Shown here in pieces: positions 1 through 64,000 of a stretch of DNA of 64,000 nucleotides (position 1 is its first letter; every line of letters starts with the position of its first letter). Position numbers and translations under genes: made by a program. The stretch is taken from contig OZ237744.1 of the NCBI GenBank assembly GCA_965178125.1, positions 1,054,001 through 1,118,000 on the forward strand, in the 5' to 3' direction. Under the pieces are notes generated by a model that had not been told where the DNA came from, searched no databases, and saw nothing but the letters and a program-made list of their open reading frames with translations. This stretch comes from Bilabrum cf. latius. Taxonomy: Eukaryota.

Positions 1-249
1 CAACAGTGGTAGGTGCAACTGTCCTAGTGCCACTTCATTTCACAGGTTCCGGGGTGATAAAGAATAGTGTGGCAGCGAGGGGGGCAGATGCTTGTATTGA
101 CGGCGGCGGCCTGCATGGCCACGTCATGGGTGCCACCTCTCGTCTGACGCCGGCCCACCAGTCGGCGCCTGGTTGCCCAGCGTAGCCTATCCTCTTTTAA
201 CCTCACCTTTACCGGCGCCTTGCCTCGTATTCTCTTTCTTCCCTCGCAG

Positions 250-1512
250 CTCTTGACAGACGTCTTCGACACCCTGGTGGGCCAGCGCGACGAGGATCGG
301 ATCAAGGAGGCCGCCATCGCCGAGACGAGGCGGGTGGTGGAGGCCCTCGTCAAGGTGGGCTGGAAGGCAATCAACAAGAGGGCCAACAAGAGGAGGGCCA
401 CGCTGGGGGAGAGCATCGGGAGCACCCTGGGCACCACCATGCACGACTGGAGCAGTCGCAAGCAGGACATCCGCAAGAAGGTCGAGAGGCACGTCAGGAC
501 AGCCGCAGTGGAGGTGAACAAGCCAATCCTGGGCAACCTTCTGAGCGCCTACCTCATGCCCGTGTACCGCGCGCACAAGGAGTCCGTGCGGATCTACTGG
601 ACCAAGATGTCCGGCATCCTGGACCGGGGCCTCAAGGAGAGGGACCTCCGGGCCCTGTTCGAGGACACGAGGTGGGAGGACGGGTCTCTCTGCAGGGCCC
701 TGTAGATGATCCGAGCACTCACGAGGGGAGAGGTGGGCACGCCGGAGAAGCCAGACCCAGAGCTGGCACTGTGCCTCAGGGACCTGGAGGTGGACCTCCC
801 CGTCCTCCTCGAGATGATGCACGGGGTGTCTTTGTGGGAGACGGAGCGGGTGCTGGTGGCGAGCCTGCAGGAGAGCGTGGCTCGGGCCATATACTCCTTC
901 GTTGACATCGTGGAGCACGCCCCCGAGAAGATGACTCCGGAGGCCTGCTTGCACGAGGCCACTCGTCGTCTGATCGACGACTGCAAGGCCCGTGCCAAGA
1001 GGGACATATAGAAGGTACTGCTCATGATCGTGGGCCCGGCGGTGAGGAGGAGGCTCGTGCAGGTGCCGGCCGTGCAGGAGGTGCTCGCCTCTTCCGCGTA
1101 CAGCGCCACCAGACCGCTTGGAAAAGTGCCTCTGGGGCCCGGGGCGGGGATGGATCATGGCTCGGCGGCCAAAGGCGCGGCGAGCGGGGGCGCATCCTCC
1201 TCCTCGTCCGGCGCAGCGTCGGGCTCAGGATCCGGGTCGGACATCGGCAGCAGTGTCCCCGCGCCCGGGGCCGAAACGCCCATGGGCCAGCTGAAGCCCG
1301 GGGGCAGCACTGCCACTGTGGAGCGCGAGCTCAAGGCGCGCATGTACGAGGTGGGCGTGGCGGTGAGCGAAGGCTTCGTGGACGCGGACTGGCTGCTGGA
1401 CGAGGTGATCGAAGAGGACGTGATGGCGGTGCTGCGGGCGGGGACGAACGAGACGATTGACTTGATGCTGAGCCGGCTGAGCAAGCTGCCGGGCAAGCTG
1501 GGCTTCCTGTGA
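250..1512 (+). CDS. Hypothetical alpha-helical protein, last exon (5' part unresolved); weak resemblance to the Niban/FAM129 helical region
   Basis: Acceptor ...ccctcgcag ends at 249. ORFs 220-705, 706-1011 and 1024-1512 share one frame and are separated only by TAG (703-705, 1009-1011). Ends in TGA; strong GC3 bias. Confidence 0.7.
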
Positions 1513-1593
1513 GGGGGGGGAGTGAGGCGCGAGCTTGCTCGTATGGCTTTCCGCGCACATTCAAGGGAGTGTTGTCACTTGCAATCGCGCATA

Positions 1594-2128
1594 TTATGAC
1601 CCAGATCCATCTTCCATAGCTGCAGATCCTGCACTTGCTGCTGCCCCTTCCCCAGCGTCGGTTGCCTTGGCTTCACCTGCTGCTGCTGCTGGACCCTCCG
1701 TCTCGGCGTGCGTCGGAGCCTATCGTACGTAGAGCACGTTGTTGCATCGGATCAGCAGCTCTCCTAGCTTTCCCGCAAATTCACCGTCCAAAAATTCCTC
1801 GGCTTCCTGGAGCTACACGTTCATGTAGCTATCGAACGATGCTAGCTTGCCTGCGAGGCATCGAAAAGGACTAGCTGTCGATCACTCCCAAAGTAGGCAT
1901 AAAGTGGCGCAAGCGGCAGTAAAACGGTTGATCGCGGTGATTCTCACCTCGATACTCGGTACCCCATTTCAATTTCACGGCCACATTCTTGCCTACCAGG
2001 CCAGTTAGGAACGGCTTGGGGTTCACGATCATCTACGAAGCAGTAAGTAATGCGAGGGAATGCAATGACGTGGTCAGGAAGAGTGCAATCAAGGAAACCA
2101 ACAGCAAGGATGCACTTACTGTCGCCAT
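1594..2128 (-). CDS. SNRPF: Small nuclear ribonucleoprotein SmF (3 exons: 2128-2120, 2032-1948, 1850-1594)
   Basis: Spliced translation [73 protein letters not shown]... matches the SmF motifs NPKPFL, KLKWG, YMNxQL and [13 protein letters not shown] introns 2119-2033 and 1947-1851. TAG at 1813-1815 and 1720-1722; ends TAA at 1594-1596. Absent from the ORF track. Confidence 0.95.
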
Positions 2129-2234
2129 GGTAGAGCTCTCTCAACAAAAAGTGGCCTTGCTGGCTGCCGAGCAGCCTTGCGCTACAGTGCGGTAAATTTG
2201 GCAATGGGCAGAGTTGCATCACAATCACACGACA

Positions 2235-3543
2235 ATGAAGAGATAGGATGGGCGTTTACCGATATAGATTAGACCTATGAAGGCATAGCTCGGTGTTCTA
2301 GCGCGGGCAGACGGGTCTGCTCGATTCTAGTAGGGTGAGCACAGCTCAACTTTTGCTTGAAGGTACACGACGGGATCGGTATCACTCCATCGTCGCACTA
2401 CGCTCCAAAAGTCCCTACGCAGGTGATACTTCTATACTAGTAGGTATTCATGGTCCAGCTCCGCCGAAGCTGTCGAGGCTTGACGATGCTATTCGAATGT
2501 CCGTAGACGTATCGGTACGACCTGCAACTGGCCGGCCTAGCGTGGAAGACAAGACTCTTGAGGCCTACCTCATTGATGTAATCAGAGCAACCGTATTGTT
2601 GACAGAATATCCGCGGACCTAGCTAACTGTCGTGGTGCAGACGCTCTGCGACGATGGCTCGATACTCGCTGCTTCGATCTGCGCCGTAGGGCTGGCCCTA
2701 GCTGATGCAGGGGTGCAAATGCGTGGCATGCTGACGGCGTCAACGGTAGGAATTCTACCTCAGCACGCTTCAGACACCAGTTTGCCTTCATCCTCTGCAG
2801 CGGGATCGGGATCGCAGGGTAAGTTGGCAGAGGCGAGCGAGGAGCACCTGTCCCACGACGTGACAGCAGAGGAGAGCATGGCCTGCAGGGCAGCGTGCAC
2901 CGTCGCGTTCATCACAGGAACGACTGGAACCGACTTGCACTCCGTGCTCATGGACCTTAGCGGCACTTGTTCCCCGGATGAGATGGATCAGATGGACGAC
3001 GAGTTGCAGCGGGGTGCATCCACGGCCCTGTCCTTCCTGCAGGAAGCAGTAAGGGTCTGGGCGAGCACGCAGATGCTCGTGCAGGTGCCCACGATGGGAG
3101 AAGTTACCAAGCTGAGGATAAAAATCCAGGAGGGGGCAAGGGGAGCAGGGCAGGAGGACGACCTTCCCACCAGAGTTAAGCTGGAGCACTCGGCATCTCG
3201 GTCGACTGACTCTGCTACTGCCATTGCCAGTAGCAGCGGCGCAATCGCAGGCTCGGGTGCAGCCCCCATAGAGTCGGGGGACGGGTCCATCGCTGTGACG
3301 AGTGGGGCAGTCTCAGCAGAGATGGGAGCCATCGCAGGTGGGGCAAGTGTAGGGGCCAAGAAGAAGACGAGTGGGGCAGTCTCAGCAGAGGTGGGAGCCA
3401 TCGCAGGTGGGGCAAGTGTAGGGGCCAAGAAGAAGACGAGTGGGGCAGTCTCAGCAGAGATGGGAGCCATCGCAGGTGGGGCAAGTGTAGGGGCCAAGAA
3501 GAAGAAAAAGAGGAGAAAGAGAAAGTCCAAGCCTACTAGCTGA
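2235..3543 (+). CDS. EXOSC5: Exosome complex component Rrp46 (RNase PH family), intron 2335-2422, Lys-rich C-terminal tail
   Basis: MKR*DGRLPI*IRPMKA*LGVLARADGSARF**G|DTSILVGIHGP...EYPRT*LTVVVQTLCDDGSILAASI matches the Rrp46 motifs DGSAxFxQGDT, YPRT and DDGS. Six in-frame TAGs; ends TGA. Confidence 0.9.
3298..3504 (+). repeat. 69-bp tandem repeat x3 in the Rrp46 tail (TSGAVSAEMGAIAGGASVGAKKK)
   Basis: Near-identical units start at 3298, 3367 and 3436. Confidence 0.95.
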
Positions 3544-3739
3544 GTTGTTATGCGTTGCATTCATTACCAGACATGGTAGGTCAATCATGGAATCTGTTTC
3601 ACCTGAGCAATTCAGCCCATCCCGGGGATCACTTCCCCACCCTCCTCCTCTTCACCACGTCCCCTCTCGCCACCCGGGCCAGCACCGAGATGGCGTACCC
3701 TGCAACATGCACCACGTCCCCGCTGCCAGCGTCTCTCAG

Positions 3740-6700
3740 TCACTTCAAGGGATCCACTCCACCGGCATCCACAACTGCCTGCGCAAATGCACTGGATCTA
3801 ATAGCGATGGTCTGCAGCGCATTTGCAGCATATTCAGCCTCCTTGCCCTTGCTGGATCCCAGCAGACCCACAAGCCCCGCCAATGCACCTGCATCCACCA
3901 CACACTGCTTCATATCATCAGACCCTTCAGCCACATTACACAACGCCCCAGCCGCCCATTCAGCTTCCTCGCCCTTGCTGGATCCCAGCAGACCCACAAG
4001 CCCCGCCAATGCACCTGCATCCACCACACACTGCTTCATATCATCAGACCCTGCAGCCACCCTACGCAACGTCGCAGCCGCGCACTCAGCCTCCTCGCCC
4101 TTGCTGGATCCCAGCAGACCCACAAGCCCCGCCAATGCACCTGCATCCACCACTGCCTGCTTCGTACCATCAGACCCTGCAGCCACATTCCACAGTGCCC
4201 TAGCCGCGCACTCAGCCTTCTCGCCCTTGCTGGATCCGAGCAGACCCACAAGCCCCGCCAATGCGCCTGCATCCAACACACACTGCTTCATATCATCAGA
4301 CCCTGCAGCCACATTCTCAAATGCCAAAGCCGCCAATTCAGCCTCCATGCCCTTGCTGGATCCTAGCAGCCTCACCAGTCCAGGCAATGCACCTGCATCC
4401 ACCACACACTGCTTCGTACCATCAGATCCTGCAGCCACTTTGTACAACGTCGCAGCCGCGCACTCAGCCTCCCTACCCTTGCTGGACCCCAGCAGACCCA
4501 CAAGCCCCGCCAATGCACCTGCATCCACCACACACTGCTTCATACCATCAGACCCACGAGCCACATTCCACAGTGCAACAGCTGCGCACTCAGCCTCCTC
4601 GCCCTTGCTGGATCCTAGCAGACCCACAAGCCCCGCCAATGCACCTGCATCCACCACACACTGCCGCATACCATCAGACCCTTCAGCCACACTTGACAGT
4701 GTCCCGGCTGCACACTCAGCCTCCTCGCCCTTGCTGGATCCCAGCAGACCCACAAGCCCCGCCAATGCACCTGCATCTACCACACACTGCTTCCTACCAT
4801 CAGATCCTTCAGCCACATTCCAGAGAGCCGCAACCGCGCACTCAGCCTCCTCGCCCTTGCTGGATCCCAGCAGACCCACAAGCCCCGCCAATGCACCTGC
4901 ATCCACCACACACTGCTTCATACCATCAGACCCTTCAGCCACATTACGCAACGCCCCAGCCGCGCACTCAGCCTCCTCGCCCTTGCTGGATCCCAGCAGA
5001 CCCACAAGCCCACCCAATGCACCTGCATCCACCACACACTGCTTCATATCATCAGACCCTTCAGCCACATTACACAACGCCCCAGCCGCCCATTCAGCCT
5101 CCTCGCCCTTGCTGGATCCCAGCAGACCCACAAGCCCCGCCAATGCACCTGCATCCACCACACACTGCTTCATATCATCAGACCCTGCAGCCACCCTACG
5201 CAACGTCGCAGCCGCGCACTCAGCCTCCTCGCCCTTGCTGGATTCCAGCAGACCCACAAGCCCCGCCAATGCACCTGCATCCACCACTGCCTGCTTCGTA
5301 CCATCAGACCCTGCAGCCACATTCCACAGTGCCCTAGCCGCGCACTCAGCCTTCTCGCCCTTGCTGGATCCGAGCAGACCCACAAGCCCCGCCAATGCGC
5401 CTGCATCCAACACACACTGCTTCATATCATCAGACCCTGCAGCCACATTCTCAAATGCCAAAGCCGCCAACTCAGCCTCCATGCCCTTGCTGGATCCTAG
5501 CAGCCTCACCAGTTCAGGCAATGCACCTGCATCCACCACACACTGCTTCGTACCATCAGATCCTGCAGCCACTTTGTACAACGTCGCAGCCGCGCACTCA
5601 GCCTCCCTACCCTTGCTGGACCCCAGCAGACCCACAAGCCCCGCCAATGCACCTGCATCCACCACACACTGCTTCATACCATCAGACCCACGAGCCACAT
5701 TCCACAGTGCAACAGCTGCGCACTCAGCCTCTTCACCCTTGCTGGATCCCAGCAGACCCACAAGCCCCGCCAATGCACCTGCATCCACCACACACTGCCG
5801 CATACCATCAGACCCTTCAGCCACACTTGACAGTGTCCCGGCTGCACACTCAGCCTCCTCGCCCTTGCTGGATCCCAGCAGACCCACAAGCCCCGCCAAT
5901 GCACCTGCATCCACCACACACTGCACCATAGCATCAGATCCTGCAGCCAAGTTACGCAGTGCCCTAGCCGCGCACTCAGCCTCCTCGCCCTTGCTGGATC
6001 CCAGCAGACCCACAAGCCCACCCAATGCACCTGCATCCAACACACACTGCTTCATACCATCAGTACCTGCCGCCACATTCCATAGTGCCCCAGCCGCGCA
6101 CTCAGCCTCCTCGCCCTTGCCGGATCCTAGCAGACCCACAAGCCCACCCAATGCACCTGCATCCAACACACACTGCACCACACCATCAGACCCATAAGCC
6201 ACATTCCACAGTGCCCCGGCTGCGCACTCAGCCTCCTCGCCCTTGCTGGATCCCAGCAGACCCACAAGCCCCGCCAATGCACCTGCATCCACCACACACT
6301 GCTCCATACCATCAGACCCTGCAGCCACATTACGCAACGCCCCAGCCGCGCACTCAGCCTCCCTGCCCTTGCTGGATCCTAGCAGACCCACCAGTCCAGG
6401 CAATGCGCTCGCTTCCACAAACGTCGTCCGAGAGCTGCTGCACTCGTTGCATAACTCGCGAATCACGAATGCCGCCACTTCTGCGCTCGAATCAGCATCA
6501 TTGCATGCTTGCAGGCTTTGTACGATTCTAGTGACTACGCCGGCGCTCTGCAATACATTGTCCCTTACTCTTCCACGTATGTCTTCCATCAGTGCCTGCG
6601 CTCTTGACGGCAACATCACCGCTCCATCAAAGCCAGACGTCACCCGCAGCTGCCACAGCACCCGATGCACCCCATCCCAGCTCCCCCTCACCACCAGCCC

Positions 6701-8284
6701 ATCCACCACTGCCCTCACCCTGCTCACGGCTGCATCACACCCTACGCCTCCCGCCACCAATGCAGGCAGCCACTCACTGATATCGGAATCGACAGCATCT
6801 CCGGCACCATCTCGACCATTCGATCCAAGCAAACGGACCGCTTCCCCGACAGCCATCCTGTCCACAGGACGAACGCAAAGCAGGCTCTGCACCATGCTCA
6901 CATACCACGAGGGACGCTTCGATAGCTAGTCATGACCTGCCATTGGAGTCTCGCAGGCATCCAATGCAGCTGCCAGCTCGCAAGGCCTAGTCTGACTCCC
7001 GTCCTGCACACCAGATGGATACGAGTCTCCGAACGGGTGCTGCCCTCCCGTGGCCAGCTCGTGCAGCAGCACACCAAGCTCCCACGACGCCTGCTTGCCG
7101 AATGGCACGCATGCATCCATGTCTCCCGCCGCCCCCTTGTTCCACCCATCCAGCACCTCAGGGGCCAGGTGGGCCTGGTTGCCGCCCAGCCCGTCACCGC
7201 CATGCACCAGGTAGCGGTACGTGACTCGATCCAGAGCCTCCACTGCGGCTGATTCAGAAGAGCTGGCAGGACCATGGTGTGCCGCTGCAGGACCAGGCAC
7301 AGGTGGATGGGATGGAGAGGAGCCCGAGGCAGACGATGATGAAGAGGAGGAGAAAGAGTACGAGGAGGATGAGGAGGACGATGGCGGTGCTGCGCCAGTC
7401 ACAGCAGTAGCAGCAGCAGCAGACCCTGCTGCATCCACGTACACACGCAAGCAGCACCCGAGGTCGATCAGCACCGCACGCCCCACCCCCTTTGGACCAC
7501 CCCTTGAGTCCCACATCACGTTGTCCAGCTTCAGGTCACGGTGCACCACCCCGTGCTGCAGCAGGTGATGCACCCCCTCCGCGATGTCCCTCGACAGCTG
7601 CACAAGCACTTCGTCAGACAGAGACCCAGGATCGTCCCCCTCCACGATCTCCAGGTGATCGCACATGCGCCTCTGCAGCAGCTCCATGCCCACCATCTGC
7701 GCCTTGCGCGGGTGCAAAGGAGCGGGTCCATCAGCAGCCAGCACCTCCTCGTCCTCGTCATGATCGCCGTCATCGACGCACACCAGTGCAGGATTCGGCA
7801 GCATCTTCACCATCCACACGGGCGGCTTATGCACGCACTCGAACACCACCCGAGCCAGATTGCGGTGCTCGGGCAGTCGAGCGAGCACGTCGAACTCCTT
7901 CTGCGTCTCGTTGGTCTCCAGCCGGGACGTGGATAGACCCCAGTTGAACACGGCCTTCACAGCAATGTAATCATACTTGCGTCTGGAAGCTGCAGTACTG
8001 GCGCTACTGCTGCTGCTGCTAACGCTGCTGCTGCCGCTACCTCTCGGGAGCGTGACGCGAAACACTGCTCCGTGTCCGCCGTGACCGAGCAAGACAGTGC
8101 CCGATTTGGGCTTCTTGCATAGCCCCAGCAGCGGCTTGGCGAACATGCGTCTCTGAGCCTGAGTACCAGCCCTGGTCATGCGGTAAGCCTCTACGACACT
8201 TGCTGGCAGGGCGGGCAGGGGAATCGAAAGAGCATCAATGCAGCGGTTCGGTTCTGGATCGGGAGCGCTCCCTGAAGCAGCCAT
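3740..8284 (-). CDS. PINK1-like Ser/Thr kinase fused to an armadillo-repeat array
   Basis: Kinase motifs GHGGHGAV, AVKAVFN, HRDLKLDN, DLGCCL and GGNQAHLAPEV. TAG at 6926-6928 joins ORF 6926-8362 in frame to ORF 3740-6901, whose first residues (SLLCVRPVDRMAVGEAVRLL) supply kinase subdomain XI. About 21 42-aa ARM repeats follow. Confidence 0.85.
3760..6420 (-). repeat. 126-bp tandem array (~21 units) encoding armadillo repeats
   Basis: Unit VVDAGALAGLVGLLGSSKGEEAECAAGALxNVAxGSDGMKQC, highly similar at DNA level; boundaries approximate. Confidence 0.95.
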
Positions 8285-8501
8285 GGTATTGACTCGCTCG
8301 CAAGCACGCGACACCGTATTGATGCAAACGCGTGAACGATCGCGGCTTGACAAATCGCACACAGATCCTGAGAAAACGAGAAATTGATGGATGAGGAGTG
8401 ATTGTCGAGTTTTCTTGCTTCATCTTCCAACACGTAACCCAGGCAGCAATGCAGCAGCTGCAACCCAAGCTGCCTTTTCCGTCCCCCATCACCTCACCAA
8501 C

Positions 8502-11500
8502 TCAGGTCGCCCGCCAGCTGCCTCGCACGTCCTCCTCTGACCGAGTCGAGTACAGGTCCAGCCGGCGAGCTCCACCTGCAGCCAGACCAGTGCCAGACAC
8601 AGCTGCGCCTCGGTGTCGTGCTGTGCCCATCGCATTGACGCCGCCACGGCTTGATGTGCCATCACCAGCAGCTGCATGATCTCCATCCCCCACGGCCCCG
8701 TACAGCACCTCCAGGACGCCCCTCCTCACCCGCTGCCTATGCGGAGACACTCCCGCCAGCCCCGCCCCTGCCCCTGTCCCTGTCCCTCCCTCGAGTCCAT
8801 CGGCCCCGCTGGCATGCCTCGCCCCATCCAGAGCCTCCGACAGACCCCCCAGCACGTCATCATGCATCGCCCCATACCCTGGACCGACACCCACGCCAGC
8901 TGATGCACACAGCGGCTCGATGCCGGCCCTGCGCGCTGTTCCCTGGGACCCTCGCCTGGGCCTGGGCACGGGCCCGGGGCCCTCCCGCCCCACGCCCAGG
9001 CTGTAGTCGACCGCGGGTGCCTGGCGCGCCCCCTGCCGAGTGGCGCGGTCGCTCGGGTGCAGCAGCGGCGCATCGGCGCGCAGGGCGACAGAGGCTCCGG
9101 ATCGAGGGGGCCTGGCCTGCAGCTTGCCGCTGGAGGGGTGCACCGCCACGGTGCCTGACCTCGCTGCGGACTCCCGGCCCGTCCTGGCAGCCATGGTCAC
9201 GTCCCTCGGCCCTGTGGGCGCCTTGCTTCCCCTGCACTGCACTGCCGCGCGCCGCACGCTGGTGGGACTCACGTCCAGCCGATCGCCGTCCCTGCCCCAT
9301 GCCGCCCCGCTGCCCGCGGGGACACCCACCCTCAGCACAGCGGCCACCTCTGCTGCCGCCTGCCTCGCTCGGAGGCTCTCTGGAGCTGCGCCCATCCCAT
9401 GGCCCACATCCAAGGCACCGGCGCGGGAGGGAATGGCCCCTGCCCCAGCCAGCCCCCACGCCAGGATGGCATCGGCAGGGCCACCATCGGACCGGCCTTG
9501 CCCCGGGCCCCTCTGCACGTCGGCTGCCTCTCCCAGCAGCACGCCCCCGTCCGTGCCAGCGGGAAGCGAGTCGTCCCTGCCTGTCGCGTTGGCCAGCGTG
9601 CTGTACCGCTGCCCCCTGCGGGCCTTGCGCACGATGGCATCGGCTGTCTCGGGGGCCAGCGGGGGCCTGCAGCCCGAGGACGTGTTCGTCTCCATCCCGT
9701 CATGCTGCCTGGATCGAGCGTCACCGGGCTGGCCCATGCTGGCTGCGGGGACACGGGGCTGGTCCGGTCTGGAGGGCAGTGGGCCGTCTCTCTATCCTCG
9801 ATCCATGCCAAGCAGGATCCTCCTGGCCTCCTGTCTGTCCCCAGGTGCTGCATCGCTCCCGGCCAGCAGTCTCTCCAGTGCTGTGCCCACCACATCCTCT
9901 GCCCCCTCCTCACGCCCTGCATCCCCTCCCATGACCCCAGCCAGGGCAGCATCCTCCGCCTCCTTGTCCAGCTGCTCAGCCACCGCGGGTCTCTCACCGT
10001 GCGGACCCACGGCCTCGTCCCGTCCCGTGGCGAGATCCAGACCGAACCTGGCAGCAGGCGCCCTGGCGTGGCCCATGGCCGCAGTGATGGCAGAGGGGGC
10101 CGCGGCCGCTGAGCTCGCGGCGTCCTGCGGCCCGCGGTCTCCCTCTCCCTGTGCCACCGCGGCTCGCCTTGCCGACTCGATGTCACCGAAACCCACACGG
10201 ATGCGGGTGACTCGGCCCGGTCGCTTGCCACCGATACTCCGCTCAGCGTCCGGAGCTCCACTGATGAGCTGCACCACAGCCACGATCCTGTCTCGACCAA
10301 GCCCCGCCTCCAGCTTCGGCACGCCTTTGCCCAGGTCGATACGGGTGGCGCGATCGGCAGACGGGCTAGGCAATGCATGCGCCCCCGCGTCCTTCATGCG
10401 TCTCTCTCCCGCCCTGGCCTCGGCTGTTCCCTCGCGGCCCGTCTGCCTGCTCATGCCGGGGGCCGATCGCCGGCCCGCGGGCAGGGGCCGCGTGGCATCC
10501 AGCGCCCTCTGCGTCTCGCCGGCGCGCTGAGCAAATTCCTTAACGGCGGCAGGGTTGGCACCATACACTCCGAAGGTCCCCACGTGTTTAACCACCGGCA
10601 GCTCCCGGTCGATTCTCGCCTTCTCCGTCTCGCTGCCACCATCCCAGTCCATCGGGTCCTCGTCCTGCAGCAGCCGATCTGCTTCTGCCAGCAGTCTGCG
10701 GAGGGTGTTCTCCTTGCCGTATCGCCTTGCAACTTCTTGGGCGCGAGCATTCGCAGGGAGTCTCGGGCCCGCGTGCTCGTGCTCGCCCTGGCCGGTGGAC
10801 ATTGCCCTGAGCGCTCTGGCTTTGCGCTTGCGCCGCTTCACCTCGGCCCTCGACTCCTTCCTGGACCTTGCCTGCCTCGCCCATGACACGCCAGTCGGGG
10901 CCTGCCGCTCCACCGCCGTGTACAGGGGCAGGTGGCCCCACTCCGGCACGTGGAAATCCCCGATGAGACGGCCGATGCGCGTAAGCAACCGCTTTCGCCT
11001 CGCACCGATTTGGCTGGGGCCGAGTGGAGCCATGGAGCCCTGCCCCTGCCTCTGCCTCTGCCTGTGCCTCTGCCTGTGCCTCTGCCTGTGCCTGAGTTGC
11101 TCCTCCCTGTCGCCCGCAGGGAGAGGCGCGATCCGGCCCCCTCTCGCCCTAGGCCTATCGCTCCTGCAGCTCGCGCCCGGGTCCCTCGCCCTGGACAGCT
11201 GCTCGGCCTCTTCTTGAAGCCGACGGAGCCTCCGGAGTGCTCGCTGCGTGGTTGAGCCATCTCCATCCTGATCGTTGTTGTCTGAACCACCACCCGTAGA
11301 TGAATTGCCCATCCGCCGTAAGTACCGCCTGAGTCCCCTCTCCACTCGCTTTCGGATGCGCCTGTCTGGGTCACGGGTGTTCGCCTTGCCGACCTACCTC
11401 TCGGTCGCTCGTTCGTCGATGGCAACCAGCAGCCTAGCGCGTTGCTGGGCCCTTAGCCTGCCGCCGATCTCCGATCCGCTGCTCTCTTCACCGCCGGTGC

Positions 11501-14500
11501 TTGAGCCAGTCTCATCGCAGTCACTGCCGTACCGCAGAAAATGGGCCACGTCGCTAAACTGACCCATGTCTGCGAGAACAGCGAGGCGTCGGCTTCGGCT
11601 GTCTGGTGGGTGGGCATCCCTCGAGCCAGCTCTGTGAGTAGCAACACCGCCGCTGTCCCCGTCGCTGTGCCATCCTCGTGAAGCTGACGAGTCCTACGCG
11701 CCGCCACCTCGTGTCCTCCACGCTGTGTAGTCGAGCCGCCGCGCAGGCCCATCCCCGTCGGACAGCGAGGAAGCGGGGCTGAGGGGTCCCTTGGGAGTGG
11801 AGCTCGCTGGGAGGCGCACGCGGTCGGGAGAGGGTCCATTGGAGGCCGTGCTGGCCATGTCCTCCCAGTCCCTGCGCCGCTGCAGCGAGGACATGGCTTC
11901 GTCCACAGCATCCCTGGGATCATCGTAGATACCGTGGTCCGACATGCCCATCAGCAAGCCGAGGTGCCGCTTCAGGGCTTTGCCTAGTTGGCCTTGGTCC
12001 ATACCCGCCTGCCTTGACTTGGTGCCCTTCACGATCAACTGAGTCTCGAGTCTGTGCCGAGCCGTGCGCCAGGCGGGGTCCCTACGGTTCAGTCCCGTGA
12101 TACGACGCTCAATCACGGCGTTGTGCTCGGCGGCGTCGGCGCTGCACACGCTCGCCACGGTAGTGTCAGACGCTTCCATCAGGGACGCGCTTGCGTCTGA
12201 CGGTATGTCTCCATTCTCCGCTACCTCTGAATTATCATCATTGATCGGCACGCCACTCGATGGCTCGTTGGCTGCACGTGTCCGCTCACCCCTTGGCTGG
12301 AACAGCTCCGGCCGGTGCTTCTTCAGCAGTGCTCTCACCCTGTGCCTGATGTCTCTCTCGCGCCCGAATGCAGACCGCAGATACCTCCCTGCCCTGGCAG
12401 GCAGGTCCTCCTGATCTCTCCGTGCCTGCCTGCCTGCCTGCTCTCGCAACTTGGATCGCTCCAGCGCATCCCACGCGTCCACGAGAGCCTTCATGGCGGC
12501 CTATGCAGTGGCCGATGGCGGCACGTTGGCACCCGCCCACAAAAGCTCCCGCACCGTCTCACTGAGCGTCTACCCCAATTGCTGTTGCTTGCTACTCCAG
12601 GTCCCGCGCCGCCCCGAGTCGCCCTTGTTCCCTCCCCGCAGCTGCCTCACGAGCCTCCTCACCCCTTGCCTGGCCCACCTGGGCAGCTGGGGGAGCGCCT
12701 GCAGGACGGCAGCCAGGGCCTCCCACTCGGGCGTGTCGAAGCGGACCCCTCGTGGAAGAAGCGATGCTGGGGAGGGATGTGCCTGTGCTGCTCCTTGCGG
12801 TCGTCCTGCCCTGGCTCGATGCGATGCCCACCTGCGTGCTGGCGCGTCATTTCGTGTCTAATTGTTTCGCTTCCATCTGGAACGCTTGACGGAGCCGCTG
12901 GCTCGGCTGCTTCTGCTGGAGCGGCTGCTGTACCTGTCCCAATCATCTCCATCGGTGTCACTGCTGCTGCTTGTTCCCTCGGTGCCGGTCGAGTCCGCCT
13001 CTGCCAGCAGCAGCCTGCGATGGCGTGAGTCACCACACTCCTACCCTGTCCTCTCATCCGGGTCATCTGCCCCGCTCCAGTCCTCTAGGCCGTGCGGATC
13101 CTGCTCGCGACCATCCAGCCCCAGCGGGTCATCGGGGCCGCTGCCGTGCTCGTGCTCATGATCGTCCTCCCACTCTCGCCACTTCAGCTGGCCGGGCTGC
13201 CCGCGCTGTGTCCGATTAGGCTTTGCCTTGAGATCGCCGGCTCGGTGGCGAGAGCTGTTGCCACTTTTGCCAGTGCTGCTCTTGTTTTCCCCTGGTTGCA
13301 TCCAGAGGAACCGGACTGACCTGGACTGGCATGCCCCCAGGTTGCTGACCCCACGCTGGGGTCCAACCAAGCAGGTCTGACCTGTGCCCGTGCCTGTGGC
13401 GCCGGAAGGCCGGCCATCGCCCTCTAGGAGTCGCTGGTGCTCGCCGGGCCCAGGGGTGCTCCTCTCGATGAGGAGACCCGTGTGACCGCCAGGTTGCGAC
13501 CTTGAAGACGGGACACCTGCTCCGCTGGAGCGAGCACCGATGCCAGTGCTTCCGGCAACAGCAGATAATTCCGGCCCAGATTTACATGCAAGGGGTAGGG
13601 ACGGCCTTGCGCTCGGATCAATCTCGCTCAAAGGCAGACCGAACTGCTCGGCCACGCGGGCGAGCACTTGCTCGGCTCTGGACGACACTGAGTGAGCACG
13701 CGGCTCGGCTGTCCCTACAGGTGCTCCTTTCTCCCCAGGCTTCAGCACAGCACTTGACGTTGAAGATTTGGCTTGCTATCGCCTGCCAGTGGATCTGTTC
13801 GAGCCTTTAACCTGGATCCCGGCGTATGATGCAGCCCGGCCCGGCAGTGGCTGCACGGGCTGCCTTGAGGGCCCGCCCCTCCTCAAGTCAGCGGAGGGGC
13901 CTCTCGTCCTGGGTTTAAAGGTCTGCCCATTTTCATTCTTTGATTGCGAGCCAGTTGTATTGGACGGAGCATTTGTCGCATGGGAAAGAGGGGGCTTCAC
14001 GCGTGCTCCGCTGGAGGCAGCTGCCTGGTCCCGCTTTGCCTGGAGGTCTGCAAATACTGCGGGGTCCAGCCTGGCCTGCAGGCGCTGGGTACGAGCGCTA
14101 TATATTGTGGACGCACCACTTGGTTGGTGCGGCTGCGAGCCTAATCTGCGGACGTGCCCGCTTGCTGCGTTGCTGGTGCTGCCTCGCTGTCGAAATCGTG
14201 GAGCTTGCGGAATCGATGCCCCCCGAGTTGATGGGCGCAAGCAAGCGTATGCACCGTCAGTATTCAATTGCTGCTTTGACTCTGCACGCTCTTTCTGCGC
14301 ATCGAAACGAGCGCTCTTCGGAATGCAACCGCCCCGTGCAGTTGCGACGGAGCTGGTAGGATGAGAGCTTTCTGCAGCCACCGATGTTGGGCCATCAACT
14401 AATCTTGACGATTCAACACTGAAGCGGTTCGATCTTGCAATGAAACCGCCCGGTAACCGGGGAGGGCTCCGACGATCACTTGGATGGTCGATTCGTTTTT

Positions 14501-14615
14501 TACTGTGTCGGCACGTCCTCTATCGTTTGGCGGGTATGGACGTTCTTGTCCACCCATTCAGTTGGCATACCAAGTCGTCTGCTCTAGAAAGGGCAACAGC
14601 TGCGGATTGGCTCAT
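8502..14615 (-). CDS. Large low-complexity hypothetical protein (~2040 aa if unspliced)
   Basis: ORFs 13776-14381, 13041-13748, 11694-12494, 9792-11345 and 8502-9737 share one frame and are interrupted only by about 9 TAGs. First ATG at 14615; ends TGA at 8502. No recognisable domain. Confidence 0.65.
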
Positions 14616-14761
14616 AATCACTCCTTACGTGACGGCTGCTAGCCGTTGCTTGCGCACCTGCTTCAGGTGCAGCCCACTGTGGCTGCCTCAACAACGCTCG
14701 TTGTACAAAGCCGTCGCGCACCCGAAGCCTCGAGGGTTCGTACAGTCGTTAAGCCCGAAAT

Positions 14762-15487
14762 ATGATAAATTTGTCTATGTTGCTTGCCCTAGCAATAGTT
14801 GGTACCGTTTTGGGACAAGATTTTTAGGATGAGACCTTTGCGGATGGCCAGGATGAGCCAGCTTTTGCCGATGAAGTTGGACAGAACGTGCGACCAATGG
14901 ACCGCGGATTCGAAACGGTCCAGAAGGGTGTTTTCAATGATGCAAGGACTTCAGAGTATTTGTTTGAGGCTGGCGGCATTAGAACGTTTGAGCTCCGAAC
15001 AAAGCAAGAGATCTAGAAATCCTGCAAGGCTGCTTATGCCAAGCTTTCTTACGATTTGTTGGACGTCGATGGGGATCATGATGGCATGTTGCGTCCATCA
15101 CAGCTGCTCAGCTTCGTGCACCGAGCAGTGAACCCGACCATGGATAGGTTGTTCGACGAGGAGGTGGCCCTGATTGAGGAGGCAACCGAAGCTCTCCGAA
15201 TGTAGGAAGGGCTGACGAAACCGTCCCTCGCTCTCTTTCCTGGATATTTGACTCGCGGTAAGCCTCTAAAGGCGATCATGCGGTTGATGGAGGACCTCAG
15301 AATCCTGCGGGAGGAGCTCTTGCTCGCCTCTGAGCAGGACGCCGAGCTGCGCCAAAGGCTGGAATCACCTTCCTCCGGGGTGGGGTACGCGAGGATACTG
15401 AGCGCGGAGGAGGAGCGCAGGATCGCAGAGGAGGCTGTCCTTGCCAGTGGAGGGAGCGTCGGGGGTGCAGGGGGAGGAGAGCTCTGA
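14762..15487 (+). CDS. Putative secretory/ER protein with signal peptide and EF-hand-like loop
   Basis: MINLSMLLALAIVGTVLG-QDF*DETF... is open for 241 aa with 3 TAGs. Contains DVDGDHDGML; ends ...GGEL TGA. Confidence 0.65.
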
Positions 15488-15711
15488 GAGAGAGCCTATA
15501 CTACTGTATTAGACTATCATGGTGTGCGGGTCTCGGCCCTGCCTCGGATTGGATCTTCGGGTTAGCTCTTGCCACGACATGTGCGTTTGTCTATTTTCAG
15601 TTTTGCGTTTCGCTGGGATAGGCTCCTAGAAGGCCGCCGTAAAATCGATCAATCCTGATAGATACCAACACGGTGGGACTGTGGGCCCGCAGCACTGCAG
15701 CTCGCCTCGCC

Positions 15712-17780
15712 TCACCTGCCCCCCCTTGCACTGGCAGTGGCCCTCTCCCTGACGCCGTCGTCCTCCTCCTCGTACTCGATCTCCACGCGGGGCCCCTTGC
15801 CCTTGCGGCGCTTCTTGCGACGGCGCCGCGCCGCTGCCAAGTCGCCGTCATCGTCACTGCCCACGCTGCCACGACGGCCGCCCCTGCCTGTCCCCCCCCT
15901 TTCTTCTCCGTCGTCAACCATCGCACTAGACCCGGCAAGCGCCCCAGCCTTACTGCTGCTGCTGCTGCTGCCCCCGTCCCCGTCTCTGCCCCGCTTCCTG
16001 CCGGCTTCGGGTCCCCTTCCAGAGCTGGCAGAGGCAGAGGCCCGCTCGCTCCTGCCTGCACCCGCGCCTGCACCCCTCCCTCCATCGGAGGAACTCCCGC
16101 TGCCTGCCCCGCCCTGTGCCGCCGTGGAGGCCGACGAGGAGGATGGCAGCGAGGGGGCGACCCCACCGGCCGCCCGGGCCGCTGCCAGGACCCTCTGGAA
16201 CTCGGCGTCTGCCTTGAGGTCCTCCATGTCACTATCATCGTCATCGTCCTCGTCGAAACCGGGGTCCTGCGGGAGGGGGTATCGAGAAAAGGGGCGGGGG
16301 CATGTGTGAGAGGTGCGAAGGGTGCATGCCACTTGCGGTGCCCATCCTCAATTTGCAACCGCACATGCAGGAATGCCTGTGCAATCATCAATCACGCAGC
16401 CAAAGCCTCGGAATGAGTAGGAGGTAGTTGCATCGTTCACGGCCTTGCGGGGCTCAGAATCGATCGTCAATACTTGCTTCGTCATCGGCGGGAAGGTCAG
16501 GTCTAGGCAAACAGAGCAAGCAAGCACACACGACAGACCCACGTCATGAGACACACACTCAACACAACACAGCACATGCAGCCGAATGCGACGGCGATCC
16601 AGCTCTCCAGGGCTCAGTATAGCGACGAGTTATCCACACTGGCCGGCAATTTTTGATTCATGTTATGCCGTCCGTTGGATTGAAGACTGTTTTGGTCAAT
16701 CCTCATCGCCCTGGAGATGTGCTTGGATCGATCTATGGCGCACCCGGTCGCACGCGCGAAAAGCCGCGCATATAGCATCACAACAGGCGCATGAGCAAGT
16801 ATATGTGCGGATCGTCTCACTTCGATGAATTCCCTCGTGCCGAAGCCTTCCTCGTCGTCGTCGTCGTCCTCATCCTCGTCAGACTCATCGTCATCCTCGC
16901 CTGCTCCCGCGGCAGCCAGCTCCGCCTCGCGCTCATCCTCCTCCTCTTCTTCTTCCTCCTCCTCTGCGTCCCGCTTGGCTTTCTTGGCTTTCGTCTTCCT
17001 GGCAACTTTCTCCGCCTTGTCAAGCGCGCTCTCGTACTCCTGCTGCGGGAAGTTGTAGATGTCGCCGTACACGCCCGTCTTGAGCCGCTCCAGGAGCTCC
17101 TTCTCGATGTTGCCTTCGATCGCAGCGGCGTCCAGTGCTTTCTGTTCTCGAGTCACTTCGCGGCGAAGCACCTTTTTAGGTGCCTGCGCCATCGTGCTCT
17201 TGGCCTTCTTTCGCAGCCGTCGCATGCGCAGAAGATACTGTGTCATTTTCGTGAGCCGCTGCTTGCATTTGTGCACCTGAAACTTTGGCCAGTACTGTAG
17301 CTACTCGTCGAGCATTGCAATTGCATCCGCATAATTCTTCGGTAATTTGACGCGCTCCCACAAGAACCGCGGAGTATGCGCCCTCTCCACTGTCTTCATA
17401 TATAGGTATAATTTGCCTGCACGGACAGAACAAAGGTCGAGGCTAGTCTACTGTTGCACGCAAATACGCTCTTGTAGCGACTGTGATGATTCTATGGCTT
17501 ACCCTTGTCCTCTCTGATGGTTGCGTACTGGCTGTTGGCCAGTGGACATGAGCTCCTATTGCACAGGCCCGTCAAACTATAAGGATTCCGGCACATAACC
17601 TAGTTTCCCTCCAATCTGCGAGAAGCAGCGCGATTGCTCAGCTCGAATCGAAGATACAGCAATACAGCGGTACGGCCAACAAGTCGGCTGGGTTTTGCTG
17701 CGGCACACCGCTTACTTTGTTTTGAAGGAGCAATGCCCGCTCCCGATCACAGTCCAGATAACTTCATCATTGATGGCCAT
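15712..17780 (-). CDS. MAK16: Ribosome biogenesis protein MAK16 (exons 17780-17716, 17615-17503, 17416-16821, 16266-15712)
   Basis: Motifs [74 protein letters not shown] and [11 protein letters not shown] at 17600-17602 and 17301-17303; ends TGA. Confidence 0.95.
16405..16489 (-). ncRNA. Box C/D snoRNA candidate 2 (double guide) in MAK16 intron 3
   Basis: gcCGATGA...TTGACGATCGATT-CTGA (D')...CCTCCTACTCATT-CCGA (D)-ggc. Guides are antisense to LSU rRNA segments AAUCGAUCGUCAA and AUGAGUAGGAGG. Confidence 0.75.
16604..16717 (-). ncRNA. Box C/D snoRNA candidate 1 in MAK16 intron 3
   Basis: 10-bp terminal inverted repeat (tctccagggc/gccctggaga) flanks a C-like box CGATGA and a D box CTGA. The guide CGTCGCTAT is antisense to LSU rRNA AUAGCGACG; internal CAATCCAACG is antisense to LSU CGUUGGAUUG. 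Confidence 0.75.
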
Positions 17781-17925
17781 GGTAAGGAATGCAAGTAAGC
17801 GCCCCCTCCGGACGAATTAGTTAGTGCGAGTTCCTTCAAGTGCAATCGTATAAAGTACACTGTATAAATTAAAAACCGCACTATCGGACTGCCGAAGTAG
17901 CCCGGCCGCACGAGTCTTAGTGAAC

Positions 17926-18596
17926 ATGGCAGGAGAAGGCTACGACGCAGAATTGCACAAACGAAGTATTACGTTGGCAGCTAAAGAGCGCGACGAGCTC
18001 TTGGACCGAGCAGTGGTGGCTCGAAGGGAGGCCGAGAGCAAGGGCATCCACTTTAGCATGCGCTCCTGGGCACTTGGTCTACCAGGAAGCACGAAGTATC
18101 CCATGAGACCCCCTTATCAAGTGAGAAGATGCATGTTGTCGAGACGGGCCTCGCCTGAGCGCTCCTTCATGCTAATACCGCCTTGCTCGTGCTGTCACGC
18201 TCCCATCCCGCGTTGCAGCCCATGGTGCAAGGTTTTCCAACCTACTTGCAAACTGTTGCTAACTTCAACATGAAGGAGCTTGCAACTATCGGATTCTGGT
18301 CAACAGCGGCCTACGGAACGGGGTATGCCCTCGGGTTTTCCGACAGATTCTTCATCGCAACGAGGCCGCATATGTTTGGCGTGATTGCGGCTGGCATGAT
18401 TGGAGCATCGGCTACGTACAGGTGCATGTGCTCGTCTAGGTCTAGGCTATTGGGTTTCTCCAGGAACGGCAGGCCGCGAAACCCGGGATTCGAGGACTGG
18501 GAGGACGACGCGGCCCCCACGACGGTGAAGTTCGATCGGGCTGGCGAGAGGACCATCCCTGTCCCGGCGATCATGAAGGACATTGGCAGAGAATGA
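17926..18596 (+). CDS. Mitochondrial complex I accessory subunit, NUXM/21-kDa family (intron 18121-18218)
   Basis: PYQ|PMVQGFPTYLQTVANF, two hydrophobic segments and SRSRLLGFSRN resemble the NUXM pattern (P..V.NF...S..RLxGF..N). Ends TGA. Confidence 0.7.
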
Positions 18597-18776
18597 CCGA
18601 TGCCCTCCTATTGAGAAGAATCAGGCGTGCCTAGGAGTACGCTCAGGCTTGAGTTTGCGATGGTAATGCTTGGCTTGGTATGGGCCCACTTGGCAGTATC
18701 GTTCAGTCCAGTCCAGTCCGAATCGACTCACGCTCGCCCCACGAAAGTCGCTATCCGCTCCCAAAGCACCAGTGCA

Positions 18777-19825
18777 TCACGTGAACAGCGTGGTATCCGC
18801 CGGGAAAGCCGTCGCCACGTTGGCCCGTCCCCCGAACTCGCCCACGCTCTGCAGGTACAGGTACCGGAGCATCTGCTCGTTGCTGAACCGCACCCGTCCC
18901 TGGATCGCCTCCAGCAGCGCAGTGGCCTCCTGCCCCAGCTGCAGCTCCCTGGCCCTGGCCCTGTCTCCCTCCAGCACCACCCTCGCTTCGTTCTGCCGAG
19001 TGGCGGTTGCAACCTGGATCAGCCGCTCCACCTCCTGGCGGATGAGTGTGATGTCCGCGTCCACGGCCACCACCTCAGCGCGGCGCTCCTCGGTCTTGCG
19101 CTGCTCCTGCCTTACGAGCGTGTCCACGATCACGTTGTTCACGGAGGAGGGCAGGTCCACGCTCCGGAGCTAAAACTCGTGGACCGTCGCGTTCACGTCG
19201 GCCAGCGCGGCCGTGGCGGCGGCCTTGAGCGCGGCTTCCACGGTGAAGCGGTCGTTGTAGAACTGGTTCGGACCGAAGGTAGACGCCACGCGCTGGATGG
19301 CGTTCTGCGCGATGCGCACGTACCGCTCGTGATACCGGAGCTCGTAGGCGTCGTAAATAAACGGCAGCTTGTCGAGGTCCAGGCTGCGGCGGAACGGGAC
19401 AGACGAGCGCCTGGATCGAACAAGGCTGAAATACAAGTCAACACGGTAGGAATCGGATCGCACTGCAGTTGTTCTCACGTATATTGCATGCTCATGTCAA
19501 GAACCGAATCGCCGATGTCGGTCTTGACGATCAAACCGGGGCCATCGGCCGTTGGATCCGAGGAAAACTCGATATTTTGGTGCCGTCTATCGAATCGAAT
19601 GAAATCTCTTGCAAGACCAAGAAAGTACCTGCCGCTCTCGTAGGCGCGGCTGCGGTCGATGGTTTTGCTGAAAGTGTCCTGCTTCAGCCCAATCTCGGTG
19701 GGACCAAGGATCCTGAAGGACGCACCCACAAGAATGGCTGAGACAACATACACAAGGCAGCAGCACCCAGCACCGAACGTGTAAACTTCATCCGGGGTGT
19801 CAGACCCACATTTTCCTCGACCCAT
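18777..19825 (-). CDS. SPFH/band 7 (prohibitin-like) membrane protein (intron 19478-19384)
   Basis: N-terminal TM segment, then SFRILGPTEIGLK, ESGRYFLGL, FYNDRFTVE, HEF*LRSVDLP (TAG 19170-19172) and a C-terminal coiled coil. Ends TGA. Confidence 0.8.
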
Positions 19826-20939
19826 CGCTCCAAATGCTCGTTTGTGGTGAGCCCCTCAGCAAGGCCTGCGAAGCGAGGCAAGTCGCTCAAGACATACTAA
19901 CATGGATTGCATGATTCACAGCGACGAACTGTGCGGCTCCCGGCGTTGGCTATGAAAACCTTGCCGTACGGAACTCAGAGTTGTGGTGGTGCACCCATGA
20001 AGACCGCAAGGTCTTCTCAACACAGGAACCGACCGACAAAAACGTAGGGCATAAGGACGGCTTACCGCGTGTAATGCAGCGGAAGTACCCTATAAACTCC
20101 TTCTACCAGGTGAGAGGACATCTCGCAGAAACTAGCAGGGCGCCGCGCCACGCCGGGAGCCTATGTTCCGCCGCCGCGGTGGTGTGTGGTGCAGCAACAC
20201 TGGTGCCTTGGCAAGGCCCAATTCCATTTCGATTGTGTGGATGGAATCATTCAATTAGCAGTAGTTTTCCAAAGCAATAAACAATCGGTAACCAAGAAGG
20301 GAGCGCTGCGAAATCCAAACCGTGCTGTTGGGAAGAGGCGCCCGGCGGGGGGCGCAACCCCCTTTAGGCAGCTCTGCGCTTGCTCGCCCAATTGGTGCTC
20401 GCCCACCAGAAAGCATCACACGAGCCCGCAATTGCTAGTGCAGCCCCCCACTCCTACTTTCGTTCGACACATGGTGCTGCGTGTGCCACCGGCTGCACAG
20501 AATCGAGGCTGCACTCGCTTTCTTGTTGCCATATGCTGCTTGTGCACCGTGCCACCACCGGCATCAGGAGGTAGACCGCTACAAGCAGTCAAACTGAGTC
20601 GGATGCTGCGTACGGGTACATGATGCCTGTAAGCGTGTCTCGCGGTTCGCCTCATCCGCACCTCCCGTCGCAGCCCACTGGCACCCTGGTTGCAAGGACT
20701 GCCAGTGGTGGTGGTCTCCGAGTCGCTCGGTCCATTCGATGGCATCCAGGCATGCCCTGGCCAATCATGGAGCGAGAGGAAAGGGAGGGACTCCTTCCAA
20801 GACTGTGCACGATATCGTACGACACCGACCCCTTTCTGTCTGGGAAAGATACCCGCCCACTTACTGCACAGGCACCGGCACTGGCATGCCGTCTGCGACG
20901 ACCAAGCAGCAAGCTTGGCCAAGCGACTGGCAATGCCGC

Positions 20940-21506
20940 TCAATGCTCCGAGGCTTCAGCAGCGTTCGTTCCGACGCTTTGACGAACATCAATAAATGCT
21001 TTCCCGGTATCGTATCGGCCATCCTGGAATTCGCCACTCCATACAGTGCCAGTGCCATCCTTGTAAGTGCCTTTGCCGTGCATCCGCCCTGCGCGCCACT
21101 CGCCCGCATAGACAGCACCATCAGGCCAACTGTACGTCCCAATACCTTCAAACTAGTTTCCTGCGAAAGAGCCCTCGAACTTCGCCCCACTTGCAAACAG
21201 CAAAGTGCCGGTCCCTTGCATTCGGTCGTCGACAAACTCGCCCTCAAACTCCTGCGCCACTGATATCTGCTTTCCTTTTCCATGGCGGACAGGAATGTCA
21301 TTTCTCAATACATAATCTCCACCTGGGCAGAACAAACAGTGGAAGGAGTTGCAGAGGAGTATAGGTGTGGCCGGGTCGCACGCAGCAAACGGTAAAAAGC
21401 ACTCAGCCATCTCACTGAATCGGGAGCCATCAGGGAAAACAAACTCCCCCCTGCAAGTCTTTTCAGCGATACGTGGGCTTAATTCGCTTCCTTCTGCGGC
21501 TGACAT
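20940..21506 (-). CDS. MORN-repeat protein (MORN2-like), intron 21415-21323
   Basis: Repeats FEGEFVDDRMQGTG, FEGSFAGN*FEGIG and YAGEWRAGRMHGKG. TAG 21153-21155 falls inside a repeat; ends TGA. Confidence 0.85.
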
Positions 21507-21693
21507 GGCCTCTGGTATGGATCAACCCGGCGCGAATGGAACCGTTGCCGCGTGCTTGCTTGGCGGCGTCGAGACAAAACCCGGAACAACCGTGACGCTG
21601 GCGGCAAAACCCCCTTCCGCTCAAATGCAAGCAGCAGGGGAGGCCCAGAGAACATGCACTAGAAACAATGCATCAGGCGATAGGACTATGCGC

Positions 21694-22698
21694 TCAACCG
21701 ATTTTCCGGGACGGCCCTGCAAACCGCGAGTCCGACTCCGCGCTGCCACTGCCCCCACCACCAGCCTACCGCCCGCTAGGTGCGGCACCCCCTCGCCCCT
21801 CTGGCCCAGTGCCCGCCCCACGCCCAGCGCGTCCTGCACCCCCGAGCGGCCCGCTTCCCAGGCTAGTATCCCCGCCAAAGCCCCCACTCCCTCCACTGCC
21901 ACCACCCCCCCTTCCCCTGCCAGCCTGCTGGGAGCCACGCCCCCCTGCCGCCGCCTGAGGTGGCCCGCCTGCCATGCCTTGCCCAGGGTTGCGACCTGCC
22001 TGTGTCTACCGCCCAGGCAGAGCGCCCCCCGCCCCTGCGCCTGGCGCGGGCTTGAAGAGACCAGTGACGATAGCGCCCGCGAGACCGGCCACTCCTCCTT
22101 CACCACTGGCACCTCCCTCTCCGCCACTGGTAGCCCTTCCTGGCGCGCCGCGGCCGCGATGCCGGGCTTGGTCATTTCTTTCGTTCTAGTTCTATGCATT
22201 TGCAGGTGTCTTGCTCTGCGAAGCCATCAGCACGTACGCCAACCCTCCAAGAAGAAGCGCCTTGGCACCCAGCCACATGCAGAGCGCGAGCAGCACGATG
22301 GCCCAGGTCCACTTCACTCGCATCTTAGGCAACCCAAGGCAACCAGGAACCGCAAAAAAGGAGTCTGCTAGTCCAGCAGACGCCTCGATCGGACGGCACG
22401 AAGCTGGGGTATCTATCGAACCAGCGGCATCGCCAGCTGGAACGGCAGGTCGACCGGCCCTTGGCCCAGGAGCCGGAGCTGGGCCAGCTCGCCCGCGCCT
22501 GCTCCGAGAAGTGGCACTATTGTTGGCAAAGTATGCAGTTGAGCTCCCCCCATGATCACCAGCACCACCATTGAATCGAGTATCCTTAGCGCTCTCGTCC
22601 GCCCCGTCATGTAGCGTCCGAAACCTTCGCTTGGGTGCCTAGCGCCCGCCACTACCACCTTCATCCTTTACTACAACTCCATTTACGATCCTCGGCAT
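21694..22698 (-). CDS. FAM241/DUF4605-like membrane protein with Gly-rich tail
   Basis: N-terminus MPRIVNGVVVKD and hydrophobic hairpin WAIVLLALCMWLGAKALLLGGLAYVL resemble FAM241. Five TAGs, 334 aa, ends TGA. Almost invisible in the ORF track. Confidence 0.65.
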
Positions 22699-22799
22699 GG
22701 ACAAGCCGTTTCTGAATGGAGGTTTAAGATTGAAAGTCGGGAAAACGAGAATGAGAGGCAATTTGCAACCGCCGGGCGGGCGCAGATGCACAACAAACT

Positions 22800-23517
22800 A
22801 TGGCCTTCTGGAATCGAAGGAGCCGATGCGAAGGCAAGCCGTCGTACTAGGATGAAGAAGTGCCTGCACTTGCATAGAGAAGGTTGGAAGAGGCGCGAAG
22901 CATGCAGTACATGCCCTTCGGGTGGTCCCGCATTGGTTCTGCTCCGATGGTCCCTGTAATTAGCACATCTCACTTGGATCAACCTAGGCTGCCTCCCCCA
23001 TCACTGACTATGGAAATGATTGGCGAATCATGTCCGTTCAAAGGGGTGATGAGCTTTGTGATAGGTGGTGCTCTCGGAGCTGGGATGGGTGTTGTGCTGA
23101 CTGCCATGGGAGGTATGGGGCCGGTGCATCAGCCTGGCTATGCTGACCCGTACGCAAATGCCCCTGTATCGAAGCTAGTGAGTATTTCTACTTTTGAGGC
23201 GTCGTAATTATGACATTGATTCGCAAAGGTTGCCGCCGTTGGTACCATCTCCTGCCGAGCAGGTCAAGGACAGCTTCAAAGAGGCATACTCGCGTGGACG
23301 AAGCATGGCTAAGAGTTTTGCGTACATTGGAGGCATGTATGCGACTGTCGAATGCGCAGTGGAAGGATACCGCGGCAAGCATGACATCAAGAACCACGTT
23401 CTGACCGGCTGCGTTACCGGTGCTGGCTTGGCGTACAACCAAGGGCCGCTTGCAATTGCTGGAGGCTGCTTAGGTTTCGCGGCGTTTGGAATTGTGATCG
23501 AGCAAGTCATGCACTGA
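22800..23517 (+). CDS. TIM22: Mitochondrial inner membrane translocase Tim22 (intron 23178 to ~23262)
   Basis: ESCPFKGVMSFVIGGALG, AKSFAYIGGMYATVECAVEGYRGKHD and GCLGFAAF. Start at 22800 assumes two N-terminal TAG=Gln. Ends TGA. Confidence 0.9.
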
Positions 23518-24101
23518 TGCGCTCACTGATCTCACCCCGCAAGGTTGCCCCAGTGCGCACAGTGCCGAGAGGGAGCGTCTTGTTAACACGTCTAGGAGCG
23601 GCGCACGGACGTGCCCGTTGAGCCGGTTGGGTACCTTGAAGGCGCCGCGTGCGCTTCACGGCCTAGATTTAGGGACGCCACGTACACTAAAGATGCCAAG
23701 CACGTTGTGCAATTGACCGGTTTGTACATACAAGCCCACTGCCACGAATAGAAGGCATACGGGCAATGGGCTGTGTAGGGCCAGCAGCCAGCTTGTCCAG
23801 CCCGGCTCTCACCGTCAAGGGTGACAGGGCGCAGATCCCGTAGGTTGTATCAGGTGGCCTGCAGGCGGCCTTGGGAGAGCACTAGGACCGACACGGAACT
23901 CTCAGAGGCGTTGGCAAAGCTAAGCCAAAGAAGGCAAGAGTGTGGGTGCACGTGGCGAGGTAGTCTTAGACCGCAGGACAGACATGTGGCACTGCAAATG
24001 GCAGCAGCCCTGTGCACGAATGAACAGAAATACTCGTAACGCACCATCACTTGCGCGCAACACACGCATTCTCGCGGCCACTCGTCATACCCCGAATTGC
24101 A

Positions 24102-27100
24102 TCACCTTCCCACGCCTCTTTCGTGCTCGTTGTCATCGGGCGATGAGCTGTCCGCTCCCCCGTTCCCATCACTGCCCTCAGGACCATCGCCGCCCTCAGT
24201 TCCATCGCCACTGCCCAGCTATGGCGCCGCGGATGACCCGCTATTGTCACCCGTGCTCCTGCTTGCCTCCGTCCGCCGCGCTCGCCGTCTCCTCCTCAGC
24301 ATGAGCTGCTAAACCAATCGCATCCGCACCACCTCCACCATCTATTCCTACGAGAGCTGCGGCTGACTGCCAGTGGCAGCCTCCTCGCGACTGAACGGTG
24401 GCTCTGCCTCGTCAGGCCCCCCAGCACCAGTTCCAGGCCCCGCGGCGTCCACCTCATGGGCAACTCGTGCATCCACACCTGACCCCACAGGCCGTGCAGC
24501 ACCTGCATCAAACCCATCCTGTACCCCCTCTGCCCCCCGCCGCCTCTGCCGTGCATTTTGCAGGAACCTACGCACCAGTCCGCGCGACAGGCCATCCTCT
24601 CGATCCGCTTCACGGGCCTCCCGCTCGCGCCTAGCCTGGTCCCATGCCCAGCCCACCACGTCCTCGTCCATGCCGTCGGTCAGCTGCGGCATTCCTCTGT
24701 TCCTGCGCTCGCTGGACCAGCAAAGCAAGAAGACCTCTCGGGCCGTCAGGCTCTCGTACCGCACATCCTACCCAAGCATGCCAGCAACTTCGTCATGCCC
24801 ACTATCTCCCTGTACGCTGCACTGCCTGCTGGACACTATCGCGGTCTTCTGTTTGGGAGCCTCTGGATGTGCCGGGCCATCCCCAGCATCGGCCGTGAGC
24901 TCCACCAACTAAGTGGCTAGGCGGTAGGATCGCCGTCCCAGAGAGCTCAGGTGTTCTTCGAGCGCACATGCAGAGTCCCCGGATGGGCTCACGCCTGGAT
25001 GGCAATGCGCACTCGGTTGACTGGACAGTTCAGACGTTGCTGGCCTATCTGTAGATGCAGGGGCTGTCGCAACACTTTGGCAACCAGGCCGCTTCCGTGG
25101 TGACTACCGTGCTTCCAGCGCAACAGCAAGCCGCAGTATCTCCGATGCTTCCTCCTTGGCTGAGCCCCAATCAATGCTACCATCCACCAACTCGAGGCTG
25201 CCATCTGCATCTTTGTGACTACAACTTGGACCAGCCTCGCCGTCCCTTGCATTCCAAGGAGATCCCGGGTCGGCCCCCGCTCCATTGCCTGTCTGTGTAC
25301 TTTCGGACGCTCTCGCACGCACCGAACTCTAAGCCAAGCGCTTCGCCACTCGGCTCAATGCATGCATGCCCTCAGCAAGGAAGGTCGCGCAATGGTGAGC
25401 CGCTGCCACCGGTCTATCCACCTCGAGCATGCCACGACCAGCACGGGCCAATCGAGATACCAGCGAAGGCTGCAGAGCGCCTCCTCTCCGTGGCACTCTG
25501 CCAGAAGCCAGCGCGCCTCTAGGCCTGGAGTGCTATGAAAACCCCAGGCTGCGGTTGATAGGCGGCCACTTCCTCTATCCAGGAGACCACACGCCCACTG
25601 CGTGGTCCAGCCCGCTGACGGCCAGCTCCAGCCCTCGAGACCCAGGCCGAGCCCTGACGACGTTGGCGATGGTGCGGTCAGCTCGGAAGCACCCGATCAG
25701 CCTCGCCCGGCCACATTCCCGCTCAGCGTCTTGTAGCCCCAGGCGTGAAGCAGCTGCGAACATGACGGCCTCGGGGCGGCTGTCATCGCCGTTGCCCCTA
25801 TCAGCATCAGCACCAGCACCAGCACTCCAGCCACCCGCAGCACCGCCATCACCACCACCACCACCACCACCATCAGACACACCGGGCACCGATGATGCTT
25901 CGAGTGCGCCATCATGCGAGTCCACGGGCGAGCCACTGCTCCCAGCGGCCATCGTTTCAACGTCCCGTCTATGGGCAGCCTGGCGGTCGGCCATGTTCCT
26001 CTGCAGGGCCCCTTGGATGTCCCAGATAAACACGTGCCCGGTGGAGCTGCCCATGGCCACCGCGCCAGACCTTCCACCGACCCATTCGAGCCCTTTCTTC
26101 GTGCGACTGTGCAGCGCGCCGCTCCCCAGCACACATGCAGAGGCCGGCCTGCCCCCAGATGAGGCACCGCGGCCCCACCGAGATGCAGCTCGCCTGGCAC
26201 GCAGCGCTCTCCCCGTGGAGCTGTCGTACCTTGCCTGCGCAGAGCCCATCTGCCTCTGCAGGAACTCGATGTTCCAGGCCATGAGACCCCTCCGTCCAAT
26301 GCGAGAAAATTGGGGCATCGGACGGCGTGAGCGTGCAGGCAGGAGCGACCCCCCTGCGGCGCTGGCGCCATCGCTCGGGGTGGGGGGTGCTCTGTAGTAG
26401 CCAGGTGCGAGATCCTGTGCCAGTCGCATGCCAGGCACATCTGTGCCGAGCTCGTGACCCCCGAGAGAGAGGTAATTAATCATGTCTTGCCGGGAGGCCT
26501 AGAGCCAGGCGGGCGAAATGGCAGGCTCGCTGTGTGTAATGGTAGTAGTTTCTGCATGGAGTTGCTCTGTGGGCAGCTGCTCCGGTGGGCGTGCCGCACT
26601 CCACGGCACTTCCAGCAGGTGACCATGGGACGCATCGGGATGATGCAGCCCCAACCCAGACGTCGTTGGGTCTGCAAACACACGCACTCCACCCTTGATG
26701 CTGCAAGCAGCCACGAATGCCCCGTCGGGAGACCAGCGGACCCCCGTGGTGTGGGCTCGCAACATTGCTGGCTGCAGCGCCAATCGGTTCGTCGTGCTCG
26801 ACTCGGACGCACCCGTCTCGAAACCGCACCAGAGCTCAGCTACGCAGCATCTTGGCAGATCGTGCGATGCTCCTGCAGCGGGGGCGCTTGCGGCGCTCCG
26901 ACTGGCAGCGCTGTGTCCGGCAGTTGCTAGTCGGAGATCCACAATGAAAGCTGTCGGGTGACGTCCTGCCACTGCCAAGAGGTTCCCATGCTGAGGGCTC
27001 GCATCGACATCAGTTAAGCTGCACTTGAAGTCGACTACGAGCGAAGACGCCGTACTACTAGCAGCGCATCGAAGATCTGAAACGAAGATCTTGCCGTCGG

Positions 27101-27500
27101 CGCCCACCGAATACAGAATAGCAGGGGAGGAGAATGGAAAGCATATGCTATTGACCATATTCGAATGACAACTAATCTGACGGACAGTAGCGCAGTGCGG
27201 CCGTTCTAGTGTTAGCAAGTTGATAGTAGAGTCTGCAGCGCAGGTCGCAACAAGATCCTCCCGGCCAGGTGCGAATTCCACGCCAAATACGTTCCCACCA
27301 TGGCAAGTTTCTAATCGACAGCGGTATTGGTGCTGCATCCCGGCGGCCCAAATATGCACTCCCATGTCATCGCCGGCTGCGGCCAGGAGCCCGCCTGTAG
27401 TCGAGTAGCCCAGAGCGTTTATGCACCCGCTTGGCTGGCTCAAGCGCTAATCCCTCCTCATGGACGATGCCTCTATTACTGACACGAGAGACGACACCAT
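24102..27500 (-). CDS. WD40-repeat protein (DCAF8/DCAF5-like N-terminus) with long low-complexity C-terminus
   Basis: GCINALGYS, HGGNVFGVEF, GSSTGHVFIWD and AVSGLDHAVGVWSP. Single frame with about 12 TAGs; ends TGA. Confidence 0.8.
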
Positions 27501-27710
27501 CGCTCGGCCGGCCTTTCATTGCATCGGCGAGTAGCCGCTACAGATTCTACGGAACCGGAAAGGGATCGATCCGGAGCAGCGAAAAAGTGGTTGAAAAGTA
27601 GCACAGCTTAGCAGTGTACGCGCACAAGTGGAAACAGAAGAGTTCATTCACGTGTTGAAATAACAGACACCGCTGATTCGCGAAGCCCCACTTTGCAGGC
27701 CGCCCTCGGC

Positions 27711-29098
27711 TCAGAACCCGAACACTGGGTTGTGCCTGGCGATCCTGGACCCCTCCTCTTCGTACTGGGCCTTGGTGTGGCAGAACTTGGGGAACTGCTC
27801 CGTGCTCGCCATCATGGACCCGCCGAAGAACACTGCGAACCTCTGCATGCCGTGGGTCACCACCTTGACCTTGACCTCGCTCCCCGCGAACTTGGTCCCC
27901 AGCTTGGCCATGCGGGCCTTGTTGGCCTCGAACCTGTCCGAGACGATCCCCCGGAGGTCCTGCTGCAGCCTCTTGCCGAAGTTCTTCAGCAAGGTGGAGC
28001 CGCCGCTGAGCACCACGTTGCTGTAGAGGGCCCTCTTGGCGTCGATGGGGGAGGCCTGGATGGCGCGGTCCACCAGCTGCGGCAGTGGGGTCGGGTGCTT
28101 GTCGTCGTAGATCTCGGGGTTGAAGAACATCTCGCCCGCCAGGAACTTCTCGTACCCGATGTCGATGGACCAGGGCTTCTTCGTGCGCGGGTCCACCCCT
28201 GTCATCTTGGAGATGTGCTTGTCGGGCTTCGCGTCGTACCTCCTGAACTCGTCTGCCAGGTCCCTGCATACGTAGGCGTGCTTCTCCTTGACGGTCTTGG
28301 CCACGTCAAGGGCGATGGAGGGAGGCACAGGCTCCCCGCGCTCCCGCAGCTGCTGCTGGATGAACTTGGTGATGTCCAGGCCTGCCAGCGGGACGTGCCG
28401 GATGCAGGAGCCGAGCACGTACCCGTCCGAGATGGGAATCACGTGGGTGACGCCGTCGCCCGAATCGATGACCGTGCCCGTGAGGGTGCGGTCCTCCTCC
28501 TTGGCTCGGAACGGCCACGAGGCAGCCAGGGCGAGCACAGCCTGCACAGCAATGTACATGCCCGGCACGTTGAACGTCTCGAACATGATCTCGGCGGCCT
28601 GCTCCCTATTCTCGGGGGGATTCAGCGGCGGCTCGGTGAGGAGCACGTGGTGCTCCTCCGGGTCGCATCGCAAATAGCGGTAAAAGCACCGCTGCCAGAT
28701 TCGCTCCATGTCATTCCAGTTATCGATAAGGCCGTGGCGAATAGGGTACTTGAGACCAAAGGCGGCGGCTCGGGCTGTTGCCTCGTCGCCAATCGCAAAC
28801 TCCAAGTCCTGCAACCCAGCCTTGCTACGCACAAAGTCGTCGCTGCCCAGATCAACCTTTGACGAAATCGCAGTTGGCACAATATACGACGGTTCTGCGT
28901 TGCCGGCGTAACCCATCTTAGTGTAACTGCGGTAGGGTGCGAAGCCATGAAGCTCGGTCGGCGAGTGCAATTCGAGAGATGCTGAATCGTCAGTCGCAAT
29001 CACAACAGTCAGGAGCGCGCGGCACGAGCACCTTAATACATCGATAACCAATTTACTTACCCGGTACCATTATCAATCACGACGGCTGGCTTATCCAT
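27711..29098 (-). CDS. ARP3: Actin-related protein 3 (intron 29060-28927)
   Basis: PAVVIDNGTG|YTKMGYAGN, LLTEPPLNPPENRE, AVQAVLALAASW and RHNPVF. No TAG; ends TGA. Confidence 0.97.
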
Positions 29099-29363
29099 GG
29101 GCCAATCGGATCCAACCATGTCCTGCGCAGAGTCTCCTGCACCCCCTGCGGCAGCACCGCTACCCGCACCTGATGACGCCATGAATCAAATAACAAACGA
29201 TACGGTTTTAACTTCAAGTCTCCAGATGAGACCGCCACAGAACCGCAAATCGCTACAATCCTGTATCTCGCCGACCAATTCCAGCGTATCGCCGCGCATT
29301 GATTGCGGAACCGCGTAGCAGGGAGTGGGACGAAATGTCATCTACGAGTTGTCTAGAACAAGT

Positions 29364-32300
29364 TCAGTCGTTCTGCTTTATCCCAATCACGTGCATGTGA
29401 CCCAGCCCGAACACTGCCCGAGCGGCAGGAGCCCCTGCTGTGCCTGCCTGCCCCCGTACGATCGCACGCACCGCAGCTCCGATCCCTGCCACCTGCATGC
29501 TGCCTTGCCCCTCCCCTTGCGCTTCCTCTTCCCCTTCTGTGCCCTCTCCTCTCACAGCACCGCTCTCCTGTATCATGCCGGAGTCCATCCACCCCGCGAA
29601 TCGCTCCAGCGCCTCCTCCTCGTCGCCCACGGTGCTCGCCCACGGCTTGCACACCACAGCCTGCACACCCGCCAGTGTGAGGAGCGCGGCGGTGCCCAGC
29701 CAACCCTCCAGAGCCACTTGTTCCCTGGACATCCCGCTGCGGTGCCGCAGCACCCGCCGAGAGGCCATCTGGCTGCCGCACCGGTCCCCCACCCACGCGA
29801 ACCTGCTGCGGCCCCCGCACGCCCCTGCGAGCGAGCCCGCTGGCACGGCAGCAGCGAAGGGCCCAGGGCCCGCGAAAATAAATCCACCTCCAGACGCCTT
29901 CTCGGTATCGACCCTGGGATCCGCCGCATCTGACTCGGACCCGCACCCGTTCACCAGCGCCACCAGGCCCTCGGGCAGCTCCTCTGCCGCAGCCGCCTCC
30001 TCGTCCTCGCCCTCCTCCTCCCCTGTGCCCTGGGTCGGCGGCCTGGCGGGTGCAGGGAACTGCAGTGCAGCGACGTCGTACCCTGCAGGCATGGGATCCC
30101 GGCCCACGCGCTGTCTCTGCAGCAGCTCCAGCACAGTGCCCGCGCTGGGCAGGGCAGACGTGGCCCCGACACCCGCCCAGCCGCTGGGGAACAGCGCCTC
30201 GTCCTCCTCGCCGCCACCTGCCCTCGGGGAGCCCTTCTTATTGCCACCCTTCGCCTTGCCCCTCCCCTTGTCCTTGCCCTTCCCCTTAGGCGATTGCTTC
30301 TTGCCCCCGGCCCCCGCAGGCCCGTCGCCCCCCTCATCCACACCGACGGACCCAGGCTCCGGTCGAGCGTCATACCTCTGGCCCCGGCGCAGCACGGAAG
30401 CGAACCCACCACCGAGGCCCTCACCAGCCCCAGATGACGCCGCCCCGTTCTCCCCCACCCCTGCCTCGCCAGCAGCGACTGTCTCCATGAACGGGTCAAC
30501 CACGAACCCCACTGCGGCCCCGCTGGCCGGCGGCACCATCCCTGCATCCCTCGGGTCACTGCCCGCGCCGGGGAACAGGGCAAGGTGCTCCCCGAGGTGG
30601 TGACCCGCCGCCCCCGCCGCTGTTCCCCGGCTCTTATCCGCGAAACCCGCGGCATCGAATGCCCCCGCCGCCCTGTCGCCCACAGCAAACGCCCCGCAGG
30701 GCTGGATCGCGGTGTTGACCCCTGCCGCCGCGCTGGCCAAGGGCACGGACAGGGCCCGCGACAGGGCGTGTCTGCTGGCCATCACGTGAAGGGAGAAGTC
30801 CCGAGCCACGCTCGAGCAGTCATTCAGGCAGGGAAGCGACTCCCACGGCAGCCCAGCCACGGTATGGTGCGCCAGCACGACGATAGGCCCGGAGCTGCCG
30901 GACAGCGCGCCGATCACCGGGGCGGGCAGCACTGTTCCCTCGATGAACGTGGAGCACTCCTCCACGAGACCCTCGAGCTCCAGGGCGCACCGCTCTGCCT
31001 CTGCCGCCTCTCCGGATGCGAGCAGCCGCGCGGACTCGTCCTGCATCGCGTTGCAGCGCTCCGCCAGCCGGACCAGCTCGAGCTCCTGCGCCTCGGTCAG
31101 CTGCACCCGCGCCGTGGCCGCCGCAGTCGCGGCTCCCGCCGCGATGCCGCCCGAGGCGCGCGTCGCCAGCGAGACGTGCAGCGCCCTGCTTCGCTCGCTG
31201 CGGTGCACGAGCAACACTCGGGCTCCCGGCGGGATGCACCGCATGCAGGCGCGCAAGGGCCGGGACGCGTCCAAGAACCTCGCCGCGAGCAGCCTCTGCG
31301 TCGCTTTGCGCTCTGCCGCAGCCACCACCGGACTCGCAAAGCAGGGTCCGGCGCCTCGCAGGATCACCCCGGTGACCCGCTGACGCGCCATGACGTCAGC
31401 AGCCCGCACCACGGGTCCGTCACCCAGGTCTGCCAGCACCTGCCCCACGGGGTGCCCGGGGTCGCTGCTGCAGGCTGCGCGCAGCACGCCGTGCAGGTGA
31501 AGCGCCGCCTCGCAGCTGCCCGCCGATGCAGCGAGCTCCCACAGAGCTTCCTGCCCGGCCGATGAATCGCCCGCACGGTCCAGCGCAGTCTCCAGCGCGT
31601 CTCGAGCGCCCTGGAGATCTCCCGATACGATGCATGCGGCGGCAGCACGCACCAGCTCGTGGCAAACCGCTGGCAGTGCATCGAGGATGGCGGGGCGCGC
31701 GAGGTCAGAGACGTACACAGGAGCGGGCGGGTGAGAGGGAGAGGCGCCGGACGACGACGAGTCCGACGCATCTTTCGATGATCCCTTCCCTTTTGCCTTG
31801 CCCTTCCCTTTGGCCGCCTTCTTGCCCTTGCCCTTGCCTTTGCCTTTGCCTTTGCCCCCGCTTGCATCGGCTCCCGCCCCTTCCTCGCCTGTCCCACCAC
31901 TGGCCCCCGCCACCCCAGCGGCCACGGCCGCCTGCACGCCCTCCACAGCAGAGCCCAAGGCCTCCAGCATCGCCGACTCGCGGTCGGAGCCGCCGCCCGC
32001 GAGCGCATGGCTGCCCCCTGCTCGCACGGCAGCCAGGCACGCCACGGCCACCTGCAGCACGGCAGAGGCGCGGCTCCGGAGGGTGACGTCCCCGATGGGA
32101 CACAGCCCTGCCGCCTGCTCCGCCTCGGCTGCAGCCGCCCCCAGCTGTCCCATGCACTCCGCTGCCACGCGCCCTTCGCCCGCATCGCGCTCCTTGGCTA
32201 GGTACAGCCCCACGGGGTCCTCGGCGAAGGTCTCCTCCGTCAGCCTCTCCTCCTCCCGACGGGCGAGGGCCCGGGCCCGGGCTGCCTGGATCCTCAGCTG

Positions 32301-35300
32301 CGCGCCGCAGAGCAGGGAATGACCCGCCTCGGCTGCCAGCTCCCCACCGGCAGGGAGGCCTCGCCCCACGCCTCCGTCTCGCTGCACCGCTCGCGCGAGC
32401 AGCTGTCCCGCCTTGGAGACCAGCTCTGCGCGGTCGTGCAGCGAGGCCAGTCGGCGCTTCGCACGAGCCGCCAGCACGGCGGACCTTGCCTCGTTTGACC
32501 CGAACTCGCCCGCGCCGTCCACCGGGGCCGATTCCCAGGGCGCAGCGAGGCAATCCGACAGACGGGCCAAGCAGCGGGCCAGGGGCACAGGTAGGCCAGA
32601 GGCCTGGGCTGCCTGCAGTGCCCTGGCTCCATGCGCCTGCAGCACCTCCCACTCCTCCCTCCACGCGGGACTGCCCGAGGACCGGATGTCTCGGAGCCGG
32701 GCCGCAGCCAGCGCCGCCAGCTCGCCGTGCGCCCACGCCAGAGCCGAGAGGAAGCTCAGTCCAGAGGCGGAAGAGACCTTGGGGCTCGGCGGGGGCAAGG
32801 GCTGGCTGGCCTGCTCCAGCACGGCGGCCCGAGCCACTCGCGCGGCTGCCTCGAATTCCTCCTGGCTGGCACCGGGCATCGCCGATTGCCTCTCTCTCTC
32901 CCTCTGACGGGCGGCCGCCAGGTCAGCAGTAGCGGGCGCCTCCCCCCTGGCCACCTGACCGATAGAGCCGGTGCTGCCCAGCGGGGCCAGCTCCTCGGAG
33001 GCCGCCGGTCGCAGCAGCCGGCGAGCCTCCGCTGCCTCATCCGCCGCCGTGATGAACGGCCGTTCCTCCAGACCACCCCCGAAGCATGCCTGCAGGAAGC
33101 TGCCCACCGCTAGGCTCTCGCTATGCTGGTACTGCCGCTGTCCCTTACCACCCCCTTCCTCTTCTTCGTCCTCCTCAGCCCCGGCAAGTACTCTAGGTGA
33201 GCCGCTCGTTGGAGGCAGCGAGGCCTCCCAGGCGGCTGCTGCGGAAGTAAGCACTGCCTGGCAGTCGATGGGCCGCCCGGCTCGCCGCAAGCACAGGGCG
33301 AGTGTGGCCACGCGGGCCATCCAGGTCCGCACATCGGCGCTGCCCGTCTGCTGGAGTGCCTCTAGAGCCACGTCGGCTGCCCGCCTGGGCCTCCCTTCCT
33401 GCAGCAGCAGGCTAGCCCGGCAGTGCAGGATCCTGCACGCGCACTCCGAGTCGGCAAATGCACGGGCGTGCCTCGCTGCTTCACGCAGGAGCGACCGGAC
33501 CGCCTCGCCCGCCGCGCTGCCCCTCATCAGCAGCTGCTCCTCGGCTAGGGACACCCATGCGTGCCTGGGCGCGCCGCCGATGGCAGAGGCCGGCACCCTC
33601 GGCACGGCCGCGATCCCGCCCGTGGCCCCTCCCTCCCGCACGGCCAGAGCGCGCTGCATCCCCGCCCTCGTCACACTCGCCATCGAGTCCCGCCGCGTCC
33701 TGCCCCTGGCAGCCACGTCCCGCAGCGGGACCAGCCCAAGGAGGGCGTCCACCCTCTACGCCTCTGCAGCGGCGCCCTCGGCGTCTTCCCTCAGGCTGGC
33801 CTCCCCCTCGCACGACAGGGCCTCGGCGAGGTCGAGGGACTCGGCCGCAGACCGGCTCGCATCGTGCATGCGCCGGTCCCCCGAGCTCTCCGTGACCCAG
33901 GCCTACAGCCCTGCCACGGCCAGCTGCCCCAGCGCATCTTCTGGCTCGCCCTCCGCAGCCCCGGGCAGCTGAGCCAGGAGCGTCTGCAGGAGCACCACGG
34001 GCCCCGCTTCCTGACCCAGCCCCGCCTCCCGCAGCAGCTCACGGAGCAGCCGGAGCAGGCCCAGCACTGCCCCCACACCGGGGACAGCTGCCCTACCCAG
34101 GGCGAAGGAGGCATAGGCGCGGCTCACCTTGCCCGGCTCATCGCACAGGAACTCCCAGGCGCTCGACCAGCGAGACGAGGAGGAGGAAGCTGAGGCTGAG
34201 GACTAGCTGCTGCTGCTTCCAACGTTGCCATCTTGCCCCGCGCTGTCGCCCGCATCACCGGGACTGGCGGGATCTCCGGACCCGGACTCTGCCACCAGAG
34301 CGGACTCTGCCAGCTACACCCAGCCGGCGGCATCCTCAGGCAGGACTGGGCACCCCTTCGCGGCCTCCCGCACGATCCATTCGCCCGCGTTCTGCACAGC
34401 CGCGCGCTCCGAGCGCGGCAGTTTCTTGAACCTGCGCTCGGCCTGGCTCTGCGCGCAGGCCCACGCAGTCAATCTGAGGGCCCCCGCGGCCCAGTGCGCC
34501 GCTTCGACGAGAGCACCGGTCAGCTCGGTGCCGGACTCTGCGAGCAGAGCCAGCCCCACGTGTCCCCGCACCAGAGCCAGGGCGTGCTGCACCCCAGGCC
34601 GCGCGGGCCAGTCGTTGAGCTTCTCGTCCTCCTCGGCTGCGCCCGTGCCTAGATGGGACGAGGAGGCAGCGGAGCTCGCGCCGCCCCCCGAGGCACGACT
34701 GCCAGCCACACTGCCGGGGGCCTGCGAGCTGGCGGCCGCAGAGCCCGCCCAGCCCACGGACCCCGTGGCACCAGAGGCAGCCCCCGGGCGCCCCCTGCTG
34801 CCCCTGAACGAGGACCCCGAGATCGAGGTGGCCCCCTTGGCTCTCGAGTCAGCCACGCTCCCGCCCCCTCCCCCATCCCCGACCATGCCATGCTGGCCCC
34901 CTTCCACCTCGTCCTCCGCCCTAGAGAACACGTCGTGGAACATGGACACGGCCTCCAGTAGCAGGCCGCGGACCTTGCCTCGGGGGGTGCGCATGCTGCC
35001 CAGCCACTCGGCCATCTCGAGGAGCACCCAGGCGCGGCTGAAGCGTCCCTCTAGCACTTCGAGAGCGGTTCGGAAGTACTTGAACCTGTCCTTGTGCACG
35101 GCCGCCGCCCTGGTGAGCGAGAGCAGCACCTCTGCGCGCAGCGTGGGGGGTCCCGCCTGCAGGTGCGACAGAGCCGCCTGCGTGTCCAGCCCCAGCTCCG
35201 CCTGCGTCTGCACGAACACGCTCCACAGTGGGTGCTGCGCCTGCTAGGGAACAACCGCGAATGCCTCGGTGAGCAGCTCCAGCGCAGCGTGCCTCTCTTT

Positions 35301-38300
35301 TGTCGCCAGCATCGCGCGGGCCGCTCTGGCGCCCACCGCGGCCAGCAGCCTCGGGTCAGACGCGTCGCCCACGTCGATGTACGCTCGGAAGGCGCACCGG
35401 AGGGGGGCCACCAGCTGGCCCCTGGTGACCTCGGACTTGTCCAGGGGACCCACCGCGCTCAGCAGCGCGAGGCAACCCTGGTACACCGCGGCCGCGTCGC
35501 GGGCGGCGGCCGACCAACGGCACGCGAGGGCCAGCTGCAGCACGGCCCCCCGCCGCAGCACGTCCCGCTGGCTCCTCTGCTGCGTGCCCGCGTCCACCAT
35601 CGCCAGCAGGCAGCGGCCCTTGGTGGCACACGCGAGCGCCCACCAACGCGCAGCCCTCGCCGTCGTGGCCGTGGACCTCCGAGGATCCGCAGAGCGCGCG
35701 GCGCCGACGCCCTCTGCAGCCATCGCGTCGCGGGGCCGCGGAGGAGCCTGGACAGCGGAACCGGCGCCGCGCGCGCCCTCAACCACGGCCCTCGGGGCGT
35801 AGGCCATGCAGTTGTCGCAGCACGCGATCGCATCTCCCAGCAGACCCGCCTCCTCGAAGGCCTGCGCGGCAGTGGCCCAGCCCGCACACGCCAGGGCCAG
35901 CCCCTCGACGCCAAGCTGCCAGAGAACAGTCTCCCTGGGCTGCCCGGGCGCCTTGCTCCACACCATGGCGGCCAGCCATGCCGGAATGGGCGCGTCCGAT
36001 GGGTCCTAGGGAAGAGCAGGGGCTTCCCCATCCTCCTTTCCCTTGCCCTTGGCACTGCCCTTGGCACTGCCCTTGCCTCCAGCCCTTGCCGACCCGCGGG
36101 CGCTCGGCGCCTGGCTGCCAGTCCCCGACGCGGCCTCAGCTGCGGCGGCTCCCGCCACTTGCTTCAAAGACATCCCGGGAGACACGGTTGCGGCCACGGC
36201 TCCGGGCAGCCTCGAGGCAGCATCTGCCACCCGCTCGGCTGCCTCGAATCGCCCGGGCAGTGGGACACCCTGGTGCTGGGCCACGGCGCGCCACAGAGAA
36301 AAATCGGCCAGGGGCCCGCCCCCCATGTCGCACCCGCTCTCCCCGCATGCGCCGTCACCCACTCCTCCCGACAGCTACGCCACCGCACTCACAGGCCTCA
36401 CATCGGTCCCGTCCAGCCGGAATCGCATCGCCGCCTCGGACGGCTGGTCGTGTGCCCCCCCAGCCCTCTCCAGCCCGAGCATGCTCATGGGGATCGGGGG
36501 CAGCGGCAGCGCGCCATCGGGCTAGGCGGGCGCGAGCGCCACACGGAGCACGCCGGCCCACCTGGCCTCCAACGCACTCGTCACACCAGCCATCCCACCG
36601 AGCCTCGCATGCCTGGCCTGCAGGAGCCCCTTCATCTGCCTCAGCTCCCTTTGTGCCTCTTTCCCCTCCCTCGCACCTGCAGGGCTGCAGCCTCGAAGGG
36701 CCGCCTCGAGGTGCTCGGGAGACGCGCCCACCGCGCATGCACCGGGTCCCGTCTCCTGGTCCTTGCCGCCCGTGAGCTCCACTCCTGCCACCAGGCAGCG
36801 GGCCATCACGTCCAGCAAGGGAACGAGCTGCTGCGGCCGAGGCGGGCCGAAGTGCCCGCTGCCCCCGGGACGAACCAGCACATCGGCCGGGATATACTCC
36901 GGAAGCCTGGGCCACGCGAGCGCCACCACGCCCAGCGCGTCCCCCATGCAGCCACCCGAGGGAGACAGGGCCACCGCGGGCCCCTCCATCTCAAACTCAG
37001 TCCCCTCTGCGTCCTCGTCATCCTCCCCATCGATGTCCTGCCATGGCTCGGAGGCACCTGCTCCTGCCCCGAAGAGCGCCGCCAGAGCGAGATCCTTCTG
37101 GGACCGGCAGCGGGCGCACAGAAGAGCCGTTCCAAGGGCAACAAGGGGAGTCGGGCCATCGCTGTTCCCTGGATCGCTCCCGCTGCCGCCGGAGGGCTCC
37201 ATCAAGGGCACCGGCTCCGACCCGACGTCGGCCAGCGCGAACCCGACCAGCACCCTACTCGGGTCCTCTACACCTGGCACCGCCGTGGCCAAGCTGCCCA
37301 TCTTCCCCTCCATTCCTCCGGCCAAGGACCCGGGGCCCAGCACCGGGTAGCTGCATAGCGCCACTGCCAGCCGCCACTCGGCCGCTGCCGCCTCCCACCG
37401 CCCGCCCGCGAAGTGCACCGCAGCCGAGGACTCGGCCGCCCTCGCGCCCGCAAGCGCGCAGGTCAGCACGAGCTCCGCCCGCTGCGAGCCCAGCGCGACC
37501 AGGGCCGCCAGACCCTCGCTCCAAGCCGCACGGAGGCCGGGCAGCAGGGCGTGCGGGTCGAACGCGTCCTCAGCCAGCACATCCCGGTGGGAGTTCAGCA
37601 GTCGCGCCACCGCCGTCTCGACCGCCCACGCGCTGCCCAGCACCAGGCCCCTGGCGATCGCCGACCGGAAGGCGAAGAGGCAGCCGGTCTTCTCCGCGAG
37701 CAGACCGCCGGGCACGCCGGCAGGCGCCCAGCCCAGCGACATGGCCTGAGCCAGCGTCCTCTGCCGCCAGCTGTAGGCAGGTGCGCGCACGATCGGCGGC
37801 GCACCGCCTGGGAGACCGGCCGCTAGCGCCGCCTCGTCCTCGTCTTCCTCCTCGTCGTCTGACTCGTCGTCCTCTTCCTCTCTCCCCTTCCCCTTTCCCT
37901 CGGTGGCCACTTCCACCGACAGCGCGGCCACGGCCTCGACCAGCTGCTCCAGCAGGGGCACTGCATCGCTCACGCCCTCGTCCCGGCCCTCCCCACGAGC
38001 AGCCTGCAAAGCGGCGGAGAGCGCCTGCCTGACGCTGGCAGCCACCTCGCAGGACAGGCCTCTGCGGCTGGGTCGGAGGCTCGCTGCAAGCTCGGCCTGC
38101 CCTCTGATCACCCCAGCGAGCCCCTCCGCCTCCCAGACCTGTGGCTCCTCCGCGGGCAACTCACGCAGCCAGGCGTGCCTGCCTTGCCCAACCACGCGAT
38201 CGCCCCCGCGCATGTCCGCGGTCAGCAGGGCACCGGCGGCTCCCGCACTGCACCCTGTCGCGCCCTCTATCTCGTCCAATGCGGCCAGGATGGCGGCACT

Positions 38301-41300
38301 GCCCCCACCGCCCCCAGCCCTGCCACTGCTGCTGCTGCTGCTGCTACTCGCACGCCTCGCCACGACCTGCGCCCGCACCCTGCCCACCGCCCGCCGGACC
38401 TTCTCCAGTCCCAGCACAACGTCCGTCTGCACCCACCGCCCGCTCGACACGGCAGAGGGGGGCACCAGAGCGGCAGAGCCCGACGGTGCCGCCACGCACC
38501 GGCTCCGCACAGAGTCTGCCAGCGCTCCCGCAAGGGCAAGGTCGGCCTTGAACTGCCCCAGAACGAGGTCTCGGCTGCTGCCCGCGCTCCAACTTAGCTG
38601 TCTGGAGGGACCGCTGGCCCGCCGTGCCGCATCGAAGGCGCCCTACTTGCCCGCCAGGGCCGCGGCCTGGCACCACGCAGCGGCCAGGGGCCGGAGGGCA
38701 GGCCCGGAGCTCTCCCCGCGCGGAAGTAGGGGCGACACGGCGAGCGCGGGCCACCGTGCGGCCTGCAGCACGGGTGACACGGGGGCTGGGACCATCGCCT
38801 TGAAGACAGCCAGCCGCTGGGAGGGGTCGAGGGAGCGACCCAGGGGAGACATCTGCCAGTGATCGTGCAGAGGCGGCACAGCCTGCTCTGGGCTTGAGAC
38901 TGCACGTGCCGCATCGGCCCCCGCGCCGCTCGCAGCCCCCTGGTCGCCTTGCGACTCCACAGACCCAGCAGCCGATGCCGCCGCCACCTGGCTCCACCGC
39001 GCTGTGCATCCGCGCAAGCCCACTGCAGCAAGGGTCAGCTCCGTCCAGGCATGCGTGGCGGCCGCCGTGCGCGCCCTGGACCGCTCTCCGCCGCAGTGCG
39101 CTGCATCCCCCGTCCAGGTGTCATCTTCCAGGTCCTGTCCCCGAGAGGAGAGCGAGCCCCCGCGCCCCGCAAGGACTGCCATGCTAGCCAGTGCCTCGGC
39201 GTCGACTGCCCGTCCGCGCCGCTCCCCGCTAGAAACGACACTGCCATCACCACCGTCACCGCTGCCGCCGCCATCCTCGTAGTCCTCGCCCACGCGATGC
39301 CTAGCCGCCGCTATCTCAATGCCGGCATCCAACAAGCCCGTGCCGTGACTCTCCAGAGCGCTGCAGGCTGCATCGCACTGCGGTGCAGCGGCTGCCGCGG
39401 ACTTTGCCCTGCCCGCCTGGAGCACGAGCACCTGGGCCTGCTCCATTCCGTCCTTGGGCTCGTCGTGCGCCTGGGACTAAGTGTGTAGAGAGCGGCGCAG
39501 GGGCAGCAGCTCTCGGTCCAGAGGCCGCACCGAGCTGCCCTCCTGCCCCAGTCCTTGTTCCCTGGACTCCTCCCGCACCTCTCCGTAGTCCAGCGCCAGA
39601 GCCGCGTCCACAGACGCGAGCGCCTTGGTGGTAAATCCCTGCTGCTCCTCGCACTTGGCCAGCTCGAGGAGCAGCCTGGCCCGCAGCCTCACGTCCCGCG
39701 AGTCGATCGAGTCGAGCAGACGGTGGGCTTGCGTCAGCAGCCGCACACAGAGGTGCCTGTCCCTGGCGGTCAGCAGTGGGAGGCAAGCCGCGAAAGAGAT
39801 GGCCGCGCTCTCCTCGCACAGGTTGTCGTCTCCGCACCGCGCAGCGTTGCGGAGGGCAGACTCGAGGACGCCCATGGCCCTGAGCCGGCGGGCCCTGCCT
39901 CCCACAGAAGGGCCCTGTGGCAGGTCGGCTGGGGCACCGCGGGCCACTGCCGCGCCGACAGACGGGCCGTCTCTCCCTGCCCGTTTCCTTGAGTCGGTTT
40001 TGCGCATGAGCGCGAGGCACATCTGGGCCACCCGCTGGTTCTGGAGCTGCTCCTCGTCCTCACCACCTGCATCCTCCCCCTCCTCGCCCTCCTTTCTCTC
40101 CGCCATGCCCCCCCTGCCTCTCACAAGATCTCTCTCCTCATCAGATGTATCCCCGTCCAGCCCGTCCCAGGACCCGCTCTCACTGCCCGAGTCGCTGTCC
40201 AAGCCCACATCCTCCTCGCCATCTCCTCCTGCTTCGTCACGCTTGCCCTCCAGGGCACCCGCTCGACCCCCCGCCACACGAGCGCCCACCCGCTCCCCTG
40301 TTCCCTGGGCCCCGTCCTCCGCGGAGCTGGGACACCTCGCCAGCATCACGCGGGCCCGCAGCAGGTCCGCCGCCACGCGCTGGGAGGCATCAAGGCGCGC
40401 GGAGCCTTTAAGGCGGTCCGCCAGCACTGCGGCAAGCCGGTACAGGCCGGCACCCAGCGACAGCTTGCACGCAGCCACCACCACGTCCGGCTCCAGCGGA
40501 CCGACATCTCGGGCGGCCTCTCTCGCGTCTGCCTCGTCCACCGAGAACGCTTCCAGATCCGTCGAGTCATCATCGCCTCCTTTGCCCTTCCCTTTCCCCT
40601 TGCCCTTGTCTTTGCTCTTCCCCTTGTCTTTGCTATCGCCACCGTCCGCACCTTCCGCTGCAGCTGCGGCTGCGGCTGCTTCCTCCCTCGCCTTGGCTGC
40701 CGCGGCCGCCTCCTCCTGAAGCCTCCGGCGGGCCGCCTGCACAACCGCCTGCGCCGCCTCCGCAGCTGCCTTCCTGTCCAGCGGAAGCGTGTACTCCACA
40801 ACGGCCCAAGGGTCGCTGCCCTGGGTCAAGCACTCCAGGACGGCTCCGCGCACCTGCTCGGGACTAGGACTGCCACCAGTGCCATCCTAGGAGAATTCGC
40901 CCGGGCTGCTCCCGGCCCCGCTTCCTTGCTTGCCCGAGGCAGGCCTGGAATCCTTCCCCTTGCCCCCTTTCCCGGCCTTGCCCCCTTTGCCCTTCCCCTT
41001 CCCCGGAGAGGAGGCCTGGGAGGAGGGCCCTGAGGAGGAGGACGAGGACGAGCCGGGGCCGCCGGGCCCTTCCCGCATCGGCAAGGAGGGCGGCAGGACG
41101 TCCCCACCTTCTCTGTCAGACCGCTCCCCTGCGGTTCCGCCGCTGCCGCGCCCGGCCGCATCGAGGTCGTCAAGCCTGCCCCACGCGCGTGCAAGTCCCG
41201 CCCTGCCGCGCCCCGAGGCGGCGGACCTCGCGGCAGACAGGTGCGACAGCAGAGTCTGCAGCCGGAGCAGCCGACCCACAGACTCGTTCTGCTTATGCGC

Positions 41301-42512
41301 GCGCCGGGCAGCGGCAGCCAGCGCCGCCCGGGCCGCCTCGTCCCCCGCGGCAGCAGCCAGCTTGAGCGGGCCGAGCCTGCCGTCGGAGGGCCGAGGAACA
41401 ACGGGCTGGCCGGCCTCCCGCGCCGCCGCCCGCCCGGGGGCATCATCGCCCTCCCACCCACGGGCCGTATGCTCCGCGAGCAGACGTGCGTCTGTGACGA
41501 GTGTGTCGGCCGCTGCGTCCCTAACCATGCCCGCCAGCCTTAGCGCCCTGCCAGCCCACGCCTGGGCGTCTCCCCGCCTGGACTCCCCGGAGGCATCGAG
41601 GGCGCGCGCAACGGCCGTGGCGTGCCGGGCCCGCCACCTGGCATCCGGGTCGGCGCATGCCCCCAGCGCCCGCGCGAAGAGGGCCAGCGAGGGCACGGCC
41701 CGCTCCCACGCCCCGTGCCTCAGGAGCGGGCGGACACAGGCCCAGTGGACCACGGAGCAGTTGTAGACCAGGAACCTGTAGGCGAGCACTGCGGGGGTCG
41801 GTGCGGGGGCTGGCGGGGCCTGATCGTCCCCTTCGCTCTGGGGGTCGTTCTCAGCACCCCCCTGGCCTCCCCCGGTGAATGGGGGGGCGAGCAGGTCGGC
41901 GTCTGCACCCGTCTCTGCTGCCTGCGGTGCAGCCCCTTTCCCCTTCCCCTTGGGCTTCCCCTTGCCCTTCCCGCCGGAGGCGCCGGTGACGTCACTACCA
42001 CTTGCGTCGTTCCCAAGAAGGCGGTCGAGCCCGCAAAGTCGAAGCGCCGTCGCGAGTGCCTCCACACACGTCCGCACCGACCGGTGGGCCTCCACCTGTG
42101 CAGCGTGACCCCTGCGGTCCATGGCATCCTGACACTCGACCAACGCACGAACCAGCGTGATTCTCACAAGAAACTGCGCATGGAAGTATCACATAGCAAA
42201 TCAACTTCGAACTGGACGTCCAAATTTCATCAGCGGCCACTGCAGTATATCTTTAGCGGTCCGAGACGGGCTCACCTGGTCCTTCGCCAAATCAAAGGAC
42301 ATGCATCGTACCACAAGCGAACGCGCGAGCTCAACCTCTCCGCTTTCAGCCGCTGCCTCGGCTTGAGCTACCATGGTTGGAACGGATACAGATGCGTCCG
42401 CACCGCTGACCACCTCAGCTAGGCGGTCATCTGCCTCTAAAACGCCCGCACGCCGTGCAGAACTAGATGAAACTATCTGCAAAGCCCGCAATGCTTGCTA
42501 TTCCGCCTACAT
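29364..42512 (-). CDS. CFAP46: Cilia- and flagella-associated protein 46 (TTC40)-like, ~4350 aa (intron 42275-42174)
   Basis: N-terminal DQ|FLVR and YRFLVYNCSVVHWACVRPLL, and C-terminal LPWESL..SVARDFSLH, match CFAP46. Nine ORF-track pieces lie in one frame joined only by TAG; ends TGA. Confidence 0.85.
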
Positions 42513-42640
42513 GGCGGCAATACGTGCAGCAACTGCTGCTGTTGCCGTTGGAGCGGAACCGGTCGGACAGAAAGCGCGGCGCCGGCGCAATAGAGCACTG
42601 TGGCGAGAAACTTCAGATAGAGCGCCGCGCTTGGGATAAT

Positions 42641-44140
42641 ATGGCTTCTGCCGATGGATCGCTGTCGTCAGCATTTGAGACTAGGATGGTGAATGGCTTT
42701 CCGGTGATTGTGCGGAAAGGAGAGGAGTGGGCCGAGAAGCCAAAGCCGCCCAAGGCTGCGCCCGTGGTGTATCCCTCTCCATTCAAGGGGCACCCGATTG
42801 TGAGCATGATGCAGGAGCGCCTGACAGCCGCAGCTGCAGCACCATCCACCAAGTCTTCGGCAGGTGCTGACGGCGCCGCGGCGGGGGGTGCCAGCGGCGG
42901 CAAGGCAGGCAAGGGCGGCGGCAAGGGCGGCAAGGAGCAGCAGAAGCCGGCAGCGAGTGGGGCCGGAGCCGATCCGCCGGCAGCAGCCGGCGGGAAAAGG
43001 TCATCAAAGTCCAAGAAGGGTGGCCTGTTGAACGGCGGCGGCCAGGTAGCGGCGGACCCAAGCCGGGTGTGGGTGCCCAGCAAGCTGCCCCTGGACGAGC
43101 GCGTGGCCCTGGCGATGAGCTGCGCGGAGGAGGTTACCACCGAGGCAGAGCTTCGAACTCTGTTCGAGAAGAAGGATATGCCCGTGTGCTACGACGGCTT
43201 CGAGCCGAGCGGCCGCATGCACATCGCGCAGGGCGTGCTCAAGTCGATCATCGTGAACAAGCTGACCGCGGCGGGGTGCCGGTTCCGGTTCTGGGTGGCG
43301 GACTGGTTCGCCCTGCTGAACAACAAGATGGGCGGTGACCTGGCCAAGATCCAGACGGTGGGCCGCTACTTCGTGGAGGTCTGGAAGGCGGTTGGCATGA
43401 ACATGGACAACGTCGAGTTCCTCTGGGCCTCCGAGGAGATCAACAAGCAGCCGGACCAGTACTGGATGCGGGTCATGGACGTGGCGAGGCACTCCACCCT
43501 GAAGCGCGTGCAGAGGTGCTGTACCATCATGGGCCGCGCAGAGAGCGAGTCGATGCCCTCTGCTCAGATCCTGTACCCCTGCATGCAGTGCGCGGATATC
43601 TTTTACCTCGGCGCGGACATCTGCCAGCTGGGCATGGACCAGCGCAAGGTCAATATGCTGGCGAGGGAGTACGTCCCCGCTGCCACGGACAAGAAGAGGC
43701 TCAGATTCCCCCCCGTTGTTCTCTCGCACCACATGCTCATGGGTCTCAAAGAGGGCCAGGCCAAGATGTCCAAATCGGACCCCGACAGCGCCATCTTCAT
43801 GGAGGACACGGAGGCGGACGTGAAGCGCAAGATCAAGCGCGCCTTCTGCCCCCCCGAGGTGGTCAAGGACAACCCGTGCCTCGACTGGATGAAGCACATC
43901 ATCTTCCCTCGGTTCGGTGGGTGTGCCATCCAGAGGGAGGGCGAGGACGCGGCGCACGAGTACACCAAGTACGAGGAGCTGGAGGCGGACTACAGCGAGG
44001 GCAAGGTGCACCCATCGAGGCTCAAGCCCGTCCTCACCGAGCTCATCAACGTGTGCCTGGAGCCAGTGAGGAAGCACTTCGCTTCGGGGGAGCCCAAGAA
44101 GCTGCTGGCCCTTGTCAAGAAGTACAGGGTCACTCGCTGA
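42641..44140 (+). CDS. YARS: Cytosolic tyrosyl-tRNA synthetase (plant/protist YDGFEPSG type)
   Basis: YDGFEPSGRMHIAQG, YPCMQCADIF, QLGMDQRKVNMLAREY and KMSKS. No TAG; ends TGA. Confidence 0.97.
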   Translation: MASADGSLSSAFETRMVNGFPVIVRKGEEWAEKPKPPKAAPVVYPSPFKGHPIVSMMQERLTAAAAAPSTKSSAGADGAAAGGASGGKAGKGGGKGGKEQQKPAASGAGADPPAAAGGKRSSKSKKGGLLNGGGQVAADPSRVWVPSKLPLDERVALAMSCAEEVTTEAELRTLFEKKDMPVCYDGFEPSGRMHIAQGVLKSIIVNKLTAAGCRFRFWVADWFALLNNKMGGDLAKIQTVGRYFVEVWKAVGMNMDNVEFLWASEEINKQPDQYWMRVMDVARHSTLKRVQRCCTIMGRAESESMPSAQILYPCMQCADIFYLGADICQLGMDQRKVNMLAREYVPAATDKKRLRFPPVVLSHHMLMGLKEGQAKMSKSDPDSAIFMEDTEADVKRKIKRAFCPPEVVKDNPCLDWMKHIIFPRFGGCAIQREGEDAAHEYTKYEELEADYSEGKVHPSRLKPVLTELINVCLEPVRKHFASGEPKKLLALVKKYRVTR

Positions 44141-44748
44141 GAGAGACGCGCGGGTGTTTGCGGTGCGATGGTTCTGGCTCGAGATGATGCTGCCAGTGGC
44201 AGTGGGGCGGAGTAGTAGTGAGGCCGTACAATCAGCGGCGCCTGCCAATGCGAGGAACAGACGCCCGCCCAAGGATGCGTTCAGGTGGTGGTGGTGGGCG
44301 GCAGGTGAGGTGAGGTGAGGCAAGGCTGCCGGCAGCCGGCTACACTCGTCACATAGTACGGCGAGTTGAGCACTCCTGAGTTCCTACGTCATGGCAACTA
44401 TGCCACTTCACAAAGATTTGCGATCCGTTGCTACACGATGGGATCGTGCCACAGCGGCCCCCTATGTAATCATGCAAGCGTGTCCAACAAACATTCGCAA
44501 GTGCTGCACGGTCTCGGCTCAAATGCAACCGACGACACCGGCCCAAGACAACTGAGCGAGCTGCGGGCGATCACCCAGGCGCTTCCTGCGGGCCCTTCGA
44601 AAGACAAAGATATCGATTAGATTAGATCAAAGAAAGTAAGATGAATACGCTTGATTATATGAATGCAGACAGTTCGTGAGCGAACAGTTCTCGCAGCGGC
44701 TACAGAGCGGCCAGACTATCAACTACCCTGTATGCAGAGCAACCTTCC

Positions 44749-46332
44749 ATGCTACGAAATTTGCGCTAGATAACCTTGAATTCGCAGAATAATCAAAAAT
44801 AGGCTCGTTCCATAACTCGCGCAATCACCAGCGATGAGGATTCTGCCAACGCCGCGCCACCGCTTTGTAGCAACTTTGCTGGGTTCCAGCAGCGAGCTCA
44901 AAGCACGCCAGCACATTCTAGAAGCCCAATTTAGGAAAAAAGAATGACGCGTTCTCTTTCGTCTCTCACAAGCCGGCACAAAGCGTTCGCATAGCACATG
45001 GATCGCAGGCGTCGGGCCAAGCTGCTGCAGTCCCGAAGCCGAAGATGGCAAATTCGACGAGTATAGTCTTTTGGAGAGGTGAGACTGCTATCTAATTGTG
45101 GATGCAATCAGAAAGGCTGCGAGCAGTGCGAGTACGGCCTCGGTTCCGTCATGGAGTCGGACCACGAGGGCGGCGAGGTGTTTGGGCACGCCACGCTCGA
45201 CGAGGACCCGGAACGATCCTCTGGAAATAGTAGCAGCAAGAGCAGGTCGGGGTCTATTCACCGCAGCCGCAGCGAGGGCCAGCTTGACTTAATGCAGCGC
45301 AGGCGATCGTCCCTGGGCGACCAGTGGGACATGGGCGCCCTTGCCGCCCGCGTCCACACTCGGTCCAGCATTTCACCTCTAGGCCCACTGGCAGCATCAA
45401 AAACAGGGCGGGCCTCTCCCGCGGCCCTGCAGCCCCTCTCGCCCTTGAAGCCCGGTGAATCGTTGGATGGAAGCCGCTTGCGGTTCCGATCAAGGTCCAG
45501 GTCCATGGAGTTGCCCACAGCTGATGGAGTGGAATGTGTTCCGTCGGGCGAGGCAGCGGTGCAACAAAACCGCTCCGGTGGACAAGCAAGACATGAATAC
45601 CGTACTAGCGGTGCTGATAGACCAGGTCGAAATCCCACAGAGGACTAGGCCTGCCACCCTGGGACCAGCACGGGTCACTAGCATGCACCGGCTCGTGGCT
45701 CGCAGCCGCAGCCAGACCCCCTCCCCCGGCCTTATCCCCGCGACACGCTCTCTTTGACCTTCAATGAAGAGCCGAACGGAGGGTGCGATGCCCCCAGGAA
45801 TGGTGAAGCACAAGAATCAGTCCCTGCCATCGCTCACACTCGGGAGGATGGCCTCGTGGAGGGGAAGCGGTCCAAGGAGACCATGCCGGCGGGTGCAGGT
45901 CGCGGCGAAGCTCCCGGAGATGGCATGGATCGCGATCCGGGCAGCGTTGTTCCCCTCTCCGGTGCGCGTGCTGCAGGGTAGCCAGAGGGTCTCGAAGCTC
46001 CGGGAAGCGCTAGGCCTGCCATACCAAGCAAGGGTGGGAAGCGGTTGAAGCATTACGAATATGGTGCCTAGACTCAGGGCTAGGGACCAGACCGAGCCGC
46101 GTCGGGAGATCCAAATCCGGGGCAGCAGGGTCTAGGCAGCACCTTCGAACTGAAGCCGGACCAGCAGCAAGACAGCAGCAAGCACGGACTGCCAATCTCG
46201 TCGGGCCGGAGCTCGTCGCACTCGCGGCGCAGCATCGTTGCGTACCAATCCAGCGGTGGATTTGGGTCCAGGCCCGATGGGTAGAGCGTCGGCCGGACGT
46301 TCAGCACGGGCGAGATGAGCACGACCGGCTGA
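44749..46332 (+). CDS. Hypothetical Ser/Arg-rich disordered protein (527 aa)
   Basis: Continuous ATG-to-TGA frame with 11 TAGs and no TAA/TGA; includes ORFs 45079-45648 and 45754-45981. Confidence 0.55.
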
Positions 46333-46440
46333 CTTGCGTACCTGCCGAGCAGCCACCGAGGTGCAGCAGACTCATCGCACGCAATGGCCGAATCTGCAGG
46401 AGAGTGTACAGCGATCAACAGCGCCATGGGATCAAGAGCA

Positions 46441-48915
46441 TCATTCGGACCACACGCTCTCAACCCCAAACGCGGCCAGGAAGAGCCCGACCGTGGCTGC
46501 CAGTACCCCGACTGTAGCTCCTTGGAGGTCGCTGCTGTCCCACAGTGCCAGCACCAGCAGCGTCGCACCCATAGCCAGCAGCAGCACCAGTCGCACGCCC
46601 AGCTACCTCTGCGTTCGCGAAAGGTCGGTTAGATCATATGCGCCTCCGGAGTCTTCGGCCAGCATTCGCGTCCTTTGCCTGCTTGTAGGCGCAAGAACCA
46701 TGCCCCTGTTGTCGCCCCGCGTGTCCCGGCCCAAGCTCGCGGCAACATCGAGTAGAGGCTGCTGCATAGTCCGTGGTGCGGCGCTTGAACATGGGCAGCA
46801 ATCGCACAGCGGCTGCTCCCCCCCATCCGATCCTTTCCATGCGTACGTCACCATCAGCACGCCCATGGCCGTGGCGATGAAGCAGAGAGACCCTCCCAGC
46901 AGCACGGGACCGTACGGCTGCCCCTTGAAATCAATTGACAAGGAAACCGCAAACGGAAGGAAGCCCACAACGGCGCAGATAGCCGAGTTGGTGCGGTAGA
47001 GCGACAGGCGCACGGGACCGCTGTGCTTGCGGCGGATGAGGGCGAAGAGTGATACGTGGGCCATCCACAGGGCGCCCACCAGCAGCACCGTCAAGACCCC
47101 GGACAAGAGGTCGAGCTGATGCTCGTGCCACCAGCAGAAGAATGTCGGCTGATCGCCGGACTTGATGGCCGGGCAATCCACCCTGGGTCTGGCCTTCAGC
47201 TCGCGCTGGAGAGTTGAGCCCGAATCGAGGGGCGATGACACGTCGTCGATGTCCGGAGTGGGCACGTTGATCTCGAGCACGATGAGCGTCGCGACGATGG
47301 AGTACACGCCATCCGTGAAGGACTCGAGCCTGCCTTGGTCCAGCAACGAGTACCGCCGCGCCACGTCGAGGACTTGTGGCAGGATGCGACCGTCCTGCAC
47401 GACAACGCTGGCATCAACGGGTGCAGCCGTCGGGGAGCTCTGTGCATGAGTGAGAGCGCCAGTCTTGGGTGAGCTCGGCTGGTTGATTGACTGCCGTCCT
47501 GCGATGGTGGCCCTACCATAGGCATGCACTGTCCCCTCGGAACCGCCTTCCTCTGTGAACTCCCCGCCGGTCGGTGCAGTGGCCAGTACTTCCATCGCAG
47601 CGCGGGCTGCTTGTTCCGACTGGGCCTCAGATCTATCATGCGGCCGATCGGAGGTTCCCACTGCCTAGGACTGCGCAGCAGACAAACCTGAGGGGGCGTG
47701 TTGCCCGCCTGAGGCATCGTCCGAGCTGCAGGCCCCGGTGTCTGCAAGAGGTAGCCGTCGCGGTTCTGTGGCCATCGCTGTCGAGAGTGCAATAGACCCT
47801 TGCTCTGCAATCGTATCGCCATGTCGTGGCGGCTGGGGGGCATCAGAGTCAATGCGCAGCATTGAATTGCCATCTCTGCTCCTGCTTTCGCCCTGGCTGG
47901 ATGCCTGGGCTTGCAGGCAGCCGTCGTCGCTGTGCATTGGCCCAGCCCCTCGCACCAGCTCTGACGGCCGGCCGGCGCAGCAGGTGACGTAGACGTGCCC
48001 TCCGACAACTGCTTCAATCAATCCCGATGCTAGCGCCACTGCTATCGCTGGTATAGAGTGTCTGCTGTGCAGCACAAGTAGAGACGCACCGAGCACCAGG
48101 ATTCGGAACGAGAAGGCGACCCAGGCCCGCTAGGTTGCGAGGCGAGCAGCTGCCAGCGCAGAAACCCCGTGACTGCGCCAGTGCTGCAGTCCGCCGGTTC
48201 GTGGCCTGCCAACTGGGCTCAGTATTGGTGCGGCGGTGTCCTTACTACCTCCACTGGGACCCTTTTGCACTTCGCCGAGGAGGGGCCACACAGCCTGCAA
48301 CTGCTGGCCAGAGCCCGGGCACTCGGCGGCGCACAGGTCGTGGATGAGCATGGCCAGGGCAACCATGGCGAGCGAGATGATAAATAAGCCTGAGCTCCAC
48401 AGGTCAGAGTCAGACTCTTGAGCGAGGTACGCCGACGCGACCGCTCCGGCAATCGGCAGCACCGCAACAGCCGGCAAAAGCAGAATAAGATTCGCAACTA
48501 CCAGCTTGCGTGGAACCTTGCGCACGTTCAACATACTGAGGACATGTGCAGTCCATATTTCGGCCACTACTGTGAATGTTGCTGCATAGACGACCAGGGA
48601 ACCAGACTTCAGGCGAACTGCATGCTCGACCTCCTGGCATGCCCGTTGGGAGTCGTGCCCGCCGGCATTGCATTGTGAAATTGCATCCTGCAGCCGGTAG
48701 ACGGCGGAATCTTTGATATGTGCTATGGCAGATATAGACAGCGTTGCAGCAATCGCCAGAAAAGCATCCACGTAGGCCCGAAATCGATCTCTGCGGAGTC
48801 TTATGATTGGCCTCAGCAATCAAATCAAGTCTCTTCTGCTCCCAAACAGGACGGAAAGCTGCAGGCGGATACACCACTTTGCTTACACATCAAGCAGTAC
48901 ATCGTTGCGGGTCAT
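46441..48915 (-). CDS. TMEM175: TMEM175-family endolysosomal K+/H+ channel, two-repeat type (intron 48886-48791)
   Basis: Two signature helices, DRFRAYVDAFLAIAATL and RLESFTDGVYSIVATLIVLEI. Pieces joined by TAG at 48130, 47665 and 46603; ends TGA. Confidence 0.85.
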
Positions 48916-49151
48916 CGCTGAATTCTGTCAAAGTTGGCTGTCGAAGCAATTAATGTGGATGTATCGCCGACTGTTCCGGCGTCATCACAGTGCGCCGCAA
49001 ATGCAACTGGCCTAGGTGCAGGGTCAGAAATGCGATCAATCGTTCGAATGCAGTCAATTCCCAGATCACAAAAGCTCCCTGCACAGCACGGCGCTGCTCG
49101 TGGCGCGACACCCGCGGCAGCCCCGCCCAGGCCTCGGTGCTCGGTCCTCAC

Positions 49152-50495
49152 TCAGAACCCCACGAAGGGGTCCTTGCCCCCCTCGAACTCGGGGAGCGGC
49201 ACCTCGTCCTCCTCCTCCGGGTACGGGTCGAAGTTGCTCGTGTCCGTCTTGCCCTTCACCTTGGGCACGATGGGTGCGGGCAGCTCCCCCGCGACGAGCT
49301 TCCCAAAGTCGAAGCCCAGGAAGAACTTGTGCTCCATGATGTCGTCGGCCCCGCGCCTCAAGCAGCCGTACCTCCTCGTGAGATCCGCTGTGAGCAGCCG
49401 CTTGATGAGCGACTTGCTTCCTCTCTCGAAGTACTTGGGGAACCGCACCTTGCCCTCGATGATCTGGTTGTAGATGCCCATCGGGTCGTCGTCCACGAAC
49501 GGGGGCTGCCCCGCGAGCATCTCGAAGAGCAGGATGCCCAGGGTCCACCAGTCCACACCCTTGCCATGGCCCTTGTTCAGCAGCACCTCAGGGGCGATGT
49601 ACTCGGGCGTGCCGCACAAGGTCCACGTCTTGAACGCGACCCGCTTGGCAAAGCCGAAATCCGTAATCTTGAAGTACCCGCGCTCGTCAAGCAGCAGGTT
49701 CTCGGGCTTGAGATCTCTGTAGATGATGCTCTGCTTGTGCAGGTAATCGAAGATAGTCACGATTTGCGCCGCGTAGAACATTCCGTCCTCGTGCTTGAGC
49801 CGAGTGGCCTTGCGGAGGTGAGTAAAAAACTCGCCACCGCAAATGTACTCGATCGCCAAGTAGAGGTACCGGTCATCCTGGAACGTGCCCCCTAGCCGGA
49901 CAATAAACGGATGGTCAAGTACATCTAAGATTTCTTTTTCGGAAAGAATGTGCTCAACTTGTTGCAAGCGCACAACTTCGCATTTCTTCAACATCTTGAT
50001 CGCCCACACGCCCCCCGTGGCCTTATGCGTTGCAAATCGCACTCGTCCAAAGCTCCCAGTTCCAAGCGTTACTCCTAGTTTGAAGTCTTCGAGAGAGCAT
50101 TTTCCTAATTTCCAACCTGCAACGGGTAAACGCAAGCTTGCAAGGATGGCAATCCAGTGACTCGCTCCAAGCAGTGTCCAGAGCGCAGATGCCCATAATA
50201 TGCAATCTTCTATAGTTGAGCAGTTCTAGGTGCCATGGTGGCAATGTGGAACACATGGCACAGGGACGCATTCGCAACCTCGGGAGGCAGTTTGGTGGAT
50301 CCCGAGGCCAGCGTGAATCTAGCTACCCGTACAAACCCTTGAGGGGATGTCATAGCACGCAAGGGTATATGTCATAATGAACAGTACGAGGCGATTAAAC
50401 GCAAGCAACCCGCCAGACAAAGCAACACGATGAGGAGCAGGGTGCTGGATCTCACTAGGTTTGGCTCCCGAAGCTGCCCCAGACGCGCCTGCCAT
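49152..50495 (-). CDS. PKA-C: cAMP-dependent protein kinase catalytic subunit (intron 50455-50117)
   Basis: LGTGSFGRV, YRDLKPEN, DFGFAK, TWTLCGTPEYIAPE and DTSNFDPY. Short first exon MAGASGAASGAKP is inferred. No TAG; ends TGA. Confidence 0.95.
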
Positions 50496-50717
50496 ATCAA
50501 ATCAGCAAAATATCGATAAATTTGTGACTAATAACAAAAAAACAAGCCAATGGAAGCCTATCGTATGCTCTGGCAGCCAGAATCTGCAGGGTCAGGCCGC
50601 TCTTGCGAAACCAGAATCTTGTTTAGTTTTGAAATATTACGTTACTATAAAAACTCGGAGCCGTAAATCATCAACAACAAAAAATTGTTTCCATTCCCAG
50701 TTTGCAGCGCAATTACG

Positions 50718-53700
50718 ATGCTATCGCAAGATGATTCGATTGCAATATTTGATGGTCGTGCTCCTATTTAGTATTCTGGAAAGAATTTAGTTAATTTTAC
50801 CAAGGAAGCGGATCAGAGCTTGCAAGCATCAACGCGGAGAGCAACTGAGCTGCTCGCCTCGACACAAGCTGCGACCTCCAACCTAAACTAGGCGGCAAAA
50901 CGGGTGTTAAATACTTCGATTATTCCAGGAATGAGACATGATCCCTATTTTGCCGTAGCATCTAAGCCTCGTCAACGTGATATCGATCATGAGAAGTGCC
51001 AAGATCGAGCTACTGCCGGTGGTATGGAAATGCTCGGAGCGACTGAGACCCTGTTTGGTCTGGGAATCACAGTGGTTGTGAAATAGGAATGTGAGATTGC
51101 AGGACTCCCGTGCATGGCTACGGTATCACTTTCGGCCAGTTCTGCCCACCACCTTGTTTCACCCCGAATAGCGCAGCACTGTGCCTGTATCCGACCGAGG
51201 CATTGCTGCAGCTTGAAAATTTAGATGACGCGTCAAGAGCAGATCCAAGCAAGCCTGCACGGGACGAGCAAGCAACGAGCGACCGGCACTTGGATTCCCT
51301 AGACGTGCTGACGCGCGGCTAGGACGGTGAGGTGCGCCGTGTTGCTCCGATCGGATGCCTCCCGCAGTGGCCATCCCCGCTGCTCTGGGCCGATGCCCTC
51401 TCCCCTAGAGGCGGGCGCGCCCCAGGCGCCTCCTCGCCCCTGCACTCGCGCGAGCTGCGGCACCTGCTGGACAGCATTCCTGGCGCGAGGGCCGGCGGGC
51501 CCACGGAACTCCTCCACGGGCCCATCACGCAGATCGCAGCGCTGCCGCGAGTTTGCACGCCGCGCATAGGACCAAAGGCGCTTTGCTCGTGGGTGGCGGC
51601 GACCGACGGAAGGCGGGTGTGGCTGTACGGCTTTCGCGCGGACGATGCCACGAGTCCGTCTGGCCTCTCCATTGGAAGTAGCTCGGCCAGCAGCAAGCCG
51701 CGAGCTGGCAAGGTTCTGGTTGTGCCGGTTAAGCTAGATTTGCCGCCAGACCTTACGGCTGACAAACGGTCGAGCCTCGATGACGGCGTACTTCCCCCGC
51801 ACTCCGTCACTTCCATCCAGTTCACACCAGACGTTATGCTGGCCGACATGGACCGCGGCACCAAGACCACAATATACACCTAGCACGATGTCCTGGTCGT
51901 CATATCAAGGCCCATGGCCACTGCGTGGGTGCTGGTCATGCCCAAGCAAGAGGGCATGCGGACCGGCCGCGTGCAAGACTTCTCCGGGCAACACCGCGAC
52001 GTGGCGGGAGACCGCGGCCAGGCAGCAGATGCGCAGGACACCAGCACGCAGCTGGAAGTGGAGGTGCCGACAAGTAAGTCAGGCATGGCAATTCTAAGGC
52101 CCCAGTGGCAAATAGCGTGTCCAGGGCTGTCGTGCGCCACGGTACCTAGGGGGTTACGGGGCGTACGTGACAAGAATGTGTATGGGGGGAAGCCCGTCTG
52201 GCTTGGGCTATCATCGGGCGAGGTATTTGCGACAACCCTTCCGGTCCGAAGTATCTCTCGAGGATTCAACACAAAGGGGCCGCTGGTCATAAACCCCTTA
52301 GCCCAAGATGCGCAGCGGCTGTCTGCCCCAGTGGTCCATCCCCCCCTGGAGCAGTTGAGTGAAGTAGCAAGATCGCGAGGCGCGCAGCTAGAGTGTCATT
52401 GCATATGCGACTTGTCGCCTCACTAGGGTGATGTTGTGAACTGGTTGGGCGTAAATAAGCCGGCCTTGCGCGCTACGGCCAGGCCTGGTAATGACCCGGA
52501 AGATCGTCAAGCCGCCGTGGACACGATCTGGAGGTGCAGCAATGCACTTGCCCTCCGCAGCACCTTTGGTTCGTGGCTCGACACCAACGCTGGTGTCGAT
52601 CCTCGGCTGCGGACCTTCATCGAGAGCAACCATTCGCCGGAGAGTCGCGCATCTGCCTATGGAGCTCTCAGGGCTGCGCTACAAGCTGTACCCAGCCGAA
52701 AGCATAAAATTGAGACTGCACTTGCGGAGGTAGTCGCACATGGACCCGAAGATGCGTCCGCGAAGAATCGGCTTAATTTTCTGCGGCTCTCGTGGGGCAC
52801 ATTCCTCGACCATGCGAGGTCTGTGCTGGAGATGCAGCCAGCCCGAGACACTTGCCCCATGCTGGCAATAGGGTGGAGGGTTCGGATGCCGCATTCTGCG
52901 CACGCTGCGGCGCATGCTTCAATGCTCCACCGCAGACTATTGTCATTTGCGCAACGTGCGTTGCAGACGGTGCATGCTAACGTGCCATCTAGCTGGCTCC
53001 CAGAAAGCGAAGCCACTTAGGCTGCTGTCCTCATGGAGGCGCAGTCGGCTGGGTTGCGGCTGGACGCGGTGGCAGGTGACGGTTGCAACCACGTTTTTGC
53101 CGTCGCGGAGGTTGGTGTGTCTGACTGCCTGACGCCACCACCGCCAGTCCAATGGTTCACAGGCCTGGACCGGATCGATAGCGAAGTGAAGCCTCCGAGA
53201 CTTTGCGACAATGTCGATTTCAAGCAGTGGCAGTGTGGTCGCGCCACACAGAGTATGAAGCCCATGTGGAGGCTTACTCTGTTTCCAGACTTTGCTTCGA
53301 GTGGAAGTCGCACCTTGTCGCACAGTGCTCGGTGGGCCCAGCTCCTGCAGCACTGCAACCTGGGGTACAGGGCTGCATCCAGCGGGACTGGGGACGATCT
53401 GATCCGCGTAGCCGTGAGGAGCATCGCCCGGCCGGTGGTGGAGCTTAGGAGGCCCAAGTACATTCGAGCCTTTCAAGCATGCGCCTTTGCGAGATGGATG
53501 GCGCAGGACGCGCGCCGTGAGGACTAGACGAAGCACAAGGATGAAGACGGCGCTGCAGCATCCGCAGCATCACCAGGCTGGGGTGCGCCGATACCAGCGG
53601 ATGGGGCAGCAGCGATTGCGCCGGGACTAAGCACAGAGCGGGCTCTTGATGCTATCTCAAACTCGCTGGATCACATCGTTTCACGATATACCAACGACAA

Positions 53701-56264
53701 GCGGGTGCCTGCGGAGCACCTCATCATGGACTGCAGGCACCGGCTGGCATGGCTCGCCCGGGCCATGGCCCCTTGCCTTGACTCAGACGCAAAAATAGCA
53801 ATCCTTGGTGGCGCCTCTTCAGACGCGGTGGTGGCAGCTGCATAGTCGAACGATGCTAAGACTGAAGCGGGCCAGGCTGCTCCTGAGCTTGGCGCTGGTG
53901 GAGGAAGCTCCGATGAGTTGGCCCGGGACTCCAAGGCTGCAGATGCCATTCGAAATGCTGCACAACAGTACAAGGAATCCAACGCTCTGTGGGAAGTCGT
54001 GCCAGGCACGTCCTTTGGACCGCGTACCACGGAGCAGACCCTAGCTGACAGCGCTGCTCCGCTGCAGGACCCCTAGGACTGCCTCGTGATTGTACAGGGT
54101 CAGGGAGTGACGGAGGCACCAGTCGGCGCTGATCCAGCAGCAGCTGAAGGTGGGCCGCAACAATCGCCAGCACCGTGTGCCATCGATGCGATGCAGATGG
54201 TTCATGCTGCGGCGCATGGACTTCCTGCTTTGCGCAGCTCTGGTCTGCCTACCGTCGTTTCGGGAGTTGCAAAGCCCGAAGAAGATCCAGTTTCAGACCG
54301 GCCTGATCGACCGGAAGATGACGAAGATGAAGTCAGTAGCGCCGATTCGCGGGCAGCCGACGGTAGCGGCACGGACATCGACACGAAGACCCCCATGTCC
54401 GCTGAAGCATTCGCTGAACTTGTCGCGACCAGTGTATTCGGAGCTGCCTCGAGCCCGCCCACGCTGTTGCCAGGACCTGGATTGGATCCCGTCGCCCAGC
54501 TGCTGCAGCAGAAGTCAGAAGCACCAGGTCAACCGTCCGGTGCCGCATCCGCCCTGCAGCAACCAGAAGTCGCCATGGCTAGTTACTTGAGCTCACCACG
54601 ACTTGCACCGATTGTGGCCGCGCTGCAGGTGGCTCAGAAGGCCGGGCAGACTATCGCGTGCACCTCCCGGCTGCAGGCCCGATTTGACCCAGCGGCCGGC
54701 CTCGTCGTCATCGAGCACATCAGGTCGGTTCCTCGCAGCCAGGAGGCCATCGTCTCAGCTGCACTTGCATGCTTGCCCGGCATGCAGCAGGCCTTGCGCA
54801 CGATAGTCACGGATGCGACACGTTCTTGGGGAGGCCTTTTGACTTTGGCTAGAGATGCCCCGGACGGGCCTCGTGCGCTGTCGCTGGACCCTTCTGGTCT
54901 GCCTCTCCAGATGCTGTGCAACGTGCGCGTGCTCGAACCTGTACCAAGTGCTCTTTCGGGCATGCGGTTGGACCGTTGGTAGGAGCGGGTTCAGCAAGCA
55001 CAGGCGGCTTATACTCAGGCAAAACGAGCTTATTCGGCACCACAGGGTTGCTTGCGAATTCCGGGCATGGATCTACCGGGACTACCCCGACTCCCTTTAG
55101 GCGCAATACGAGGGGTTCGGCACATCATCCCAGAAATTGGAGGAGGTCACCACAAGGGCTAGCACGGCAGGGTTGGGGTGGTGGGGGGCTGCCTCTAGTA
55201 CACGGGCGCTCCCTATTATTCGGCGCACGCTTCGCTCGTGGCCGGTGCTGACCTCGCCTTTGTCTTCTGCTCCAGGGACGCAGCCATACCCATTAAGTGT
55301 TACTCTCCCGAGCTCATCGTGGTTCCTTCGTTCTCCGATCAACCCTCGGGTGACGCCTCCGCGCCAGGCTCACCAGCGGAAGCCCTGCTGCCGTATGCCT
55401 CCAAGCTGAGCGCAATGGTGGTGGGCCCCGGATTGGGCCGTTCAGAAGAAGCTGTCAGGTTTGCTAGGGCCGCCATTCACCTGGCGATCGAATCCAGGAT
55501 CCCTCTCGTGCTGGATGCCGATGCTCTCTGGGTGCTGGAGCAGGACTTGAAAGGAGGAGCAGGAGGATCAGGACGCTCGCACGATGGCGCGGAGAGCCTG
55601 AGGGAGCTGATTCAGCGCGCGACAGCGCCGGTGGTTATGACACCGAATGTGGCAGAGTTGAAACGACTGTGTGAGGCTCTCCAAGTTGCAACGGGCGAGT
55701 CCGAGTCCGAGAGAGTGGGCGAGACATCAATGAGTGGCAGCGGAGCCAGTGGTGCGACCGGCTCGGAAGGTCCCGCCAGCGGAGCTGGGTCCAGTGATCC
55801 AGCCCCTGGGGACGCGGATCCCTCCTCATCTGCCCAAGAACGGTCACTCCCCGCCAAAAATGACTTGCCCACGCGCTTTGCTCGGTCGTATCTTCGCGAG
55901 AGGTCACAAGCGCCCGGCCCCGCTGCCTTGGATGGCAGTGTTGGGGCCCCCTTACTGGCTGTGCTAGCCAAAGGACCCGCTGACAGAGTGCGCGTGGAAT
56001 ACAATTCAGGCTATGGAGACAATCACGGGGATGGCGAGGACCAAGGGGGGCAAGCGACGCACATTGGTGTATCCTCCGTGGCAGTGGATGTGCACAGCCC
56101 TTTCAGCGGTCTCAAGAGGGTTGGAGGGCAGGGTGACGTGCTGGCTGGTACTCTGGCGACTTTCCTCGGTTGGGCGTGGGGTCGGATCAAGCGAGAGCGA
56201 GCCGGTGCAAGAAGCGAGGCCTCTTCGGGATCTAGCGAGGGAGATGTGGGTGACAAGGCACCAC

Positions 56265-56299
<35 letters not shown>

Positions 56300-57154
56300 C
56301 CTGCTGGACCAGGTGAGGCTGTCGCGAGGAGCGAGGGACTGGCCTCTGCATCAACCTGCGAGGGACTGGCCTCTGCATCAACCTGCGAGGAATCCCTGAT
56401 GGCTGCCGTCCATTCGAGGCGGCTGTTCAGCGATGCTGTGTAGCAGGAGCTGGCCATGCTTGGCCTGCAGCTAGAGGCATCAGCGCAAGGGGCGCTGCCT
56501 AGACTAAGGCCGGTGGGGTATGAGATGCTCGAGCTGGGGAGGGTCATGCGTCAGTTCAAGAGCCAGAGAGGGGTGAAGCCAGCGCAAAAGCTCAGTCTGG
56601 CAGGAAGGTGGCCACAGGCTTGGGAACTTGGATACACGCAGGTGGGCACCTCGTTCTGCGACGTGGGGCCCCAACCGCCGATCGTTGCAGACACTGCGTT
56701 CCTCTGGACAAAGCAAGTGGACGCAGGTGCGGGTGCGGGTGCGGGTGCGGGTGCGGGTGCGGGTGCGGGTGCGGGTGCGGGTGCGGGTGCGGGTGCGGGT
56801 GCGGGTGCGTCACCTGGTCTCTCTGGTGCTGCGGGTCATGATCAGGTCTCTATGGGACGAATTCAGGGTGGTAGGATGGCCTATGCGTGCCAGTCCCTTG
56901 CACCGAGCAGTCAGATGCTGCAGGAGGGGCAGGGCCCCGGTACGGCGGTAGACGTGAGGCAGCCCTGTGCGGCCGTGGCGTGTGCCTGTGTGGGCGCCTC
57001 TGCAGTGGCGCGGCGGGCCTCAGCGCTGGCATACAGTAAAGCTAGGAGGGCGATGACTGCGCCCGATGTACTGAAGTGCGTGGGAGAGGCGTTTGTTGAG
57101 CTGTTTCCGGAAAGCGAGCTGGCGCCTGACCCCGCCGAGCTGGTGGGGTCGTGA
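50718..57154 (+). CDS. NAXD: Large protein: unknown N-terminal region (~1400 aa) in frame with a C-terminal ATP-dependent NAD(P)HX dehydratase domain (probable intron 51123-51211; start uncertain)
   Basis: From ~55110: IIP...HKG*HGRVGVVGGCL*YTGAPY, YSPELIV, VVGPGLGR, VLDADAL, TPNVAE and KRVGGQGDVLAG. Upstream ORFs 51110-54982 are in the same frame, separated only by TAG. The NAXD domain call is secure; the fusion is less so. Confidence 0.75.
56726..56809 (+). repeat. (GGTGCG)14 microsatellite encoding a Gly-Ala tract inside the NAXD insertion
   Basis: Perfect hexamer run visible in the sequence. Confidence 0.95.
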
Positions 57155-57458
57155 GGGGCGCGAAACTTGCCAATGCCGGCATGGTTTGATGAGAGGGAGC
57201 GGGGAGGGCTAGCCATGAATACCAATATGATTTTTGCGAATCACGTGACCCCATCCCAGTCTCATTTCGATCACGGCTGCACTGTGCTGCTGGCCGGTTC
57301 CTCGACGGTTCCTTGCCAATCAGTGACGGTTCGTCGACGAAATCCCGGCGCTACAAGGACGCATAGTCTGCATCGCCTGTGTAAATTTGAGCGGATCCCG
57401 ACGCTAATTATACCATAGGTACTTTCTTTGAGAAGCGATAGGGAAGGAACGGGACACG

Positions 57459-60400
57459 ATGGAGTCCCGAGGCAAGTCCAGTATGCTGGAGTACCGAGCC
57501 GTAAGATAAACGGATGTCTGCAGATAGCTGCTTGCCTTGATATTTGACTTGGCATATTATTAGTTTTCAGTAGTTCACGTCTCTTCTATTGGTGGGCTTG
57601 TGTCCACAGCGTGGGCCATCGGTGAAAATCCAAATTGTAAGCACCTACTGCGAATCCGTGCTCGCAGAATACAAATCTCGTGCTTTCTTCTGTTCGGGAC
57701 AGGAGATCAGGAGAGCCGACTGGAGAGGCAGAATCTTTGCGCGGCCGAATGGTAGGCAGGATGGGCGACAGGAGTGGCAGAGAGGTGCGCCCCGCATCCG
57801 AGCAGTGAGCAAGCAGTGACTGCTGGACGCCCTTTGCTCATTGCTTCTGGGCGCGAAACGCAATCCCAAACTACAGCCTTGCTTTTGTGCAATTATCTTC
57901 ACGTTTGCAGGATGGAGAGGTCCGACGATGCCAGCCCTCAGAAAGGTGCCTCTGGTCGCCAAGGCTGGGGCGCGGGTGGTGCGGCCGCTGCCCTTCGAGG
58001 CGAGGCAGCGTCTGCTGCCGTGTACAGGCCAAGCACGCAGGAAAGTGCGCAGGCCTATTCTTCCCTCCTGGGCACAGTACAGAGCATTCTGGGCGATCAG
58101 ACGCACGCCGTGCTAGAGGGCGCCTCGGACGAGGTGCTAGAGGTGCTCAAGGCCTCGGGGGTGTCCAGGCAGGACCAGGACGATGACCTAAGGGGCCTGC
58201 TGGGACCCGCGTGCACCCCGGCGGCTCTAGAGAGGCTTCGTGCCATAGTGAGCAGCATTCACGATTTCACCCCGGCTGCCGCCGCGCAGGGCATTGCGGG
58301 CACGAGCGTGGGGGCGCAGCCGCAGACCAGCCAGATTCAAGTGGCGGTGGCGCTGGGCGAAGACGGGGACCGGGACAAGGACGGCAAGGACCAGGGACAG
58401 GGTGGAGAGGACGCCGGGGCAACCCAGTACAGCCGACACGTGGTGGAGGAGGAGGAGGTAGACGTGGAGGCGCTGCAGAGGCTGCAGCACGGGGCCGGGG
58501 CGAGCACTCGCGCCGCCTCGGGTGCTGGGTCGGACGCCGCCCCGTCCGCAGCCATGGAGGGCAGTGACGGGGCCGTGGACGCGAAGGTGGGGGACTCGAA
58601 AGGAGCCGCGGGGGCCCGCGCTCGGCTGGATCCCGCCTCCATCGACGGTTTCTGGATTCAGAGGCAGCTGCAGGAGCACTACCCCGACGAGGCAGAGGCG
58701 GCCGCCCTCGGCGACTAGATTTTGGAGGCGCTGGGGATGCCTGACGAGCGGGACGCGGAGAACGAGGTGGTCGCGCTGCTGGACTACGACAAGATGCAGC
58801 TGGCCGGGAGGCTGCTGCGGGAGCGCCTCTTGATCCACTACGCAGTGAGGCTGAGGCGGGCGGGCCAGGGGCCGGCGAGGGCGGCTGTGGTGAAGGAGAT
58901 GCAGGGAACCACGAGGGGGCAGCAGGTCCTGGCGAGGATCGAGGGGGAGACGAAAAGGGCCGGTGAGGAAGGTATGCAGGGGTCCGAGGTGCCCGCGGGC
59001 GATGGCATGCCGCCCCCCTCTGCCCCCATGGAAGGGGAAGGGGGCACGGGCGGCGAGTCGAGCCGCGAGGACACCAACGAGGGGATTCGAAGCGGCGCCA
59101 CTGGTGCCCTTAAGGGCTTAGATGCCGACGGTCTCGCGGGCTCCACACCAGCGGATCAGCGGCAAATGCTGGACCTCAAGCAGATGGCCTTCAAGGAGGC
59201 CGGCAGGACGCTCACCAACCCCGAGGTGGATCTGCCGGAGGGCAGCTGGCAGCGGGAGCAGCAGGGATACACGGAGATCCACGTGCCCGCCCCCAAGGCG
59301 CCCCCGATGGCGGAGGGGGAGCGGCTGGTAGACATCTCTGAGATTCCTGCGTGGGCGCAGCACGGCTTCACGGGGGTGCAGAGGCTGAACCGCGTGCAGT
59401 CGAGGCTGTACCCGGCAGCTCTCGGCCGCGCGGAGAATCTGCTCGTGTGCGCTCCCACGGGTGCGGGAAAGACCAACGTTGCGGTGCTTTCCATCCTGCA
59501 GGCCATAGGGCAGGACGGCGGGGCCAGCTCGGCCCCCACCCTTCCTCTCGATCCCGACACGGGTCTGCCTCGCGGCGGGGGGCCTGGCACGGGCATGGGT
59601 ACCAGCGGGCTCAAGATCAACGCGGACGATTTCAAGGTGGTGTACATCGCTCCCATGAAGGCTCTGGTGCAGGAGGTGGTCCACCGCTTTCAGAAGAGGA
59701 TCGGAGAGCCGTATGGGCTCAGGGTGCGGGAGCTGAGCGGTGACGCCAGCCTGTCCCGTCGCGAGCTGCAGGAGACGCAGATCATCGTGACCACACCAGA
59801 AAAGTGGGACATCGTGACTCGGAAGGCAGGAGAGCGTAGCTACGCCGCTCTGGTGCGGCTGATCATCATCGACGAGGTGCACCTGCTGCACGACTCCCGG
59901 GGGCCGGTCCTCGAGGCCATCGTGGCGAGGACCATACGACAGGTCGAGGAGACCAGGAAGCACGTGCGGATCGTGGGTCTGTCGGCAACCCTGCCCAACT
60001 ACACTGACGTGGCAGCCTTCCTCCGCGTGCACCAGGACACGGGTCTCTTCCACTTTGACAACTCGTACCGGCCGTGCCCCTTGCAGCAGCAGTTCATCGG
60101 CATGTCCGAGAAGAAGCCCCTCCGCCGCCTGCAGGCCATGAACAAGCTCTGCTACGACAGGGTGAAGAGCGCCGCGGCCAAGCAGGAGCAGGTGCTCGTG
60201 TTTGTGCACTCGCGCAAGGAGGCCGCTCGCACGGCCGCGACCCTCCGGGACATGGCAGTGGAGGAGGGCGTGATCGATCGATTCGTGGCGGACGGGGGTG
60301 CCTCGCAGCTGATTCTGCAGGAGCAGGCGGGCAGTGCCAAGAACGAGGCACTGCGAGACCTCCTTCCCTACGGGTTCGCCTTCCACCACGCCGGATTGGC

Positions 60401-63400
60401 TCGCGCCGACCGCACCCTCGTGGAGGACCTCACGGAGGCCGGGCACGTCCAGGTGCTGTGCTCCACCGCCACGCTGGCCTGGGGCGTGAACCTGCCGGCG
60501 CATACGGTGATCATCAAGGGAACGGACGTGTACAGCCCCGAGCGCGGGACGTGGGTGGAGCTCAGCCACCTCGACGTGCAGCAGATGCTGGGGCGAGCGG
60601 GCCGGCCGCAGTTCGACACGTTTGGTGAGGGCGTGATCATCACGACGACGGAGCACCTGCGGTACTACACGAGCATGATGAACCAGCAGCTGCCCATCGA
60701 GTCGCAGATGGTCGCAAAGTTGCCCGACCACATAAACGCGGAGGTGGCGGCGGGGACCATCGGCACGCTCGAGGACGCCGCCGCGTGGATCTCGTACACG
60801 TACCTCTTCGTGCGCATGCTGCAGCTGCCCGACCACTACGGCATGTCTACGTACGTGTCCAAGGGCGATGACAACGAGGTCTCGCGTGGAGAAGGGGCCG
60901 GGGCCGTGGAGAGCAAGAGCGGGGACGCGGGTGACGGCGAGAGCGACGCAGCCCGGACGATGCTGCGGGGCCGCATGGATCTGGCGCACACCGCCCTCAC
61001 GGCGCTGGACAGCACGGGGCTCGTGCGGTACGACCGAAGAACCGGGGCGCTGCTGCCCACGGCCCTCGGCCGCGTGTCGTCGTACTACTACGTGTCGCAC
61101 ACGAGCATCGCCACGTACCACCAGCACTTGAGCCCCACGATGGAGACCATCGGCCTGCTGCGGCTCTTCGCCCTATCTGACGAGTTCAAGCAGGTGGTGG
61201 TGCGCGCGGAGGAGAAGGAGGAGCTCAGGAAGCTGCTGGAGCGAGTCCCCGTCCCCGTGAACGAGCTCCCGGACGACCCCGCCTGCAAGATCAACGTGCT
61301 GCTGCAGGCCTACATCTCCCAGCTGCCCCTGGCCGGTCTCGCGCTCAACAGCGACATGGTGTTCGTGCAGCAGTCGGCAGGCAGGTTGATGCGAGCGGTG
61401 CACGAGGTCTGCCTCGGCCGGGGCTGGGCGCAGCTGGCCCGTCGCGCCCTGGAGCTCTGCAAGTGCGTGGACCACCGCATGTGGCCCGCCCAGACCCCCC
61501 TTAGGCAGTTCCAGGGCATGCCGGACGAGCTGTGCCGCAGCCTGGAGCGCCGCGATATGGAGTGGGAGAGGTTGCTGGACCTCGCACCGGCCGACCTGGG
61601 CGAGCTGGTGCGCAAGCCCAACCTGGGCAAGGTCCTCCACAAGCTGGTCCACACCTTCCCGAGGGTGGAGCTGCAGGCCGGCGTGCTGCCGGTGACGCGG
61701 TCCGTCCTTCGCGTGGAGCTGTCCGTCACCCCTGATTTCCGCTGGGACAGCCGGCTGCTGGGCGGGGCCGTGGTGATGTGGTGCATTGTGGAGGACGCGG
61801 ATCAGGATACCATCCTGCACCACGAGCAGTTCGCGCTGCGGCAGAAGCAGGTCGAGGCCGGTGAGGACGTCGTGCTGACCTTCACCGTGCCCATCACGGA
61901 GCCCGCGCCGCCAGTCTACTTTGTGCGAGTGGTGGCGGACCGTTGGATCGGGGCGGAGCAGCTCCTGGCTTTGCCCTTCCGCAGGCTCCTCCTGCCGGAG
62001 AAGAACGTGCTTCCACTTGAACCGAGGGACATGCAGCCCGCCACTCCGGCCGACCTGCGAGACCCCGCCCTCGTGCGGTGCCTGGCCCAGCAGGGGGTGC
62101 GGGAGCTCAACCCGGTGCAGACCCAGGCCTTTCAGTCCCTCTTCCGCTCCGACGCAAACGCAGTGGTGGCCGCGCCCTGCGGAAGCGGCAAGACGCTGTG
62201 CGCGGAGCTGGCCGTGATGCGGGCCTTCACTCAGGACGAGGACGCGACTGTCGTGTACGTGAGCCCCGTGCCCGAGCTGGCCGGGGTGGTCTTTGAGCAG
62301 TGGAACCGAACGTTCGGCGAGGGGCTGGACAAGATCGTGGTGGAATTGACGGGCGAGGTGTCGGCCGACCTGAGGCTGCTGGCAGGGGCCCACGTGGTCA
62401 TCGCGACCGCGCACCAGTGGGAGCAGGTGGCGCGGCGGTGGCAGGAGCGGAGGGCCGTGCGCGAGGTCGCCCTCTTCGTGTTCGACGACGTGCACATGAT
62501 TGCCTCGGAGCAGGGGGGCGCGGAGCTGGAGGCGGCCATCTCCAGGACGAGGTTCCTGGCGAGCAGGGCAAGGAGCCAGCTGCAGTCCGCCCTGCGACAG
62601 AGGGAGGCGGAGGGCAAGAGCGGCGCAGGGGGGGACGAGGACGAGGACGAGGACGAGGGGCTGCCGCCGCCTCCTCCCCGCATCGTGGCCCTCTCGGCGC
62701 CGCTTGCCAACTGGAAGGACTTCGTGGAGTGGTTGGGTGCCCCCGAGAGCGCGCAGCTGTGCTTCGACGTGCACGCCAGGCCCCTCCCCCTTGACGTGCG
62801 CCTGCAGGGATTCGACGTGCCCTCGCCCCCGGCCAGGATCGCAGCCATGTCAAGGCCGGTGTACCACCACCTGAACAGGAGGTGCGCCACACCGGAGGAG
62901 TACGATCACCCCCTGGACGGCCCGGCTGCGGCTGCGAGCGGCGGTGCGGCCAGCATGACCGACGGGCAGGAGGAGGAAGGCTCGGCGGTTCCCGCTGTGG
63001 ATCGCCTGGGTCCCAGCTGGCGGTCGTCAATGGCCAAAGCCCGGAACGCGATCGTGTTTGTTCCCTCGGCCCGGCAGGCGCAGCTCAGCGCACTCTCTGT
63101 GCTTACTCTGGCGGCCGCGGACAACACCGGGGTGCGCGGTGCCGCTAGGTTCCGCAGAGGGGACCCCGAGGCGCTGGCCCGCGTGGCGCGGTCCGTGTCG
63201 GACGAGACGCTGACGTACTGCCTGAGCCTAGGGGTGGGCTTCCTGCACGACGGGCTGTCCCAGGAAGATCAGAACGCGGTCTTGGGCGCGTTCACGGACG
63301 GCAGGGCCGGCGTGATCGTTGCCGCGGCGGAGCGTGCGTGGGCGCTGGGCTCGATCAAGGCGCACACCGTAGTGATCGCCGACACGCAGAGGTACGACAG

Positions 63401-64000
63401 CTCCATCCGGGGGTGGGCCGATTACCCGCTGCCACTGATGCTGCACATGGTTGGGAGGGCCGGCAGGACCGGCATCGACGAGGACGGGGCCTGCGCCGTG
63501 CTGTGCGCCGCTTCCAGGCGGGACGGCCTGCGAAGCTTCTTGTTCGAGCCACTCCCCGTGGAGAGTCTCCTCGACCAGGAGCTGGAGGAGCACCTGAACG
63601 CTGCCGTGGCAGAGGACCGCGTGAGGTCGACGCACCTGGCCATGGAGTGGACCTCCTGGACGCTGCTCTCGAGGCGTCTCAGGAAGAACCCGAACTTCTA
63701 CAACCTGCAGGGGCGCTCCTCCAGGCACCTCTCCGACCACGTCAGCGAACTCATCGAAGGTTCGCTGAAGGAGCTCTCCGAGACGAGGTGCGTGGCACTT
63801 GCGGACGAGGCGGCCATCGCCCGGGGTTGGGTCGACGACGCTGGCAGGGTGTCCCTGCCGCCCGCAGCGGGGCTGGACCCCGAGGACGTGGAGGACCTGG
63901 TGGAGCCTCTGAACCTGGGTCTCGTGGCGGCGTACTACGGCATTCGCCACACCACGATGGAGGTGATGCACGTGGCCCTCTCTGCCCGCACCAAGCTCAA
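57459..64000 (+). CDS. SNRNP200: U5 snRNP 200-kDa helicase Brr2, 3'-truncated by the window (introns 57501-57667, 57805-57910)
   Basis: EYRA|NTNLVL..EPTGE..RMGDR, YRPSTQES, APTGAGKTN, DEVHLLHD, STATLAWGVNLPAH, QMLGRAGRPQFD, a Sec63 unit and a second helicase cassette. One TAG at 58716-58718. Confidence 0.97.

Follow-up and report, generated by a model that had tools for sequence, protein, structure and literature searches.

Nuclear genetic codes in which UAG is separated from UAA count as some of the rarest nuclear variants and are known from a handful of lineages, as far as the accounts of McGowan et al. 2024 (PMC11687900) and Panek et al. 2017 (PMC5304391) extend. In the fornicate Iotanema spirale, nuclear UAG was described as a Gln codon while UAA is still a stop, on the basis of a transcriptome in which in-frame UAG falls at conserved Gln positions, and the mechanism proposed in that account involves a tRNA-Gln(CUA) derived from CUG together with a T32G change in the GTS motif of eRF1 (PMC5304391). 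Among ciliates, UAG alone is listed as Gln in two phyllopharyngean lineages and in Protocruzia tuzeti, while the assignment of both UAA and UAG to Gln (UAR, NCBI table 6) is listed for many ciliates, Ulvophyceae, Hexamita, Streblomastix and Amoeboaphelidium (PMC11687900). Studies cited in the same source assign UAG to Leu in the rhizarian exLh and some phyllopharyngeans, to Ser in Scotinosphaera, and to Glu in the ciliate PL0344. A literature search by code type returned, apart from Iotanema, no GC-rich non-ciliate in which UAG alone is Gln; it is silent on whether the organism studied here has been published.

The window considered here is the whole stretch of DNA that was analysed, 64 kb in length, and it very probably derives from a nuclear genome in which UAG, instead of terminating, is a rather rare sense codon translated as Gln, UGA is nearly the sole terminator, and UAA is not a sense codon. 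The DNA is multi-gene and chromosomal, with 58-72% GC, short spliceosomal introns and genes of up to 12.8 kb. Several of its TAG-bearing frames are long. They include a protein kinase that continues into some 20 armadillo repeats, each of 126 nt (3740..8284, minus strand, 1 TAG), an open frame of 2038 codons without a Pfam family (8502..14615, minus strand, 9 TAGs), a WD40 protein of 1133 codons (24102..27500, minus strand, 12 TAGs), and a giant intron-free frame of 4253 codons, again without a Pfam family (29364..42122, minus strand, 11 TAGs). The last of these corresponds to the 12.8-kb intact frame reported by an earlier sequence-only reading, which is recovered as 29364-42188 on the minus strand, with 4274 codons and 11 TAGs. 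Other frames are a 242-codon open frame whose start resembles a signal peptide, with no family found (14762..15487, plus strand, 3 TAGs), an SPFH/Band 7 domain frame (18777..19496, minus strand) with one TAG at 19170-19172 and no match in a PDB search, an open frame of 528 codons with no family (44749..46332, plus strand, 11 TAGs), and a TMEM175-like channel protein (46441..48819, minus strand) with 3 TAGs, none within its Pfam matches. Within 44749..46332, the other two frames contain 11 and 10 TAA and TGA triplets.

Across the trimmed gene models, which add short exons of SmF, Rrp46 and Mak16, 16,981 codons contain 74 in-frame TAGs, no TAA, no internal TGA and no frameshift; in 14 frames free of TGA and TAA, 17,192 codons in total, 71 TAGs are found. 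In the two off-frames of the same 14 frames, TAG occurs 91 and 96 times, TAA 29 and 48 times, and TGA 254 and 290 times. The in-frame density of TAG is thus about 76% of that off-frame, so that TAG is tolerated where TAA and TGA are excluded. TAG accounts for about 0.44% of all codons and for about 10% of those of Gln type, and is present in 15 of the roughly 19 gene-like frames of the window. The sequence-only reading had claimed abundant TAGs in frames without frameshifts, and both points stand, though its hand count of 85-90 TAGs in 17 genes comes down to 71-74 in 15 frames. The base 3' of TAG (A.23, C.31, G.35, T.11) follows a distribution like that after CAG, and so there is no readthrough context.

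Genes with in-frame TAG are also found in relatives. Two metagenome contigs (L001 and L002) carry Brr2 with 79% nucleotide and 85-90% amino-acid identity to the window, with 12 TAGs per 1044 open codons and 4 per 352, respectively, and both are free of TAA and TGA. They are separate records, 99.9% identical, and all 4 of the 4 TAGs in their overlap are common to both. Between the metagenome relative and the window, dN/dS for Brr2 is 0.08, with TAGs in both partners. An earlier metagenome scan with Rrp46 as query detected no relative. A third assembly represents a close relative, whose ORFs are interrupted in these same genes by in-frame stops, and whose ORF fragments are 79-85% identical to the frame at 8502..14615. 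That the TAGs represent damage or artefact, through decaying pseudogenes or errors of base calling or assembly, would explain the bare presence of stop triplets and nothing more. With no frameshift, TAA or TGA in 16,981 codons, purifying selection on Brr2, two separate records in agreement on their TAGs, and a third assembly with in-frame stops in the same genes, this explanation is hardly credible, and the earlier judgement that mass pseudogenisation is implausible is upheld.

Alignments to homologs show that TAG fills exactly one residue position in conserved genes under selection, in the window as well as in two relatives; one TAG corresponds to one residue in ungapped alignments of SmF, Mak16 and NAXD. 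SmF (1594..2030, minus strand) comprises two exons with a GTGAG...CAG intron, and has a TAG at 1813-1815 in the motif YMNVxL, where Q is found in 5/5 printed PDB SmF alignments. Mak16 (16902..17780, minus strand, at least 3 exons) contains a TAG in GNxVMCRN (17600-17602), where 68 of 114 homologs have Q and none has E or D, and another in DExLQYWP (17301-17303), where the same homologs have H (58), F (22), N (14) and Q (13). A frame of 1773 codons with 10 TAGs (51836..57154, plus strand) consists of a long part without assigned function followed by the NAXD (Carb_kinase) domain, in which the TAG of HHKGx (55160-55162) aligns with Q of the fungal enzyme. Rrp46, with an RNase PH fold (2235..3543, plus strand; exon 1 at 2235-2334, exon 2 from about 2422; TGA end), has 5 TAGs in exon 1 (2244, 2265, 2286, 2328 and 2331) and one in exon 2 (2620-2622); the segment ...DGSARFxx G|DT, with TAGs at 2328-2333, spans a GTGAG...CAG intron. 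The motifs picked out in SmF, Rrp46, Mak16 and NAXD by the sequence-only reading all lie exactly where it had placed them. Its broader claim that TAGs occupy Gln positions holds for SmF YMNVxL, Mak16 GNxVMCRN and NAXD HKGx, but not for three sites that are variable or of Glu/Asp type: the Rrp46 PRTx site, where homologs show S, T or E; the single TAG (58716-58718) in the PWI domain of the Brr2 (SNRNP200) helicase (57912..63998, plus strand, incomplete at the window end), where the nematode and human proteins have E and L001 has K; and the second NAXD TAG (GGCLxYTG, 55196-55198). The last had already been noted as an exception, at a usually-Glu position; homologs have D or L there. In PDB alignments, the TAG sites of Rrp46, Brr2 and NAXD are variable columns that do not single out a residue.

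The identity of the amino acid was assessed by reading TAG as each candidate residue in turn. In the Pfam test on 8 window segments with 10-11 TAG sites, in which 8 residues were tried, the summed bit scores were 463.7 for Q, 456.8 for E, 455.4 for K, 452.9 for S and 452.8 for R, followed by L (at most 443), Y (440.5) and W (at most 434, the worst), with Q first or tied in 7/8 segments; the SmF segment read with Q gives an LSM Pfam match of 50.6 bits. The WD40 segment, scored for Q and E only and left out of these sums, gave 40.5 and 39.6, respectively, with the WDR3 model. For the Brr2 of L001, where 10 residues were tried, the sums were 476.2 for Q, 470.5 for K and 468.5 for E, with the seven other residues lower. 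The lead of Q over E is thereby 6.9 bits in the window and 7.7 in L001; over Leu it is at least 20 bits in the window and 21.4 in L001, and over Ser 10.8 and 10.2 bits, respectively. Substitution likelihoods over all 20 residues also place Q first, both for the Brr2 pair (Q +13.1 bits, K -17.8, E -20.0) and against the close relative (Q -12.1, E -31.1). Glu, Leu, Ser, Tyr and Trp were rejected as meanings of UAG, since none of them reaches the score of Q in the window, nor do E, L, S and Y in L001. Q is best in all four residue tests, and the sequence-only reading of UAG as Gln gives the best fit in profile scores, in ortholog columns and in codon pairing with relatives.

Repair of genomic stops in the transcript, by U-to-C (UAG to CAG) or A-to-I (UAG to UGG) editing, is a further reading. 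The former would likewise give Q at conserved sites. U-to-C repair in plant organelles acts on TAA and TGA also, and neither triplet occurs in frame here; the lowest score of Trp in the profile test argues against UGG. Moreover, about 1 codon in 230 would have to be edited, in nuclear genes of three organisms, and we know of no precedent for nuclear editing on that scale. We regard editing as highly improbable.

Codon pairing with the relatives is less uniform. At 10 well-aligned Brr2 sites, the TAGs of L001 face CAG 6 times, GAG twice, and CAC and AAG once each in the window. At 18 sites where window TAGs could be compared with the close relative, the partners are Q (6), E (5), W (2), K, S, L, R and P, while ordinary Gln codons of the window are kept as Q at 114/129 positions; internal stops of the close relative meet GAG in the window 3-4 times and CAG never. 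TAG sites are seldom common to the window and the close relative. TAG-to-CAG synonymy was expected from this comparison; with its mixed partners it is uninformative alone, though no other single residue fits as well as Q. Such data might be taken to indicate that UAG is sense without being clean Gln, read as Glu or Lys, or, lacking a tRNA of its own, by a mixture of near-cognate tRNAs with Gln predominant, after eRF1 lost UAG. E is second or close to second in every test and nearly equals Q in the pairing counts against the close relative, and retention of Q at 6/18, far below the 114/129 of ordinary Gln codons, would follow from ambiguous decoding at tolerant sites. On the other hand, Q leads E in both profile tests and by 19-33 bits in likelihood, the SmF and Mak16 columns are dominated by Q without acidic residues, and the partners of TAG lie one base away from it, a pattern that young mutations should give under any code. 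Unclean decoding is thus quite unlikely, and a plain Gln meaning is preferred.

Termination in the window relies on TGA, which ends 16/17 frames, including all 14/14 long frames; the exception is SmF, which ends in TAA at 1594-1596. Taking TGA as the sole stop lengthens frames only into 5' leaders. If TAA and TAG were used in the same ratio as CAA and CAG (105:538), 14.4 in-frame TAAs would be expected, and none was observed, from which it follows that UAA is not sense. The UAR = Gln code (NCBI table 6) was rejected on this count and because TAA ends the SmF frame; UAA does not share the new meaning of UAG. As the frames were delimited by TGA and TAA, a terminating TAG is invisible by construction, which leaves room for a twofold meaning, set by context, of the Condylostoma or Blastocrithidia type, with UAG as sense within genes and as stop near some 3' ends. 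The second SmF TAG (1720-1722) would suit this idea, as it lies immediately after the Sm domain (LYVRx) and is followed by a low-complexity, unconserved tail of 41 residues up to the TAA. Set against it are genes whose C-termini can be assessed from homologs and which close with TGA, no TAG lying shortly ahead of it: the Arp3-like actin-related protein (27711..28916, minus strand, no TAG), tyrosyl-tRNA synthetase (42467..44140, plus strand, coding part without TAG), and an AGC-type (PKA-like) protein kinase (49152..50099, minus strand, kinase part without TAG), whose TGA follows an FxxF-type C-terminus. The giant frame likewise ends at a TGA, which coincides with the end of a fragment from the relative (P0122). 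TAGs are spread along the full length of genes, one of them in the WD40 frame 39 codons before the TGA, and sense TAGs have no special downstream base. Dual meaning is accordingly judged unlikely.

For the preferred reading of UAG as Gln, the known UAG-to-Gln lineages suggest a mechanism. A tRNA-Gln(CUA), one base change from CUG, would read UAG and not UAA, and a single eukaryotic eRF1 would have lost recognition of UAG while keeping UGA and probably UAA. The sequence-only reading had placed both factors outside the window, in agreement with the lack of any tRNA gene or eRF1 within the 64 kb; a tRNA scan of the window found no tRNA gene, and an Rfam scan gave no match.

The phylogenetic position of the organism is indicated only loosely. 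In a quick tree of Mak16, the branch of the window is 1.54 changes per site long and has no supported sister group; it groups loosely with red-algal, cryptophyte and oomycete sequences. The nearest neighbours of its tyrosyl-tRNA synthetase in a protein atlas are exclusively plant-type clusters, no more than a lead. With genomic DNA and relatives at two depths, an added lineage would make it possible to date when UAG codons were gained and lost, to ask whether GC pressure contributed to freeing UAG, and to compare its eRF1 and tRNA-Gln solutions with those of Iotanema and of ciliates. A practical consequence is that gene callers using the standard code fragment the proteins of this lineage; in a public protein collection, the genes of the close relative are present only as fragments ending at in-frame stops.

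Most likely, the window represents a further case of the known but rare type in which UAG alone has become Gln. We propose more tentatively, as a possibility that falls short of probable, that the change was an independent one in a hitherto unrecognised GC-rich non-ciliate lineage with at least three members sampled in public data, perhaps at a stage that is early or still carries a cost, with UAG codons that are young, rarely common to close relatives and scarce in strongly codon-biased genes, and with UGA as almost the sole terminator. Compared with the UAR = Gln codes, as these are summarised in PMC11687900, the likeness lies in the conversion of a stop to Gln through a mutated tRNA-Gln anticodon, and the difference in the lack of coding TAA in the window. 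The codes listed there with UAG as Leu, Ser or Glu split UAG from UAA as the window does, but those residues score below Gln here. The UAG-only ciliates of the same source have the same code table as the window (UAG as Gln, UAA not Gln), and differ in that the window is multi-gene, GC-rich chromosomal DNA whose nearest protein relatives are non-ciliate. The code type of NCBI table 15 and Iotanema is matched by in-frame UAG under purifying selection, by the fit of Gln, and by UAA and UGA as non-sense codons. Iotanema itself, as portrayed in PMC5304391, shares with the window the reassignment of UAG alone to Gln in a non-ciliate eukaryote and the same type of evidence, drawn there from a transcriptome and here from genomic DNA, a likeness that does not imply kinship between the two organisms.

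The window is eukaryotic nuclear DNA (GC 56-73%) with genes on both strands and a few short GT...AG introns (GTGAG donors at SmF and Rrp46). Scans of the 64 kb found no tRNA gene and no Rfam family. Pfam and PDB searches identified SmF, Rrp46, Mak16, a protein kinase-armadillo fusion with about 20 repeats, a Band 7 protein, a WD40 protein (24102-27500), an Arp3-like protein, TyrRS, a TMEM175-like protein, a PKA-like kinase, a long frame ending in a NAXD domain, and Brr2; three long frames (2038, 4253 and 528 codons) have no Pfam family. The kinase-armadillo gene carries its armadillo repeats (3834-6406, minus strand) behind the kinase domain as a 126-nt unit in 20.4 tandem copies (86% alike), with near-identical multi-repeat blocks that suggest recent duplication. 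Rrp46 has a repetitive tail (3297-3505, plus strand) in which a 69-nt unit occurs three times, the copies being 98% alike, and a lysine/arginine-rich end comes after it. A single open frame of 2019 codons (51095-57154, plus strand) encodes about 1,300 residues of no assigned function, the NAXD (Carb_kinase) domain and, 3' of it, an (AG)n run encoded by GA dinucleotides; it represents a fusion protein or else adjacent genes that lack an intervening TGA. Third-position GC differs sharply between neighbouring genes, at 0.82-0.87 in Arp3, TyrRS, Brr2 and the 148-1512 frame, and 0.60-0.70 in Rrp46, WD40, the NAXD frame and Mak16, a division that is mirrored in the usage of TAG and CAA.

With only TAA and TGA counted as stops, the 14 long frames (17,192 codons) contain 71 TAGs, no TAA, and no TGA apart from the terminal one, compared with 91 and 96 TAGs, 29 and 48 TAAs, and 254 and 290 TGAs in the two alternative frames of these stretches. 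In frame, TAG thus keeps roughly three quarters of the density it has off frame, and the other two triplets are wholly excluded. A second count, on gene models cut back to likely starts and with short exons added, gave 74 TAGs in 16,981 codons, with TAG-bearing frames making up 15 of the approximately 19 gene-like frames. The abundance of in-frame TAG in many genes, as described in the sequence-only reading, was therefore upheld, at lower figures than its hand count of 85-90 TAGs in 17 genes. Its 12.8-kb frame was recovered at 29364-42188 (minus strand), with 4274 codons, no introns, no Pfam family and abundant GK, A and S runs; the sequence of a close relative is 88-91% identical here, and its fragment stops at the same TGA. 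The 528-codon frame (44749-46332), with GC flat across codon positions, contains 11 TAGs and no TAA or TGA, against 10-11 TAA and TGA in each other frame there. The densest TAG cluster of the window by far, five TAGs of which two adjoin, lies in codons 1-34 of Rrp46 (2235-2334, plus strand).

In SmF, Mak16, NAXD and Brr2, ungapped homolog alignments span TAG, ruling out tiny introns and codon skipping at these codons. A leaky-stop context was likewise rejected, because the base following TAG is distributed much as that following CAG. Taken singly, the ortholog columns of seven TAG sites (x) give a mixed picture. The SmF (YMNVxL), Rrp46, Mak16 and NAXD motifs were all found exactly where the sequence-only reading had placed them, and its assignment of TAG to Gln positions is borne out by SmF, with Q in all five printed alignments, and by Mak16 GNxVMCRN, with Q in 68, G in 22, K in 10 and E or D in none of 114 homologs (the hits reaching 250 aa out of the 120 listed, minus the close-relative fragment P0001); NAXD HKGx has Q in a fungus but T in Thermotoga. 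The remaining sites show H 58, F 22, N 14 and Q 13 in the same 114 homologs (Mak16 DExL), S, T and E (Rrp46 PRTx), E and E (Brr2 PWI), and D and L (NAXD CLxY), the last being the TAG at 55196 that had been placed at a usually-Glu site.

Because of this mixed picture, Pfam profiles were scored in the manner of Codetta, with TAG translated as each of eight residues at 10-11 sites in eight segments (SmF exon 2, Mak16 exons 2 and 3, Rrp46 exons 1 and 2, NAXD, Brr2 PWI and Band 7). The summed main-family scores favoured Q (463.7 bits) over E (456.8), K (455.4), S (452.9), R (452.8), L (at most 443), Y (440.5) and W (at most 434). Q was best or tied in seven of the eight segments, the PWI domain favouring E with a margin of 0.5 bit.

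TGA ends all 14 long frames and two short ones, 16 of the 17 frames whose ends the window includes, and homology-defined C-termini finish at TGA; the SmF frame alone ends at TAA (1594-1596). No TAA occurs in the 16,981 coding codons, where 14.4 would be expected if TAA:TAG followed CAA:CAG (105:538), a Poisson chance of ~6e-7, and when TAA is allowed as sense, real frames grow only into 5' leaders. The code therefore differs from NCBI table 6 (UAR = Gln) in having no sense use of UAA. Among frames finishing inside the window, TAG is nowhere needed as a stop, and the only hint of context-dependent UAG termination is a TAG directly 3' of the Sm domain of SmF.

Three sets of related sequence were recovered in all, among them two metagenome contigs (L001 and L002) that carry Brr2. 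Over 1058 nt the two share 99.9% identity, and at the nucleotide level they match the window at 79%, with Brr2 amino-acid identities to the window of 874/1028 (L001) and 311/346 (L002). The L001 Brr2 has 1044 open codons with 12 TAGs and no TAA or TGA, and L002 has 352 with four TAGs, all common to L001. Between the window and L001, Brr2 dN/dS is 0.08 (dS ~1.5), indicating strong selection on the genes of both organisms and agreeing with the earlier view that mass pseudogenisation is implausible. At well-aligned sites, the window codons opposite L001 TAGs are CAG (six), GAG (two), CAC and AAG (one each); two further TAGs, in poorly aligned stretches, face GCC and GGT, and the window's own Brr2 TAG faces AAG in L001. 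The L001 TAG in WIxRQL corresponds to Q in the window, nematode and human proteins, and six others correspond to D, E, G, K, R and Q in human Brr2, and so lie mostly in variable columns. Profile scoring of the seven L001 TAG sites within domains, with ten residues, again placed Q first (476.2 bits), followed by K (470.5), E (468.5), N (467.6), R (467.3), S (466.0), H (465.8), D (465.7), Y (457.9) and L (454.8). A likelihood over all 20 residues, from substitution counts of the window/L001 alignment itself, gave Q +13.1, K -17.8 and E -20.0 bits, values that depend on pseudocounts, the ranking being the result.

The close relative is on record in the protein collection solely as ORF fragments, with identities of 79-91% to the three fast-evolving frames of the window and 95% to the C-terminus of Mak16. 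The fragments (P0001, P0121-P0129 and P0136) run from internal ATG or GTG codons to in-frame stops, its genes having been fragmented by gene calling under the standard/bacterial code. In a comparison of 8502-14615, 24102-27500 and 29364-42122 with P0121-P0129 and P0136, 18 window TAGs fall inside fragments, opposite Q (six), E (five), W (two), and K, S, L, R and P (one each), two of these sites (one P, one E) adjoining indels. Elsewhere in these alignments, ordinary Gln codons keep Q at 114/129 sites, overall identity being 3006/3450. Q is the best single residue at the 18 sites (-12.1 bits, against -31.1 for E), its negative score indicating that TAG sites are more divergent than those of any ordinary residue. 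Conversely, the relative's internal stops lie opposite GAG (3-4), TCA (one) and CTG (one), and only one opposite TAG. TAGs common to window and relative are thus very rare; since fragments cover 88% of the WD40 gene, at most two of its 12 window TAGs can be shared. Part of the excess divergence at TAG sites probably reflects ascertainment, because wherever the two genomes have a TAG in common the relative's ORF is cut and the site drops out of the count.

The partner codons of TAG are single-base neighbours, reached mainly by A/T-to-G/C changes, and A/T-richer codons are less conserved (90-91% identity at 0-1 A/T, 79% at two, 60% at three). TAG density tracks synonymous A/T use: CAA-rich genes (WD40, the 2038-codon frame, the NAXD frame and TMEM175) are also TAG-rich, and genes with high third-position GC (Brr2, TyrRS and Arp3) have at most one TAG each. 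GC-to-AT mutation may keep creating UAG codons at tolerant sites, where they would survive because UAG is decoded, and their fast removal could reflect either selection, if the codon is still read inefficiently, or GC-biased conversion. This fast turnover between close relatives merits follow-up.

UAG is decoded as one residue, with Gln as best fit, in three related organisms, and UAA is not. The nuclear stop-to-sense change of UAG alone is genuine and common to at least three sampled relatives, and UAG is most probably reassigned to glutamine, as first proposed, which agrees with the profile sums and likelihood, yet not with several single columns. By analogy with other UAG-to-Gln lineages, a tRNA-Gln(CUA), one mutation from tRNA-Gln(CUG), would read UAG, and the eRF1 N-domain would be altered. 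A Tetrahymena tRNA of this type was shown to read UAG and not UAA, and Iotanema eRF1 carries T32G in the GTS motif (PMC5304391). The best named Mak16 relatives (~60% identity) are from plants, green algae, cryptophytes and oomycetes, and a quick Mak16 tree places the window on a long unsupported branch outside green plants. A search of the published literature returned no matching GC-rich organism, and the papers' supplementary tables may hold further taxa. Among the codes compiled in PMC11687900, UAR encodes Gln in many lineages, and UAG is read as Leu by a rhizarian and some of the ciliates, as Ser by Scotinosphaera and as Glu by a single ciliate; UAG alone encodes Gln in Iotanema spirale, Protocruzia tuzeti and two phyllopharyngean ciliate lineages. 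The gene organisation of the window is unlike that of ciliates, and its code is a further case of a known but rare type, unless the lineage has already been described.

Follow-up and report, generated by a model that had tools for sequence, protein, structure and literature searches.

The 64-kb stretch of DNA analysed here (the window) probably belongs to the nuclear genome of an aerobic protist with GC-rich DNA that reads UAG as glutamine, mostly stops at UGA and seldom at UAA, a combination that equals translation table 15. G+C content was ~63% across the window (56-73% per 4-kb bin), and GC3 lay between 0.53 and 0.89 per gene. The sample of 64 kb, a small fraction of the genome, yielded 21 gene models (Table 1). 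To our knowledge, changes of the nuclear genetic code are rare outside the ciliates, and splits of UAG from UAA are rarer still. Each such split puts to the test the supposed coupling of the two codons through wobble pairing and eRF1.

Table 1. Gene models of the 64-kb window and the codons at the SmF end, in order of position
Feature	Position	Strand	In-frame TAG	End	Remarks
Last exon of a gene, no Pfam match	250..1512	+	703-705, 1009-1011	TGA 1510-1512	5' end beyond window
Next in-frame TGA past SmF TAA	1561-1563	-			11 codons on; stop in the event of read-through at TAA
TAA closing spliced SmF frame	1594-1596	-			TTA on + strand; sole TAA stop in 20 complete genes
SmF	1594..2128	-	1813-1815, 1720-1722	TAA	Exons 2120-2128, 1947-2032, 1594-1849; 116 codons
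Rrp46-like exosome subunit	2422..3543	+	1	TGA	Exon from 2422
Kinase with armadillo repeats	3740..8284	-	1	TGA	
Gene without Pfam match	8502..14615	-	9	TGA	2,037 codons; 0 TAA
Gene with signal-peptide-like start	14762..15487	+	3	TGA	241 codons; RNA contigs to ~15597
MAK16	15712..17779	-	2	TGA	Exons 17716-17779, 17502-17615, 16820-17415, 15712-16265
Small gene	17932..18596	+	none	TGA	Intron 18121-18218; weak match to complex I 21-kDa subunit, under Pfam cut-off
Band-7/SPFH gene	18777..19800	-	1	TGA	Intron 19384-19478
MORN-repeat gene	20940..21506	-	1	TGA	
Gly-rich gene without Pfam match	21694..22875	-	6	TGA	
Tim17/Tim22-family gene, last exon	23182..23517	+	none	TGA	
WD40 gene	24102..27500	-	12	TGA	0 TAA
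Arp3	27711..28916	-	none	TGA	401 codons; TGA matches end of full-length homologues
4,252-codon gene	29364..42122	-	11	TGA	0 TAA
Tyrosyl-tRNA synthetase (TyrRS)	42470..44140	+		TGA	Long N-terminal extension
Gene without Pfam match	44752..46332	+	11	TGA	527 codons; 0 TAA
TMEM175-like channel gene	46441..48534	-	3	TGA	
PKA-like kinase	49152..50495	-	2	TGA	TAGs in N-terminal part
Long gene, C-terminal NAD(P)HX dehydratase domain	51836..57154	+	10, including 55160-55162, 55196-55198	TGA 57152-57154	
Brr2 helicase	57912..63998	+	1		Runs beyond window; 0 TAA in 2,029 codons

Exclusion of TAA from reading frames

The gene models hold 78 TAG codons in frame, yet neither TAA nor TGA occurs among their 18,145 codons. 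TAG was found at least once in 17 of the 21 models, accounts for ~10% of Gln codons and is spread evenly along the coding sequences (n = 78). Gene callers set to the standard code would therefore cut most genes of this organism at a TAG, leaving its proteins incomplete in public databases or absent from them. When only TGA is taken as a stop, the longest frames comprise 4,275, 2,189 and 2,062 codons; under the standard code they are broken up. The TAA count is not circular, since open reading frames (ORFs) delimited by TGA alone give the same 3' ends. Within the real frames, TAA occurs only 5' of the start codon, in three genes (8502-14687, 27711-29072 and 57432-63998). The DNA itself is not short of TAA: the +1 and +2 frames of the same coding DNA contain 32 and 50 TAA in 18,124 codons each, and the 7.6 kb of unannotated DNA contains 49 TAA among 7,542 trinucleotides.

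An ordinary code with UAR as Gln (table 6), in which TAA would also specify Gln and be masked by the high G+C content, gains some credit from the GC-rich DNA and from the record of known reassignments, most of which changed UAA and UAG together according to the available sections of two papers (PMC5304391, PMC11687900). However, A-ending twins are plainly used, CAA occurring 117 times in the gene models against 548 CAG, with an A-ending share of 4-43% per gene among Gln, Glu and Lys codons. Likewise, TAG is commonest in the genes of low GC3, where CAA is also common. If TAA and TAG were synonyms, ~15 or more TAA would be predicted beside 78 TAG. The probability of observing none was 1.7e-11 when the proportion ending in A among Gln, Glu and Lys codons was applied gene by gene and 2.5e-11 when it was taken from Gln codons alone; a pooled test on 13 long ORFs, with ~15 TAA expected, gave P ~1.5e-6. 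TAA is kept out of reading frames far beyond GC bias, which, within the window, rules out a code of the common UAR=Gln type, and we regard such a code as highly improbable for the organism. These counts uphold the first-pass annotation, made from the sequence of the window, which had described UAG and UAA as uncoupled, had seen no internal TAA and had pointed to the use of CAA and other A-ending codons. GC masking, which it had named as an alternative, fails at window scale (0 TAA, P ~2e-11).

Glutamine at TAG positions

TAG is a sense codon meaning Gln. The first TAG of the SmF gene (1813-1815, codon 44) falls on the invariant Gln of the YMN-x-Q-L motif, which was Gln in all four solved SmF chains of the PDB alignments, whereas the three PDB alignments that name a residue at the second (1720-1722, codon 75) have Gly there. 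In the NAD(P)HX dehydratase domain, the TAG at 55160-55162 occupies the HKG-x column, where 105 of 150 homologues have Gln. The TAG at 55196-55198 counts against Gln, the corresponding residue being Glu in 98 of 150 homologues and Gln in 7. The TAG of the Rrp46-like gene stands in a column of Ser or Thr and is uninformative. PDB matches were also found for MAK16; its first TAG lies outside their aligned part, and its second aligns with a variable column (Q, N, H or R).

Further evidence came from a related contig of 5.4 kb (L001), the only one returned by one metagenome scan in which the gene adjoining SmF served as query. The contig stops inside that gene and runs in the direction away from SmF. 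In its orthologue of gene 250..1512, with 219 of 261 residues identical (84%), both TAGs of the window gene (703-705 and 1009-1011) are replaced by CAG. The two copies differ by 90 synonymous and 42 non-synonymous codon changes, indicating purifying selection. One TAG of L001 is opposite Val in the window orthologue. Elsewhere in L001, TAG was found at the Q of three IQ motifs, and another IQ motif has a normal Gln codon.

At the TAGs at 703, 1009, 1720 and 1813, spliced RNA contigs from three runs (X5, X6 and X7) followed the DNA without a break, and a single difference from the DNA, at 4380, was detected over 20 kb. The introns confirmed by these contigs are of the GT..AG type and 86-554 nt long; the exon joints of MAK16 were seen in all three runs. 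The TAGs and the TAA of SmF appear unedited in the spliced contigs, the TAA being present in X5 record 8, and no joint removes a TAG. It could be argued that the TAGs are never translated, either because the genes are pseudogenes or because RNA editing or splicing removes the codons. We found no point in support of this. Together with the 78 TAG against 0 TAA and 0 TGA in frame and with the purifying selection evident from L001, the unchanged TAGs in spliced RNA refute the idea, to which we attach next to no probability.

Termination at TGA and possibly at TAA

Among the 20 complete gene models, 19 end in TGA and one in TAA; the 21st, Brr2, leaves the window. In Arp3, TyrRS and the PKA-like kinase, the TGA falls where homologues or Pfam profiles end, the Pkinase_C match of the kinase reaching the last residue before TGA. 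UGA is thus a codon that terminates translation. No homology-anchored C-terminus was found at a TAG. Of the 16 TAG-holding models considered, 15 had a coding-like score in the stretch behind the last TAG; in the MORN model that stretch scored -0.05 per codon, but MORN-repeat homology is present there.

SmF supplies the only TAA stop. Its introns (1850-1946 and 2033-2119) were confirmed by spliced contigs from X5 and X6. The 41 codons between the second TAG and the TAA had a coding-like score of +6.83, a value reached by 1% of non-coding windows. The 10 codons past the TAA scored -3.9 and hence resembled non-coding DNA; 1.3% of coding windows score so low, as do 0 of 19 windows before TGA stops and 5 of 19 after them. 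The GC3 of SmF is low (0.56), which blunts this codon-usage test. The RNA contigs did not locate the 3' end of SmF: a contig from X5 runs unbroken from 249 to 1849, spanning the convergent gene 250..1512 as well as SmF, and those from X6 and X7 end at 1518 and 1515, next to a run of eight G. A weak second case is offered by the IQ gene of L001, which closes with ...EDAEA TAA and is followed 13 codons on by TAA TGA; the score is +2.49 before the first TAA and -0.35 to -1.05 after it, an unclear call. A role of TAA as a stop is therefore supported, but thinly, by one gene and this weaker case. A short read-through product is possible, given the TGA that follows 11 codons on. The 19 TGA ends, the TAA at 1594-1596 and the lack of any gene needing TAG as a stop had all been anticipated in the first-pass annotation, as had a code like table 15, the testable parts of which (TAG as Gln, TAA excluded from frames, TGA ending 19 of 20 genes) agree with our results.

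Two other accounts of the stop codons have to be weighed. Codes in which a codon is ambiguous between stop and sense are known from Condylostoma, Parduczia and Blastocrithidia, and in Condylostoma very short 3' UTRs are thought to mark the true stops. By analogy, TAG might mean Gln internally and also end some genes; SmF would then stop at 1720-1722, with the TAA in its 3' UTR. A stop after ...NNVLYVR would give SmF the normal length of its core (solved chains have 72-94 residues), the 41 codons that follow have a GC3 of 0.34, and chance alone can readily leave 41 codons open. Against this, those same codons score as coding, and in the same mRNA TAG would have to be read as Gln at codon 44, within the Sm fold. 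The argument extends beyond SmF, as the stretch behind the last TAG is coding by score or homologous to repeats in 16 of 16 TAG-holding models, no anchored C-terminus lies at TAG, and TAA and TGA are never internal. RNA contigs extend 110-126 nt past the stops of two genes, whereas 3' UTRs in Condylostoma are very short. We consider context-dependent reading of TAG improbable.

It is also conceivable that translation terminates at UGA alone and that UAA is unassigned or avoided, so that the TAA of SmF is read slowly or leakily on to the TGA or is a recent mutation. TAA makes up 1 of 20 stops, and the next in-frame TAA or TGA past every one of the 20 stops is a TGA, both as this account would have it. 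However, the low score past the SmF TAA speaks against translation there, and a rare readable TAA would fall within the last 11 codons of any of 20 genes with a chance of ~220/18,000 (~1%). The relative's IQ gene also has TAA at its apparent end, weak as that case is, and 1 TAA in 20 stops fits the off-frame share of TAA among TAA plus TGA (82/674 = 12%). We judge a purely UGA-terminated code unlikely, though by no means negligible. There is a small chance that a lineage related to stramenopiles has come to possess effectively one stop, with UAG as Gln and UAA nearly vacant, hardly used to terminate and perhaps inefficient when it is. If so, nature would have produced its own version of the organisms engineered to use one stop codon, with a codon caught between meanings.

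In the table-15 reading that we prefer, known codes suggest that a putative tRNA-Gln with anticodon CUA, one base from the normal CUG, would pair with UAG and not with UAA. By the same analogy, eRF1 would have lost its action on UAG and kept that on UGA and UAA, and GC pressure might account for the dominance of TGA. The prevalence of UGA raises the question whether eRF1 still handles UAA well after the loss of UAG. ARAGORN found no tRNA in the 64-kb window, Rfam gave no match there or in L001, and no eRF1 gene was seen in the window.

Relation to known codes and lineage

The comparisons with other codes follow the available sections of PMC5304391 and PMC11687900. Apart from several ciliates, these record a split of UAG from UAA in one rhizarian, one fornicate and one green algal genus. 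This bears out the first-pass annotation, which had called joint reassignment the rule and had cited Iotanema and phyllopharyngean ciliates for a change of UAG alone.

The fornicate Iotanema spirale reads UAG as Gln and stops at UAA and UGA (PMC5304391). As in the window, only UAG is reassigned, and to Gln, UAA is untranslated and UAG is never a stop, as far as those sections describe it; its predicted decoder is a tRNA-Gln(CUA), the one that we would expect here. Iotanema nevertheless terminates mainly at UAA (104 UAA against 15 UGA in 119 complete transcripts; PMC5304391), while the window has 1 TAA against 19 TGA. Moreover, it is an anaerobic metamonad, whereas the window contains Tim17-family and Band-7 genes and a weak, sub-cut-off match to complex I, has 56-73% G+C and carries Arp3 and TyrRS genes nearest to those of stramenopiles.

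Among the ciliates, UAG alone is read as Gln in Hartmannula sinica, Trochilia petrani and Protocruzia tuzeti, the same codon change having arisen several times independently there (PMC11687900). The window differs in having homologues nearest to stramenopiles, ~63% G+C and GT..AG introns of 86-554 nt. Phyllopharyngeans prefer UAA as a stop (PMC11687900), in contrast to the dominant TGA found here. UAG is likewise uncoupled from a UAA that still acts as a stop in the rhizarian exLh, where it means Leu, and in Scotinosphaera, where it means Ser (PMC5304391; PMC11687900); the amino acid differs, as TAG in the window falls on Gln positions and is exchanged for CAG in a related sequence. Going by the sections available, the window is set apart from Iotanema, exLh and the phyllopharyngeans by its GC-rich DNA and by UGA, not UAA, carrying nearly all termination. 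The UAR=Gln code of table 6 occurs in many ciliates, some ulvophyte algae, hexamitid diplomonads and Amoeboaphelidium (PMC5304391). It resembles the present code in that a stop is read as Gln, probably through a mutated tRNA-Gln, but there TAA is sense as well, whereas it is absent from the in-frame codons of the window.

The nearest named relatives of Arp3 and TyrRS were mostly stramenopile sequences, and no report of a nuclear code change in stramenopiles was found in the literature searched. The clusters closest to Arp3 bear no organism names. Stramenopiles are not among the lineages known for a UAG=Gln-only code, and a new, independent origin of a table-15-like code in this lineage is plausible. 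The top match of Brr2, labelled as a contaminant of a sturgeon assembly, was 43-44% identical and hence uninformative on lineage. An origin from an aphelid such as the algal parasite Amoeboaphelidium was rejected, because TAA is not sense in the window and because the top named matches of Arp3 and TyrRS are mostly stramenopile rather than from fungi and their kin.

TAG in frame and the exclusion of TAA

Twenty-one gene models were traced, 20 of them complete at the 3' end. Their 18,145 in-frame codons include 78 TAG and neither TAA nor TGA; at least one TAG is present in 17 of the 21 models, and TAG makes up 78 of the 743 Gln-type codons (TAG+CAG+CAA). When TGA is taken as the sole stop, the longest frames in the window reach 4,275, 2,189 and 2,062 codons, and the standard code breaks these up. 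The first-pass annotation had stated that TAA is never internal, and this held throughout, though CAA, the A-ending twin, is in regular use (117 against 548 CAG). The count is not circular, because frames bounded by TGA only share their 3' ends with the gene models; the only TAAs in these frames precede the start codons, in three genes. Nor is TAA scarce in the DNA as such, since the same coding DNA holds 32 in the +1 and 50 in the +2 frame (18,124 codons each) and the unannotated 7.6 kb holds 49 among 7,542 trinucleotides.

G+C content is 56-73% across the window (4-kb bins), and an ordinary code with UAR = Gln might be masked by such a bias. The chance of this was calculated from each gene's own share of A among its Gln, Glu and Lys codons, with probabilities multiplied across genes. 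Zero TAA beside the observed TAGs has a probability of 1.7e-11 (2.5e-11 from Gln codons alone), and a pooled estimate over 13 ORFs gives about 15 expected TAA (P ~1.5e-6). A masked UAR = Gln code, which the annotation had named as what would overturn its reading, is therefore excluded for the window.

The meaning of TAG and the choice of stops

The strongest evidence on the meaning of TAG comes from L001, a 5.4-kb metagenome contig of a relative that carries an orthologue of the first gene. The two share 219 of 261 residues, with 90 synonymous versus 42 non-synonymous codon differences. The window TAGs at 703 and 1009 are both CAG in L001, and the orthologue's own TAG faces GTC. A four-IQ-motif gene on L001 has TAG at the Q of three motifs and a normal Gln codon in one. 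The first SmF TAG is the Gln of YMN-x-Q-L in 4/4 solved SmF chains shown. Among 150 homologues of the NAD(P)HX dehydratase, the HKG-x-x-G TAG column is mostly Gln (105, with Ser 22 and Glu 7); a second TAG column favours Glu (98, with Asp 28 and Gln 7). The TAG columns of Rrp46 (Ser or Thr) and MAK16 (Q, N, H or R) are variable. Glutamine, as proposed, is by far the best reading.

RNA editing was also considered. Seven GT..AG stretches (CT..AC on the minus strand) present in the DNA run X1 are absent from contigs of the public runs X5, X6 and X7, which must thus derive from spliced RNA. These RNA contigs keep the TAGs unchanged, and editing is ruled out.

No gene needs TAG as a stop, as had been claimed: sequence 3' of the last TAG has a coding score in 15 of 16 TAG-holding models examined, and the remaining one has MORN homology there. 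TAGs are evenly distributed along genes, and the homology-anchored ends (Arp3, TyrRS, kinase) are TGA in every case. An SmF ending at its second TAG (1720-1722) was suspected, as this codon lies directly 3' of the conserved core and the next 41 codons have low GC3. It was set aside on the codon log-odds of this tail, +6.83 (coding mean 8.2, s.d. 7.0), a value reached by only 1% of non-coding windows, and we take the tail to be coding.

The tally of 19 TGA and one TAA (SmF, 1594-1596) was reproduced over the 20 complete genes. Judged from sequence, UAA as a putative stop is the weak link of the reading. The SmF TAA is followed by 10 codons up to the next TGA, and this stretch scores -3.9. Values this low occur in only 1.3% of coding 10-codon windows; 72% of non-coding windows score -3.9 or higher. 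As a control, scores as low were found in 0/19 windows just before TGA stops and 5/19 just after. Were TAA a rare sense codon, the lone one would have to have landed by chance among a gene's final 11 codons, roughly 1% of positions. The L001 IQ gene (2379-3066, minus strand) ends ...EDAEA TAA (2425-2427), with TAA TGA 13 codons further on; scores of +2.49 before and -0.35 to -1.05 after this TAA decide nothing. Off-frame, TAA forms 82/674 (12%) of TAA+TGA. One TAA in 20 stops fits this share, so GC pressure alone can explain the dominance of TGA.

Known codes and lineage

In passages of PMC11687900 and PMC5304391, UAG and UAA are nearly always reassigned together, in agreement with the annotation's statement that UAG-only changes, as in Iotanema and phyllopharyngeans, are rare. 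The exceptions listed there are rhizarian exLh (Leu), Iotanema (Gln), Scotinosphaera (Ser), Protocruzia tuzeti and two phyllopharyngeans (Gln) and three phyllopharyngean MAGs (Leu); one ciliate assigns UAG and UAA two different amino acids. Termination is led by UAA in Iotanema (104 UAA, 15 UGA) and rhizarian exLh (56 UAA, 15 UGA; PMC5304391), the reverse of the TGA-led window. The Gln reading of TAG distinguishes the window from Scotinosphaera. A CUA anticodon is argued in these passages to read UAG alone (PMC11687900, PMC5304391), and such a tRNA would be the mechanism here; no tRNA gene and no Rfam family was found in the 64-kb window.

The split between TAG and TAA is confirmed, and the annotation's reading is supported: a table-15-like code (UAG = Gln, UGA and probably UAA as stops) in a GC-rich protist outside the known carriers. 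Literature searches found no report of such a code in stramenopiles, and the lineage seems new for a UAG-only code. Its interest for code evolution lies mainly in this and in UGA, not UAA, carrying termination.

The top Arp3 match is an environmental protein (93% identity; next matches 64%), and named matches are mostly stramenopiles (~60%). Named TyrRS matches are ochrophytes and oomycetes (64-67%), one red alga and a few plants. No fornicate, ciliate or rhizarian is among these named nearest homologues. A quick Arp3 tree puts the window on a long branch (1.13) next to unnamed sequences and near ochrophytes; in the TyrRS tree it joins the unresolved base of the ochrophyte/oomycete/red alga/plant group. 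With one gene per tree and SH-aLRT as the only support, the placement is tentative.

X5, X6 and X7, which carry the labels of two other organisms (B and C), hold spliced transcripts of the window organism; of the contigs aligned to window positions 1-20000, half or more are at least 99% alike. The organism thus lives with, on or in other sequenced organisms, or contaminates their cultures.

Gene content

The window is eukaryotic nuclear DNA.

Features identified in the window
Feature	Coordinates	Basis
SmF	1594-2128 (-)	PDB match
SmF introns	1850-1946, 2033-2119	spliced contigs
Kinase with armadillo repeats	3740-8284	Pfam
MAK16		PDB match
MAK16 introns	16266-16819, 17416-17501, 17616-17715	spliced contigs
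Small gene, intron	18121-18218	spliced contigs
Band-7 gene, intron	19384-19478	spliced contigs
Intronless open frame	29364-42188	
Tyrosyl-tRNA synthetase (TyrRS)	42410-44140	Pfam
NAD(P)HX dehydratase domain	within 51095-57154	Pfam
Brr2 (extends past window edge)	57912-63998 (+)	Pfam
Arp3-type actin-related protein		Pfam; Arp3 name given by homologues
PKA-like kinase		Pfam
Rrp46-like subunit		Pfam
TMEM175-like channel		Pfam
WD40 protein		Pfam
Band-7, MORN, Tim17-family genes		Pfam

The intronless frame has 4,274 codons and a GC3 of 0.80; its sole Pfam match is a weak one to separase (Peptidase_C50) near the C-terminus (E = 0.0013, below cut-off). In the dehydratase frame (2,019 codons) the domain is C-terminal, from about residue 1,360, and no Pfam family matched the ~1,350 residues upstream; the frame may encode an unusual fusion protein or hold a pair of genes. 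An Ala/Gly/Lys-rich extension of ~250 residues precedes the TyrRS catalytic domain. In the kinase-armadillo gene, many near-identical armadillo-type repeats of ~40 residues each form a long array after the kinase; assemblies of three runs connect 3858 to 6641 and lack the 2,782 nt in between, so the repeats are either collapsed or variable in number.

Genes fall into two GC3 classes, 0.80-0.89 (Arp3, TyrRS, Brr2, first gene, giant gene, Band-7 gene) and 0.53-0.72 (the remainder), with TAG mostly in the latter. The first gene (+, TGA 1510-1512) and SmF (-) converge, with 81 nt separating their stops. A single X5 RNA contig runs unbroken from 249 to 1849 across both 3' ends, so the two transcripts probably overlap there.
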